Assembly (NCBI GenBank): GCA_027053075.1
Contig: JALUEE010000044.1
Coordinates: forward strand, 1-46,439
Origin: a candidate division WOR-3 bacterium
GTDB taxonomy: Bacteria; Hydrothermota; Hydrothermia; B15-G9; WFZT01
Direction: 5' to 3'
DNA length: 46,439 bases
In this document: positions 1 to 46,439 of the stretch, piece by piece
How positions within the stretch are numbered: position 1 is the first letter of the stretch
Layout of the letters: each line of letters opens with the position of its first letter
Notes under the pieces: generated by a model
Databases searched by the model: none
Seen by the model: the letters and a program-made list of their open reading frames with translations, nothing else
Told to the model about the DNA's origin: nothing
Position numbers and translations under genes: made by a program

Positions 1-33
1 GGCGGCCCGTAGGGCCGCCGCCCACCTTTTATT
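1..33 (+). terminator. GC hairpin with GTA triloop then T-tract; probably truncated at the window edge
   Basis: ggcggccc-GTA-gggccgcc (1-19), then gcccacc and tttttatt. Confidence 0.6.
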
Positions 34-67
34 AATTTGAAATTTTTTAAACTTACTTTACTCCCCT

Positions 68-293
68 GAGTCTGTTCGAAAATGTAACACCTGTTTATCC
101 TTTTGTGCGGCGTGAGTGTATTGAGGAGAAGAGCGATGTTTAAAATTAAGTAATTCGAGATTTTCCAGTCTAAAACTCCCCCCTTCCTCCCGAGGGAAAG
201 AAGGAAAATTTACCGATTGCAATTATCGTTGAGATTACGAACTTCAATTGGAAAAGGTGGCATCTAAAATTTAGGATTTCCCGAACAGGTTTC
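68..293 (+). mobile_element. MITE-like non-coding unit with degenerate TIRs and a degenerate hairpin module
   Basis: Left end GAGTCTGTTCGAAAAT (68-83), right end ATTTCCCGAACAGGTTTC (276-293). 161-290 aligns by eye with 31724-31855 (AATTTACCGA; TTGGAAAAGGTGGCA.CTAAAATTTAG.ATTT). Confidence 0.6.
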
Positions 294-300
294 ACGCCCC

Positions 301-329
301 TTGACAATATTTATTCCCGTTGACATTGT
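301..329 (+). promoter_or_regulatory. Candidate sigma70 promoter of polX (leaderless)
   Basis: TTGACA 301-306, 17 nt, weak -10 CATTGT 324-329, ATG 6 nt later, no SD. Second TTGACA at 320-325. Confidence 0.4.
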
Positions 330-335
330 AAAAAT

Positions 336-2072
336 ATGAATAAGAACAAGATTCTTGCCGAAATGTTTGATAAAATTGCCGACGGCCTGGAGTTCCTTGG
401 TGAAAATCCATTCCGTGTGAGCGCTTACCGCAAGGCCGCTCGAGTTTTAGAGGATTATCCAGACGACGTTGAGGAAATTTACAAAACCAAAGGGGTGAAG
501 GGACTTGAGGCCATTCCGGGGATCGGTAAAGGTATGGTGGAAAAGATTGTCGAGTTTCTCGAAACCGGTAAAATGACCCGCTACGATGAGGTGATGTCGA
601 AGGTGCCGCAGGATTTGTTAAAACTCATGGATGTTCAGGGAATTGGCCCCAGGACTCTCAAACTTGCCTACGACAGACTTGGAGTCAGAACAGTAGAGGA
701 TTTTAAGAGGGTACTTGAAGATGGTAGCCTCGCAAAGCTTCCCGGAATGGGCCCTAAAAAGATTGAGAATATCAAAAAGGGACTCGAGCTCTATAAAAAG
801 ATGTCAGAGCGAATCCCTCTTGGCCTTGCCATTCCCCTTGTTGAAGAGATTGTAGAAAGGATGAAAGAGCTTAAAGAGGTGAAGAAGATTTCTCCTGCTG
901 GCTCATTCAGACGAATGAAAGAGACCGTCGGAGACCTGGATATTCTCACAACCGGAGAAAATGGACGAAAGATTATAGACTACTTCACAAAATTGCCCGG
1001 TGTAACACGGATTCTTGCACATGGTGACACGAAAGGTTCATGTATTTTTAACGATCGCTATCAGGTTGACCTGAGAGTGGTACCTGAGGGGTCCTACGGA
1101 GCAGCTTTGCAGTATTTCACCGGTTCCAAAGAGCACAATATCCATTTGAGGAGTATTGCGAAATCCCTGAACATGAAAATCTCGGAGTACGGGGTTTTCA
1201 AGGGTAATGAAAAAATAGCGGGGGTAACCGAAGAAGAGGTTTACGAAGCACTGGGCTTGATCTGGATTCCACCTGAACTGCGTGAAGATAGAGGAGAAAT
1301 CGAAGCCGCTCAGAAGGGCAAACTACCCGACCTTGTAACCTTAGAGGATATTAAGGGGGACCTGCATGTACACAGCAAGTACTCAGATGGAACAGCCACT
1401 CTTGAGGAGATTGCAGAGCGGGCAAAAGAGATGGGATACGAATACATAGCAGTTTGCGACCATTCGAGGAGCGCTAAATATGCGCATGGGCTTGATATAG
1501 ACAGACTCATGGAGAAAACAGAAAGGATAAGAAAGCTCAATAGAAAATTACAGGGAGTCAAGCTACTTGCAGGCACCGAGGTGGACATCCTTCAGGACGG
1601 CAGTCTCGATTATCCTGATGATGTCCTAAAAGAGCTCGACTTTGTTGTGGCCGCAGTGCATATCTGGTCAAAAACCGAGGATGTTACAAAGAGAATTATA
1701 AAAGCCATGGAGAACCCATACGTCCACGCCATTGCACATCCCACAGGGAGACTCATCTCTCAGAGAGAGGGCTATAACGTTGATATTGATGAGGTGATCA
1801 GGGTGGCAGCGGAAACTGGAACATTGCTCGAGATCAATGCCTATTACGACCGGCTTGATTTGAACGACGTAAATGTCATGAAGGCAAAGGAAAGGGGAGT
1901 AAAGCTCACAATCGGTACAGATACACACAATATCGGTCAGTTGTGGAGTATGAAGCTTGGTGTCGGTGTGGCCCGAAGGGGCTGGCTTGAAAAAGACGAT
2001 GTCGTAAACACCCTTTCCTACGATGAGCTAATGAAATTCCTTGCAGAAATTAGAAAAAATAAGGGTGGATAA
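336..2072 (+). CDS. polX: DNA polymerase X / PHP-domain 3'-5' exonuclease
   Basis: NPFRVSAY N-terminus, HhH GIG motifs, GSFRR..ETVGDLD catalytic motif, YFTGSKEHN, PHP GDLHVHS..SDG, AHPTGR, TDTH. Confidence 0.95.
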   Translation: MNKNKILAEMFDKIADGLEFLGENPFRVSAYRKAARVLEDYPDDVEEIYKTKGVKGLEAIPGIGKGMVEKIVEFLETGKMTRYDEVMSKVPQDLLKLMDVQGIGPRTLKLAYDRLGVRTVEDFKRVLEDGSLAKLPGMGPKKIENIKKGLELYKKMSERIPLGLAIPLVEEIVERMKELKEVKKISPAGSFRRMKETVGDLDILTTGENGRKIIDYFTKLPGVTRILAHGDTKGSCIFNDRYQVDLRVVPEGSYGAALQYFTGSKEHNIHLRSIAKSLNMKISEYGVFKGNEKIAGVTEEEVYEALGLIWIPPELREDRGEIEAAQKGKLPDLVTLEDIKGDLHVHSKYSDGTATLEEIAERAKEMGYEYIAVCDHSRSAKYAHGLDIDRLMEKTERIRKLNRKLQGVKLLAGTEVDILQDGSLDYPDDVLKELDFVVAAVHIWSKTEDVTKRIIKAMENPYVHAIAHPTGRLISQREGYNVDIDEVIRVAAETGTLLEINAYYDRLDLNDVNVMKAKERGVKLTIGTDTHNIGQLWSMKLGVGVARRGWLEKDDVVNTLSYDELMKFLAEIRKNKGG

Positions 2073-2127
2073 ATTTCACCTGAATTGCCAGGAATACCTA
2101 ACGAAATCGAGATGTATAGCAGGGATT

Positions 2128-2793
2128 TTACTTCTTGCGTATATAGACGTCACCATTAGAAGCCACAATCCTTATCACAGGTTTACCCTCTTGCTCATTT
2201 AAAGGAAAATCTGAATAAACCTCACCATAAGCTGCCTGCACCATGATTAGTGGATTCTCTGCATCAATTTTTAAGTTAACAGATCCATTTGCTGAATTAA
2301 TAATCACCGTATCCTCTCTACTAACTTCACCTGATACTTCACCGTTTGTGCATTTTAAGCTAAGTGTGCCTCTTATTCCTTGAAATTTTATGCCACCATT
2401 TGTGTTTTGGATCGTAATCCTTCCATGAACACCGTCAATGTTCACGTGTCCATTAACATCCACGGCCACCGTTAATAAATTTTCGGGTATGTAAACCACG
2501 AGGTCTGTTTTTGAATACATATTAGGGGCTTTGACTTTCCCTTCAACCACGATTTTATGAGGAAATTTGCTAACCTTTAATTCCGGCCTTCTAAATTCTT
2601 TCCCCCTGGGATAAATCAACAGGGAATTGATTTTTACTTTATTCCCTTTTGTCCCAATTAGGCTGATGTTTCCGTTGTCAACTGATATATACAGGGTGTC
2701 CTTTGGCCCAATTTTAAGACTTTTATTTACAACAACGGTGTCCATTTCTGGAATGGAAAACATCGAGAGACTTAGAAGCAGGATTAAAAGCAT
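2128..2793 (-). CDS. Secreted DUF4097 (adhesin-like beta-strand repeat) protein
   Basis: Hydrophobic N-terminus and repeated (T/V/S)NG.(I/V) beta motifs. Confidence 0.7.
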   Translation of the reverse strand: MLLILLLSLSMFSIPEMDTVVVNKSLKIGPKDTLYISVDNGNISLIGTKGNKVKINSLLIYPRGKEFRRPELKVSKFPHKIVVEGKVKAPNMYSKTDLVVYIPENLLTVAVDVNGHVNIDGVHGRITIQNTNGGIKFQGIRGTLSLKCTNGEVSGEVSREDTVIINSANGSVNLKIDAENPLIMVQAAYGEVYSDFPLNEQEGKPVIRIVASNGDVYIRKK

Positions 2794-2796
2794 ACT

Positions 2797-4935
2797 TCAC
2801 CTTCCTATGGTAAACGATGTTTTTAGGTATAGCTGATAATACATCAGTTTCTTAGATGAAGCGGGCTTCATAAAAGCTCCTCCGAAATAAATCCGAACAA
2901 AATGTCTGCGCTCTATGGAGATAAGCGGGAAAAAGTAATACATCTCCTGCTGGTCATTGTAGTATCCAATCCATCTGAAATAAAAAGACCTGTAGCTAAC
3001 CTGTGTCTTGAGCCATAGAGTGTATAAGTCATAAACACCTGAGAGTATTTCTCGATGGTAAGAAATGTTCACCAAAAAGGATTTTAGTGGTGTCAGAGTT
3101 ATACCTGCAGCAGCAGATTTGAAGTCTTCGAGGTCAGGAGGATTTCCATAGAAGTATATCTCATCACCGAGATTAAGCTGGCCATTAAACGATATCCATG
3201 ATTGTGGAGATGTTTCCATACTTGCAAGAAATTGTTTTTTGGCAAAATTTTTCCACTTGTAGAATTCCTTCTCCCACTCGTAACTGAGTTTTAGCTGTGT
3301 CTGGAATGGAAGTATTAGCGATATATAGGGAGAAACAGAATTTCCGATGAATTTGTTATCAAAAGTCCTATACAGTGAAGTCTCCAGTCCCAATTTAATC
3401 TCCTGAATTCCAGAGTTTTGAGGGTAAAATGGCAGGTAAGAGTTGAGATTGTATGACCTGTGGTTATTTACTGCGATATACCCATTCTGGTCCCTGAAAG
3501 TAGGTGAAATGTGTCTCGTGTAGATGTCAGCATAGAAATGCGGGGTGCTGACGGTTAGCCCACCCTGATAGGCAATGCCGTAGTACTTTTCTCCATCAAA
3601 AATTGTGGAATATTTGTTGTCAAAGCTGTCCGGCAGGATGGAGTAGAAATAGAGAGATGAATCCGCAACTTCTTTTGTGTAAGAGCCAAGAATTGCCCCA
3701 TAAGCTTCCAGACCCTTGAAAAATCTCAGGTCCCACCTTACACCTCCTGTCATTTGATTGCCATTCCCGGATTTTGACATTGTCATTCTGTGTGAGACAA
3801 AAGAGCCGATATAGGAGCCTTTGCTAAATTTCCAGCCCAATGTGAAAATGTTAATGAGAGAATTTAAATCACTGCTCACGAGTGAGCTGTATTCCCCCAC
3901 AGGGACGATCCAGGAGGAATTCCTGTTGTATGCTGAAATGAAGCCAACATCCAATTTCCTCCCTTTTGAGAAGAATTTCGCGGCAAAGTACGGGTCGTTT
4001 ATAGAGCGACTGTAAAATGCATAAAGTGGGAATTTGAATATCTCGTCTGCCCTCTGGAAAAATGGCCGTTTCTCCGGGTATCCAACCGCTGTTCTTCTAT
4101 TAACACTAATGACCGGATAATCTGTCTCTATCTCCCTGTGGTCAGGGACAATCGTGATAAGGAAATGAGAGTTGTTGGACAATCCAAGATCGGCTGTGAT
4201 GCCGAATCTATCCTCCCAGTACGTGCTGTCGGCTAAATAGGTTCTTGAGATTAAGAAATAGGGATAGATTATGCTCGAAACGAAGTGGCCTTTTCTGAGT
4301 GAAAATCTTACCTCTCCCATGTGGTCAAGCATGTGGGAAAAGTCATTTTCCAGAGGGAACCAGGTGTAGAATTCGAGTGACTTCCTTGGCCTAACACGGA
4401 AGAACTGGATTCTCCAAGCCTGTTTTTCACCCGCAGGGAACGTCAGAGTGGAGAATGGGATCTTCATCTCAACAACCCAGCGGTCAGAATACATTTTGCC
4501 TTTTGATTCCCATTCAAAATCGGAGTGTTGCTCCCATATTTCCTGTCCTGTTTTCCCGTCGATCTGGCATCCAAGTGGATTACATTGAAATTGATAGGCC
4601 ATTTCTCTGTTTTTATAAGAGTCAATGTAGAGTCCCACCATGTCGTCCCCAAAACATGCATCCCTTTTTGAGCTATGAACCCGCACTTTTGACATATCAT
4701 CATAGCACACAAAGGCAATGTAAAGGGCATCAGAGCTGTATCCCAGCATTATTCGGGTTTTAACAGGAGAAGGTTTTCCGGCCCTCGCATCCACTAAGTC
4801 AGAAATCTCTAAAGCATCTTTCCATGCACTTTCAAGATTCCCATCTATTTTTGGAGTATGTGAGAGATAGGGAATCTCAACGCTATACTTTCCTGGAATC
4901 AGGAATAAACCAATTATAAGAAAATTTATCATCAA
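2797..4935 (-). CDS. CBM9-like sugar-binding domain + DUF5916-type membrane protein
   Basis: Signal peptide, PKIDGNLE.AW, ALYIAF.CYD, WVVEMKIPFSTL, YPEKRPFF, FYSRSI; beta-rich C-terminus. ATG alternative at 4932. Confidence 0.75.
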   Translation of the reverse strand: MMINFLIIGLFLIPGKYSVEIPYLSHTPKIDGNLESAWKDALEISDLVDARAGKPSPVKTRIMLGYSSDALYIAFVCYDDMSKVRVHSSKRDACFGDDMVGLYIDSYKNREMAYQFQCNPLGCQIDGKTGQEIWEQHSDFEWESKGKMYSDRWVVEMKIPFSTLTFPAGEKQAWRIQFFRVRPRKSLEFYTWFPLENDFSHMLDHMGEVRFSLRKGHFVSSIIYPYFLISRTYLADSTYWEDRFGITADLGLSNNSHFLITIVPDHREIETDYPVISVNRRTAVGYPEKRPFFQRADEIFKFPLYAFYSRSINDPYFAAKFFSKGRKLDVGFISAYNRNSSWIVPVGEYSSLVSSDLNSLINIFTLGWKFSKGSYIGSFVSHRMTMSKSGNGNQMTGGVRWDLRFFKGLEAYGAILGSYTKEVADSSLYFYSILPDSFDNKYSTIFDGEKYYGIAYQGGLTVSTPHFYADIYTRHISPTFRDQNGYIAVNNHRSYNLNSYLPFYPQNSGIQEIKLGLETSLYRTFDNKFIGNSVSPYISLILPFQTQLKLSYEWEKEFYKWKNFAKKQFLASMETSPQSWISFNGQLNLGDEIYFYGNPPDLEDFKSAAAGITLTPLKSFLVNISYHREILSGVYDLYTLWLKTQVSYRSFYFRWIGYYNDQQEMYYFFPLISIERRHFVRIYFGGAFMKPASSKKLMYYQLYLKTSFTIGR

Positions 4936-5028
4936 ACACCCCCTTGTGGTTCATTCTATTTTTGTGACGGCAAATGGGAGAGGAATTCTGGTATGCCATT
5001 TATACCTCCAGATTTCACTTCGGATTTT

Positions 5029-5057
5029 ATTATATGCACATGATACACGAGATGCAA
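5029..5057 (-). promoter_or_regulatory. sigma70 promoter upstream of the CBM9/DUF4097 genes
   Basis: TTGCAT (5057-5052), 17 nt, TATAAT (5034-5029). Confidence 0.6.
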
Positions 5058-5254
5058 GCTAATCTTCCGATTTTACGGGAGTGTGATTCGGAATTGGGTT
5101 AATCAATCATTGGCAAACTAAATTGACGGAACTTTAATCAATAATCCCACTTTGAATTATCAGAGAAATCTGGTTGGGCGACTTTCAATTTCTTTAAAAA
5201 AAACCAGAGTGTTCTGAGAATTGTTTCTCCTTAATGTCCAGAGCCATCAAAAAT

Positions 5255-6175
5255 CTACACCTCTGTGGGGAATTTTATTTTCAGAGTCGATGATGATTTG
5301 CTGACGCTAAGGACACCGGGAGTACCGATTGGGATTGTTACAAAATGGCTTCCGTGGCCAAAGGGGAATCCATAGACAACAGGGATTCCAAGGTCGCCAG
5401 TTCGATCTTCAATAACCTCAATCAGGTCCTTCAGATCAAAATCTCCCACAAATTCACCAAATACAATCCCCTTTACTTTATCTAATTTCCCTGCCAATCT
5501 CAACTGGGTCAGCATTCTATCAACACGATAAAGCGGCTCATCCACATCTTCTAAGAAAAGAATTGCATCGGTAAAATCAGGCTCATAGGGAGTGCCAATG
5601 AGAGCGTTTACAAGTGAAAGGCAACCACCAAGAAGTCTTCCGCTTGCTTCACCCTCGCGTATTACATTAAGCTGCATTGGGTTTGGGAATATAGTGTAAT
5701 CTCTTATCTTCACCGCACGAAGGAAATACTCGATTGAGAGTTCATCCCTCTTTGCAAAAAGTGAGGCTACCATAGGCCCCTCAAAGGTCACAAGGCCACT
5801 TTTTTCAGTTATCGCAATCAAAAGTGACGTCAGGTCGCTGAAGCCCATGATAATTTTTGGATTTAACGCAAATTTCTCGTAAGGAAGTTTATCGAGCAAT
5901 CTCAGGGTCCCATATCCTCCCCTTGCAGCGATGATTGCTTTGATATCGTCACGCTCGACAAATTCCATCAAATCAGAGAGTCGTGCCTCATCACTGCCGG
6001 CAAGGTAAAGATGGGCATCGAAAATATGCTTTCCAAGCTCCACTCTGAACCCCAGACTCTCAAGCACCTCAATCCCCCGCTCAAGCTTTGAGCGATCGGG
6101 TATGGGACTCGCCGGAGCAATAATCCCGATTTTATCACCCTTCTCAAGCGGTGGTGGTAAGATTATCCTATTCAA
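5255..6175 (-). CDS. ldcA: LD-carboxypeptidase, peptidase S66
   Basis: IAPASP, RGGYG, GFSD (Ser), LEDVDE (Glu), FGHG (His) triad. Confidence 0.92.
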   Translation of the reverse strand: MNRIILPPPLEKGDKIGIIAPASPIPDRSKLERGIEVLESLGFRVELGKHIFDAHLYLAGSDEARLSDLMEFVERDDIKAIIAARGGYGTLRLLDKLPYEKFALNPKIIMGFSDLTSLLIAITEKSGLVTFEGPMVASLFAKRDELSIEYFLRAVKIRDYTIFPNPMQLNVIREGEASGRLLGGCLSLVNALIGTPYEPDFTDAILFLEDVDEPLYRVDRMLTQLRLAGKLDKVKGIVFGEFVGDFDLKDLIEVIEDRTGDLGIPVVYGFPFGHGSHFVTIPIGTPGVLSVSKSSSTLKIKFPTEV

Positions 6176-6752
6176 AGTTTTTCTCCTCCACTCTAAGAAT
6201 GTATGAGTAAATATAATACGCCGACGACAGCAGGAAGAAAAATACAGTCACGTAAATCAAAGGAACCACGTAGGGTTTAAGCTTCAGAATATAGGAGAAA
6301 GTCAGAAGGAAAAAAGAAACCCCCGCAAGCTTGCCAAGAAAATTGGACTTAGTTACAAATTTGTATTTTTTGAGAAGGAGCCCTGCAACAAGCAGCGCCC
6401 CGATCTCCCTTGCAAAAATCAGGGCAAAGGCCCAGAAGGGAAAGTTTAGCTTAAGATACAGAATCAGAACAATTGAGATAACAAGGATTTTATCAATCAA
6501 ATGGTCCAGGAGCTGTCCTATTCTGGTTACCCTGCCCGTTTTACGGGCAAGGTAACCATCAAGAATGTCAGAAATTCCAGCAAGGGTAAGAAGTGCCAGA
6601 AACTGCTTTATCCTCATGTGCCACAGACTGATGAGGACAAATGGCAGGAGAACGAGCCTGGTTAGCGTAATTAAATTCTGTGGCTCTAAGATTCTATTCA
6701 GCTCGAGGGTCTCTGCCCAGCTACCTGTTTCTGTTTTTAAGTTTGTCGCCAA
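6168..6752 (-). CDS. CDP-alcohol phosphatidyltransferase (PgsA-like)
   Basis: NLITLTR, D.LDG..AR......IG..LD...DK motif, hydrophobic. Confidence 0.9.
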   Translation of the reverse strand: MATNLKTETGSWAETLELNRILEPQNLITLTRLVLLPFVLISLWHMRIKQFLALLTLAGISDILDGYLARKTGRVTRIGQLLDHLIDKILVISIVLILYLKLNFPFWAFALIFAREIGALLVAGLLLKKYKFVTKSNFLGKLAGVSFFLLTFSYILKLKPYVVPLIYVTVFFFLLSSAYYIYSYILRVEEKNFE

Positions 6753-9090
6753 AGGTAACCTCCAGCACCTGGTCCACGTGCTCCACGAAATGGAAGTGCA
6801 GTTCCTTCTTCACGTACTCAGGCACTTCAATTAAATCCTTCTCATTCCATTTGGGTAGAATAACCCTTTTAATGCCTGCACGGTTAGCCGCTATGACCTT
6901 TTCTTTAATGCCACCGACAGGCAGAACTTTTCCTCTCAGCGTTATCTCACCTGTCATGGCAAGCTCTGTGTCAACAGGAACCTCTGTGAGGGCCGAAACG
7001 AGTGCAGTGAAAATCGCGGTTCCGGCAGATGGCCCATCTTTAGGGATAGCTCCTTCGGGCACATGAATGTGAATATCGTATTTTTCGTAAAACTTGGGGT
7101 CAATGCCAAGATTTTCAGCCTTTGAGCGGACAAGGGAGAGTGCTGCCTCGGCAGACTCCTTCATCACATCACCAAGCTGGCCCGTGAGGATTAGATTTTT
7201 GCCTCCGGGCATTTTCAGAGCTTCGATAAAGAGAATGTCACCGCCCGTGGGTGTCCATGCGAGGCCTGTGACAACCCCGGGCTCACCCTTCCTCTCCTTG
7301 ACCTCGGAGAAATACACTGGAGGTCCGAGGAATTTCTCCACCTTCTTTGGTGTTATCACAATCTTTTTATCGGAGAGCTTACCCTCAGCAGCCAATGTCG
7401 CTATTTTTCTCATTATTCCGCCAATCTTACGCTCGAGGTTTCTCACTCCAGCCTCGCGGGTGTATTCCCTGATTATCTTCATGATAGCCTTCTTCTGGAA
7501 GATAATGTTGAAATCCTTGAGGCCATTTTCTTCTTTCTGTCTTGGAATCAGGTAGTTCTCAGCGATTTTGAGCTTCTCAATATCCACATACCCAGGGATT
7601 TCGATAATCTCCATCCTGTCCAGGAGTGGAGCAGGAATTGTAGCTGTTACATTGGCTGTTGTGATAAAGAGCACCTTTGAAAGGTCAAAGGGTACTTCTA
7701 AGTAATGGTCACTGAATGCGTAGTTTTGCTCCGGGTCGAGCACCTCAAGCAGTGCCGAAGCGGGGTCCCCCCTGAAGTCGGCACCAATTTTATCAATCTC
7801 ATCCAGCATAAAAACAGGATTTTTCGACCCGGCCTGCTTTATACCCTGAATGATTCTACCGGGTAGTGCGCCAACGTATGTCCTGCGGTGCCCCCTTATT
7901 TCTGCCTCGTCCCTGATGCCTCCAAGAGAAATTCTTACAAATTTTCTGCCAAGCGCTCTTGCAATGGACTTCCCAAGTGAGGTTTTACCCACCCCCGGAG
8001 GTCCGACAAAGCAAAGAATGGGGCCTTTAGTGTCTGCCTTTAATTTACGTACGGCTAAAAACTCGATTATTCTCTCTTTTACCTTGTCGAGGTCGTAATG
8101 GTCCTCATCGAGGATGCGTCTTGCCCTTTTGAGGTCAAGGTTGTCCTCTGTTTCCTTGCTCCATGGAAGCTCTATTAGCCAATCGAGATAGTTTCGCACT
8201 ACGGTGTATTCTGGTGAGCCCACCATCATCCTTGAGAGTTTATCAAGCTCTTTTAGTGCGACCTCTTTGACATTTTCAGGCATTCCGGCTTTTTCAATCT
8301 TCTCGCGCAGTTCGTTGATTTCACGCTGCTTCTCATCGAGCATTCCAAGCTCTTTCTGAATGGCCTTGAGCTGCTCCCTCAGGATGTATTCCCTCTGACC
8401 CTTATCCACTTCCTGCTTGACCTTTTCCTGAATTTCCGCCGAAAGTTTGGCAACCTCAAGCTCCTTACTCAGAAGTGGCAGGAGTTTTTTAAGCCTTTCT
8501 TCGGGGTCAATTGCCTCGAGGATGGCCTGCTTATCCTCTACAGAGAAATTCATGTAGGATGCAATGAAATCAGCCAGCTTGCCAGGCTCTTTGATATTCA
8601 GTGCCATTACTGCAAATTCATCGGGCAGGTAGGGGGAGAATTTCACAATCTGCTGGAACATCTGGAGGACGTTGTTCTTGAGAGCCTGTACCTCGACAGT
8701 GTCCTTTTCAACCTCTTCTATCTCTTCGATGCGGGCAACAAGATAGGGCTCAGTCTGGACGTACTGAATTACTCTAATCCTCTTCAAACCCTGCACCATC
8801 ACGCGCATTGCGCCGTCCGGTGTCCTTATCATCCTGAGCACGAGTGCAGCAGTTCCAACCGAATACAAATCCTGCGGCCCGGGATTCTCGACACTTTCAT
8901 CCTTTTGTGCGACAGCCGCAATGAGTCTGTCCTTGCTGAGAGCGTCATCTATGAGCTTCTGGGAGCGCTCATTTGTTAAAACGAGTGGTGCCATCAGGTT
9001 GGGATAAAGTACACCACCCTTGATGGGTAAAACTGGTAATGTGTCAGGTATTTTTATGCCACCTTCAGGAATTAATGGATTCTGTTCCAT
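6721..9090 (-). CDS. lon: ATP-dependent Lon protease
   Basis: LON N-domain, GPPGVGKTS, GHRRTYVGALPG, PKDGPSAG (Ser), GGIKEK (Lys). Confidence 0.98.
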   Translation of the reverse strand: MEQNPLIPEGGIKIPDTLPVLPIKGGVLYPNLMAPLVLTNERSQKLIDDALSKDRLIAAVAQKDESVENPGPQDLYSVGTAALVLRMIRTPDGAMRVMVQGLKRIRVIQYVQTEPYLVARIEEIEEVEKDTVEVQALKNNVLQMFQQIVKFSPYLPDEFAVMALNIKEPGKLADFIASYMNFSVEDKQAILEAIDPEERLKKLLPLLSKELEVAKLSAEIQEKVKQEVDKGQREYILREQLKAIQKELGMLDEKQREINELREKIEKAGMPENVKEVALKELDKLSRMMVGSPEYTVVRNYLDWLIELPWSKETEDNLDLKRARRILDEDHYDLDKVKERIIEFLAVRKLKADTKGPILCFVGPPGVGKTSLGKSIARALGRKFVRISLGGIRDEAEIRGHRRTYVGALPGRIIQGIKQAGSKNPVFMLDEIDKIGADFRGDPASALLEVLDPEQNYAFSDHYLEVPFDLSKVLFITTANVTATIPAPLLDRMEIIEIPGYVDIEKLKIAENYLIPRQKEENGLKDFNIIFQKKAIMKIIREYTREAGVRNLERKIGGIMRKIATLAAEGKLSDKKIVITPKKVEKFLGPPVYFSEVKERKGEPGVVTGLAWTPTGGDILFIEALKMPGGKNLILTGQLGDVMKESAEAALSLVRSKAENLGIDPKFYEKYDIHIHVPEGAIPKDGPSAGTAIFTALVSALTEVPVDTELAMTGEITLRGKVLPVGGIKEKVIAANRAGIKRVILPKWNEKDLIEVPEYVKKELHFHFVEHVDQVLEVTFGDKLKNRNR

Positions 9091-9091
9091 G

Positions 9092-9496
9092 TCACTCTCC
9101 TTGTTCTATATTGATCTCACGAAATCTGTGGATCTTTTTGGGTACATCTATGGTTAGAAGCCCGTTTTCGAGTCTCGATTCGATCCTCTCGACATCCACT
9201 TCTTCACCCACGTAGACCCTTCTCTCAAAGGGTCCGTATGAAATCTCTACAACGTGGAATTTTCTCTCATCTTCAGTATGCAGGTCCCTTCTGATACCGT
9301 AAATTCTCAAAACTCCTTCGGTAAATTCAACCCTCACGTCCTGTTTTTCAACACCTGGTAAAGCAACTTCCACGACAATTCTGTCTCCGGTTTCAAATAC
9401 ATTTACCGGGGGCTTATGGATTTCAGAGAGATCCAGACGGGGTTTATACTCCACCAGAAATCTCCATAATTCATCAAATTCTTTCCAATCAATCAT
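9092..9496 (-). CDS. Hsp20/alpha-crystallin small heat-shock protein
   Basis: [29 protein letters not shown]. Start moved to ATG 9496, overlapping the udk stop. Confidence 0.9.
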
Positions 9497-10133
9497 CTTT
9501 TTCAACCCCCTTGGAGTTCCCTCCAAGTTTTTGGTAAAGTGAAAGTACTACAAGGTTGATAGCCACATTGTTGTATCCCCCTTCTGGAATAATTATATCG
9601 GCGTACTTCTTCGTTTGTTCAACAAATTCAAGGTGCATAGGTCTAACGGTTGTTAAATACTGCTCTATCACCGAATCCATGTCTCGTCCCCTCTCGCGGA
9701 TGTCTCTCTTTAACCTTCTGATAAATCTGATATCGTCCGGTGTGTCCACATAAATTTTGATGTCCATGAGCTCGCGTATCTCCGGGTCGTAGAGAGAAAG
9801 GATACCCTCTAAAATGACTATTCTGCCCGGGACAACGCGAATGGTTTCCTTTTTTCTCAGGTGCAAAACATAGTCATAAATCGGCATATCAATGGGTTTA
9901 CCGTCTCTCAAATCAAGGAGGTGCTGCTTTAGCAGTTCATTGTCAAATGCGTCGGGATGGTCGTAATTGAGTTTCTTCCTCTCCTCAAAATCCAGGTCAC
10001 TTCTATCTTTGTAATAGGCATCCTGAGGAATAATGGTTACATCCTCAGTCCCCATCTCCTGCTCAATCCGTCTCGCCACAGTGGTCTTGCCCGAACCCGT
10101 TCCACCTGCTATTCCAAGAAGGATTCTCCTCAT
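9489..10133 (-). CDS. udk: Uridine kinase
   Basis: [42 protein letters not shown]. Confidence 0.97.
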
Positions 10134-12016
10134 TGCTTATCTTCGACAATTTCTTCGACTGATTCTTCCTCGGGTTCTTTTCCGTTGAGACCAAGAATTT
10201 CATCCAGTTCCTTACCAGTCAGGGTCTCTTTCTCAAGCAGTGTCTGGGCAACCTTATGGAGCTTGTCAATATTCTCTGTTAGAATTTCTCTCGCTGTTTC
10301 CTCTGCTTCATAGACAAATTTTCTGATTTCCTCATCAATGAGCTGTGCAATTTCCTCAGAATAATTTTTCTTCATTCCGAGCTCTCGGCCGATAAATACC
10401 TCCTGCTCGGTTTTTCCAAAAGTAACAGGGCCAAGCTTCTCGGACATACCCCACTCGCAGACCATTTTTCTTGCAAGTTCTGTGGCTCTTTCAAGGTCAT
10501 TTCCGGCACCTGTTGTAAGTTCGTTGAATATTAGCTGCTCTGATACTCTCCCGCCCATCAGAATGGCAAGCTGATTTTTCAGGTAGTCCTTGGAATAAAT
10601 GTGTCTGTCATCAATTGGTAGTTGCTGGGTCACTCCAAGGGCCCGACCACGAGGAATAATAGTTACCTTATGAACGGGGTCTGTATTCGGTAGCATCCTT
10701 GTTACTATTGCATGGCCTGCTTCATGATAGGCAATTTTTTCGCGCTCCTCCTGAGAAAGCACCATGCTCTTTCTTGCAGCTCCCATAAGCACTTTGTCCT
10801 TGGCCTCTTCGAAATCGTCCATTGTCACCTTTGCATGCCCTCTACGAGCAGCGAGCAGAGCGGCTTCGTTAACAAGATTCGCGAGGTCGGCTCCGGAAAA
10901 TCCAGGGGTTCCACGGGCTATGGTAGCAAGGTCAACATCATCGGCAAGAGGAACCTTCCTTGTATGAATCTTGAGAATCTCCTCGCGTCCCTTGACATCA
11001 GGTCTGTCAACCACAATCTGACGGTCAAACCTACCCGGTCTCAGGAGTGCAGGGTCAAGTATATCAGGTCTATTGGTCGCTGCCATCACAACGATCCCTT
11101 CAGAAGTATCGAATCCGTCCATCTCCACGAGAAGCTGGTTAAGGGTCTGCTCTCTCTCATCATGTCCTCCGCCGAGTCCGGCACCTCTGAGACGTCCAAC
11201 TGCATCAATCTCATCAATGAACACGATACACGGGGCATGAGCCTTTGCCTGATCAAAAAGGTCGCGCACCCTCGCAGCACCGACTCCAACAAAAAGCTCT
11301 ACAAAATCCGAACCCGATATGGAGAGAAATGGGACTCCTGCCTCGCCTGCCACTGCTTTTGCAAGCAAGGTCTTACCCGTTCCAGGAGGTCCTACAAGCA
11401 GCACTCCTTTCGGGATTCTTGCGCCAAGCCTTTTGAATTTTTCGGGCTGCTTTAAAAATTCAATGACCTCTTTCAGGTCTTCCTTTGCTTCATCAACTCC
11501 AGCAACATCGTTAAATGTAACCTTGGGCCTGTCCTCGTTGAGAATCTTAACCCTGCTTTTGCCAAATTTGAAAGCTTCCCTTGGGCCACCGCCAAATTGA
11601 CGGGTCAGGAACCACCAGAATAAAAGGAAGAGGATTATCCATGGTAGATAGCTGATGAGCACATCGCGCCAAACCTGATGCGGCTTTGCATTTACTTCCA
11701 CTCCTGATTCCGCAAGTTTTCTCACAAGCTGCGGGTCTTCATAAGGAATATGAGTGTAAAAATGGGTTTCCTCTCCTGCATCGGTTTTAATCGGTTTTTT
11801 GAGAACTCCCTTGATGTCTTTATCAGAGATGGTAACGGATTTTATGTTCCCTTTGTTGAGCTCGTTTAGAAATTGCGAATAGGAAATTTCCACTCTCGAG
11901 TAATGGGTCCCGCTAAAAAGCTGAATAATGAGGACCGCTGATAAAAGTAAAAACAACCATAAAAAAGTTGTTTTCCAGAAACTGTTTGGTGTCGGCTTTT
12001 TATTATTGTTCATCAT
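10130..12016 (-). CDS. ftsH: ATP-dependent zinc metalloprotease FtsH
   Basis: Two TM segments, [29 protein letters not shown]. Confidence 0.98.
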
Positions 12017-12555
12017 ACACTATTCACCTCTTCAGGTGTTAATTCCCGAATGTATTTTAATTGCCTGTATCTTTCTGCAAAATCAAGCCCGTAACCCACT
12101 AAAAATTTGTCTGGAACCTGAAAGCCAATGTAATGAACAGGCACTTCGACGATTCTTCTCTCCTTTTTATCAAGAAAAGCACATATTTTCAGGCTTTCTG
12201 GCTTACGTGTGGACAGCAAATCGTAAAGATACCTGAGAGTCAGTCCTGTATCCACAATGTCTTCAACGATTATTACGTCTCTACCTTCAATACTTTCAGA
12301 GAGGTCTTTTAGAATTTTCACCTCTCCACTGGTCTCCGTGGCCTTTCCGTAAGAGGAAACCGCAAGGAAATCCACCTCTGCTTCAACATCAAGCTCCCTT
12401 ATAAGGTCTGCGAGGAAAATAAAAGCTCCCTTCAGAATGCCAACTAAAAGGGGCCTTTTGCCCTGATAATCCCTTGATATCTGAGCTGCCAGCTCCTTTA
12501 CGCGTTTTTTAATCTCCTCTTCAGATATAAAAAATCCAGTCTTTTGATTCGTCAA
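12013..12555 (-). CDS. hpt: Hypoxanthine phosphoribosyltransferase
   Basis: LKGAFIF, VEDIVDTGLTL, VGYGLD; tilS-hpt-ftsH synteny. Likely TTG start at 12555 after GGAGG. Confidence 0.95.
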   Translation of the reverse strand: MTNQKTGFFISEEEIKKRVKELAAQISRDYQGKRPLLVGILKGAFIFLADLIRELDVEAEVDFLAVSSYGKATETSGEVKILKDLSESIEGRDVIIVEDIVDTGLTLRYLYDLLSTRKPESLKICAFLDKKERRIVEVPVHYIGFQVPDKFLVGYGLDFAERYRQLKYIRELTPEEVNSV

Positions 12556-13876
12556 TTTTCCTGACCTCCAGTCTTGTATAAATCTGTGATTTTCCAAAAC
12601 GGTGCTTATAAACTAACGGAACATAGAGAATTTTTCCACCTTGACGAACCACAGGGAAAAGGTCCCTTCGCCAGGATGGAATTTTCTTCTCGATAAATAG
12701 TTCCTTTAATTTTTTCCGACCAACTCCTCTGATGAAAACCTGCTCACCGGGACGTCGTGGTCCTATTTCAAATGTCTCACCATTATGCCAGTAAAAAATC
12801 CACGGATTATCGCTCCCAACTGCTTCTTTCACTGGCTCACCATAAATTTCCACATTCAACGATTCGTACCTGAGCTTGAATGGAGGCTTTACCCTTGTGG
12901 TTTCTATCGTCGGTAACTCCCCCTTAACGATAGCAAGCTCGTCGTATGATTTTATAAGCTTCAGGTTTTCGGGTAACTCCAGCCTCCCCTGCGGTTTATG
13001 AATAACATTTTCCGCTGAAACCACGTGCAAAAAATCAAGCTCCAGAAACAACCTAAAAAACCAGTAAAGCTCGAGCTTATGATACCTTTTAAGTGCCTTT
13101 GTGTCAAGGACTTGGATGTAATTGCTATTTTTTAGATGGAGAATCAATTTCACCGAGTCATTTTCAATCGAACGGCTTTTCCCCTCAAAATAAGGTCGCT
13201 CCTCGGCAAATATTCTTGATGCGTTGAAAATATTTTTCTCAAATGCAGGAAATTTCCGTTTGATTGCAGGGACGATCACGTGCCTTATGTAATTTCTGGT
13301 GTACTCGAGGCTCAAATTTGTAGAATCTATGACGTAGGGAATCCTGTTCTTATCAAGATACTCGATGATCTCGTCCCTCGAAAACGTGATGATAGGCCGG
13401 ATCAGCCTGTCCCGTTTTATAGGAATTCCGGCAATACCTGTGGGGCCTGTGCCGCGAAAGAAATTAAAAAGTATGGTTTCAACTGTGTCTGATAGGGTGT
13501 GGGCAGTTGCAATCTTTGTGCCTCCCCATTTCTCAAGGGTTTCGTATAAAAATTTGTATCTAAGCTCTCTTGCGGCCTCTTCAAGGGTAAGTTTCTTTTC
13601 TTTTGCGTATGAACGAACGTCTCCATGACCTTCAAAAAAAGGCAAATTTCCTGCAAAATCTCTTGAGAATTCAAGGTCACGGTCAGCCTCCACCCCTCTT
13701 AAACCGTGGTGAAAGTGCGCGACAGCAATGTCTATTTTGAATATGCGCTGAGACTTTTTCAGCATGGTGAGTAAAAAAACAGAATCAGGTCCGCCGGAGA
13801 ACGCAACAAGTATTCGATCCCCGGGAGAAATTAGCCTGAACTCTTTTGCAGTCTTGATAAATTTTTCGAGGGGCAT
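12521..13876 (-). CDS. tilS: tRNA(Ile)-lysidine synthetase
   Basis: SGGPDS PP-loop, HHGLRG, EEAARELRY, TAHT..D, D.TN....YTRN..R, TilS C-terminal KKLKELF. Likely ATG at 13876 just after the purA stop. Confidence 0.95.
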   Translation of the reverse strand: MPLEKFIKTAKEFRLISPGDRILVAFSGGPDSVFLLTMLKKSQRIFKIDIAVAHFHHGLRGVEADRDLEFSRDFAGNLPFFEGHGDVRSYAKEKKLTLEEAARELRYKFLYETLEKWGGTKIATAHTLSDTVETILFNFFRGTGPTGIAGIPIKRDRLIRPIITFSRDEIIEYLDKNRIPYVIDSTNLSLEYTRNYIRHVIVPAIKRKFPAFEKNIFNASRIFAEERPYFEGKSRSIENDSVKLILHLKNSNYIQVLDTKALKRYHKLELYWFFRLFLELDFLHVVSAENVIHKPQGRLELPENLKLIKSYDELAIVKGELPTIETTRVKPPFKLRYESLNVEIYGEPVKEAVGSDNPWIFYWHNGETFEIGPRRPGEQVFIRGVGRKKLKELFIEKKIPSWRRDLFPVVRQGGKILYVPLVYKHRFGKSQIYTRLEVRKIDESKDWIFYI

Positions 13877-13877
13877 C

Positions 13878-15137
13878 TCAAGTGTAGCGAATGATTTCGT
13901 GCCTCTCTTTTCCAATGGAAACCATTGAGATGTTTACACCGAGGTAGTCCTGAATGAAGTCCAGGTAAATTCTTGCGTTTTCTGGAAAATCTTCCTTCCT
14001 CTTTGCACCCCTGACCGTTTCCCATCCCCTGAAACTCTGGTAAATCGGCCTGACACCCTCAAGATCATGGGGGAGGTCACGGGTTCTTGACCCATCGGGT
14101 AACTCGTATTCCGTGGCAACTTTGATCTCGTCGAGCCCGTCGAGGACATCGAGCTTGGTGATAACGAGGTCTGTAACCCCATTGAGCATGACAGAATATT
14201 TGAGAAGCACCAGGTCGAGCCATCCGCATCTACGGGGTCTCCCGGTTGTGGCGCCGTATTCTCCACCTTTTTGACGAAGATATTCACCAAGATTGTCGTC
14301 AAGTTCGGTAGGGAACGGCCCTTTGCCCACCCTTGTTGTGTAGGCCTTGGAAATCCCGATGATGGAGTCGATTTTCTTTGGTGATATCCCGAGGCCAATG
14401 GTAGCTCCACCTGAAATTGTATGCGAGGATGTAACGTACGGATATGTTCCAAAGGTGATGTCAAGAAACGTGCCCTGCGCTCCCTCAAGAAGAACACTTT
14501 TACCTTCGCTAATACTTTTGTTCAAAAACAGGGCCGTGTCATCAACAAAATCTTTAATTTTCTCTCTCCACGTGGAGAGGAGCGAGATAATTTCCTCTTT
14601 TGAATAGTGTTTTTCGCCACCAAAGATTTTAAGGATGTGGTTGTTGTAAGTAAGGGATTTCTCAATTGCCCCAACGAGTCTTTTTTCATCAAATAAATCA
14701 TAGACTCTGATGCCGATTCTCCAGTATTTATCGCGGTATGTGGGGCCTATGCCTCTTTTGGTGGTGCCTATGCCACCTTTTTTAGTCTCTTCCAGTGCAT
14801 CTTCGTCTTTGTGATAGGGCATGGTAATCTGGGCCCGGCCATCTATCAAAAGTCTTCCTTTGATAGGCCCGGTTTTTCTCTCCACCAGTTCGATTTCTTT
14901 TAAAAGCGTCTCAATGTCGAGTACCACACCGGCACCGATTATACCCACTTTTTGAGGTCTCAGGATGCCTGAGGGTATGAGGTGAAAGATAAATTCTTCG
15001 TCACCTACGATTACAGTATGTCCAGCGTTTGTGCCTCCCTGAAACCTGGCAATGACATCGTAGTTTTCAGCGAGGAAATCCACGATTTTCCCCTTGCCTT
15101 CATCACCCCATTGCAGACCAACAACAGCAGTAACCAT
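13878..15137 (-). CDS. purA: Adenylosuccinate synthetase
   Basis: QWGDEGKGK, NAGHT, IGTTKRGIGP, EGAQG, TTGRPRRCGW, TKLDVLD. Confidence 0.98.
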   Translation of the reverse strand: MVTAVVGLQWGDEGKGKIVDFLAENYDVIARFQGGTNAGHTVIVGDEEFIFHLIPSGILRPQKVGIIGAGVVLDIETLLKEIELVERKTGPIKGRLLIDGRAQITMPYHKDEDALEETKKGGIGTTKRGIGPTYRDKYWRIGIRVYDLFDEKRLVGAIEKSLTYNNHILKIFGGEKHYSKEEIISLLSTWREKIKDFVDDTALFLNKSISEGKSVLLEGAQGTFLDITFGTYPYVTSSHTISGGATIGLGISPKKIDSIIGISKAYTTRVGKGPFPTELDDNLGEYLRQKGGEYGATTGRPRRCGWLDLVLLKYSVMLNGVTDLVITKLDVLDGLDEIKVATEYELPDGSRTRDLPHDLEGVRPIYQSFRGWETVRGAKRKEDFPENARIYLDFIQDYLGVNISMVSIGKERHEIIRYT

Positions 15138-15172
15138 TTGCGTTCCTCCAGAGTAGAATTGGAAACAGCTTG

Positions 15173-15201
15173 ATTTTAATGTAGCACTCCTATTCTCTCA
15201 A
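15173..15201 (-). promoter_or_regulatory. sigma70 promoter of the purA operon
   Basis: TTGAGA (15201-15196), 17 nt, TAAAAT (15178-15173); GGAGG SD downstream. Confidence 0.6.
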
Positions 15202-15205
15202 CCAA

Positions 15206-15330
15206 GAGTGAGTTAGAAAAATTTCAAGACCTTTAATTTTTAATTAAAAATTTGCCCCCCACCTTATTCCTCCCCCCACGCACAAAGTGCGTGGGGGGAG
15301 GATAGGAGGGGGGAATTTTCGAACGAGATC
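15206..15330. mobile_element. MITE-like unit 1 of a tandem array; central long hairpin
   Basis: GAGTGAGTTAGAAAAAT ... AATTTTCGAACGAGATC; perfect 16-bp stem 15268-15302 with AAA loop; flanked by ACCAA on both sides. Confidence 0.65.
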
Positions 15331-15335
15331 ACCAA

Positions 15336-15692
15336 GAGTGAGTTCAAAATTATCCTTCTTCCTTTTATACACACTAAATGTGTGGTGAAATATGCTGACA
15401 ACTACGGGACGAAATCCCTTCCCCCGCACGAATTTGTTTGCGGGGGAGGAAAGGAGAGGGGCCACATCATTCTTTACTTGAAATCAATCTTCCCCTTTGG
15501 AGTAAAGGTCCCGATAAAGGTTTGCATCTTGATTTTTCAAATTTTCGAACGGAAAGCCCCCTCCTGTCGCCCTCCCCCGCCTGCTGCGCAGGCGGGGGAG
15601 GGCATCGGGTTGTTCATCTTATACAAGTAAGGCGCTAACACGAGCTATTTCGCAAACACAAATCCTGAAGATAGGAATTTTCGGACCCCCTC
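15336..15692. mobile_element. MITE-like unit 2 of a tandem array carrying an inverted hairpin doublet
   Basis: GAGTGAGTTCAAAAT ... AATTTTCGGACCCCCTC; hairpin modules 15411-15467 and 15549-15603; homologous to 31241-31444. Confidence 0.65.
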
Positions 15693-15695
15693 ACC

Positions 15696-15724
15696 TTGAA
15701 TAAAAACTTTGGGCTGAATATAAT
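15696..15724 (+). promoter_or_regulatory. sigma70 promoter of GT4-NYN-pepA (leaderless)
   Basis: TTGAAT, 17 nt, TATAAT; GTG start 6 nt downstream, no SD. Confidence 0.65.
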
Positions 15725-15730
15725 TTAGCC

Positions 15731-16882
15731 GTGCAGAAATCGTTGAAAATCCTTATGGTTTCAGATGTTTACTACCCCTTTCCCGGTGGCATCACCGAGC
15801 ATGTCCACCACCTGTCTTACTATCTCATGGGGAAGGGACACGATGTTGTTATACTCACAGGGAACCACAAAAATGGCAAAAAAATCGGGCTCAATAGTGT
15901 TAAAGTTATCCGTGTGGGCCGTGGTATTCTAATTCCCATAAATCGCTCCTTCTACTCCCTTCCGGTGAGTTTCCGTCTCCAGAGTCGTGTGAGAGAAGTG
16001 CTTATGAGTCAGGAATGGGACATCGTGCATGTGCATGGCACCTTTTCTCCATCACTCCCACTTTTTACTCTGCTGCAATCTCCGTACACAAATTTCATGA
16101 CCTTTCATCCCACACATGGCTATTCCATTGGATTTGAGATTTTCAAGCCGATACTTCAGAGAGCCTACGAAAATATTCACGGTAAGATTGCCGTTTCAAA
16201 GAGTGCAGAGCGCTCCATCAGCCGACATTTCCCCGGTGATTATCGGATAATTCCCAACGGAGTAGATATTCACAGGTTCGGCCCTCATGTCATGCCAGAA
16301 GACGGTTTAAGGGAAGGCAACGAGAAAATAATTCTCTTTGTGGGAAGAATAGAGCCGCGAAAAGGTTTATCCACGCTTCTTAAAGCATTTGAGAAACTCC
16401 TCAAGCAGGGAGAAGACGTGAGGCTCCTCATTGTAGGTGATACGCCGTTGAGGAAGGTTTTTGAACTCAAGGCACAGAAATTTGGCAGCAGGGTAAAATT
16501 CCTTGGAAAGGTTACGGCACAGGAGATTCCGCGGATTTACAGGGCAGCAGATGTATTTGTGGCACCGGCAACCGGTAAGGAGAGCTTTGGAATAGTTTTG
16601 ATCGAGGCCCTCGCGTCCGGCAAACCTGTTGTGGCATCGGATATTGATGGATATCGAGAGATCATTTCACATGGGGTGGATGGCTTTTTAGTTGAACCCG
16701 GTAATGCCGATTCTCTCGCTCATCATATTGAGAAAATTTTGAAGAATCCAGAGCTGGCAGCAAAGATGGGGGAAATGGGGAGAAGGAAGGTGATGGAACG
16801 GTATTCATGGGAAATTGTATCTTCCATGGTGGAATATTATTACTTCGAGGTTCTTGAAAATGCCAAAAAAGTTTTACGTTGA
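15731..16882 (+). CDS. GT4 family glycosyltransferase (PimA-like)
   Basis: P.PGGI..HV, IIPNGVD, FVGRIEPRKG, ESFGIVLIEA.ASG.PVVASDI.G. Confidence 0.92.
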   Translation: MQKSLKILMVSDVYYPFPGGITEHVHHLSYYLMGKGHDVVILTGNHKNGKKIGLNSVKVIRVGRGILIPINRSFYSLPVSFRLQSRVREVLMSQEWDIVHVHGTFSPSLPLFTLLQSPYTNFMTFHPTHGYSIGFEIFKPILQRAYENIHGKIAVSKSAERSISRHFPGDYRIIPNGVDIHRFGPHVMPEDGLREGNEKIILFVGRIEPRKGLSTLLKAFEKLLKQGEDVRLLIVGDTPLRKVFELKAQKFGSRVKFLGKVTAQEIPRIYRAADVFVAPATGKESFGIVLIEALASGKPVVASDIDGYREIISHGVDGFLVEPGNADSLAHHIEKILKNPELAAKMGEMGRRKVMERYSWEIVSSMVEYYYFEVLENAKKVLR

Positions 16883-17321
16883 CGGCTACAATGTCATCTT
16901 TTCCACATTCTTGAGGGACCTGGAGCTTGAAAAGGCCCGTGAGTATTTGATTCAATTTTCAAAGGTTTATGTGCCTGACACGGTTATCATCGTTTTTGAC
17001 GGGAAAGAGGGGATTCCATCGGCACTTTCAGCGACAAATTATGTGAGGTTTACAAGGGGTGAAAGTGCTGATGATTACATTAAAAGGGCTGTGGAAAAAG
17101 AGAAGGACCGCTCTAAGATTTTTGTCGTAACCAACGACAAAAGTATCATAGGTTACGTCGGGTATCTGGGGGCCCGGGTTATGCCACCAGATGAATTTAT
17201 GGGTGGTCCAAAGCATAAAAGAAAGCCTACAAATGACAAGGAATCTATCCCGGAGGTCGTAAAGAAAAGAATTAACGAGGAGCTCCTTGAGCTCTGGCTT
17301 AAAAAAGGAGGTAAAAAATGA
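16860..17321 (+). CDS. NYN/YacP-like PIN-domain RNase
   Basis: VDGYNV, IVFDG, GESADDYI, VVTND. Start taken at ATG 16860. Confidence 0.85.
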   Translation: MPKKFYVDGYNVIFSTFLRDLELEKAREYLIQFSKVYVPDTVIIVFDGKEGIPSALSATNYVRFTRGESADDYIKRAVEKEKDRSKIFVVTNDKSIIGYVGYLGARVMPPDEFMGGPKHKRKPTNDKESIPEVVKKRINEELLELWLKKGGKK

Positions 17322-18832
17322 TTGATTTGAAGGTCTTAGAAGGAGCAATTCAGGAGGTCGAAGCAGACCTCATCGTGGTGAATCTATTTGAAGGGGTTAA
17401 AACCCCCGGTGGAGCAACAGGGGCTGTGGATAAGGCCATAGGTGGACTCATAACCCGTGTGATCGAATCAGGTGATTTTAAGGGCAAGAAACTTTCCACG
17501 ACCCTGCTCTACACCTTCGGTCGAGTAAAGGCCCCTCGCGTGCTTCTCATAGGTCTTGGCAAAAAAGAGGAGTTTGACATAAACACCGTGAGGGAGGTTG
17601 CAGCAAAGGCTGCACAGGAGGCTAAGAAACTTGGAGTCAGGACCTTTGCGACAATCGTTCACGGTGGAGGCGCTGGTGGACTGGACTTTAAGGAAGCAGC
17701 TTATGCGACAGCAGAAGGAACACTACTCGGAGCTTATAGCTACAAAGCTGAGAAAAAGCAAAGCGAAGAAAAGAAGGAACCTGAAACTGCATTTATTGTA
17801 GAATTCAACAAATCAAACATCGAGGTTCTGGAAAGTGCTGTAAAAAAGGCCATCGGAGTTGCAAAAGGAGTTTATCTGGCAAGAGACCTCGTTAATTTGC
17901 CCCCCAATGTGGCCTCTCCCCTTTACCTCGCAGAAGTGGCAGAAAAGCTCGATAAAGAGTACAAGAAGGTCAAAACCACCGTTTACAACGAAAAGGACAT
18001 GGAAAAATTTGGGATGGGAGCATTTCTTGCCGTTGCCCAGGGCTCAGCTATTCCTCCGAGATTTATCGTAATCGAGTATGAAGGGGCAAAAAATAAGAAG
18101 CCTGTTGTCCTTGCAGGCAAAGGGATAACCTTTGATACAGGTGGCATATCTTTAAAACCGTCTCAGGACATGTGGAAGATGAAATTCGACATGGCCGGTG
18201 CGGCTGTAGTTCTTGGAACCATAAAGGCAGCAGCAGAACTGAATCTGCCCATAAGAATTGTGGGACTTGTGGGAGCAACTTACAACATGCCTGATGGCAA
18301 TGCGTACAGGCCCGGTGATGTGGTTAAGGCCATGAACGGGAAAACGATAGAGATTATCAGTACAGATGCAGAAGGCCGTCTTGTTCTGGCCGACCTTCTC
18401 TCCTATGCCAGTATGAAGTTGGAGCCTGAGATGATCGTGGATTTTGCCACTTTAACAGGTGCATGCATTGTGGCTCTTGGACTCGAGATAGCAGGTCTAT
18501 TTACCGACGATGAGGAGCTCAAAGAAAAAATAGAGAAAGCTTCAAAATACACGGGTGAGCCTATCTGGCAACTGCCCCTTTACAAAAACTATAGAGAGCT
18601 CTTGAAGAGTGACTTTGCCGACCTTAAAAACAGTGGAGGCAGGTGGGCGGGAGCCATTACAGCAGCACTCTTTCTGAAAGAGTTTGTAGATACGGATAAA
18701 TGGGCCCACATTGACATTGCTGGCCCCACATGGAGAGACAGAGGTTATCCTGAGAACCCGCTCTTACCACCAGGAGCCACCGGCTACGGCATAAGACTGA
18801 TCTTAAAGGCACTTGAGGGAATGGAAGCTTAA
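17318..18832 (+). CDS. pepA: Leucyl aminopeptidase (M17)
   Basis: GKGITFDTGG, MKFDMAG, TDAEGRL, ATLTGA, WAHIDIAG; GGAGG SD. Confidence 0.96.
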   Translation: MIDLKVLEGAIQEVEADLIVVNLFEGVKTPGGATGAVDKAIGGLITRVIESGDFKGKKLSTTLLYTFGRVKAPRVLLIGLGKKEEFDINTVREVAAKAAQEAKKLGVRTFATIVHGGGAGGLDFKEAAYATAEGTLLGAYSYKAEKKQSEEKKEPETAFIVEFNKSNIEVLESAVKKAIGVAKGVYLARDLVNLPPNVASPLYLAEVAEKLDKEYKKVKTTVYNEKDMEKFGMGAFLAVAQGSAIPPRFIVIEYEGAKNKKPVVLAGKGITFDTGGISLKPSQDMWKMKFDMAGAAVVLGTIKAAAELNLPIRIVGLVGATYNMPDGNAYRPGDVVKAMNGKTIEIISTDAEGRLVLADLLSYASMKLEPEMIVDFATLTGACIVALGLEIAGLFTDDEELKEKIEKASKYTGEPIWQLPLYKNYRELLKSDFADLKNSGGRWAGAITAALFLKEFVDTDKWAHIDIAGPTWRDRGYPENPLLPPGATGYGIRLILKALEGMEA

Positions 18833-18859
18833 TGTAGATTTGACCGAATATAAATTGAT

Positions 18860-18897
18860 GGGGGCTCCACGCACGAAGTGCGTGGAGCCCCCTTTTT
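18860..18897 (+). terminator. Perfect 15-bp hairpin (GAA loop) with T-tract between convergent pepA and azlD
   Basis: gggggctccacgcac-GAA-gtgcgtggagccccc-ttttt. Confidence 0.8.
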
Positions 18898-18938
18898 AAA
18901 CACCGAGGGTAATATGTTTTCAAATATTGGTTCCCCCT

Positions 18939-19241
18939 TCAGAGCACCATTCCGGTCAGGAAGGCTGCGAGGATGGCAATGGTCATCACGATTACCAGAT
19001 GAAGGTCAAAAAGAGCCGCAACTACTGCAGCGAGGCCTCCAAAGAGCCCGGGGAGGGGTCTTTCTCCTCTAATAATTCCCGGGAATATCAAAGCTCCAAG
19101 GGCAGCATAAGGGATGAATTCAAGCCATTTCTTTAAAATTTCTGGTAACTCATATCGGTCGTAGAGAAGACCCGGAAGCATTCTCGGGATATAGGTCACA
19201 AGCATCATCCCAAGAATTATGATTAGCGTGGTCGTGCTCAT
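18939..19241 (-). CDS. azlD: AzlD branched-chain amino acid transport protein
   Basis: GM..VTY.PR..P, IPYAALGALIFP; ATGA overlap with azlC stop gives start 19241. Confidence 0.88.
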   Translation of the reverse strand: MSTTTLIIILGMMLVTYIPRMLPGLLYDRYELPEILKKWLEFIPYAALGALIFPGIIRGERPLPGLFGGLAAVVAALFDLHLVIVMTIAILAAFLTGMVL

Positions 19242-19912
19242 TTTGCCAGAATTACCCCCACGGTTGCTCCCAAAATGGTTGATAGAACAATAGACCACCC
19301 CATGCTCATAAATGAGGAGAACAGAGTGTTCAGACCCATACTAACCACAGCAATCAACGTCACCTGCCAGGATTTACGTGCATGTGGCACGAGGAGTCCT
19401 ATAAACATAGCGTAAAGGCCCACTGTCATTGACGCACCCACTGATGAGGGTATGATTTGTGCCCCAAAGCTGCCGATAGCCGTTCCAATCACCCATCCAG
19501 CATAGGCAATACCCATAAGACCAATGGCATAAAGAGGGGTTGGCTCGACGTCGTTACCCATGGTGAGCAGGGCAAATGTCTCATCTGTAATGCCAAACGA
19601 TACTATTGCTCTCCAGGGGGTGGGCGCCTTTTTCATTCTATGATGAACAGCCATACTCATCACCAGATGCCTGAGATTTATGAAGAAGGTTGCAATTATT
19701 ATCTGAAGGGCATCGGCTCCCGCAAGAATCATACTCGCTGCCATAAACTGGCTTGCCCCAGCGAACACGAAAGCGGACATCAAAACCGCTTCATGGGGTG
19801 AAAGATGAGACCCGGTTGCAACTGCTCCAAAGGCAACTGCAATGGGAAGATATCCAATCGCTACGGGTAAGCCTTTCTTTACTCCCGAGATAAATTCATC
19901 AATTCCGCTCAC
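19238..19912 (-). CDS. azlC: AzlC family permease
   Basis: GYLPIAVAFG, FAGASQF, NLRH, ITDETFA. Confidence 0.93.
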   Translation of the reverse strand: MSGIDEFISGVKKGLPVAIGYLPIAVAFGAVATGSHLSPHEAVLMSAFVFAGASQFMAASMILAGADALQIIIATFFINLRHLVMSMAVHHRMKKAPTPWRAIVSFGITDETFALLTMGNDVEPTPLYAIGLMGIAYAGWVIGTAIGSFGAQIIPSSVGASMTVGLYAMFIGLLVPHARKSWQVTLIAVVSMGLNTLFSSFMSMGWSIVLSTILGATVGVILAK

Positions 19913-20623
19913 TTATATCTCCAGAATCAAGATTCTGTCGCTTCCATGTGGTGATTCTGCAAGCAGCTTTCCCCTCTCAACTACCAAAGCCCCTCCAAAA
20001 GACGGCTCGTCAACATCATATTCAAGGGCATTGACAAGCAAAGCCCGCGTTCCTTTGACAGCTTCTATGTAAACGTTTTTCTCTACCGATTCCCACTGCT
20101 CAACATCCGGTGATTTTCCGGCAAAGGAACGGGACATCGGAACCAGCAGTAAATCTAAGTCATCAGGTATCTCTCTAACTGCCTCGGGATAGAATAAGTC
20201 CCCACAGATCAAACAGGCAATTTTACCAAGCTCCGTTTCCTTTACCACTATTTTCTGACCTTTTGAGTATGGTGGTTTTTCGCTAAGCTTCCTCTGCACA
20301 AGCACTATTTCACCGGTTCTATCAATCAGAATCCCTGTGTCGTAAAATTTTTCACCACTCCTTTCTACAATTCCAAAGCAGATGTATGCCGCTAAACGTT
20401 TTGCCATCCGGGACATAAAAGAAAACGTGGGTCCAGTTAAAGGCTCTCCAAATTTTTTAAGGTCCTCTAATTCATAAACGTAGCCGGTTAAAGTGCACTC
20501 TGGCAAAAAGATCAGGTCTGGCCGCTCCCTCTCGATCTCCCTTAGTTTACTCTCAAGTCGTCTCCTATTTTCTTCGGGGAAACGCGGGTGTGTTTTAAGT
20601 GGTAAAAGAGCGACTTTTGCCAT
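19913..20623 (-). CDS. Carbon-nitrogen hydrolase (nitrilase superfamily)
   Basis: LPE..LTGY (Glu), QRK (Lys), ICGD (Cys) triad. Confidence 0.88.
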   Translation of the reverse strand: MAKVALLPLKTHPRFPEENRRRLESKLREIERERPDLIFLPECTLTGYVYELEDLKKFGEPLTGPTFSFMSRMAKRLAAYICFGIVERSGEKFYDTGILIDRTGEIVLVQRKLSEKPPYSKGQKIVVKETELGKIACLICGDLFYPEAVREIPDDLDLLLVPMSRSFAGKSPDVEQWESVEKNVYIEAVKGTRALLVNALEYDVDEPSFGGALVVERGKLLAESPHGSDRILILEI

Positions 20624-20690
20624 TGTTGCTTACACTGCCGCGCTGTGACTACACAACTCTTTTGGGCCTAAATCAGCTTTCTGGTTGTCC

Positions 20691-21707
20691 CTATTCCTTT
20701 TCTTTCTTTTCCTCTTTGGGCAGGAGGTTGAGCTCTTCGCGGATTTTACGCTCGATCTCCGCTGCTATCTCAGGATTCCGCTCAAGAAAGATTTTTACGT
20801 TCTCACGGCCCTGACCTAACTGCTTATCAGCATAAGAGTACCATGTCCCTGCCTTTTTGATAATTCCGAGTTCCACACCAAGGTCAAGGATTTCACCAGC
20901 ACGGGAAATACCTTTACCAAACATGATGTCAAATTCGGCCTCACGGAACGGAGGAGCAAGTTTATTTTTCACAACCTTAACCCTCACTCTGTTCCCGACA
21001 GTCTGGTCACCAACTTTGATGGACGCGATTCTTCTGATCTCAAGCCTCACAGAGGCATGGTATTTGAGGGCAAGGCCACCGGGGGTTGTCTCCGGATTTC
21101 CCCACATCACTCCAATTTTCAGCCTCAGCTGATTAATAAAGATGGCCGAGGTACGTGATTTGTTAAGCACACCGGAGAGCTTTCTCATGGCCTTTGCCAT
21201 GAGTCTTGCCTGTAGCCCCACCTGAGAATCGCTCATTTCACCCTCAATTTCTGCCCTCGGAACAAGGGCTGCCACTGAGTCCACCACAATGAGGTCAATT
21301 GCCCCACTCCTCACCAGAGTTTCAGCAATATCGAGTGCCTGCTCACCTGTATCGGGCTGTGAAATATATAGCTCTTCAAGTTTCACTCCGAGGTTTTTAG
21401 CATATCTCGGGTCGAGCGCATGCTCTGCATCGATAAAAGCTGCAATTCCTCCTTCCTTTTGAACTTCGGCAATGGCATGCAATGCCAGTGTGGTTTTACC
21501 CGAGGCTTCAGGACCGTAAATCTCGATGATCCTGCCCCTCGGATAGCCACCCACTCCCAGAGCAGCATCAAGGGCAACGGAGCCTGTTGGAATGACGGGA
21601 ACGTCTATTTTGACCCCCTCTCCCAATTTCATTATGGCTCCCTTGCCAAACTGCTTCTCTATCTGCTTGATGGTCATTTCAAGGGCTTTTTCCTTATCTG
21701 TTGCCAT
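20691..21707 (-). CDS. recA: Recombinase RecA
   Basis: [42 protein letters not shown]. Confidence 0.99.
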
Positions 21708-21721
21708 TCATTCTCACCTCT

Positions 21722-22276
21722 TTAAATTTTTGGAGGGGTAACCCCTCTCTGTCCCTGATACTTTCCTTTCCTATCACGGTATGAAACCTCACACTGCTCA
21801 TCAGCTTCAAGGAATATTACCTGTGCAATCCCCTCATTGGCATAGATTTTTGCCGGAAGAGGGGTTGTATTGCTTATCTCAATAGTTAAATGACCTTCCC
21901 ACTCCGGCTCGAGCGGAGTTATGTTGACAACAATTCCACACCTTGCGTATGTGGATTTCCCGAGGCAAATTCCCATTACACCTCGAGGAATCCTGAAATA
22001 CTCCACTGTCCTCGCAAGACAAAAGGAATTTGGTGGAATTATGCACTCTTTCCCTTTGACCTTAACAAACGACCTGTCATCAAAATTTTTAGGATCAACT
22101 ATTGTGGAATACACATCTGTGAAAATCAGGAATTCATCGGCAACCCGGATGTCATATCCATAAGATGAAATTCCGTATGAAATTACACCGTCTCTCACCA
22201 GATTCAGCTCAAAAGGCTCAATCATACGATGCTTTTTAACCATCTCCTTTATCCATCTGTCGGACTTGAGTCCCAT
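21722..22276 (-). CDS. dcd: dCTP deaminase
   Basis: [38 protein letters not shown]. Confidence 0.96.
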
Positions 22277-22289
22277 TTCGTCCTCCTTA

Positions 22290-22318
22290 TTGTTATTTTT
22301 TATCGGGCGTGTTAAATT
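22290..22318 (+). promoter_or_regulatory. Candidate extended -10 promoter of epimerase-argH (leaderless)
   Basis: TTGTTA, 17 nt, TG-n-TAAATT; ATG 7 nt downstream, no SD. Confidence 0.45.
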
Positions 22319-22325
22319 TTAAGCC

Positions 22326-23330
22326 ATGAAAATACAATTTAAAACCGTAAAAATCAAGACTGCCAAACCTTTTAGAATAGCACGGGATGCAACAGTCGAA
22401 AAGGAAATTATTATCCTCCAGATTGACGAAGGACTGGGTGAGGCCGCAGCTTACACAACTTATGGAGAAACCCTGCAGGGAAACATCGATTTTTTAAATG
22501 AAAAGATAAGGCCCATACTTGAGAATCATGACCCCTTTGAAATCAACGCAATACACGACGAGATGGAAAGAATTTCCCCGCATTTTAACTCCATTAAAGC
22601 CGCAGTGGATATGGCAATTTACGACCTTATCGGAAAAACTCTCGGTATTCCAACATATAAATTTTTGGGAATTACACCCACACCGGTCAGAACTTCATAC
22701 ACCATCGGAATTGACGAAATTGAGATAATGCAAAAGGACGTGGAGCTCCACAGTGATTTTGAAGTTTACAAAATCAAAGTGGGCATCGGCAACGAGATGG
22801 AAGTTATAAAAGCCATAAGGGAGGTAACCGACAAACCTTTGAGGCTCGATGCCAATGAGGGATGGACCGCAAAAGAAGCAGTGAGGAAAATTAATCAAAT
22901 CCTCGAGCGCTTTGACAATATTGAGTTTATCGAACAGCCGGTGCCACGCTGGGACATTCGAGGACTCAAATATGTCAAAGAAAATGTGCCCATACCTGTG
23001 ATTGCCGATGAGAGCTTCCACAAGTTGGAAGATTTTCAGAAGATCGCTGATGCTGTGGATGGGGTAAATATAAAACTCGCAAAAAGTGGAGGAATCACAG
23101 AAGCACTGAGAATTATCCATGCTGCAAGAGCACTTGGCTTGAAAGTCATGCTCGGATGTATGGTTGAGACATCCCTTGCCATTTCTGCAGCTGCTCAGAT
23201 CGCACCACTCGTGGACTACGCAGACCTTGATGGTAACCTTCTCCTTGAATCTGATCCATTCAAGGGGGTAAAAACTGAAAAGGGCAGGCTTTACTTAAAT
23301 GAGCTGCCCGGACTTGGAGTAACAGCATGA
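22326..23330 (+). CDS. L-Ala-D/L-Glu dipeptide epimerase (enolase superfamily)
   Basis: KIKVG, DANEGW, EQP, ADES, NIKLAK.GG, GCM.E, DLD motif. Confidence 0.9.
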   Translation: MKIQFKTVKIKTAKPFRIARDATVEKEIIILQIDEGLGEAAAYTTYGETLQGNIDFLNEKIRPILENHDPFEINAIHDEMERISPHFNSIKAAVDMAIYDLIGKTLGIPTYKFLGITPTPVRTSYTIGIDEIEIMQKDVELHSDFEVYKIKVGIGNEMEVIKAIREVTDKPLRLDANEGWTAKEAVRKINQILERFDNIEFIEQPVPRWDIRGLKYVKENVPIPVIADESFHKLEDFQKIADAVDGVNIKLAKSGGITEALRIIHAARALGLKVMLGCMVETSLAISAAAQIAPLVDYADLDGNLLLESDPFKGVKTEKGRLYLNELPGLGVTA

Positions 23331-24691
23331 AACTATGGGAGAGAAGATTTAAGGATAGAAAAGAAGACCCGTACCTTGAGGAGTTCAATGCCTCGATCAC
23401 TGAGGATTTTTTCCTCTTCAACTCTGAAATAATCGCTTCAAAAGCCTACGCTAAGGCCCTGCACGAGGCCGGCATACTGAGCGATGAAGAGCTCTCTCAA
23501 ATATTGAATGGGCTCGATAAGGTCATCGAGAGGGTAAAGGCTGGTGTAGAGGCAAGAAAATACGAGGATGTTCACACTCTCGTTGAATCTTTGCTGATTG
23601 ATGAAATCGGTGACGTGGGTAAAAAGCTGCACACCGGTCGGAGCAGAAATGAGCAGGTTGTGACCGATGAAAAGCTCTGGATGCGTGGAAGAATCATTGG
23701 ATTGATAGAGCTTTTGAAAGAGCTACAGAGAACAATCATCAAAGTTGCAGAGGAAAATTTTGACGTCATTATCCCCGGCTACACCCATCTTCAGCAGGCA
23801 CAGCCGGTTTTATTTTCCCACTACATCATGTCCCTCTTCTGGGCACTTGAAAGGGATAAGGACAGGCTTCTCATGGCCCTCAAAGGTCTTACCTCATCAC
23901 CTCTCGGAAGCGGTGCACTGGCAGGAACCACAATCCCAATTGATAGGGACAAACTGGCAAAGGAGATGGGATTCCGAGGGCCCACAGAAAACTCCATGGA
24001 CTCGGTTGCAGACAGGAGTTTTATCCTCGATGCTCTCTTTGCTATTTCCATGATTGCAATAGACCTCTCAAGGTTCACTGAGGATTTTATCATTTACTCG
24101 TCAAGGGAATTTGGATTTTTGGAGCTTGAGGACCATATCTCAACCTCAAGCAGCCTGATGCCCCAGAAGAAAAATCCCGACTTCTTCGAGCTTATCAGGG
24201 GCAAAACTGCAAGATTCATCTCTTACCTCACATCCCTGATGGTTACACTAAAAGGTTTGCCCATGACCTACAATAAAGACCTTCAGGAAGACAAATTTCC
24301 CCTCTTTCGCGCATTCACAGAGATCGAGGAGATTATCGTGGTATTCAACAAGTGCCTCCTCGGTATCCATCCAGATCAGGAGAACATTCTCAGGAAGATG
24401 GCCTCTTTCATGCTTGCAACTGACCTTGTGGACTACCTCGTGGCAAAAGGTATCCCTTTTAGGGAAGCGCATGGGATTGTCGGAGAGCTGGTTTATACTG
24501 CTCAGGCTGAGGGTAAAGAGTTAAAACAGCTCTCGCTTGACGAATTTAAGAAATTTTCACCTGCTTTTGAAGATGATGTTTTTGAAATTTTTGACTTCAG
24601 GAAATCAGTTGAGCGCAAGAAGACCTACGGCTCCACAAATCCTGAGTTTGTAAGGAAGCAGATAGAGAAGGCAAAGAAGATAATTTCTTGA
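23327..24691 (+). CDS. argH: Argininosuccinate lyase
   Basis: EDVH, HTGRSRN, PGYTHLQ.AQP, SSLMPQKKNPD, YNKDLQEDK. Confidence 0.97.
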   Translation: MKLWERRFKDRKEDPYLEEFNASITEDFFLFNSEIIASKAYAKALHEAGILSDEELSQILNGLDKVIERVKAGVEARKYEDVHTLVESLLIDEIGDVGKKLHTGRSRNEQVVTDEKLWMRGRIIGLIELLKELQRTIIKVAEENFDVIIPGYTHLQQAQPVLFSHYIMSLFWALERDKDRLLMALKGLTSSPLGSGALAGTTIPIDRDKLAKEMGFRGPTENSMDSVADRSFILDALFAISMIAIDLSRFTEDFIIYSSREFGFLELEDHISTSSSLMPQKKNPDFFELIRGKTARFISYLTSLMVTLKGLPMTYNKDLQEDKFPLFRAFTEIEEIIVVFNKCLLGIHPDQENILRKMASFMLATDLVDYLVAKGIPFREAHGIVGELVYTAQAEGKELKQLSLDEFKKFSPAFEDDVFEIFDFRKSVERKKTYGSTNPEFVRKQIEKAKKIIS

Positions 24692-24696
24692 GGCGA

Positions 24697-24739
24697 AGGT
24701 GGGGTGGGCCGCGCACGAAGTGCGCGGCCCACCCCACCT
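24697..24739. repeat. Perfect 20-bp hairpin with GAA loop immediately after argH
   Basis: aggtggggtgggccgcgcac-GAA-gtgcgcggcccaccccacct; same cgcacGAAgtgcg core as 18860. Confidence 0.8.
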
Positions 24740-24794
24740 GAAAAATCCCGATTGCTATTTATCAAACCAAGTGGATTTCATCCTTTGACCACAA

Positions 24795-24946
24795 TTTCCC
24801 ATTCCGCCCTGTCTTCCCTTTCAAAAGAAAGGGAAGGAGTTCTGTTCTTGCTTAAGTTAGAAAAGCAGAGATGAAACGTTTACGAGAAAGCCGGAAATTT
24901 CCCCTCCTTCGCTTCGTGAAGGAGGGGTTGGGGGAGAATGGGAAAA
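24795..24946. repeat. Inverted doublet of hairpin/polypurine-tail modules
   Basis: tttcccattc..cttccctttc-AAAA-gaaagggaag (24795-24836) and cccctccttcgc-TTC-gtgaaggagggg-ttgggggagaatgggaaa (24901-24946). Confidence 0.7.
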
Positions 24947-25058
24947 ACCTTGAGTTCTGTCGTTTTCACACGCATTTTATGTGTATGGGAGATAATTTCC
25001 AGGCAATATGAAGTATGAACATGTTGAAGAAATCGACTATAAAACGGAGGAATTAAAT

Positions 25059-26219
25059 ATGCTGCAGGGATTTTTATTTTCTGGAGTTAGCTGTGGCATT
25101 AAAACAAAAGGCCGTGACCTCGGCATCATTATCTCAGAGACACCTGCGAACGCGGCCGCTGTTTTTACCAAAAATAAATTCCAGGCTGCACCAGTTATTG
25201 TGTCAAAAGAGAGAATTTCAAAGGGACTTGCCCGCGGAATCGTGGTAAACAGTGGCAATGCCAACGCAGCTACAGGAGAAAAGGGGATAAAGGATGCCCT
25301 GAGGATGGCAGATAAACTTGCAGAATTAAGTGGTTTCTCACCTGATGAAATTCTTGTTGCATCCACAGGAGTTATAGGTATTCCACTGCCCATGGACAAA
25401 ATCGAGAGAGGCATTGAGAAGGCATTCAGCGAACTACGTTCCGATGGTTTTAAAGACTTTGCCGAGGCCATTTTGACGACCGATACCAGGATAAAGATGG
25501 AAACTGCAAGTATGACAGTGGAAGGCAGGGAGATTGAAATCCTTGGTATTGCCAAGGGTGCCGGTATGATTGAACCTGATATGGCCACAATGCTCGCTTT
25601 TATCCTCACTGATGCGTCAGTTGAGCAAGAAGCACTCAAGGAGGCCCTGAAAATCGCTGTAGATATGTCGTTTAATCGCATATCTGTTGACGGATGCCAG
25701 AGCACCAACGACAGTGTGTTCATATTGGCCAACGGAAAAGCTGGCAACAGGATTATCAAAGATGGCCAGCTCTTCGAGGTATTTTTGACGAGCTTGATGA
25801 AGGTCACTCATTCACTCGCAATGCAAATACTGCAGGATGGTGAAGGTGTTACAACAGTTTTTCAGGTTGAGGTTGAATCCGCTAAAACGGATGAAGAGGC
25901 ACTTTTAATTGCTAAAAAAGTGGTAAATTCAAATCTGGTGAAAACTGCAATCTACGGCAAAGACCCCAATTTTGGCCGTATTCTTGCGGCTGCCGGCTCC
26001 ATTAGTTCTTCCATAGAGCCAGAAAAACTTGAACTTTACATTGACGATGTCCTTATCTTTGATAAGGGTGTCCCTGTGGAGTTTGACAGGGGTAAAATTT
26101 TTAAATCAGATTTTATGAGGATTAAACTTGTTCTCAACACAGGCTCCGGGAAAGCTATCTTTTACGGAGCTGACCTCACCGAAGATTATGTAAGGTTAAA
26201 CGCTCATTACACAACATAG
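25059..26219 (+). CDS. argJ: Ornithine acetyltransferase ArgJ
   Basis: NSGNANAATG, STGVIG, TTDT, KGAGMI.PDMATML autocleavage site, STND, DGEG; GGAGG SD before ATG 25059. Confidence 0.96.
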   Translation: MLQGFLFSGVSCGIKTKGRDLGIIISETPANAAAVFTKNKFQAAPVIVSKERISKGLARGIVVNSGNANAATGEKGIKDALRMADKLAELSGFSPDEILVASTGVIGIPLPMDKIERGIEKAFSELRSDGFKDFAEAILTTDTRIKMETASMTVEGREIEILGIAKGAGMIEPDMATMLAFILTDASVEQEALKEALKIAVDMSFNRISVDGCQSTNDSVFILANGKAGNRIIKDGQLFEVFLTSLMKVTHSLAMQILQDGEGVTTVFQVEVESAKTDEEALLIAKKVVNSNLVKTAIYGKDPNFGRILAAAGSISSSIEPEKLELYIDDVLIFDKGVPVEFDRGKIFKSDFMRIKLVLNTGSGKAIFYGADLTEDYVRLNAHYTT

Positions 26220-26229
26220 GAGGAATGGC

Positions 26230-27396
26230 ATGAACATCATTGAAATTGATCAGAAGTACCACCTTCAGGTGTATAAAAGGTTTCCCGTGGTGTTTGTGAA
26301 GGGAGAGAGTGTCTTTCTCTACGACGAGAATGGGAATGAGTACCTCGATTTTCTTGCTGGTATTGGGGTAAACGCACTCGGGCAGAGATATCCTGAAGTG
26401 GTCAGGGCAATAAAAGAGGGAGCAGACGAGCTATTGCACATTTCAAATCTTTACTACACCCCATCGCAGGCACTGCTGGCAAAAGAGCTTGTGGAAGCGA
26501 CTGGCCTTGCAAGAGTGTTTTTTGTCAATAGTGGCTCAGAGGCAAACGAGCTCGCACTTAAGGCCGCGAGAAGATACGGAATGCAGAAGGGCAGATTTGA
26601 ATTTATTGCCCTCAAAAATGCCTTCCACGGACGAACAATGGGAGCCCTCTCGGTTACGGGAAGAGAGAAGTACAAACGTGGCTACAAACCCCTCATAAAT
26701 GGCATAACGTTTGTTCCTCCCAATGATATACAGGCTTTTAAAGACGCGATCACGTCGGAAACTGCTGCTGTGATTATGGAAACCATTCAGGGTGAGGGTG
26801 GGATGACGGTAATGAAAGAAGAATTTGTCAAAGAGGTGCGAGAGATTACACAAGAAAAGGATATACTCCTGATCGTAGATGAGATACAGACGGGGATGGG
26901 GAGAACCGGTCGGATTTTCAGCTATTTCCACTACGGGATTGAGCCTGATATCGTGACTGTGGCAAAGGCATTGGGTGGTGGACTGCCCATCGGTGCCACG
27001 GTGATGTCAGAAAAGGTGGCAGGTGTGATGGACTTCGGAGCTCACGGCTCAACCTTTGGAGGGAATCCTTTGATCACAAAAGTGGCACTAAAGGTACTGC
27101 AGGTTATCAATGAGCCGCAGTTTCTCGAGAGTGTCGAAGAAAAGGGCGAGTATTTCAGAACCAGGTTAGAGGAGGCTGTTGGTGGCTTTGATATTGTTAA
27201 TGAAATACGCGGAAAGGGTCTAATGGTCGGTGTGGAGTTGAAGGAAACAGTTGCCCGTGATGTCGCAGATGAAATGTTCAAGAAACGGATTCTCATCGGA
27301 GTTTCCGGAGATTACACCCTCCGTTTCCTCCCACCCCTTATCGTGGAAAAGGAGCATATAGACATGGTTGTAGAGACCTTAAAAAAGGTGCTTTGA
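26230..27396 (+). CDS. argD: Acetylornithine aminotransferase (class III PLP)
   Basis: NSGSEANE, FHGRT, IQGEGG, DEIQTGMGRTG, AKALGGG, HGSTFGGNP; follows argJ. Confidence 0.9.
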   Translation: MNIIEIDQKYHLQVYKRFPVVFVKGESVFLYDENGNEYLDFLAGIGVNALGQRYPEVVRAIKEGADELLHISNLYYTPSQALLAKELVEATGLARVFFVNSGSEANELALKAARRYGMQKGRFEFIALKNAFHGRTMGALSVTGREKYKRGYKPLINGITFVPPNDIQAFKDAITSETAAVIMETIQGEGGMTVMKEEFVKEVREITQEKDILLIVDEIQTGMGRTGRIFSYFHYGIEPDIVTVAKALGGGLPIGATVMSEKVAGVMDFGAHGSTFGGNPLITKVALKVLQVINEPQFLESVEEKGEYFRTRLEEAVGGFDIVNEIRGKGLMVGVELKETVARDVADEMFKKRILIGVSGDYTLRFLPPLIVEKEHIDMVVETLKKVL

Positions 27397-27400
27397 GAAT

Positions 27401-27931
27401 AAGGAGTGTCAAAAGGAATTTAGCGGATTGTATTGGGCAGGTGAGAGTGCTCATTCCCAAATAAAAAACTCCTCTTCCCGGATAATTTCTTGCGGGGATG
27501 GGATAGCGGAATGCCCCCTCCCATTGCCCGCCCCCACTTGCTTTGCAAGTGGGGGAAGGCTTGTTTAATGAGGACTTCGAACAATCTTCGTTTTGAATCA
27601 AAGATTTTAAGACATTTTTGGCCGCAGACAAAGTTGGGATATAGGTATGATAAAGAGCTTACCTTATATGCAAAGTTTTCGATAGAAAGGGGGAATCTTT
27701 AAACATTTAAAAAAAACTCCTCTCCCCGCATAAATTTCGTGCGGGGAGAGGAGTGAGGTGAGGGGCTACATCTGAATTTTTGTCAAAGATTCACAAATTA
27801 TCCACTCTGTGTTTAAGGGCCTTCTTAAATTTTCAGGCTAAATACCCACTTGTATAGCGAAAGAAATACCTGCCCCATTACATCAAAAACATTGCACTCA
27901 AGCCAATTTTCGCAGATTTTGAGACTCATTC
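27401..27931. mobile_element. Composite non-coding element with three hairpin modules
   Basis: Ends GAGTGTCAAAA (27404) and TTTTGAGACTCATTC (27917-27931); internal end-like TTCGAACAATCTTC (27576-27589); modules 27463-27506, 27506-27560 and 27714-27771. Confidence 0.6.
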
Positions 27932-27939
27932 TTAAAATC

Positions 27940-27968
27940 TTGACAGGTGCTGATCAGAAGGTTATATT
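27940..27968 (+). promoter_or_regulatory. sigma70 promoter of the DUF5320/NifX operon
   Basis: TTGACA, 17 nt, TATATT; GGAGGTG SD before ATG 28000. Confidence 0.65.
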
Positions 27969-27999
27969 CAATTAAAATCATAGTCGGAGGTGAAAGAAA

Positions 28000-28314
28000 A
28001 TGTTTGGATTCGGAAGAGGATTTGGAAGATGGTTTGGAGGATGGGGTAGAGGTTGGTGGGGTGGTAGAGGTTTTGGATGGGGTGCAAGGTTGGGTTACTG
28101 CCCATGGACCGGTATGCCTCGCGGCTGGAGATGGTATGGAGCAGCTCCGTACAACGTTCCTGCCTATGGATACCCTTACGGCGCTCCCACTTACGGTACC
28201 ACGTACCCAGCCACTGAAGACGTAGATGTTCTTAAAAGCCAGGCTGCTATGTTACAGGAGGAAATCAGGAGAATAGAGAAGAGAATTAAGGAGCTGGAGG
28301 GACAGGGAAGATGA
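28000..28314 (+). CDS. DUF5320-like Gly/Arg/Trp-rich small protein with C-terminal coiled coil
   Basis: GRG repeats, GYCPW, C-terminal LKSQAAMLQEEIRRIEKRIKELE; sits before NifB/NifX genes. Confidence 0.75.
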   Translation: MFGFGRGFGRWFGGWGRGWWGGRGFGWGARLGYCPWTGMPRGWRWYGAAPYNVPAYGYPYGAPTYGTTYPATEDVDVLKSQAAMLQEEIRRIEKRIKELEGQGR

Positions 28315-28796
28315 AAATAGCAGTAACATCTACGGGACCAGGCCTTGATTTTCCTGTTGATTACAGGTTTGGCAGGTGTGCGTATTTCATTATAGTGGAT
28401 ACTGATACAATGGAATACCAGGCTTTACCAAACCCTGCAGTTAACGCCCCGGGTGGAGCCGGCACTCTTGCAGCTCAGTTTGTAGCTTCCCAGGGTGTCA
28501 CACACGTTTTAACAGGTGAAGTGGGGCCCAATGCTTATCCAGCACTCATGGCAGCAGGTGTTACTCCAGTCACAGGTGTTACCGGCACGGTAAAAGAGGC
28601 AGTTGAGGCCTTTAAAGCGGGCAGAATCCCGGCAGCAGCTCAGACAGCACCCCCTCAATGGGGTTACCCTCAGCCAGCCCCCATGGATAGAGAGACAGAA
28701 CTAAAGGCACTAAAAAGCCAGCTTGAAGTTTTAAAATCACAGTTAAACGGTCTTCTTGAGAGGATCGAAAAACTTGAAAAGGAGAAGAATCAATGA
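28311..28796 (+). CDS. NifB/NifX-family FeMo-cofactor-binding-like protein with coiled-coil tail
   Basis: MKIAV, RFGRC.YF, NP....GGAG..AAQ, G.VGPNA. Confidence 0.88.
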   Translation: MKIAVTSTGPGLDFPVDYRFGRCAYFIIVDTDTMEYQALPNPAVNAPGGAGTLAAQFVASQGVTHVLTGEVGPNAYPALMAAGVTPVTGVTGTVKEAVEAFKAGRIPAAAQTAPPQWGYPQPAPMDRETELKALKSQLEVLKSQLNGLLERIEKLEKEKNQ

Positions 28797-29284
28797 AAGT
28801 TGCTATCACATCAACAGGTCCGACGCTTGATTCACCGGTGGACCCGAGATTTGGAAGGGCAGCGTATTTCATTATAGTTGATACCGATACCATGGAGTAT
28901 CAGGCATTCCCAAATCCCGCAGTTAATGCCACAGGTGGAGCAGGAACAATGGCAGCCCAGTTTGTGGCATCCCAGGGTGCACAGGCTGTGGTTTCTGGAG
29001 AGGTCGGTCCGAATGCCCTTGCAGCTCTTCAGGCAGCAGGACTCCAGATTATCACCGGAATGACAGGAACAGTGAGAGAAGTCATAGAGAGAATAAGAGC
29101 CGGTAATTTCTCGTTCTCAACTCCACCTGCCACTGGATTTCAGGGTGGACCTGGCTACGGTCCCGGAGGAGGAAGAGGTTGGGGCCGAGGCGGTGAATGG
29201 GGTAAAGGTAGAGGAAGAGGCCCTGGTGGTGGCTGGGGCAAAGGTAGAGGTGGACGCGGAGGCGGCTGGGGACCTGGATTCTAA
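28793..29284 (+). CDS. NifB/NifX-family protein with RGG-rich tail
   Basis: Close paralogue of the previous gene (RFGRAAYF); tail GRGWGRGG... Confidence 0.88.
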   Translation: MKVAITSTGPTLDSPVDPRFGRAAYFIIVDTDTMEYQAFPNPAVNATGGAGTMAAQFVASQGAQAVVSGEVGPNALAALQAAGLQIITGMTGTVREVIERIRAGNFSFSTPPATGFQGGPGYGPGGGRGWGRGGEWGKGRGRGPGGGWGKGRGGRGGGWGPGF

Positions 29285-29296
29285 GGATTTTTAGTT

Positions 29297-30154
29297 ATGA
29301 AAATTGCTGTTGCCTCAGGAAAGGGAGGGACCGGGAAGACTTTTGTCTCAACTTCCCTTGCCCTCAGTATTGACGATGAATTGACATTCCTCGACCTCGA
29401 TGTTGAGGAACCCAACGCTCATATTTTCATTAAGCCAGAATTTGAAGAGGAAAGCGACGTCGGTATTCCTGTCCCGAGAGTGGACTACGATAAATGTGAC
29501 TTTTGTGGTGTTTGCCAGGAAGTTTGCGCATACAATGCCATTTTTGCCTTTCCAAATACAAAGAAAGTTGTTGTCTTTGATGAACTCTGCAAGGGCTGCG
29601 GTGCCTGTGTAGTGCTCTGCCCCCAGAAAGCACTTTACGAAGTCCCACGTCCTGTCGGCTCAATGAGAAAAGGAAAGAACGGAAGAATACGATTTTTTGA
29701 CGGTAAACTTAACATCGGAGAGATTAACACCACCTACATGATTACATACATCAAAAAACAGATTGAGGGCGAGGAAAACATCATTATTGACTCACCACCA
29801 GGAACATCCTGTCCCATGATTCAGGCAATAAAGGACTCGGATTTTGTCGTCCTTGTCACTGAGCCCACACCCTTTGGTTTATTTGACCTAAATCTTGCCT
29901 ATCAGGTGGTCAAAAAGATGGAAATTCCAGCGGGTATTGTTATCAACAGATACGGCATAGGAGATGACAGGGTTGAGAAATTTGCCGAAGAAAATCGCGT
30001 CCCGATTCTAATGAAAATCCCATTCTCACGTGAGATTGCTAAGTATTATTCAGAAGGGGTTTCCATTGTGGAGGTTAATGACGAGTGGAAGGAGAAATTT
30101 CGCAAGATGTATCAGGATATTCAAAATCTAACAGGAGCTAAAAACGATGCTTGA
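29297..30154 (+). CDS. MinD-superfamily P-loop ATPase with inserted 2x[4Fe-4S] ferredoxin
   Basis: SGKGGTGKT, DVEEPN, CDFCGVC...C, CKGCGAC...CP, DSPPGTSCP, EPTPFG. Confidence 0.92.
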   Translation: MKIAVASGKGGTGKTFVSTSLALSIDDELTFLDLDVEEPNAHIFIKPEFEEESDVGIPVPRVDYDKCDFCGVCQEVCAYNAIFAFPNTKKVVVFDELCKGCGACVVLCPQKALYEVPRPVGSMRKGKNGRIRFFDGKLNIGEINTTYMITYIKKQIEGEENIIIDSPPGTSCPMIQAIKDSDFVVLVTEPTPFGLFDLNLAYQVVKKMEIPAGIVINRYGIGDDRVEKFAEENRVPILMKIPFSREIAKYYSEGVSIVEVNDEWKEKFRKMYQDIQNLTGAKNDA

Positions 30155-31007
30155 GGTTGCAGTTGTTAGCGGAAAAGGTGGCACCGGTAAGACCTCGGTT
30201 ACTGCCGCATTTGCCACAATAGTGAAGTCAAAAGTTCTTGCAGACTGTGATGTGGACGCACCGGACCTGCATTTGATACTTCAGCCTGAAATCCTCCAGT
30301 CCAGTGATTTTTATGGAATGAAAAGGGCTTACATAAGGCTTGATGACTGCACGTGGTGTGGAATTTGCCGGGAATACTGTAGATTTGATGCCATAAGTGA
30401 AGATTATGTGGTTGACCCTATAGCCTGTGATGGCTGTGAGCTGTGCTACCATCTCTGCCCTGAAAAGGCCATTGACCTGAAGCCCACACTTGCCGGGCAC
30501 TGGTACGTGGCAAAATCACGATTTGGCACCCTTGTCTATGGAATGCTCGAGATTGGTGAGGAAAACTCTGGCAAACTCGTTACAGTAATCCGCAAGCAGG
30601 GTCTATTTCTCGCACAGAAGGAAAAGGCCGATTATCTTTTAGTTGATGGACCACCTGGTACGGGATGCCCAGTAAATTCTACTCTTTCTGGCTTGAAATT
30701 TGCCTTTGTAGTGGCTGAGCCCACCCAGTCGGGGGCCCATGACCTCGGGAGAATTCTTGACCTCATGGAGCATTTCAATGTCTATCCTCTCGTGATCGTC
30801 AACAAATATGACCTAAATGAAGAGGTTTCGCGTGACATTGAAAAGTACGTGGAGCAAAGAGGAGGCACGGTGCTTGGCAGGATTCCCTTTGATCCTGCTG
30901 TAACAAAGTCCATGACAGAAGGACTGAGTGTCGTGGAATATGGCGACTCCCCTGCATCCAGAGCAATCCAGGAAGTGTGGAAAAAGTTTGAAGCAGGATT
31001 GAACTGA
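30147..31007 (+). CDS. MinD-superfamily P-loop ATPase with inserted ferredoxin (second paralogue)
   Basis: SGKGGTGKT, DCDVDAPD, CTWCGIC...C, CDGCELC...CP, ENSGKLV, DGPPGTGCP. Confidence 0.92.
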   Translation: MLEVAVVSGKGGTGKTSVTAAFATIVKSKVLADCDVDAPDLHLILQPEILQSSDFYGMKRAYIRLDDCTWCGICREYCRFDAISEDYVVDPIACDGCELCYHLCPEKAIDLKPTLAGHWYVAKSRFGTLVYGMLEIGEENSGKLVTVIRKQGLFLAQKEKADYLLVDGPPGTGCPVNSTLSGLKFAFVVAEPTQSGAHDLGRILDLMEHFNVYPLVIVNKYDLNEEVSRDIEKYVEQRGGTVLGRIPFDPAVTKSMTEGLSVVEYGDSPASRAIQEVWKKFEAGLN

Positions 31008-31212
31008 TTAGCGGCAACTTTGGAAAAGTTTAAAAGATTCTGCCCCTTAGAGATAACCTGTACGTCACACTACTATTTTTCAGCAGCGATGTAAAATAGT
31101 TTAACTTTTTACATCGGAAAGTTTCGTCCGAATGAAATTTTTAGTGTAAGTCTTGAAAATCCCCGATTTTCCCAACTGTCATTAAGATGACAATTGTGAA
31201 AGTTTGGAAAGC

Positions 31213-31500
31213 GAGCATGTTCGAAAATGTTCAAACACAGAAAACTCCTCTCCCCGCATAAATACTTACGGGGAGAGGATAGAGGAGAGAGGTCACATAT
31301 ATTAAACTTGAATAAATTTAAGAATAGAACTTACCCATCAACTTAGCGGCAATTTGTCTTTATCTTGAATTTCTAATTTTCAAGCGGAATGCCCCCTCCC
31401 AACACCCTCCCCCACTTGCAAAGCAAGTGGGGGAGGGGAACTTGAACCCAGATGTTTTACTAATGTGGATTATAGAAAATGATTTTTCAAACAAGCCTTC
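31213..31500. mobile_element. MITE-like unit 1 of the 31-kb array
   Basis: GAGCATGTTCGAAAAT ... ATTTTTCAAACAAGCCTTC; hairpin modules 31241-31298 and 31384-31444. Confidence 0.7.
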
Positions 31501-31510
31501 TTTGAAAAGT

Positions 31511-31859
31511 GAGCTCGTTCGCAAATGTTTCCCTAATTATTTTTTAGCTACAAGTGAATAAAGTGAGCAGAAAAGTGAGTTTAAACAAGTTTCACCAAGC
31601 ATGATAAGTTGCGAAACTCCCTCCCTTCATCTGGAAGGGAGGGTTGGGGTGGAATGGATAAATTAGTTAGGCAAAAGTATTTATGTTCGGGAATATTCTT
31701 TGACATTCAAAAGAGTGTTAATCTTTTCCCATTCTCCCCTGACCCCTCCTTCCGGCGGAAGGAGGGGAATTTACCGACTGGTCTGTGATCATTTTTAAAT
31801 TGCGTGAATTCATTGGAAAAGGTGGCAACTAAAATTTAGAATTTTTCAAACAAGCCTTC
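31511..31859. mobile_element. MITE-like unit 2 of the 31-kb array
   Basis: GAGCTCGTTCGCAAAT ... ATTTTTCAAACAAGCCTTC; modules 31611-31660 and 31724-31780; TTTGAAAAGT on both flanks. Confidence 0.7.
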
Positions 31860-31868
31860 TTTGAAAAG

Positions 31869-31897
31869 TTGACATATAAGGGGGACTTAAATATAAT
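31869..31897 (+). promoter_or_regulatory. Consensus sigma70 promoter of the mutase gene
   Basis: TTGACA, 17 nt, TATAAT (perfect consensus). Confidence 0.8.
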
Positions 31898-31922
31898 TCA
31901 TTCAAAAAAGGGGGTCTTTGAT

Positions 31923-33596
31923 ATGTATGATGAGCTGAAGAAAAGTCTTGATGAATGGTACAAAAGAAGAAAGGAAAGGTCAAAGGATATTAAGCCCAAA
32001 TATCAAACCATCTCCGGCCTGGAGATTAAAGACCTTTATACCCCCCTGGATATAAAAGATTTTGACTACAAAGAAAAGCTCGGTTTCCCGGGCGAGTACC
32101 CCTATACCCGAGGTCCCTATTACAACATGTACAGGGGTCGCGTCTGGACAATGCGTCAGTTCGCTGGATTCGGCAGAGCAAGTGACACAAACAAGCGCTT
32201 TAAGTATCTCCTTGCTCACGGTGAGACCGGTCTTTCCACGGCATTTGATTTTCCCACACTCTATGGACGTGATTCAGATGACCCTCTTTCCGAAGGTGAG
32301 GTTGGCCGCGTGGGTGTGGCAGTGGATACACTTGCTGATTTTGAAATTCTGTTTGATGGAATTCCCCTTGATAAGGTTTCAACCTCATTCACGATAAATC
32401 CCACTGCTGCCATCATACTTGCCATGTATATCGTAGTTGGCGAAAAGCAGGGGGTCCCATCGGAGAAACTCCGCGGCACTATTCAAAACGATATGTTTAA
32501 GGAGTACCACGCTCAGAACGAGTGGATATTCCCACCGGAGCCTTCGCTTAGAATCATCACTGACATCTTTGCCTTTGCAAAAGACCACGTTCCCAAATTT
32601 AATACAATCTCCATCTCAGGATATCACATCCGTGAGGCAGGCTCGACGGCTATTCAGGAGCTCGCTTTCACCCTTGCAGACGGATTTGCTTATGTTGAGG
32701 CGGGTATTAGGGCCGGACTCAATGTGGATGATTTCGCACCGAGGCTCTCATTCTTCTTTAATGCTCACATGGATTTCTTTGAGGAAATTGCCAAATTCCG
32801 TGCGGCAAGGAGAATCTGGGCGAGAGAGATGAAGAACCGATATAAGGCAAAGAAGCCTGAGAGCTGGAGACTGAGATTCCATACCCAGACTGCAGGCTGC
32901 TCCCTTACACTTCAACAGCCTGAAAACAACATAGTGAGGACCGCTTATGAGGCCCTTTCCGCAGTTTTGGGAGGCACACAGTCCCTCCATACAAATTCCT
33001 TTGACGAAGCGGTCCAGCTCCCTTCGGAAAAGGCCGTGAAAATTGCCCTCAGAACCCAGCAGATAATCGCTGAGGAAACAGGTGTCATCAACACCATAGA
33101 CCCCCTTGCCGGCTCATATTTTGTTGAAGCACTTACAGACAAGATGGAGGAAGAGGCATATAAATACTTTGACAAGATTCTGGAATTTGGTGATGGCTCA
33201 TTCTTAGACGGTGTTCTTAAGGGGATAGAGATAGGATTCTTCAGAAAAGAGATTGCGGATGCGTCTTACGCTTATCAGAGAAGAGTGGAAGAGGGCGAGT
33301 ATTCAGTTGTGGGAATCAACAAATATGCTGATCCTGATGAGAAAATTGAGATTCCGAGATTTTACATTGACCCCAATGTGGAGCCCGAGCAGATAGCATT
33401 CTTAAAGAAAATTAAATCAGAAAGGGACAACACTGCAGTCCAGAACGCGTTGAAGAGGATGGAGGAAGCGGCCAGGACCAATAAAAATCTCATGCCATAC
33501 ATTATAGATGCTGTCCGTGTTTATGCCACAGAGGGTGAGATTGTAAACACATTGAAATCTGTCTTCGGTGCCTACAAAGAGCTGGTAATGATTTAG
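31923..33596 (+). CDS. B12-dependent acyl-CoA mutase large (substrate-binding) subunit, isobutyryl-CoA mutase-like
   Basis: [52 protein letters not shown]; no DXHXXG B12 domain. ATG 31923 after GGGGG SD. Confidence 0.92.
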
Positions 33597-33884
33597 ATGG
33601 CTCATGTCATATTAAAGGAGAGCTGGCAGAGGGTTTGGAAACTCATCAAAGATAAGGCCTATATTTCCGAAAATGAGGCTATCCTGATTCAAGAGAAGAA
33701 TGAGGTGAACTTTCCTGTTTTATTCCGACAACATCCTGAAGGCGTGATTGTAAGGATGGACAACTTTCCCATGTTTGTGGATGAGGATACGGTTGAGGAT
33801 ATTTTGATTAAAACTGTAGATCAGCTTGGCATCAAAGCCAGATTCTACAATTTTCGGAAGAAAAAGTTAAAGAGTAGCTTTTAA
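33597..33884 (+). CDS. Hypothetical protein, 95 aa
   Basis: Starts immediately after the mutase stop; no recognised motif. Confidence 0.55.
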   Translation: MAHVILKESWQRVWKLIKDKAYISENEAILIQEKNEVNFPVLFRQHPEGVIVRMDNFPMFVDEDTVEDILIKTVDQLGIKARFYNFRKKKLKSSF

Positions 33885-34162
33885 AAGAGTACGATATGGT
33901 TTACTGATGTTTTAAGTATCATTTTAGGTGTAGAAATATTAATTGTTGCTGGACGTTATAGCCTCTGGATTCCCATATTGAGACATATAATTCTCATTTT
34001 GGGACTTTCGGGGACCTCAAAAATTAGTCGATGTAATCTTAAAAATGCAGTTTACCCCCATTAGGATTTCTCTTCTCTATATTTATTCCGAGTGGAAGGT
34101 TAATTGCCAGGATTCTGGGTAAATCGTTAAAAGAGGGAATTTTCGAACAGCATCATCTGCTT

Positions 34163-34191
34163 TTGAATTTAGAATAATAAAAGTGTAAAAT
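34163..34191 (+). promoter_or_regulatory. sigma70 promoter of the LVIVD gene
   Basis: TTGAAT, 17 nt, TAAAAT; AAGGAGGT SD before ATG 34218. Confidence 0.65.
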
Positions 34192-34217
34192 AATGTTTGT
34201 TAAAGGAGGTAAGAAAA

Positions 34218-36377
34218 ATGATGAAGTTGATGATAGTGATGTTGCTGGCTTTGGGCCAGGGTGGTAATTTTGGGAAGCATGGAGTAATGAGCAGGTTAGG
34301 TCTGCCAGAAATAGGAGGGCCAAGGGTTGAATCCGGATTTGATTCTCTTAATGTGAGATTTGTTGGTGCATGGCCCTTTGGCCCTTCTTATGCTGTTGCA
34401 ACAAACGGTGATACAGTTTTTCTTGGATCAGGAGGTGGAATATATATCCTTGACGTAACCGATCCCGCTAACCCTCAAAAAATAAGTGAGATAAAAACAC
34501 GCGGAATAGTAAGTGATATCGCTTATTTCAATGGCAAATTATATATTGCAGACGGTAAAGGAGGACTTGAGATATGGGATGTAAGTAATCTCACGTCTCC
34601 TCAAAAATTAAGTTCGTATAATACTCCCAGTTATACGGGAGGAGTGTATGTGGCAGGAAACTATGCTTATGTGACTGATAGAGATTCGGGAATGAGAGTG
34701 ATAGATGTAAGTAATCCTTCTAACCCTCATGAAGTGGGATATTTCGATACTCCTGGTTTGGCAATTGGTGTTTATGTATCAGGGAATTATGCTTATGTAG
34801 CAGATTGGGATTCAGGCCTGAGAGTCATTGATGTAAGTAATCCTTCTAATCCTTTTGAAGTAGGTTACGATACCCTTGGCTCTGCTTTGGATGTTTATGT
34901 GTTGGGGAATTATGCTTATGTAGCAGATTGGGATTCAGGCCTGAGAGTCATTGATGTAAGTAATCCTTCTAATCCTTTTGAAGTAGGTTACGATACCCTT
35001 GGTTTGGCAATTGGTGTTTATGTATCAGGGAATTATGCTTATGTAGCAGATTGGAATTCAGGTCTGAGAATAATAAATGTGAGTAATCCTAACAATCCTT
35101 TTGAAGTTGGTTACTACAACACACTGGCTTCTGCCTATGGAGTGGCTGTGGTTGAAAATTACGCTTATGTAGCTGACAATTGGGGAGGCTTAAGGATAAT
35201 AAATGTAAGTGATCCCTCTAATCCTTATGAATTGGGTTGCTATGAGGTTCCTGGAGACATAGAGGATGTATATGTATCAGGGAATTATGCTTATGTAGCA
35301 GATTGGAATTCAGGTCTGAGAATAATAGATGTGAGTAATCCTAACAATCCTTTTGAAGTTGGTTATTACGATACTCCTGGTCTTGCAAAAGGAGTGTATG
35401 TGGCTGGAAATTATGCTTATGTAGCTGATGATTGGGATGGTCTTTGGGTAATAGATGTAAGTAATCCATCCACCCCCCATGGAGTGGGTTATTATGATAC
35501 CCCGGGTTGGGCAAGGGATGTATATGTTTCGGGGAATTATGCTTATGTGGCTGATTGGGGAGATGGCCTTAGAGTAATAGATGTGAGTAATCCATCCAAT
35601 CCCCATGAAGTAGGTTATTATGATACACCAGGTTATGCTAGAGATGTATATGTGGTAGGGAATTACGCCTATGTGGCTGATGGTGATTCTGGATTGAGAG
35701 TGATTGATGTTAGCATTCCCACTAATCCCCGAGAAGTGGGTTTCGTTGATATTCCTGGTTATGCATATAGTGTCTATGCCGCAGAAAATTATGCCTATGT
35801 GGCAGCAGGTATTAATGGAGTGCGAATAATAAATGCGTATAATCCATCCAATCCCTATGAAGTAGGTTACTATAATGCAGGCTTTGCGAGAGAAGTATAT
35901 GTTGTAGAGAATTATGCGTACGTGGTGGGGGGGACTTACTTAAGAGTAACAGATGTAAGCAATCCATCCAATGCACATGAAGTAGGTTACCATGACACAC
36001 CCGGCTCTGCCAACGGGGTTTACGTGATTGAGAATTATGCCTATGTGGCAAATGGCAATGCTGGTCTGCAAATTTATCAGTTTTATGGTGTTGGAGTGGA
36101 AGAGGATGGATCAGAGCAGCTTGTTAATCCTTTGAGAGTTAAAGTGAATTCAGTGAAAAGGTTGGATATCTCATTTGAGGTTAAGCAAGGGACAAGGGCT
36201 GAGCTTAAACTTTATGACGTTGCAGGGAGAGAAGTCTGGAGAGGGAAGTTTAATTCAGGAAGACACCATGTATCCATGCCATTACCCACCGGGGTGTATA
36301 TCCTGAGGTCAAATGTTATAAACAGGACAAAGGTTTCAATTTATACGAAAAGATTGATAATTTTGGATAACAACTAA
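34218..36377 (+). CDS. Secreted LVIVD-repeat (beta-propeller) protein with T9SS-type C-terminal domain
   Basis: Signal peptide; about 13 repeats of 41-42 aa (V.GNYAYVAD...GLRVIDVSNPSNP.EVG); C-terminal LYDVAGR...LPTGVYIL...KRLII. Confidence 0.9.
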   Translation: MMKLMIVMLLALGQGGNFGKHGVMSRLGLPEIGGPRVESGFDSLNVRFVGAWPFGPSYAVATNGDTVFLGSGGGIYILDVTDPANPQKISEIKTRGIVSDIAYFNGKLYIADGKGGLEIWDVSNLTSPQKLSSYNTPSYTGGVYVAGNYAYVTDRDSGMRVIDVSNPSNPHEVGYFDTPGLAIGVYVSGNYAYVADWDSGLRVIDVSNPSNPFEVGYDTLGSALDVYVLGNYAYVADWDSGLRVIDVSNPSNPFEVGYDTLGLAIGVYVSGNYAYVADWNSGLRIINVSNPNNPFEVGYYNTLASAYGVAVVENYAYVADNWGGLRIINVSDPSNPYELGCYEVPGDIEDVYVSGNYAYVADWNSGLRIIDVSNPNNPFEVGYYDTPGLAKGVYVAGNYAYVADDWDGLWVIDVSNPSTPHGVGYYDTPGWARDVYVSGNYAYVADWGDGLRVIDVSNPSNPHEVGYYDTPGYARDVYVVGNYAYVADGDSGLRVIDVSIPTNPREVGFVDIPGYAYSVYAAENYAYVAAGINGVRIINAYNPSNPYEVGYYNAGFAREVYVVENYAYVVGGTYLRVTDVSNPSNAHEVGYHDTPGSANGVYVIENYAYVANGNAGLQIYQFYGVGVEEDGSEQLVNPLRVKVNSVKRLDISFEVKQGTRAELKLYDVAGREVWRGKFNSGRHHVSMPLPTGVYILRSNVINRTKVSIYTKRLIILDNN

Positions 36378-36451
36378 ACCAGTTTGGCCGGCTATTTTAA
36401 GAAGCTCTGTCTGTTGGGGAAATGCTACTTTAAATTTAAAGAGGTAAGACG

Positions 36452-36486
36452 AAGGGCACTCTCCCGCAAAGCGGGAGAGTGCCCTT
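36452..36486. terminator. Perfect 16-bp hairpin (AAA loop) between convergent genes
   Basis: aagggcactctcccgc-AAA-gcgggagagtgccctt. Confidence 0.7.
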
Positions 36487-36583
36487 GATATGAAAAGCCT
36501 TTCGTATTAGATAAAGCTGGAATTGAACAAGACCTGATATTGCAAATTCTCAGTTACAACAAAGTTCGCGATTACCCTAAAGA

Positions 36584-37861
36584 TTAAAATAGCACCGACG
36601 GGAAGGCGAGGGGGATGTAAGTAACGAGTAGTAGCACGATAAAAAGGGCGGCCACAAGCTGAAGACCGGCGCGGCTGATCCTCTCGATAGGAATTCCGGT
36701 TATTCCACTGACAATATACAGATTTATTGCCACAGGGGGCGTCACCATCCCGATGGCAAGAGCGATTACTTCTATAATTCCAAAGTGCAGCGGACTTACT
36801 CCGATATGCGTCATCAGGTCGAGAAAGATTGGTGTAAAAATGATGATAATTGATGCAGTTTCAAGGAACACACCTGCTATGATCAGCACTATATCGGATA
36901 TGAATAAAAGAAGATAACGATTATGGGTGAAGCTCAAAAGCCCCTGGGTTATTAGCAAAGGTATTCTCCAGTTGGCAAGTACCCATGCAAAAACCCGTGC
37001 TGTTGCAATTAAGAACATGACAAGTGATGCTGTAATTGCCGAGCCCACGATTATTTTTGCAATGTCTTTGAGATTTTTGTCCCTGTAGATAAAAAGTGAT
37101 ACAAAAATTGCCCAGTCCACTGCAATTACAGCGGCTTCAGACGGCGTAAAGTATCCAGAAAAGATGCCACCAAGAATGATGACCGGAGTCATTAATCCCC
37201 AGAAGGCAGATTTGAAGGTCACGAGTATTCTCTTCAAGGAAATTTTACCGCTCTTCTCGAGGTTTTCCTTAGCGGCCTTTCTAAGTGATAGGTAGATTAA
37301 GGCAAGGCCCATCAAAATCCCCGGTATAAATCCATTTAAAAATAATCTTCCCACAGATTCATAGGTTATAAATGCATACAAAACCATCGGAACTGACGGC
37401 GGAATCACAATTCCTATGCTACCGGCACTCGCAATAAGAGCCGCAGAGAAATCTCTGTCATAGTTTCTCTTTTCCAGCTCAGGGAGTATGGCTGATGCCA
37501 CCGCTGCTGTATCCGCTGCACCGGAGCCCGAAATTCCTGCAAAAATCATAGCAGTAACCGTCGAAATTGGCCACAAAGCACCTCGCATAAAACCCAGTAA
37601 GGATTCCACGAAATCCAGAATTAATTTAGAAGTCTGGCCGAAAGACATGAGGTCACCTGCAAGTATAAAAAATGGCACTGCAATAAGGGCAAAGGAATCG
37701 GTTCCCGCAAACATTCTCTGCGCGACAAGAACAAGCGGAACTTTACCAAGGATTAAAATAATTGTTGCCGAAAGACCAATGCTCACAGCTATAGGTACAC
37801 CGATAATCAGGAATATTGTAAAAGCGCTGAAAAGTATTAGTAAAACAAGTCCTCCCGGCAT
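36584..37861 (-). CDS. TRAP transporter large permease (DctM family)
   Basis: AVPFFILAG, ISGSGAAD, IPPS, TPSEAA, TPPVA.NL. Confidence 0.95.
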   Translation of the reverse strand: MPGGLVLLILFSAFTIFLIIGVPIAVSIGLSATIILILGKVPLVLVAQRMFAGTDSFALIAVPFFILAGDLMSFGQTSKLILDFVESLLGFMRGALWPISTVTAMIFAGISGSGAADTAAVASAILPELEKRNYDRDFSAALIASAGSIGIVIPPSVPMVLYAFITYESVGRLFLNGFIPGILMGLALIYLSLRKAAKENLEKSGKISLKRILVTFKSAFWGLMTPVIILGGIFSGYFTPSEAAVIAVDWAIFVSLFIYRDKNLKDIAKIIVGSAITASLVMFLIATARVFAWVLANWRIPLLITQGLLSFTHNRYLLLFISDIVLIIAGVFLETASIIIIFTPIFLDLMTHIGVSPLHFGIIEVIALAIGMVTPPVAINLYIVSGITGIPIERISRAGLQLVAALFIVLLLVTYIPLAFPSVLF

Positions 37862-38338
37862 CTACTCCCCCTCTTTCAAAATTATATTAAGCACGTTTAC
37901 AATGCCAAAATAGACCATAAAGCCAAAACTTATGGGAATAACAAGATAAACATCCTTCATTGGCAGATTGAGCGAGGGAGAGACCTGGAAGACCTGCATT
38001 TTTATCATTTCGATTCCATACCAGAAACCTAAAATAAAGAAGACGAGTGAGAAAAGATGGGCTACGAATACTGTCCATCTGCGCGCTCCATTGGATAAAC
38101 GGTCAAGAACGAAGGTAACAGCGATGTGCGCACCCCTATGGTATGCGAGGGCAGCACCGAGGAAGCTTCCCCAGACTAAAAGATAGCGTGACATCTCCTC
38201 TGTCCAGGAAAGTGCGGTAAAGAACACTCGTGCGATGATCTGGAGGGAAACGGTGATTATCATTCCGGTAATGAGAATAAAAACCGCGAGCTGAAGGATT
38301 TTATCGAGGATTTTTGAAAGGGATTTGAGGATTTTCAT
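37862..38338 (-). CDS. TRAP transporter small permease (DctQ family)
   Basis: Q...R, WTEE..RY, HI.V; 4 TM segments. Confidence 0.93.
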   Translation of the reverse strand: MKILKSLSKILDKILQLAVFILITGMIITVSLQIIARVFFTALSWTEEMSRYLLVWGSFLGAALAYHRGAHIAVTFVLDRLSNGARRWTVFVAHLFSLVFFILGFWYGIEMIKMQVFQVSPSLNLPMKDVYLVIPISFGFMVYFGIVNVLNIILKEGE

Positions 38339-38352
38339 GATGGGGATTTAAA

Positions 38353-38391
38353 GGTTGGGGGCGGGGGGCCGAAGGCCCCCCGCCCCCAACC
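38353..38391. repeat. Perfect 18-bp intercistronic hairpin between dctP and dctQ
   Basis: ggttgggggcggggggcc-GAA-ggccccccgcccccaacc. Confidence 0.8.
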
Positions 38392-38397
38392 CAAAAA

Positions 38398-39378
38398 CTA
38401 CTTCTTCCTCATCTCCGCAAGCTGCTTCTGAATCTCATCAAGGAGTTTACCAAACTTCTTGCCATACTTCTTGTAAACGGGTTTCACAGCCTCTCTGAAT
38501 GAAGCAAGGTCAGGATGCTCTTCAACGATCATGCCCTTTGATTTAATGAATGCAAGCTGCTTGGCTTCGTTATCATTATCCCATTTTCTCACGTAATCTC
38601 TTGCCTCTTTTGCAGCCTCTTCGAAAATTTTCTGATCCTCGGGTGAAAGTGAATCCCAGGTTTTCTTACTCATGATGATAACCGCAGGCGCATAAGTGTG
38701 TCTGTCGAGTGTCATGTACTTCTGCACTTCGTAAAGTTTGAACGCATAAATCACCACTACAGGGTTTTCCTGTCCATCAATTGTATGCTGCTGCAGAGCA
38801 GTAAGACATTCGGTCCATGCCATTGGCACAGGATTTGCACCTAAAGCTTTAAAAGTTGCCACGTAAAGTGGATTTTCCATTACCCTTATCTTCAATCCTT
38901 TAACATCTGATGCCTTCTTTATAGGACGGACGTTGTTTGTTATGTTTCTGAATCCTCTTTCCACAAATGCGAGTCCATGGAGCTTGACCTTGTCAAGGTC
39001 TTTTAAGACCTTCTGCCCCACAGGGCCATCGAGAACTGCATAGGCTTCCTGTGGCGTGGCAAAGAGGAAGGGCATCTCAAATACAGCAATTTCCGGCAGG
39101 AAATTGGCGATAGGACCGTCAGTTATGACGCCCATGTCAATGGTTCCAAGCTGCATTCCTTCAAGCAGGGTTCTCTCATCGCCGAGTTCAGCATTCGGAT
39201 GGATTTCTATTTTTATTCTTCCGTGTGTTTTATCTTCTACTACCTCTTTGAACTTCATAGCGGCCACGTGGAATGAATCCTTGGTGTTAACCACGTGCGC
39301 CAGCTTTAAGACTCTTGTTTTTGCTGTTACCATGCCCACAAGGGCGAGGGCAACGAGCACACTACCCAACTTCTTCAT
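38398..39378 (-). CDS. TRAP substrate-binding protein (DctP family)
   Basis: Signal peptide, LG.ER, GFRN, GLKIRV, DGQENP. Confidence 0.95.
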   Translation of the reverse strand: MKKLGSVLVALALVGMVTAKTRVLKLAHVVNTKDSFHVAAMKFKEVVEDKTHGRIKIEIHPNAELGDERTLLEGMQLGTIDMGVITDGPIANFLPEIAVFEMPFLFATPQEAYAVLDGPVGQKVLKDLDKVKLHGLAFVERGFRNITNNVRPIKKASDVKGLKIRVMENPLYVATFKALGANPVPMAWTECLTALQQHTIDGQENPVVVIYAFKLYEVQKYMTLDRHTYAPAVIIMSKKTWDSLSPEDQKIFEEAAKEARDYVRKWDNDNEAKQLAFIKSKGMIVEEHPDLASFREAVKPVYKKYGKKFGKLLDEIQKQLAEMRKK

Positions 39379-39405
39379 ATGACAGACCTCCTTTTAAAAA
39401 TTTTA

Positions 39406-41058
39406 CTAAACGATATGTACTGCACCTCTTGATGCAGATGTTACCGTTCTCCTGTACTTTCTTAAAAGCTTTGAATCTACCTCTTTCTCAATGGGCTTGA
39501 AATTCTTAAGCCTTTCCTCCAGCTCTTCATCACTTATAAGGAGCTCAAGCTTTCTCTCGGGTATATCTATTCTGATTTTGTCACCATCTTTGACGACTCC
39601 GATGGGGCCACCTGCTGCCGCTTCAGGTGAAATATGACCGATACAAGGGCCATGGGTGCCACCTGAAAACCTTCCATCGGTTATGAGGGCCACGGACTCA
39701 CCGAGTCCCATTCCGATGATTGCGGCAGTCACAGCAAGCATCTCCCGCATTCCCGGGCCACCTTTGGGGCCTTCATAACGGATTACAACAACGTCACCTG
39801 CCTTAATTTTGCCCTGCATAACCGCTTCCATAGCCTCTTCTTCACTGTTGAAAACCCTTGCTGTTCCGGTGAATTTAAACATCTTAGGGCTCACACCACT
39901 CTGCTTTACTACTGCACCTTCGGGTGCCAGATTACCGTAAAGGATGGCAAGTCCACCTTCCGGAGAATAGGGGTTGTCCATGGTTTTAATTACGTCGTCG
40001 TCATAAATTTTTGCATTTTTACCGATTTCACGGATGTCAGCGCCGGAAACGGTGGGATTTGATTCGATGAGAGGCAGGAGATTCTTTAGCACTCCAGGGA
40101 TTCCACCGGCATAGTGAAGGTCTTCCATAAGGTATTTTCCACCTGGTCTCATACTGCAGATTTTTGGGGTCTTACGGCTGATTTCGTCAAAGAGCTTGAT
40201 ATCAAAGTCCACTCCGGCCTCCTCGGCAATGGCCTTGAGGTGCAGGACTGTGTTTGTAGAGCCACCGAGGGCGTTGTCAACTCGAACAGCATTTCTGAAC
40301 GCTGCTGGTGTCATTATGTCCCGTGGCTTTATGTCTTCCTTCACAAGGGACACAATTCTTGCACCTGCCATTTTGGCGAGTCGTTTCTTTTCAGCGAGAG
40401 GAGCCGGTGATGTCCCCGTGTATGGTAGCGACATGCCGAGTGCCTCTGTAAGGCATGCCATTGTGTTTGCAGTGAACATACCCTGACAGGCACCTGACGA
40501 GGGGCATGCCCTGAGTTCCAGTTCTTTCAATTCCTCGAGTGTCAACTCACCTTTTTTGTAGCGTCCAATAGCCTCGAATGTATGTGTAACGAGGTCCAGC
40601 CGTTCTTTGCCCAATCGGCCAGCAAGCATGGGACCTGCGGTTACGATAATTGAAGGAATGTTCAGCCTTGCCGCTGCCATGAGCATTCCCGGTGTTATCT
40701 TATCGCAGGCAGTAAGGAGAACCAGTCCATCGAGGGCGTGAGCGTTGGCAACAAGCTCCACAGAGTCCGCTACGACCTCTCTCAAAGGCAGCGAGAATTT
40801 CATTCCTCTGTGTCCCATTGCGATGCCGTCGCAAATTGCGGGAACTCTTGCAATTAGTGGAGTTCCACCGGCTTCGGCAACACCTCTCTCGATAAACCGC
40901 TCAAGGTTTATCATATCGGCGTGACCTGGAACAAGGTCTGTGGCACTTGAAATGATTCCGATGAGTGGTTTTTCGATGTCAGTGGGAGACAGGCCGGTTG
41001 CATACATCAATGCCCTGGCAGGCATTTTCTCAAATGTGCGAAATACATCACTACGCAT
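39406..41058 (-). CDS. ilvD: Dihydroxy-acid dehydratase (IlvD/Edd family)
   Basis: [46 protein letters not shown]. Confidence 0.9.
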
Positions 41059-41199
41059 GATTAAAACCTCCGAAAAAATGGGATCGTCGGATTTTTAGGT
41101 GGTCCCCTTAGTGGATGCCTGACTCAATTTTTCAAAGATGGGTTAATTCTAAGATTTAAAATATGAATTTTCCACAACTTTGTTTGAGGCGCAAGATGC

Positions 41200-44100
41200 C
41201 TACCGGAGTAATAAGATTTTGCCCATCGGTCTTGAGGATTTCATTCCAGTTATAAAATAGATGCCGCGGGGTAGATTTTTTAAGTCAATTGTTTGTTTGT
41301 TGTGGACGGTGAGGACCTTTTTGCCTGTGATGTCATAGAGGATGTAATCCCCGGGTTCTGCCATAGTTAATCTATCGTTGAGAACGATTTTGCTCCATGT
41401 AATTTGCTTCTCACGCGGTTCAAGCACAGATGTTGCCACTGAGGAGCGGTTTAATTCCACATTATCAATGTACCAGCCCTCGTACTGAACAGAATTGTCC
41501 TCGCTGTAGAAAGTGTACTTTATGCGGATTGTGTCACCGGGATTGAATGAATCCAGCCTGTAAGTATAGGTCCTCCATGTGTAGGAAGGACCTGAAAAAG
41601 TGGCAAGATAGCGGGTAGAATCTCCTGAAATTATTGAGACCATGCAGAAATCCCATCCCGGCTGGGCTTCGTAATAGGTATCAAATCTGAGCTCCGCATG
41701 GTCGGGGACAACCATAGGAGGAGAAATGAGGGAGGCAACAAAATTGGGTGGATACCTGTGGTTTGATTCATCTCCCACATAAAGGCTGTAACTCCCGTCA
41801 CTTGCTCGATAAGTGGTTCTATGCCAGTGCCCACCCTGCACGGTCCATCCCTCAAGACCTGTCTCGAAAGAGAAGTGGTAGCCGGTGTAACCAACAGATA
41901 GCCACACGGTATCCTCTCCCACCCTGATAGGTGAAAAGAAAAGGGTATCTGCTGACGGACCTACTAATATCTGAAAGGTGATTTCAGTAGAGCTGCGGGC
42001 AGCAAGGTGCTGTATGTTAACAGTATCCATTGAGGGATCAATTCGGGGGTCCAGGCTCACAATGGGCACTTTGATATTCCACACATCTACGTCAAGAGGA
42101 TTTCTGAATCTCAACGTAAGATTTCCAAAACCACCCCGGACGAGGAACGTATAATGATAATCTGAAATCTCAACCCTGCCCTTCAATACACCGATCCTCA
42201 CTGTGTAGGTAGAATCCCCCGAGAGAATTAACGATGAAATGGTGTCTCCGTTCACGGGATAAATATTAACAGGTACGGGAATCGAAATGGAATCACCGGG
42301 GTTTAGCGATGGGACAGTTATAGAATCCACTTCCGGATAAAGAGGAAAAGTTCCACTGAGTGCTAAATTGATTAGAGGACTCTGAGACGATGAGACATTA
42401 AAAAATGTTAGCCTCAGCGTGTCCTCGTGGTTATCTGCAAATAAAAGATTTGTATGGACATACGGAAAGTTGCCACGTGAAAAGACATTGTAAGCAACGT
42501 CCAGAAAGGTATGGGCTGGATGAAAGACAGTAACATGCAGAGAATCGAATCCTGGTATTTCAAAAACTCCCCGTGCGATTCCCATTGTGTTTGTTGTAGT
42601 GGTGAAAAGGAGAGAATCGTTTTGAATAAACGAAACCCTCGCATCTTTCACAGGTCCATTTGCATCAACGATTCTAAGCTCCACGGAGTTGATCCCCTCA
42701 TAAAAATTTCCATCGTATTCAAGAGAGAGTGTAGTTGGAGGCTGGATGAATACATTCATCTCCGGGTCACCTAAATACGTCAGGTCGTATTCACTCCACC
42801 TGAAATCATTGGCTCCATCTGCGTATGGGGCAAAGAACGCCTTTGTGAGTGCAAGGGCAACACCGGAGATATTGGAGCTGTGAGCCAGATTCCTGAAGAA
42901 CTCAACATCAAACTGGTCACTCGAGCTGTAACCAGGGAATCCCGGTATGTACCAGCCGTATCTGCTGTTGCCTATGTAAAATCCACCTCCCTGTGGGGAC
43001 TTTACAAAGTGTTCCGCAATGCAATCGTGGTCTATGGCGCAGGTCCAGCACCCGAGGGAGTAAAATACACCTGTAAAATTAGGGCCATTGGTGAGAGCAT
43101 CAAAATCCTGCGGGTTAAGATAGTCGTTACCCGTCTGCAGCAGGTAGGTCGAGCCATGCCCATCGTGATTAACAATATTTGCCCCTCTGCCGAGATAGTA
43201 AATCGCAGAGGAACGTGTCAGATTACCGAATCTTTCATACAACTTCACTGGCTCAAGTTCAGCGGCGTCGCTTACCATATCCTTTGCCACACCACCATCG
43301 GTCTGGCTGTCTAAATAACTTGCCATGAAAAGGGCATTCGTAAAGTAATCGCTTCGATGGTCCCTTTCATAGGAAATAACTTTATTGACAAAATTTGTGA
43401 CCTCAGCGGGAGTGGAAACCGGTGCACGTCCCACAATCACGTCCGGAAGCATATCAATACTGTCTGCAACCTCCCCGAACACTCCATTACCATTGGCATC
43501 CCAGTTGCCATCAAGATCAGAGTAGTAAAGGTCTGCCGGTATATCATTATCTGAGGGATTGCCTGTTCCTGCATCCATGGCATAGGCAAATCTTGCAGGA
43601 ATCACGTCAGTATCACCACCTAAAAGCACATAAACTATTCCTGAGTTCCTCGCGGTCTTGATATAATTCCTGATCTTCTCCGCGTTATCACGCCCAAACT
43701 GGGAAGCATAAATGCTTTCCGTTGTAACTATTTTACCAATAATGCCCTTTTCCCTTTTCCACTCCAAAAGGGGCTCGAAATATGGAGCAAGCGAAGATGA
43801 AGTAATAATGAGATACGTGGTATCAACAGATTTCGTTATCTCTAAAGCCTCTGGATTCAAAACGGCGTACCGCAGGATTTCGAAAGCGTCAGGCGAGACT
43901 CCCGGATGGAAATTTTCCACGGGCATAATGTCAAATTTGTAGTTAAAAATTACCTCGTCTTTTGAAGGTATGTAGGTAATTGGATAGAGAACTAATTCCA
44001 CCACTTTAACACCCAGAAGATGTCGCATGCCCATGATCCTGTAAGGTTTTGCTGGAACCACGTCTGAGCCGTAGGCTCTTTTGTTTTCAGGTGTTTCTCT

Positions 44101-44358
44101 GAATACCTCCGGATGTGAAATAGGAACAGCCTTTTGAGCTGGCATTATGTGGTATTTTCCTTCCATTTCCCTTCTATAAACCTTTATTTTCACGGAATCC
44201 GCAACAACAAAGACTGTTTTAACAGGTAAAAGTGGGTATCCCGGTTCTCCATAGAGAGCACATCCATTTACATTCAAAACGGTATTACCAGATTTTGTCG
44301 TAATTTCAGGTGCATTGAATTGCACACTTATGAAGGATAGAAGCAGTAACACTATCAT
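41200..44358 (-). CDS. C25 (gingipain-like) cysteine peptidase with propeptide and T9SS-type C-terminal domain
   Basis: G.P.LP propeptide, YVLLGGD, DLYYSDLDG, VGR, HDGHG (His), SLGC (Cys), LGDP, GWYIDNV, C-terminal YDITGK...LPRGIYF. Confidence 0.9.
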   Translation of the reverse strand: MIVLLLLSFISVQFNAPEITTKSGNTVLNVNGCALYGEPGYPLLPVKTVFVVADSVKIKVYRREMEGKYHIMPAQKAVPISHPEVFRETPENKRAYGSDVVPAKPYRIMGMRHLLGVKVVELVLYPITYIPSKDEVIFNYKFDIMPVENFHPGVSPDAFEILRYAVLNPEALEITKSVDTTYLIITSSSLAPYFEPLLEWKREKGIIGKIVTTESIYASQFGRDNAEKIRNYIKTARNSGIVYVLLGGDTDVIPARFAYAMDAGTGNPSDNDIPADLYYSDLDGNWDANGNGVFGEVADSIDMLPDVIVGRAPVSTPAEVTNFVNKVISYERDHRSDYFTNALFMASYLDSQTDGGVAKDMVSDAAELEPVKLYERFGNLTRSSAIYYLGRGANIVNHDGHGSTYLLQTGNDYLNPQDFDALTNGPNFTGVFYSLGCWTCAIDHDCIAEHFVKSPQGGGFYIGNSRYGWYIPGFPGYSSSDQFDVEFFRNLAHSSNISGVALALTKAFFAPYADGANDFRWSEYDLTYLGDPEMNVFIQPPTTLSLEYDGNFYEGINSVELRIVDANGPVKDARVSFIQNDSLLFTTTTNTMGIARGVFEIPGFDSLHVTVFHPAHTFLDVAYNVFSRGNFPYVHTNLLFADNHEDTLRLTFFNVSSSQSPLINLALSGTFPLYPEVDSITVPSLNPGDSISIPVPVNIYPVNGDTISSLILSGDSTYTVRIGVLKGRVEISDYHYTFLVRGGFGNLTLRFRNPLDVDVWNIKVPIVSLDPRIDPSMDTVNIQHLAARSSTEITFQILVGPSADTLFFSPIRVGEDTVWLSVGYTGYHFSFETGLEGWTVQGGHWHRTTYRASDGSYSLYVGDESNHRYPPNFVASLISPPMVVPDHAELRFDTYYEAQPGWDFCMVSIISGDSTRYLATFSGPSYTWRTYTYRLDSFNPGDTIRIKYTFYSEDNSVQYEGWYIDNVELNRSSVATSVLEPREKQITWSKIVLNDRLTMAEPGDYILYDITGKKVLTVHNKQTIDLKNLPRGIYFITGMKSSRPMGKILLLR

Positions 44359-45992
44359 TTTATAAACCTCAAGATGTCCTTTCTCATCAGCATGCCTATG
44401 ACGTGATTGTTTTCACACACCGGAAGGGCATCCACCTCCTGGGCCTTAAAAATTTTATAGGCATCCATGAGAGACATTTCTGCACTTAGACACGGAGAAT
44501 TTAGCCTTACAAGGTCTTCTGCAACTATGAGGTGCTCGATTGCCCTGTCCAGTACAAACTGCTCAAGGTCGCGAAGGTTTATAACCCCCACAAGATTTTC
44601 ATTGTCATCAATCACAGGCAGTGTATGACAGCGGGATTTCTCGAAAATAGTGATTATTTCTTTAATCTTCATCTCTGGCTTGATTATGTTAAAGTTGCGA
44701 AGCATCAAATCGTGCACTCTCAGCTCGCCCGCCTTCCGGGACTTAACTGACACACCAATCTGCTTCAAAAACTCTGAGAAAATTTCGTCAAAGTGGAAGT
44801 CCCAGAGGGGTTTTGATTCCATTTCTACAATGCGCGATAGTTTTATTTCACCGGCCATGAGAAGTCCTTTCTTTAAGAGAATAATACCACCTATCTCGAA
44901 AACGATGGTTGATGAGAGAATGAGGTTCATGGCTTTGATACCTGCACCTCCCTTTGAGCCCAAAATAAGGGCAAATCCTATGGCAAGGCCCGCCTGTGTG
45001 AGGATTCCCATGCCCAGTGCCCGTGCTTCCCATTTGTCCGCGCCTCCACGAAGGGCCCCTTTGTAGGCACCGATATATTGGCCGGCACCTCTTGCGATAA
45101 CGTAGAGAATGACCCCCGGCAGCATGGGGATCAATAGATTGAGGTGCATACTTGCCCCTGATACGAAGAAAAAGATGATGTAAATCAGGTTATCGAAGAG
45201 TTCGAGCTCTTTCAGTATTTTCTTGTGTTTTATTGACGCATTGGACGCGATAAAGCCGATAAAAAATGCCCCCACATAGGGATTCAGGTGGAAAATTTCG
45301 AGCACCCCTATGGTGGAGAGAACAGTTCCAAGGGCAAGGATGGTCATGTTTAGCTCATTTTTAGTCTTCACCTCTATGTATGTGAGGAAAAAGCCCACCA
45401 CAATCCCGATAATTGAAGAAACAAGATACTTAAGCGTTATGATGTAAAAGTGGTAAGGTATCCCACCTGCGAGCTTTTCTTTAAAGACGATTGGCAGGAA
45501 GGCACTGAAGAGGTAGAGAACAAGCAGGTCATTTATGACGATTAGCAAAAGAAGTGCGGACGTTACAGGACCTTCTGCATCGAGCTCGTCAATCACAGCA
45601 ATGGTTGAAGCCGGTGCGATGGTTACGCCGATTAAACCGATGAAAAGGGCCACCTTTATGTCGCGGAAAAGCGGGAAAACAAAGATGGAGACGAGTACAA
45701 ATGTGAGAAAGAACTGGAAGAGTAGCACATTGAGGACAATTTTGATTGACCCCTTAAGATGCTCAATCTTCAGCTTGGTGCCAACAAGGAAGAGAATGTA
45801 AGCGAGGGCAAATGAGTTGAAAGGAGTCATAGAAACGAGGAAGTGTTCATTTACGATCTTCAAAACATAGGGGCCAAAGAGAAGTCCACCGATGAGATAA
45901 CCGAGCACTTTAGGCAGTTTAAAAGCCTGCGATATACGCGCCAGGGGTATGGAGAAAAGCAGTATAAGGCCCAGTTTAAAAATAAAGTCCAT
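44355..45992 (-). CDS. CPA2-type cation:proton antiporter with C-terminal CBS pair
   Basis: About 12 TM segments, LP.V.GY..GLLFGP, APAST..V, ND, FF..SGA, QAGLAIG; CBS motifs LPVID and LPV. Confidence 0.9.
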   Translation of the reverse strand: MDFIFKLGLILLFSIPLARISQAFKLPKVLGYLIGGLLFGPYVLKIVNEHFLVSMTPFNSFALAYILFLVGTKLKIEHLKGSIKIVLNVLLFQFFLTFVLVSIFVFPLFRDIKVALFIGLIGVTIAPASTIAVIDELDAEGPVTSALLLLIVINDLLVLYLFSAFLPIVFKEKLAGGIPYHFYIITLKYLVSSIIGIVVGFFLTYIEVKTKNELNMTILALGTVLSTIGVLEIFHLNPYVGAFFIGFIASNASIKHKKILKELELFDNLIYIIFFFVSGASMHLNLLIPMLPGVILYVIARGAGQYIGAYKGALRGGADKWEARALGMGILTQAGLAIGFALILGSKGGAGIKAMNLILSSTIVFEIGGIILLKKGLLMAGEIKLSRIVEMESKPLWDFHFDEIFSEFLKQIGVSVKSRKAGELRVHDLMLRNFNIIKPEMKIKEIITIFEKSRCHTLPVIDDNENLVGVINLRDLEQFVLDRAIEHLIVAEDLVRLNSPCLSAEMSLMDAYKIFKAQEVDALPVCENNHVIGMLMRKDILRFIK

Positions 45993-45999
45993 GATGCTT

Positions 46000-46028
46000 A
46001 TTATAATGTGACTGCCAAATCCGGTAAA
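46000..46028 (-). promoter_or_regulatory. Candidate promoter of antiporter-C25 (leaderless)
   Basis: TTTACC, 17 nt, TATAAT (46005-46000); ATG 7 nt downstream, no SD. Confidence 0.5.
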
Positions 46029-46126
46029 ATTGACGTTTGATGTTGGGAAAAGTTTTGAAGGGGATTTTCACATGTATCACTCTGTACGTTTGAAGGGAAC
46101 ACGTCCAAACCCGCCAGAAAGCTTTT

Positions 46127-46312
46127 ATCTTGTTCAAAAATCCTAAATTTAAGTTGCACCATTTTAAAGGTTCTCATAATTCCATTGATTATCTCAGATC
46201 AGTCGGTAATTTTCCCTCCTTCCCCGAGGGAGGAGGGGGTCAGGGGAGAATGGGGTAAGATTAGCAATCTCTGGCTTTAGAATGTCTAATGGAGCGATAT
46301 TCCTGAACATGT
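46127..46312 (-). mobile_element. MITE-like unit; minus-strand homologue of 31683-31857
   Basis: Reverse complement reads ATGTTCAGGAATAT...TAATCTT..CCCATTCTCCCCTGACCCC..hairpin..TTACCGACTG.TCTG.GAT...TGCAACT.AAATTTAGGATTTTTGAACAAG. Confidence 0.7.
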
Positions 46313-46439
46313 TGTCCCGTCCTGATATATGTTTACAGTACAACTCCCCACGTGGATGATTATAAAACCCTGAAAGGAGGTCACTTATATGCCTGATAAC
46401 AACAAACATTATACCGAAGCCTTCAAACTCAAGGTTATT
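46313..46439 (+). mobile_element. Left end of a probable IS3-family insertion sequence (truncated by window)
   Basis: TG-initiated end TGTCCCGTCCTGATATATGTTTACA, then AAGGAGG SD and an OrfA-like reading frame. Confidence 0.55.
46389..46439 (+). CDS. N-terminus of transposase OrfA-like HTH protein (partial)
   Basis: MPDNNKHYTEAFKLKVI resembles the (K/R).Y(S/T).EFK...V start of IS3 OrfA; strong SD; not in the ORF track. Confidence 0.55.
   Translation, partial: MPDNNKHYTEAFKLKVI

Follow-up and report, generated by a model that had tools for sequence, protein, structure and literature searches.

REP and REPIN sequences are intergenic hairpin doublets associated with RAYT (TnpA-REP), a candidate single-copy enzyme whose gene is flanked by the repeats. 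For the BoxC hairpins of Escherichia coli, no link to mobile elements was found, and the available text of the study does not mention ycjD (PMC4666352). TnGBS/ISLre2 (p-MULT3) and the ISKra4 group (p-MULT4) are described, in the accessible part of the source, as inserting at a constant spacing upstream of sigma-A -35 boxes and making 8-9-bp target duplications (PMC3942029). Contact with RNA polymerase was proposed for these elements and not demonstrated, and how bacterial transposases find promoters has been an open question since that proposal for TnGBS (PMC3942029, available text). In the literature searched, as far as its accessible text extends, such fixed-distance targeting is described only for Mutator-type elements.

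Here we analysed a stretch of 46,439 nucleotides (the window) from a candidate division WOR-3 bacterium (genome G000) and compared it with a sister species (G004) and further genomes. Several of its non-coding units share a 16-bp end motif, GAG(C/T)NTGTTCGAAAA(A/T), and probably owe their positions to an IS5-like transposase that places them against promoters. The features are as follows.

68..292 (+): family B MITE made shorter by a deletion that lies between the two hairpins; ends 24.2 and 10.1 bits; shared with G004
301..306 (+): TTGACA, 8 nt outside the MITE end and upstream of a PolX/PHP gene; weak -10 match
15173..15201 (-): TTGAGA-17-TAAAAT, a promoter-like sequence preceding the gene for adenylosuccinate synthetase
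15201..15209 (+): left copy of the target duplication ACCAAGAGT, whose right copy is at 15331-15339; single copy in the G004 ortholog
15210..15330 (-): family A MITE of 121 bp whose single hairpin is tailed on either side; member of a 34-member cluster; site empty in G004
15336..15692 (+): family C MITE, H1 plus inverted H2; ends 9.4 and 11.3 bits
24795..24940 (strand not assigned): two triplex motifs without detectable ends (free layer); conserved in G004
27401..27931 (+): decayed composite of an H1-like hairpin, H2 and H1; ends below 5 bits; only the right part shared with G004
31213..31498 (+): family C MITE (H1 plus inverted H2), first of a tandem; ends 23.4 and 17.0 bits
31499..31510 (+): 12-bp duplication TCTTTGAAAAGT common to the tandem; decayed copy at 31201-31212, exact copy at 31858-31869
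31511..31857 (+): family B MITE with a pair of inverted triplex motifs, second of the tandem; abuts TTGACA-17-TATAAT at 31869
34139..34154 (-): lone MITE end, 16.4 bits, overlooked in the preliminary description
46126..46312 (-): half of a family B MITE, with one end, one triplex motif and the inner spacer
46313..46439 (+): start of an element at the contig end, outside the MITE family; the element is taken to be IS3-like from its two-ORF layout and TG end; G000 has 8 copies, of which some contain transposase ORFs

Scanned over G000 with a genome-trained matrix, the end motif scored at least 13 bits 385 times, whereas an order-4 Markov control sequence yielded 55 such matches, and at 18 bits or more the counts were 189 and 0; 85 pairs of ends face inward within 1.5 kb, compared with none in the control. 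The paired units are short (mostly 93-377 bp), non-coding and bounded by terminal inverted repeats, and strong ends are largely intergenic (204/272). Allowing at most one mismatch, 28 of 84 units carry a 9-bp target duplication (null 0.4) and seven a 10-bp one (null 0.1). Orthologous gaps revealed 16 sites occupied in only one of the two sister species: 14 of 31 placed G004 units have a clean empty site in G000, and 2 of 15 G000 units an empty site in G004. One of these is the unit at 15210-15330, where a contig of run X2 jumps from 15200 to 15331; it is a recent insertion into the end of the adjoining unit. At 68-292, where the subterminal sequence is of the family B type, a decayed 9-bp duplication persists (59-67 and 293-301, 7/9 identical). 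With target duplications, empty alleles and an autonomous partner bearing the same ends, these units are real MITEs.

The MITE shell with shared inverted ends proposed in the preliminary description is thus borne out, and five of its seven units score at both ends (68-292, 15206/15210-15330, 15336-15692, 31213-31498 and 31511-31857). Its unit at 15206-15330 is real but truly starts at 15210 and carries a hairpin type, that of family A, absent from its list. By contrast, 27401-27931 has no end above 5 bits and 46127-46312 has one true end, the supposed second one being the inner spacer of family B beside the element that starts at 46313. The claim that such units fill most intergenic gaps went too far: among the 11 window gaps of at least 100 bp, five hold named units, one a lone end, one hairpins only and four nothing, and genome-wide a hairpin motif and/or an end occurs in 228 of 542 gaps as delimited by a crude ORF mask. 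Target duplications and the fixed docking against -35 boxes had escaped notice.

Modules H1, H2 and H3 are present as first written, and mosaics exist, but their interchangeability was overstated, and routine capture and shuffling does not fit interiors that are mostly fixed per family. Four clusters (34, 20, 7 and 2 members), aligned over most of their length, account for 63 of the 84 paired units; the commonest family, A, is about 123 bp long. Three families with fixed interiors dominate and mosaics are a minority, several of them among the 21 singletons. Tandems have one duplication in common, one site holds different families in G000 and G004, and a vestigial inner end lies in 11 of 34 long family B spacers, compared with 2.9% in shuffles. 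Repeated insertion at one promoter is the likely explanation of the tandems and mosaics.

The hairpins themselves are BoxC/intrastrand-triplex motifs (a pyrimidine arm, a complementary purine arm and a mirror purine third strand), and at the motif level they are predicted triplex formers. Our own detector found 523 matches against 5 in the control, although it missed the E. coli ycjD locus, where the published consensus places a single motif roughly 170 bp downstream of ycjD. The earlier view of a separate tier of REP-like modules agrees with the 250 of 454 motif loci that have no end on either side, 162 of these 250 also lacking a MITE-like flank. Free motifs are mostly static (35/42 shared), so independent movement of the hairpin layer is unsupported. 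Exact hairpins number 81 in G000 and 64 (H1/H2-type) in G004; none of 270 other genomes has more than 10. In congeners the same ends enclose different triplex-motif variants in variable number, and MITEs with the same ends in two further genomes (G103 and G010) contain no triplex motifs; thus, triplex cargo is not required. The suggested search for RAYT/TnpA-Y1 or DUF559 genes flanked by the hairpins succeeded on the DUF559 side: the G000 DUF559 gene lies between H1 and H2, whereas PF01797 gave 0 matches in G000 (95% complete), with the control positive in 6/14 genomes. A motif occurs within 250 bp of 29/30 short DUF559 loci and 0/20 long DUF559-like loci. DUF559 was not found in G001-G005 (82-96% complete), though G004 has its 64 H1/H2-type hairpins, and no DUF559 remnant lies inside any MITE.

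The sister species encodes a candidate driver. An intact 1,061-bp element (G004:C168:4933-5993) carries a 308-aa ORF between ends identical to those of the MITEs and is flanked by a 10-bp duplication, and the corresponding G000 site is empty; four further fragments (95-98%) lie at G004 contig ends, and G000 retains two decayed copies with only broken transposase genes. The protein scores above the cut-off for PF01609 (DDE_Tnp_1), with residues D112, D188, Y239, R242, E246 and K253; the Y-R-E-K motif they include is a trait of the IS5 family. A single ORF and a length of about 1 kb also accord with IS5. Its best NCBIfam model is the IS5 model NF033579 (104 bits, cut-off 140), which 52/52 homologues match, and the nearest named protein is labelled IS5-like. 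The ends had been likened to IS1182/IS5; IS1182 is rejected (NF033551, 19 bits against a cut-off of 270). The structure prediction (pLDDT 95) gave as its best Foldseek match by E-value ISCth4 (4.7e-7, TM 0.46), which we take to be an IS256-family transposase, while Tn5 had a higher TM score (0.54-0.57). The MITEs are likely moved in trans by this G004-type IS5-like transposase, in line with the earlier suggestion of a shell driven in trans.

The units stand in a narrow register with promoters, here meaning consensus matches only. A -35-like hexamer begins at offset 8 or 9 outside 59 of 259 G000 ends (37 at 8, 22 at 9) and 39 of 152 G004 ends; other offsets, scanned to 49 in G000, hold 0-5 hexamers each, and a reverse-complement control is flat. 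A -10 box 16-18 nt from the hexamer accompanies 45 of 67 hexamers at offsets 7-11 (67%), compared with 226 of 1,627 intergenic hexamers (14%). Among 49 units with an intact duplication, a set for which loci of G004 were picked for their good ends and which includes some orthologous pairs counted in both genomes, positions 8-13 read T47 T44 G38 A41 C27 A28, followed by an unselected -10 signal (T32, A31); 2,000 null draws gave maxima of 31 (position 8), 27 and 26. In the window, the first T of the promoter-like sequence at 15173..15201 is the last base of the target duplication, TTGACA-17-TATATT begins at 27940 (8 nt after 27931), TTGAAT-17-TAAAAT begins at 34163 (offset 8 from the lone end at 34154), and the match at 31869 is the sole 12/12 within 15000-34400. 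The misfits are the half unit at 46126 and the unit at 15336-15692, whose TTGAAT-17-TATAAT begins at 15696, at offset 3 and outside the 8-9 rule. A strict -35 match is absent from both sides of 22/43 G000 units with a duplication (at most two mismatches). Related elements show the geometry at 14/40 distinct ends and 8/11 loci with two or more ends; the other 26 ends, including both ends of three multi-end loci, have no hexamer at offsets 8-9. In ISAae1 of Aquifex, TTTACA lies at offset 8 and is followed 16 nt further on by TATACT, and congeners dock at offsets 9-11 (G002, 15/30 ends).

What we observe is that the ends are shared, that duplications and empty alleles exist, that the offset is fixed, that -10 boxes are spaced as in promoters, and that related elements repeat this geometry. 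That units often lie exactly against the upstream promoter edge implies that the transposase is likely steered to promoters. On balance we favour a reading in which several MITE families share their 16-bp ends with the ISAae1-related IS5-like element of G004, whose transposase is the likely agent of their movement and probably places them flush with the upstream border of sigma-70 promoters, such that the 9-bp duplication ends on the first T of the -35 box. Either RNA polymerase bound at the promoter or the structure of promoter DNA would guide the enzyme; the duplicated target would span about -43 to -35, adjoining sigma region 4. Copies that leave the core promoter intact would be tolerated and accumulate, and repeated strikes on one promoter would yield tandems with one common duplication. 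Movement of a tandem by its outer ends, with deletion between similar hairpin stems, could then generate longer families and mosaics. Interiors may derive from an older BoxC/triplex repeat layer that now mostly hitch-hikes on MITEs, with the DUF559 (YcjD-like) nuclease a candidate enzyme of that layer.

The transposase could instead read T/TGA(C/A) directly at the target edge (the slash marks the edge), without RNA polymerase, promoters being simply the non-coding places that hold this word. The four bases at the cut are indeed the strongest positions (T47 T44 G38 A41 of 49), the ISAae1 target is near-palindromic with TTTACA on both sides, and TC commonly precedes the duplication, which fits a TC-N10-GA palindrome, although TC is also the end of older neighbouring MITEs. 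We regard this as doubtful, since most docked hexamers have a -10 box, unlike intergenic hexamers that are presumably as harmless, the signal is one-sided (both sides in 1/84 units), and lineages that differ in duplication length also differ in offset (8-9 versus 9-11). Because only insertions that survived are in the data, selection has left its mark on them, and unbiased insertion with retention of harmless copies just upstream of promoters would suit the intergenic bias of strong ends and the frequent position of ISs within 100 bp of genes (Tempel et al., PMC9208149, available text). However, it predicts a broad shoulder rather than a two-base spike, and the same sites were struck independently in two genomes, which makes it very improbable. 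To a Mutator-type (p-MULT3/4) driver, and hence to the known ISLre2/ISKra4 targeting, we give almost no credence. Its 9-bp duplications and promoter adjacency resemble those in the accessible account (PMC3942029), and ISCth4 is the leading structural match by E-value, but Tn5 exceeds it in TM score, Pfam and NCBIfam point to DDE_Tnp_1 and IS5, and the only IS256-type gene of G000 has no strong end (at least 9 bits) nearby. D188 and E246 are 58 aa apart, not separated by a 99-138-aa insert, the C/DxxH, or C/D(2)H, signature is lacking, and the offset is 8-9 nt instead of 15-17. This identity is refuted for the element found: it behaves like p-MULT3/4 in its fixed distance upstream of -35 boxes but is not a member.

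As for interiors, the strong form of the preliminary description, in which one shell actively captures and swaps hairpin modules and the DUF559 nuclease moves them into and between shells, is unlikely. One-off mosaics (C38:18149, C59:3337, C47:55467, C78:19309), G002 units with variable numbers of the same modules, unrelated motif variants inside the same ends in different congeners, and a DUF559 gene between H1 and H2, arranged as in family C, would all suit it. Yet families A and B align end to end, non-hairpin linkers included, and where orthologous sites differ in their interiors, whole elements have been swapped or sequence deleted from stem to stem (as between H1 and H2 in the G004 version of 15336-15692). 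No clean single-module gain was seen at orthologous sites, and G004 lacks a detected DUF559 gene.

A bolder extension of the favoured promoter-steered reading is possible, though we lean against it as a whole: the IS5-like clade of ISAae1 and its kin may have independently evolved RNA-polymerase-guided insertion, docking on sigma region 4 like a class II activator, while in this genus its empty shells repeatedly took up host BoxC/triplex repeats and made about a fifth of the promoters that can be recognised into places where modular non-coding elements assemble, with the DUF559 nuclease as the cargo's original enzyme. Elements abut 40 of 226 recognisable intergenic promoters, and thus upstream regulatory DNA is being rewritten genome-wide. 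Hitch-hiking on MITEs would also give orphan BoxC/triplex repeats one route to high copy number. The 308-aa enzyme, with ISAae1 of a cultured organism, would add a second, unrelated case of promoter finding, with its geometry given to the base pair and natural targets by the dozen. Should the targeting also work in another host, it could become a small tool to map promoters or to insert DNA just upstream of them without breaking genes.

Overall, IS5-type MITEs are ordinary and promoter targeting is known in another family; the targeting mechanism here is what we infer. The hairpins resemble REP/REPIN-RAYT systems in their dispersed intergenic doublets and a candidate enzyme gene between repeats, but no Y1 transposase was found in G000, the flanked gene encodes DUF559, a Vsr-like nuclease, and the mobile unit has transposon ends and duplications. 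With the BoxC/PIT/TMECO repeats, as described in the accessible text (PMC4666352), they share a GC hairpin with a mirror purine tail, intergenic location, frequent inverted pairs and stem-preserving deletions; unlike those, they lie inside MITEs, beside DUF559 genes and as targets of a second MITE. MITEAba12 of Acinetobacter is likewise short, with 16-bp ends, a 9-bp duplication, movement in trans by the ~1-kb ISAba12 and identity to it limited to the ends, but is a single 113-bp family with AT-rich targets lacking a sequence trend and outward promoters inside the element, and the available text reports no triplex hairpins (PMC6382973). TnGBS/ISLre2 and the ISKra4 group share the fixed upstream distance, 8-9-bp duplications and either orientation with near-perfect ends, yet in the accessible account they have Mutator-superfamily transposases and insert 15-17 bp away (13-17 according to the legend of the tree; PMC3942029), and the present units differ in having a duplication that touches the -35 box; the docking by IS5-like elements is unrelated to that Mutator-type targeting. 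A literature search returned no paper on ISAae1, its targeting or its MITEs. This element (Aquifex aeolicus plasmid ece1; NC_001880.1, WP_010880899.1) is IS5-like and about 1.0 kb long, with near-identical ends, a 9-bp duplication, the -35-like hexamer at offset 8 and a transposase 38-40% identical to that of G004, and the present genus differs from it in having multiple MITE families with triplex cargo.

The units of the window belong to a population that extends across G000, the 2.44-Mb genome (95% complete) of the source WOR-3 bacterium, and their identity as MITEs is near certain. A weight matrix of the 16-bp terminal motif, trained on G000 itself and run against an order-4 Markov control, returned 385 matches (55 in the control) at ≥13 bits and 189 (none in the control) at ≥18 bits, and 85 inward pairs of successive ends lie within 1.5 kb, compared with none in the control. 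Among the 84 pairs that are 60-700 bp long, 28 are flanked by a 9-bp and seven by a 10-bp duplication with at most one mismatch, where shuffled pairing yields 0.4 and 0.1, respectively. The preliminary description, whose observation was partly confirmed and whose interpretation was partly supported, had named seven units in the window: five have two scoring ends, 46127-46312 has only one, and 27401-27931 has none above 5 bits. It also had units filling most intergenic gaps; the named units occupy five of the 11 window gaps of at least 100 bp, and 228 of 542 gaps in G000 contain an end or hairpin motif. An Rfam search of the window returned no matches. The sequencing runs containing the window are labeled hydrothermal vent metagenome, and those listed include no RNA run.

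Comparison of orthologous gaps with the sister genome G004, a congener with genes ~94% identical to those of G000, revealed presence/absence polymorphism. The G004 sample comprised 69 regions (397 kb of ~2.4 Mb) picked for end or repeat matches. G000 positions could be assigned to 31 of its 58 units, and there 14 sites are cleanly empty, two empty-like, seven filled and eight of another size; reciprocally, 15 of 78 G000 units could be placed in G004 (two empty, eight filled, five of other size). For example, the unit at window 15210-15330 is missing in G004, which retains a single ACCAAGAGT, and a contig from an independent sequencing run skips the same 130 bases. Exact end matches number 57 in G004 and 41 in G000. 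Two further differences from G004 were seen: at G004:C280 (ortholog of window 31115), a ~1.4-kb insertion between repeated flanks, absent from G000, contains an ORF that looks AAA-ATPase-like by eye, and a 726-aa protein with at least 11 LVIVD repeats (window 34197-36377) is 88% identical to its G004 counterpart, compared with 94% for neighboring genes.

An autonomous element with the same ends was looked for and found in G004 (C168:4933-5993). This 1,061-bp insertion sequence shares its ends with the MITEs, contains a 308-aa ORF at L008:1516-2442 and is flanked by a 10-bp duplication; its insertion site is empty in G000, where all copies are broken. Further copies in G004 are suggested by four fragments, 95-98% identical, located at contig ends. 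We regard its identity as the driver as near certain. The transposase matches DDE_Tnp_1; its best model is IS5 NF033579, at 104 bits and thus below the cut-off of 140, and among IS-named relatives the closest (38-40%) is the ISAae1 transposase of Aquifex aeolicus, which is IS5-like. In a fold search, ISCth4 ranked first by E-value (TM 0.46), and Tn5 gave TM 0.54-0.57. A genome-contig search recovered no loci with the single protein as query and four with an alignment, and related elements of ~27-53% identity have the same ends. At L155 (Ga0065718_1004948), a second element with similar ends lies 11 bp from the right end of a related IS, a tandem arrangement of this kind in another organism.

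Other drivers were considered. A Mutator-type enzyme was ruled out by catalytic spacing and family scores: the residues are D112, D188 and E246 with Y-R-E-K, and since the D-E spacing is 58 aa and C/DxxH is absent, the transposase is not Mutator-type. A search for the ISLre2 family (PF06782) gave no matches, but its control likewise matched nowhere, so this negative carries no information. In G000, these ends bound neither the IS256-type gene at C46 nor any of the four long DDE_Tnp_1 genes, and where ends pair over longer distances (1.5-2.1 kb) they enclose host genes or other IS, with no cognate transposase. The RAYT/Y1 transposase that had been suggested earlier was not found in G000.

Many units adjoin promoters at a fixed distance, which is strongly shown. 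Sequence was read outward from each end scoring ≥16 bits, at offsets (the start of a −35-like hexamer, in nt from the MITE end) up to 49 and with a reverse-complement control. A TTGACA-like hexamer occurs at offset 8 or 9 in 59/259 G000 ends and 39/152 G004 ends. Each remaining offset has 0-5 hexamers against a background of 0.3% per position, and the control is flat. For hexamers at offsets 7-11, a −10 box follows 16-18 nt on in 45/67 (G000) and 25/42 (G004), compared with 3.8% of all hexamers and 13.9% (226/1,627) of intergenic ones; 40 of these 226 promoter-like intergenic sites adjoin an end. A set of 49 units whose 9-bp duplication is intact, among them some orthologous pairs, was oriented by the better −35 side; positions 8-13 then read T47 T44 G38 A41 C27 A28 and positions 31-32 T32 A31, while the maxima over 2,000 draws of random intergenic sites under the same orientation rule were 31 (position 8), 27 and 26. 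Between window positions 15000 and 34400, the two best promoter matches both adjoin units.

Docking of unit ends in the window
End at 292: offset 8
End at 15210: offset 8
End at 27931: offset 8
End at 34154: offset 8
End at 31857: offset 11, with a 12-bp duplication
End at 15692: offset 3, pattern not fitted
End at 46126: pattern not fitted

Related elements show a slightly wider pattern, with offsets 8-9 in 14/40 distinct ends and in 8/11 loci with at least two ends, and in ISAae1, TTTACA and TATACT come after a 9-bp duplication. Docking is not universal: among the 43 duplication-flanked units of G000, 22 show a strict −35 match on neither side. Empty alleles also have the hexamer, which is located outside the element, and thus no hybrid promoter is formed. 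The transposase may be guided by RNA polymerase; a predicted complex with sigma-70 region 4 scored 0.02, which speaks neither for nor against this. In another congener (L175, G002:C140:10311 onward), a tandem MITE adjoins a TTGACA-17-TAATAT promoter-like site upstream of an apparent tRNA gene.

The free shuffling of hairpin modules originally proposed gives way to mostly fixed families. The 84 G000 units form clusters of 34, 20, seven and two plus 21 singletons, which include mosaics and half-B units. Members of family A (~123 bp) carry a single hairpin; those of family B (240-377 bp) carry two hairpin-plus-tail motifs in inverted orientation. Within each of these families the alignment runs the full length of the unit and takes in the linkers (19 of 20 members for B, one chimera being excluded). 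The seven-member cluster consists of units into which another MITE, of 216 bp, has inserted. A third family combines the hairpin modules H1 and H2.

Family C units in the window
15336-15692: H1 plus inverted H2
31213-31498: H1 plus inverted H2

No stretch of ≥30 bp is common to MITE interiors and the insertion sequence, other than in two decayed IS copies. Ends are present in all five congeners, four of which seemed to lack them by exact pattern until variants were allowed; in the four more distant congeners, the units enclose different variants of hairpin or triplex motif, varying in number, and just four short stretches match G000. The MITEs of G103 and G010, from two other families, contain no triplex motifs.

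We infer a composite origin of the MITE families. Tandem units have one duplication in common, which recurs three times (as at window 31201, 31499 and 31858), and orthologous sites in the two genomes hold different family members, e.g., A versus B (C23:2870), B+C versus A (C82) and IS versus A (C47:83351). Long family-B spacers retain a vestigial inner end in 11/34 cases at ≥5 bits, compared with 2.9% of shuffles, and stem-to-stem deletion has shortened window 68-292 and the G004 copy of 15336-15692. Modularity could thus arise by repeated insertion at one promoter, mobilization of the tandem by its outer ends, and deletion between stems. No tandem with an identical inner junction at two different sites, a direct sign of tandem movement, was found.

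The unit hairpins fit the BoxC/PIT/TMECO architecture described in PMC4666352. Our triplex-motif detector gave 523 matches (five in the control), merging to 454 loci with ends on both sides (88), one side (116) or neither (250, of which 162 also lack a MITE-like flank). G000 has one DUF559 gene, at C26:16551-16886, of the hairpin-flanked kind that the preliminary description proposed to look for: H1-type and H2 motifs stand on either side of it, and its locus has no recognizable end. Of the 30 best-scoring DUF559 loci among the matches listed for the phylum, 29 have a motif no more than 250 bp away, compared with 0/20 long, weakly matching loci. In E. coli, the consensus of PMC4666352 matches once, ~170 bp downstream of ycjD, a match that our detector missed. 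DUF559 may have a role with the hairpin cargo. Against an active role now count the failure to find it in the five congeners and the mostly shared free motifs (35/42 common to G000 and G004). The seven that differ include no clean insertion that would point to independent movement of free hairpins; end-bounded motifs differ in 34/58 cases, in G004 loci biased to young units. MITE spacers contained no DUF559 remnants.

Other repeats accompany these units. The 216-bp MITE (24 copies, all outside the window, e.g., C16:4204-4419), which we take to be IS4-like, is bounded by CTGA...TCAG and flanked by a duplication of 10-12 bp that is exact in 20/24; it sits within triplex motifs in ~19/24 cases by eye and 12/23 by a crude automated test. 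Longer versions break contigs, which suggests a collapsed autonomous partner. An IS3-like element has eight copies (window 46313-46439, G000 C26, C32, C71, C14 and others), at least three in or next to triplex motifs. At G000:C14:7052-8919, a family A MITE retaining its 10-bp duplication has a transposase gene, IS110-like by eye, inserted beside the hairpin. Short perfect GC palindromes occur at window 1-20, 18860-18892 (a terminator by score) and 24697-24720, some with a GCACGAAGTGC core resembling the family A hairpin loop.

Among listed records and abstract openings of the open-access literature, we found no report of fixed-distance promoter insertion by IS5-family elements, of BoxC inside MITEs or of a ycjD-BoxC link. 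The BoxC-type cargo is itself an already known orphan repeat. MITEAba12, as described in PMC6382973, is built as the G000 units are but without such promoter targeting. In its targeting, the IS5-like driver works like ISLre2/ISKra4, promoter-targeting elements described in PMC3942029, by whose account the elements listed are all Mutator-type; by the membership test for those elements, however, the driver itself falls outside the group.

Follow-up and report, generated by a model that had tools for sequence, protein, structure and literature searches.

The divergent genes purA and GT4 of a candidate division WOR-3 bacterium are separated by a gap in which the same 14 bases occur twice, raising the question of what occupies this gap and how it came to lie between two promoters. 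The window, i.e., the whole stretch of 46,439 nucleotides analyzed here, comes from a genome of 114 contigs that is 95% complete (G000), and we compared it with a genome of the same genus that is approximately 95% identical (G004) and with four other species of the genus (G001, G002, G003, and G005). An earlier sequence-only reading had described a tandem array of units with unrelated interiors, wedged between back-to-back promoters and built by successive insertions at one site, each copying the flank plus the existing end. We consider it quite probable that the region consists of two MITEs of one family that lie side by side between the promoters of purA and GT4, likely as a result of successive insertions by an IS5-type transposase that cuts beside sigma-70 -35 boxes (Table 1).

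Table 1. Features of the purA–GT4 region, in positions of the window.
Feature	Positions	Strand	Description
purA, adenylosuccinate synthase	13878..15137	-	TIGR00184 and NF002223 over cut-off
tilS, hpt, ftsH	after purA	-	Same strand as purA
Predicted purA promoter	15173..15201	-	-35 TTGAGA (15201-15196), 17-nt spacer, -10 TAAAAT (15178-15173)
Putative 9-bp target duplication of unit 1, left copy	15201..15209	+	From the sequence and the family rule
14-bp direct repeat, copy 1	15201..15214	+	
Unit 1, MITE of 125 bp	15206..15330	none	By terminal-repeat register
Hairpin in unit 1	15268..15302	none	Perfect 16-bp arms
14-bp direct repeat, copy 2	15331..15344	+	
Putative 9-bp target duplication of unit 1, right copy	15331-15339		Within copy 2 of the 14-mer
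5-bp spacer between the terminal repeats of units 1 and 2	15331-15335		
Unit 2, MITE of 357 bp	15336..15692	none	By terminal-repeat register
Two hairpins of unit 2	15417..15603	none	About 15417-15449 and 15569-15603
Predicted GT4 promoter	15696..15724	+	-35 TTGAAT (15696-15701), 17-nt spacer, -10 TATAAT (15719-15724)
Family 4 glycosyltransferase (GT4) gene	15731..16882	+	Many GT4 models, all below their specific cut-offs

A promoter scan of the gap between purA and the GT4 open reading frame returned just two promoter-like sites, TTGAGA-17-TAAAAT on the minus strand and TTGAAT-17-TATAAT on the plus strand, a count that is weak by itself because the shuffle mean was 0.9. In the four other species, where purA and GT4 are not neighbors, both sites are kept over the -35 box and the sequence downstream of it, and conservation stops at the -35 box. 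This conservation of the -35 and -10 boxes indicates that the two sites flanking the array are probably real promoters, in agreement with the proposed position between back-to-back promoters. No terminator-like site was found in the gap, Tandem Repeats Finder reported nothing at the locus, and the 26 Rfam matches with E values up to 1 were mostly miRNA models on the hairpins, every one scoring far under its gathering score.

The 14-mer is exact at 15201 and 15331, as had been noticed, and occurs nowhere else in the source genome; none of 1000 first-order Markov resamples of the 623-bp gap contained an exact repeat of at least 14 bases. Unit 1 has dozens of copies across the genome (80–94% identity) and belongs to a subfamily of approximately 123 bp, being 91% identical to the subfamily consensus and 93% to its nearest copy, while none of the 20 other aligned subfamily members has a left end like its own. 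Unit 2, whose copies elsewhere in the genome are approximately 70% identical, is a full-length member, end to end, of a two-hairpin subfamily of about 360–370 bp (copies on contigs C18, C54, C71, C78, and C106); its left arm matches the subfamily weakly (best of 16 comparisons, z 3.0) and gave no BLAST match beyond the orthologous locus. It has decayed terminal repeats and no intact target duplication, and is presumably the older MITE of the pair. The 15-bp repeat of the family is present on both ends of both units (1 + 1 and 2 + 1 mismatches, respectively, at 12 fixed positions), and most of the similarity between the unit ends can be attributed to this shared terminal repeat. In addition, the units share a C-rich/G-rich hairpin module of approximately 50 bp (local score 35 versus a shuffle maximum of 24–28). 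They do not align along their full length, whereas the products of a simple tandem duplication would. The description of the interiors as unrelated hence holds for the units at full length and not for the hairpin module and the terminal repeats, and in place of a tandem array of one unit we find two different members of one dispersed family. The single open reading frame in the units, of 82 aa, had no NCBIfam match.

The terminal inverted repeat common to all copies of this family is 15 bp long (GAGNNNGTTCGAAAA). Exact ends were found 82 times in the source genome and once in a reversed-genome control, and ends at one mismatch 119 and 29 times, respectively, giving 85 end pairs, some of them overlapping or spurious. 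Among 37 well-paired elements, the flanking duplication was 9 bp in 19, 10 bp in 10, absent in seven, and 5 bp in one, namely unit 1; no duplications of 9–10 bp are expected in shuffled pairs. We also compared 50 fetched loci of G004, covering part of that genome, with the source genome, where 16 of 40 G004 element rows were empty, 14 filled, and 10 unplaced. At the eight empty sites that aligned flush, the overlap was 9 bases (four sites) or 10 bases (four sites). Taken together, the terminal repeats, the duplications, and the filled/empty polymorphism lead us to read the units and their dispersed relatives as MITEs.

Several further observations concern the diversity of the family. Within the window, more copies lie at 68 to about 290, at 31213 to about 31500, and from 31511 onward, with a probable tandem at 31.2–31.5 kb, and outward of the family end at 34154, TTGAAT stands at position 9 and is accompanied by a -10 box. 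Nearby, positions 34197–36377 (plus strand) encode a secreted protein of 726 aa with a 126-bp (42-aa) repeat array, which is choice-of-anchor B-like and has a weak T9SS-type C-terminal domain. A size class of approximately 350 bp consists of the 123-bp MITE and an internal segment of about 229 bp (G000:C16:4133-4484, C29:12345-12694, and C50:11549-11898), and at five orthologous sites G004 and G000 differ in element size between identical ends. An open reading frame of 462 aa, presumably an IS110-type transposase judging from its motifs, sits inside the hairpin of a MITE of the unit 1 type (G000:C14:7052-8919; also C23:1-1222, C50, and C96), so that the hairpins themselves are landing sites. 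G002 carries a sister subfamily (L144-L153) with a variant end and longer duplications of 10–12 bp, and a unit-1-type MITE of 92% identity is located at the beginning of a contig whose genome belongs to another family (L155, G009:C180:2-126), reflecting either transfer or bin contamination.

The most regular property of the family is the position of its ends relative to promoters. Outside 201 ends that carry no more than one mismatch, of which about 30 are expected to be chance matches, we found TTGA starting at position 9 in 34 and at position 10 in 21 (55 in total), compared to about 1.5 at each other position. Element ends thus lie 8–9 nt upstream of sigma-70 -35 boxes. Full promoter-like sites began at position 9 or 10 at 40 of 199 ends, and at no other position more than twice. 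At polymorphic sites TTGA was present at positions 9–11 in 14 of 16 cases, and 12 of these 14 keep TTGA in the empty allele, on the side tested, indicating that the -35 box precedes the insertion. On the promoter side, the outermost base of the duplications is the base with which the -35 box begins. In 14 of the 37 paired elements, neither side has TTGA at position 9 or 10. The adjacent TTGA pattern recurs in six of 12 genomes of the order, with zero control matches; in G002, all 10 elements examined (five of them chosen with knowledge of this) had TTGA at positions 9–12, with duplications mostly of 10–12 bp. Moreover, relatives of the transposase described below, from other vent bacteria, have TTGA at positions 9–10 in 13 of 27 unique flanks, and these 13 include both orientations and several supported tree branches. 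We suggest that RNA polymerase bound at the promoter likely guides the transposase, and docking of this kind would allow the element to spread while leaving genes and core promoters intact.

A candidate for the responsible enzyme is encoded by an autonomous element of 1061 bp in the related genome (G004:C168:4933-5993), which has perfect family ends and a 9-bp duplication beside TTGACA, and whose site is empty in G000. Its product is a DDE protein of 309 aa (P0001) that matches PF01609 with 43.1 bits (cut-off 23); its best NCBIfam model, IS5 NF033579, is also the best model for all 12 members examined and scores 104 bits for P0001, below the cut-off of 140. Residues D112, D188, Y239, R242, E246, and K253 are invariant in 12 aligned homologs, and P0001 carries Y-x2-R-x3-E-x6-K, which we take to be the IS5-family motif. 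The nearest named relative is ISAae1 of Aquifex aeolicus (38–40% identity). No C/D-x2-H follows the second Asp, only 58 residues lie between the second D and the E, and neither PF00872 nor PF06782 matched P0001, the latter profile being uninformative as it matched nothing, controls included. In a fold comparison (model pLDDT 86), the best hit by E-value was the IS256/Mutator-type ISCth4 (TM 0.45), and the TM score for Tn5 was higher (0.52). We regard P0001 as likely IS5-like and related to ISAae1, and file it without a subgroup. Based on the shared ends and the same duplication length, a P0001-type enzyme would have moved units 1 and 2.

Further transposase copies in G004 are cut by contig ends. 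Copies in the source genome (C33 and C75) are degraded, and no intact cognate transposase was found in the 95% of that genome that is represented. An alignment search found none in G001, G002, G003, and G005, which are 82–96% complete (G002 85%); in a set of genome contigs, the single-protein query had no match and the alignment query recovered four loci. The other PF01609 genes of the source genome had no clean copy of the family ends. A Mutator/ISLre2 driver was rejected, the one PF00872 (IS256-type) gene of this genome being without family ends. Mobile elements are nested at G000:C46:1-2100, where an IS256-type gene with one internal stop is inserted near the start of another transposase, with a PF01609 fragment adjoining. 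Two distant transposases, 31% identical and with similar ends (L082 in G010 and L083 in G009), may form a non-targeting outgroup; the copies examined had no clear 9-bp duplication and no adjacent TTGA.

How a second element comes to stand beside a first is illustrated by the eight tandem junctions of the source genome. Seven have spacers of 9–11 bp, the purA–GT4 junction alone having one of 5 bp, and in four of the other seven the spacer copies the flank beside the -35 box. Two stackings could be seen by comparing G004 with G000 (L046 and L064), where the new element lies between the -35 box and the older element, the nine intervening bases are duplicated, and the new end is normal. As the promoter fixes the landing spot, a second element comes to lie between the -35 box and the first and duplicates the intervening bases. 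These junctions lend support to the original proposal that insertions followed one another at a single site and copied the flank.

Promoters are present on both sides only at the purA–GT4 locus, and their outward positions there, 5 and 4, are unique among 199 ends. By terminal-repeat register the target duplication of unit 1 is 5 bp, and it is 9 bp if a 4-bp loss is assumed. Because the positions and the 5-bp spacer break the family rule, the duplication and 14-mer steps need this unobserved loss. Under the rule, the duplication starts on the first base of the purA-side -35 box, where we find it, and the predicted 9-mer (15201-15209) indeed recurs at 15331-15339. Moreover, as none of the 20 other subfamily members starts like unit 1, its first bases would have been copied from the resident end. 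In the history that we propose, unit 2 inserted first, and unit 1 then entered at the spot that the purA -35 box sets, producing a 9-bp duplication; with the old end just 4 bp from the box, this duplication would have taken in the first 4 bp of the unit 2 terminal repeat. A 4-bp loss or local homogenization at the left end of unit 1 may then have stretched the match to 14 bp. Our preferred reading of the 14-mer is hence a duplication of 9 bp that was joined to the shared element end when 4 bp were lost.

The array also varies in length. The -35 boxes are 494 bp apart in G000 and 210 bp apart in G004, whose allele is without unit 1, has one copy of the 14-mer with one substitution, and misses approximately 147–153 bp between the repeated C-runs of the unit 2 hairpins. 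A 130-bp skip was present in runs X2 and X3 and was not among the X1 contig joints listed. An allele of 33 bp, counted from a contig joint with 30 letters per side, both single-copy promoter DNA, was observed in runs X8 and X11, and X7 contains it as a loose end; the observations come from two studies. In a background resembling G004, this allele retains approximately 21 bp of a left end of the unit 1 type, together with the final 5 bp of unit 2. A two-unit ancestor offers a simple derivation for it, and the G004 allele does not. This derivation, and the fact that the two-hairpin form is the full family structure, indicate that the short alleles are probably deletions and not pre-insertion states; they likely arose later, between short repeats around the hairpins, and we lean toward loss of unit 1 as the origin of the G004 allele. 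No zero-unit allele was seen in the contigs of seven distinct runs and no circular-form joint among the contig joints listed, contigs being prone to drop rare variants and forms. The search for shorter alleles that the sequence-only reading called for therefore yielded two, one of them without unit 1, both of which probably postdate the array. By its sequence, the locus presents itself as an eroded, polymorphic stack of two MITEs.

Whether the polymerase takes part in targeting at all can be questioned, since a plain preference for TTGA just outside the duplication, followed by selection against harmful insertions, might produce a similar picture. Among the adjacent words, TTGAC is the most frequent (39 of 55), and the removal of insertions within genes would by itself enrich promoters among the survivors. 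We nevertheless think this explanation unlikely, as a -10 box follows 39 of the 55 adjacent TTGA sites compared to 598 of 4708 other non-coding TTGA sites (5.6-fold, p about 1e-22), and nine of 97 ends without TTG still have a -10 box at the matching distance (positions 31–34), observations that favor, without proving, promoter recognition over reading of a four-base word. Moreover, the longer duplications of G002 still have their edge at the -35 box. The order of events at the purA–GT4 locus is more debatable. MITEs may have inserted upstream of purA and of GT4 separately and the promoters have been joined by recombination, in which case an empty site with adjacent boxes never existed, and we place this scenario only a little short of even. 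It agrees with purA and GT4 being unlinked in the four other species, with the missing intact duplication of unit 2, with the bases beside each -35 box, which resemble those of the unlinked relatives, and with the absence of an empty allele from the seven runs. However, it requires two insertions, a recombination, and trimming of 4–5 bp on both sides, whereas one insertion and one short deletion account for both odd spacings; unit 2 follows one subfamily end to end, and in G002 two insertions (L147 and L150) lie between back-to-back promoters with -35 boxes 7–9 bp apart. In this alternative history, unit 2 stems from a single insertion at a site whose -35 boxes lay 2–3 bp apart, and the extra box created by the duplication was lost afterwards; here, as in the sequence-only reading, the empty site would have had its -35 boxes a few bases apart.

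Copying of the existing end had been proposed as part of each insertion, i.e., as a dedicated way of building arrays in which flank and element end, 14 bp in all, are copied together. The exact and unique 14-mer and the aberrant start of unit 1 speak for it, and part of the old end does appear to have been copied at this locus; as a rule, we find it very unlikely in view of the seven other junctions with plain spacers of 9–11 bp and the two fresh stackings with a clean 9-bp duplication and a normal new end. Even less probable, in our view, is that the region is a REP/BIME-like or triplex-motif cluster, or an insulator maintained by the host between divergent promoters. GC-rich hairpins in intergenic DNA would suit such a role, but the terminal repeats, target duplications, filled/empty polymorphism, and matching DDE transposase refute a non-mobile origin of the units, the E. 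coli triplex consensus is unmatched at up to four substitutions, no Rfam family reaches its gathering score, and several runs contain alleles without most of the array. REP/BIME elements have no terminal-repeat/target-duplication architecture and have an HUH (RAYT) partner, so that this identity was rejected. That a high-copy repeat was glued into the gap during assembly is hardly credible, even with a source genome in 114 contigs and no listed X1 piece spanning the left junction of unit 1. A 600-bp contig of run X1, which may be the source sample, covers the region from the unit 1/unit 2 junction to GT4 with zero differences, and a contig of X7 joins the purA flank to a unit-1-type left end.

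With two stacked MITEs as the preferred reading, the purA–GT4 locus mainly illustrates a rule, namely stacking and erosion between essential promoters, and the main interest lies in the sharp -35 targeting by an IS5-like clade, which docking on the polymerase may explain. Given its sharp and different offset, an IS5-like enzyme of 309 aa would represent a second, convergent solution to promoter-guided insertion and a small test bed for the polymerase-docking idea; the P0001-type element might serve as a gene-sparing integration tool, and insertion sites of the family would mark real promoters in uncultured lineages. As a wider proposal, possible but on balance doubtful, an ISAae1-related IS5-like clade in vent bacteria of several phyla could have independently evolved docking on promoter-bound RNA polymerase and cutting where the -35 box begins, at a far shorter distance than the Mutator-type targeters. 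The promoter would then be a reusable landing pad that records insertion order, and the purA–GT4 stack a length-polymorphic spacer (33, 210, or 494 bp) tuning interference between the purA-tilS-hpt-ftsH and GT4 promoters.

Among known systems, prokaryotic MITEs are described as short, non-coding elements with terminal repeats and target duplications, hairpin interiors, and intergenic clustering or nesting (PMC10969869). In the available text of that review they are treated as promoter-carrying or gene-upstream elements, and a fixed offset to a host -35 box is not described. BoxC/TMECO triplex repeats consist of a C-rich/G-rich hairpin followed by a further G-rich tract and have been linked to local deletions (PMC4666352). 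The units resemble them in hairpin build and in the nearby deletions, and differ in that the consensus is unmatched on either strand of the gap with up to four substitutions; moreover, that study detected no association with transposases, whereas the hairpins here are cargo inside transposon ends. ISAae1 of Aquifex aeolicus (WP_010880899.1, annotated as IS5-like) is closer, with a transposase of similar size, similar 15-bp ends, and a 9-bp duplication. One copy examined has the -35-like TTTACA at outward position 9, followed by a -10-like hexamer, and no paper on ISAae1 was found in the literature searched. As far as their available text goes, neither a broad survey of IS elements (PMC9208149) nor one devoted to Thermus (PMC6352166) describes offset insertion by IS5-type elements, and a search of largely open-access literature, main texts only, found no paper on promoter-offset insertion by such elements. 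In the papers found, to the extent of their accessible text, promoter-guided insertion in bacteria is described for Mutator-like transposases only.

These Mutator-like systems, the TnGBS ICEs, the ISLre2 family, and the ISKra4 group (p-MULT 3/4), insert at a fixed distance, 15–17 bases, upstream of the -35 region of sigma-A/70 promoters, and contact with RNA polymerase was proposed, not demonstrated, in the portion of the study available (PMC3942029). The present family shares with them the fixed-offset insertion at -35 boxes, duplications of comparable length (8–9 bp for p-MULT and 9–10 bp here), and insertion in both orientations, which in p-MULT 3/4 occurs when the two ends are near-perfect repeats. 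In contrast, the distance from element end to box is 8–9 bases here and not 15–17, and the p-MULT 3/4 transposases are of the Mutator type with C/D-x2-H, a long helical insert, and a terminal C, whereas the present enzyme is of the PF01609 type with Y-x2-R-x3-E-x6-K and no C/D-x2-H, and the element ends start with G. Judged against what is accessible of that description, the present system works like p-MULT 3/4 and is not a member of it, having another type of transposase and a closer offset.

Follow-up and report, generated by a model that had tools for sequence, protein, structure and literature searches.

Two pieces of unrelated, hairpin-bearing cargo stand one behind the other upstream of a consensus promoter in the window (the whole 46,439-nucleotide stretch of DNA that was analysed), and each is followed on its promoter side by the same 29 bp. 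A sequence-only reading of this DNA had taken the arrangement for CRISPR-like growth, in which new cassettes integrate at the promoter-proximal junction and duplicate it. The locus therefore raises the question of what the two units are, what places them beside the promoter and why they share an end.

The repeated 29-mer and the two units

The two copies of the 29-mer (Table 1) are identical with no extension on either side, as had been claimed, and both units are present in unchanged order in the sister genome G004. The 29-mer occurs only at these two places in the 2.44-Mb, 114-contig genome that holds the window (G000), with nothing else within 7 mismatches, and it also matches its own reverse strand as an imperfect palindrome. 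The idea that it is simply the commonest end genome-wide was rejected because it is unique to this locus; the commonest end in the genome is the consensus end of the family described below. An assembly artefact was rejected by G004 and by contigs of run X1, a run that may come from the window's own sample; over each copy and within unique flanks, these contigs show 0 differences. None of them spans the array as a whole, and the contig piece that contains copy 1 is covered at half the depth of the neighbouring pieces.

Three copies of a 10-bp flank surround the units, and the promoter-distal one is decayed to an 8/10 match, as the sequence-only reading had observed. The promoter is a 12/12 match to TTGACA-17-TATAAT, and the last base of the adjoining duplication is the first T of its -35 box. 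Positions 31860-31925 are 100% identical in G004. Both promoter boxes are also kept in G001, G002 and G005; the focal promoter adjoins unrelated cargo at the same target in G001 and an end plus target in G002, and it has no adjoining end in G005. We infer that this promoter is the anchor of the insertion site.

Table 1. Coordinates of the features of the focal locus and of the second stack at the purA promoter.
Positions	Strand	Feature	Support
31203..31212	+	Target-site duplication, promoter-distal copy	8/10 match
31213..31500	.	MITE unit 1 (older, distal): left TIR 31213-31229, right TIR 31482-31500	TIR matrix 23 and 16 bits; G004 orthologue
31246..31279	.	GC-rich hairpin H1	z -5.5; many genomic copies
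31405..31437	.	GC-rich hairpin H2	z -8.2
31482..31510	+	First 29-mer: unit 1 right TIR (atypical) followed by the internal target duplication (31501-31510)	
31511..31859	.	MITE unit 2 (newer, promoter-proximal): left TIR 31511-31527, right TIR 31841-31859	87% to G004 orthologue
31619..31643	.	GC-rich hairpin H3a	z -4.8
31743..31767	.	GC-rich hairpin H3b	z -4.4
31841..31869	+	Second 29-mer: unit 2 right TIR followed by the promoter-proximal target duplication (31860-31869)	
31869..31897	+	Consensus sigma70-type promoter: -35 31869-31874, 17-nt spacer, -10 31892-31897	
31923..33596	+	Methylmalonyl-CoA mutase N-terminal-domain gene, downstream of promoter	TIGR00641, 770 bits
15201..15339	-	Second stack, purA promoter: 121-bp small MITE (15210-15330) with 9-bp duplication copies 15201-15209 and 15331-15339	
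15340..15692	.	Older resident of purA stack, shortened promoter-side TIR	Shared with G004

Each unit carries terminal inverted repeats (TIRs), which the sequence-only reading missed. These are 16-17 bp long at both ends of both units. The family end consensus consists of inverted repeats GAGCCTGTTCGAAAAT, outside which lie 9-10-bp direct repeats that are different at each locus; the target duplication at the focal locus is 10-11 bp. On the strength of these inverted ends and locus-specific direct repeats, the 29-mer is a right TIR, atypical in having one or two extra bases, together with the target duplication.

The units are 288 and 349 bp long and contain no ORF of 80 aa. Their hairpins are as previously described, with four folds at z -4.4 to -8.2. 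Dispersed relatives of the interiors gave 404 BLAST hits, with 22 and 28 long ones including self. Paralogues of unit 1 are 70-82% identical to it, and those of unit 2 are 75-83% identical (nearest 80-83%), several with their own 9-bp duplications. A TIR matrix found 316 ends at at least 14 bits in G000 and the reversed matrix found 53, which means that part of the 316 is noise; about 260 ends of the family lie above background. The elements thus combine TIRs, a target duplication seen against an empty site, short, non-coding, dispersed copies and a partner with shared ends, which are the features of miniature elements. The focal locus is probably a stack of two non-autonomous transposons (MITEs) just upstream of a -35 box, a degree of confidence that applies to the best explanation as a whole.

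Other members of the family were seen in the window and elsewhere in the genome. An element at window positions 67-301, upstream of a PolX gene, has a 9-bp duplication (7/9) directly before TTGACA and a decayed end on its distal side. A small MITE at 7052-8919 of contig C14 in G000 (1.87 kb) appears by eye to be split within its hairpin by an IS110-like element. In large units, C at one TIR position is commoner at the promoter-side end (10/30 vs 2/30, p=0.02). REP-like GC-rich hairpins are associated with DUF559 genes. The sole DUF559 gene of G000 (C26, 16551-17018) is flanked by arrays of GC-rich hairpins of the same type as those in the MITEs, which in the MITEs are passengers inside TIR elements.

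Partner transposase and position of insertions

A split DDE_Tnp_1 gene between family TIRs, at one GTDB pattern locus, led to an intact gene in G004. This gene (contig C168) encodes a 309-aa transposase and has family TIRs, a 9-10-bp duplication and TTGACA alongside, and the orthologous site in G000 is empty. No intact transposase with family ends was found in G000, which is 95% complete, where broken remnants lie on C33 and C75. PF01609 (DDE_Tnp_1) scores above cut-off in the partner homologues, and D112, D188 and E246 are invariant across 9 transposase homologues. The best curated IS model was NF033579 (IS5) at 104 bits, below the cut-off of 140; the partner is filed as IS5-like because of its closeness to ISAae1, to which it is 38% identical, and it is about 27% identical to ISTth7. 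It is likely that an IS5-family transposase of the ISAae1/ISTth7 kind moves the MITEs, a link suggested by their common ends.

Several other candidates were rejected. The four long DDE_Tnp_1 genes of G000 are not bounded by family TIRs, the one IS256-type gene of G000 is broken and by eye has no such ends, and the 1.87-kb element on C14 is a MITE with an IS110-like gene inserted. No Y1/RAYT transposase was found in G000. A metagenome scan for further intact partner copies gave 1 partial locus among 584 candidates, and a PDB search returned nothing relevant. A 528-aa DDE_Tnp_1 transposase ORF also lies inside a hairpin-rich element beside tRNA genes on C111 of G000 (12539-14122).

The position of the elements is fixed relative to promoters. 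TTGAC starts 8-10 nt outside 51 of the 316 TIR ends, compared with 0-4 in 16 control windows, and the distance from end to -35 box peaks at 8-9 nt. A TATAAT match next to TTGAC peaks at the 17-nt spacer (32/51). Among intergenic TTGAC sites, a -10 box at 17 nt accompanies 30/51 (59%) of the occupied and 92/781 (12%) of the unoccupied ones (odds ratio 10.7, p=3e-14), an enrichment that survival bias could inflate. About a quarter of the intergenic TTGAC sites with a -10 box carry an element end (30/122). It is the -35 box that determines where an element inserts, and in most cases the promoter carries no resident. The strict end-plus-promoter pattern occurs in 2 of the 272 phylum genomes; across GTDB it was found at 77 loci, some of which are chance matches, and it recurs in vent-type Desulfobacterota and Aquificota. 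At loci L071, L135 and L109 of other phyla, the same TIR and promoter position are found with different palindromic repeats filling the MITE.

These data also bear on how the target is recognized. If the transposase read TTGAC as sequence, the link to promoters would come through selection. The cut lies inside the -35 hexamer, where bound polymerase might obstruct it, which speaks for recognition by sequence. Against it, occupied sites have tenfold higher odds of a -10 box even when the comparison is confined to intergenic TTGAC sites, and a mirror half-site is absent on the far side of 41 single sites.

Direction of growth and origin of the shared ends

To follow the direction of growth, 69 promoter-proximal ends from part of G004 were compared with G000; 7 of them lacked an orthologue, and 1 at a contig edge was left out. 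The 61 orthologous rows comprised 17 that were the same, 16 G004 insertions (14 distinct events), 3 called G000 insertions (one clean, one fusion and one misalignment) and 25 unresolved by the script. Target duplications at the G004 insertions are 9-10 bp, with at least 7/9 matching in 13 of 14. Manual follow-up identified 7 loci at which lineage-specific units, 8 in all, lie promoter-side of a resident common to both genomes. Together with the purA stack there are 9 such units at 8 loci, all on the promoter side, in a comparison that is anchored on G004 promoter-proximal ends and so favours the detection of promoter-side differences. An extra unit at the distal target copy was found in 0 of the 17 'same' rows, and distal units are more decayed than proximal ones. 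Polar growth on the promoter side, and the existence of variants with added units there, had been predicted by the sequence-only reading and are borne out by these filled and empty sites. Since each insertion spares the promoter and one copy of the target, the polarity would follow from targeting alone.

A 1.36-kb difference in G004 upstream of the focal stack is an AAA_14/DUF4143 ATPase gene (L013, 3390-4718), which corresponds to about window positions 31071-31115. It is absent in G000 and is bounded by a roughly 45-bp imperfect repeat.

The polarity, the decayed distal copy and the weakly palindromic 29-mer would also fit a CRISPR- or integron-like system, whose dedicated integrase would add unrelated cargo at the leader-proximal repeat and duplicate the whole repeat. 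A CRISPR array has at least three near-identical repeats with short spacers, whereas there are just two copies here, with 330 bp between them. No cas1, cas2 or integrase family was present among the 37 window ORFs scanned, and no Rfam match was found in the window. Integron cassette arrays have attC-type sites and lack target duplications, which the units here possess. The cargo is bounded by TIRs and stands singly at many promoters (58/78 elements with both target copies), and a cognate DDE transposase exists. The 9-10-bp duplications and the empty and filled sites largely refute such a system, which is extremely unlikely. CRISPR-like growth logic was thus not upheld, as the units are self-contained TIR elements of an IS5-family transposase. 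Their likeness to CRISPR arrays lies in polar growth beside a promoter with decay of the oldest unit; unlike those arrays, they have no conserved repeat family, short spacers or nearby Cas genes, and the duplicated piece is the locus-specific 9-10-bp target. The resemblance follows from the targeting, and a new system is not needed.

The claim that the end follows the locus rather than the cargo held in part. In 20 arrays, some of which may be false and 17 of which had no distal TIR found, neighbouring promoter-side ends resemble each other more than shuffled pairs do (p=0.003-0.008; without the focal locus the sharing is modest, p=0.02-0.06), in line with the genome-wide comparison of neighbours that had been suggested. 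The control for left-end sharing had 3 usable arrays. Sharing was found in large units (p about 0.001; 0.01-0.02 without the focal locus) and none overall in 9 small-family arrays (p=0.26-0.5), by a split into large and small that was made after the data were seen. G004 has 4 clean additions next to a resident; in 3 of them the new unit clearly has an end of its own, and the fourth is ambiguous. The end therefore follows the locus in a subset of stacks, supported by the 20 arrays and the purA stack, but most new units keep their own end. Integration that duplicates the junction was likewise right as to the promoter-proximal site, but ordinary insertions duplicate 9-10 bp alone.

At the focal locus, 3 positions distinguish the two 29-mer copies of G004, and there are 2 positions at which both of them depart from both copies in G000. 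Because of these differences, the exact 29-bp identity in G000 is probably secondary. Third codon positions differ between G000 and G004 at 77/557 (14%), and the chance that two 29-mers stay identical is about 2% (7% for the TIR part alone). Unphased contigs of run X6 have the same one-base deletion in both 29-mer copies. The homogenised end is the promoter-side one only; the distal target copy and the left TIRs differ. No unstacked allele of the focal locus was found among the joints listed from contigs of 4 runs.

The second stack, at the purA promoter, contains a 121-bp unit that G004 lacks. On the promoter side its end is shortened by 4 nt, as is that of the resident, and this short end occurs in 0/13 of its nearest paralogues. 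Precise loss of the unit in G004 is a possible alternative to its gain in G000. Further long shared junctions are a 24-nt one in G004 and a near-identical pair on C21.

These shared ends allow a different reading of the same elements and the same targeting, in which the end of the resident is gained during integration. One end would be strand-transferred at the promoter-fixed site, and the other would be resolved by branch migration in TIR homology. The 'end plus target' would then be the duplicated unit, close to what the sequence-only reading had proposed. The short end of the 121-bp purA unit and the other long shared junctions support this reading. We know of no such end-acquisition pathway for IS5-family enzymes. 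It is also opposed by the G004 additions that keep their own end and by the lack of overall sharing in the small-family arrays, and by itself it leaves unexplained the changes that are common to both G000 copies but not to both G004 copies. This reading is considered unlikely. Targeted integration of IS911 and IS26 has been modelled by such resolution within homology, according to the available part of PMC7986276.

Parallel change in the quasi-palindrome, coupled with a target read as TTGAC, has also been considered for the identical 29-mers. The 29-mer folds as an 8-bp stem, and the two changes specific to G000 both agree with the opposite strand of this repeat. Four parallel events would be required, the stem has no stability beyond that of shuffled sequences (z -1.3), and the shared 4-nt deletion at purA is left unexplained. 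The combination of sequence-read target and parallel change is quite improbable, more so than acquisition of an end during integration.

Proposed mechanism and related systems

Promoter-targeted stacking of MITEs, with identical 29-mers that likely represent a target duplication and TIR later overwritten by recombination, is the explanation that we favour with good confidence. It builds on established observations: the TIRs, the 9-10-bp duplications, the promoter-fixed position, the G004 insertion sequence with the same ends and the promoter-side location of newer units. In the first step, the transposase would choose its site from the promoter, probably via bound RNA polymerase or its sigma factor. 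Guidance of the cut by RNA polymerase is suggested by analogy with the proposal for TnGBS in the available part of PMC3942029. Each insertion would leave the promoter and one target copy intact, and the next would land between resident and promoter; polarity would thus need no memory device. In the second step, a stacked allele (new end, target, promoter) would recombine with an unstacked allele (resident end, target, promoter). Homology between these alleles would begin at the promoter, take in the target and stop at the inner edge of the TIR. Recombination or gap repair could then replace the end of the new unit by that of the resident; the exchange would be confined to the promoter side and would cover exactly TIR plus target. 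These limits of homology predict the observed length and one-sidedness of the shared end.

It is also conceivable, though doubtful, that in thermophiles an IS5-like clade docks at sigma70 promoters and makes its cut within the -35 box, and that beside a resident a second pathway rebuilds the promoter-side end from that resident. If this were true, arrays would grow by duplicating 'end plus target' and would log insertion order in a CRISPR-like way with a DDE transposase alone.

Among known elements, ISAae1 of Aquifex aeolicus plasmid ece1 has near-identical TIRs and a 9-bp duplication before TTTACA-17-TATACT; it was not named in any paper of the literature searched. ISTth7 of Thermus belongs to the ISH1 subgroup of the IS5 family and has 8-bp repeats (Table 2 in the available part of PMC6352166). 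In ISTth7, TTGAC lies 8 nt from an end at 5 of 9 distinct sites, 2 more have TTG and 2 have neither. The word 'promoter' is absent from the main text of PMC6352166 in its available part. Promoter targeting by the IS5-like ISAae1/ISTth7 clade was not reported in the literature searched, a scope that left aside most subscription papers, ISfinder and supplements. Unlike ISAae1 and ISTth7, the copies described here are non-coding, hairpin-filled and stacked.

Mutator-type elements offer a second comparison. TnGBS, ISLre2 and some ISKra4 elements insert at a fixed distance of 15-17 bp upstream of the sigmaA -35 box, with 8-9-bp duplications and a proposed contact with RNA polymerase (available part of PMC3942029, where 'tandem' occurs in the reference list only). 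The present family differs in its transposase superfamily and in its distance of 8-10 instead of 15-17 bp, with the duplication abutting the -35 box. It likewise falls outside the promoter-targeting p-MULT3/4 elements (ISLre2, ISKra4), since the partner is of DDE_Tnp_1 and not Mutator type and the peak is at 8-9 nt and not 15-17 bp. IS911 and IS26 also yield element-spacer-element junctions through homology-dependent resolution (available part of PMC7986276). Their target is a resident end, whereas here the target is the promoter and most insertions occur without a resident.

Promoter-guided target choice is extended to a second transposase superfamily, with a duplication that abuts the -35 box, unlike in the Mutator cases. 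The family rewrites upstream regulatory DNA yet spares core promoters, and from its stacks the order of insertions relative to one another can be read. In laboratory Thermus, ISTth7 is an active element (available part of PMC6352166), which makes the proposed contact between transposase and RNA polymerase directly testable.

Some further observations were made on the family and on the window. In three elements (L082, 277-1359, and L190 and L194 of G004), the two ends adjoin different promoters with non-matching targets, which suggests adjacent deletions aimed at a neighbouring promoter. A family element end at 34154 lies just upstream of a gene (34197-36377) for a beta-propeller repeat protein with 126-bp repeats and a T9SS-like C-terminal domain. 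The contig end in the window (46331-46439) is the start of an IS3-like element, which also stands at the end of C26 and resembles one on C14.
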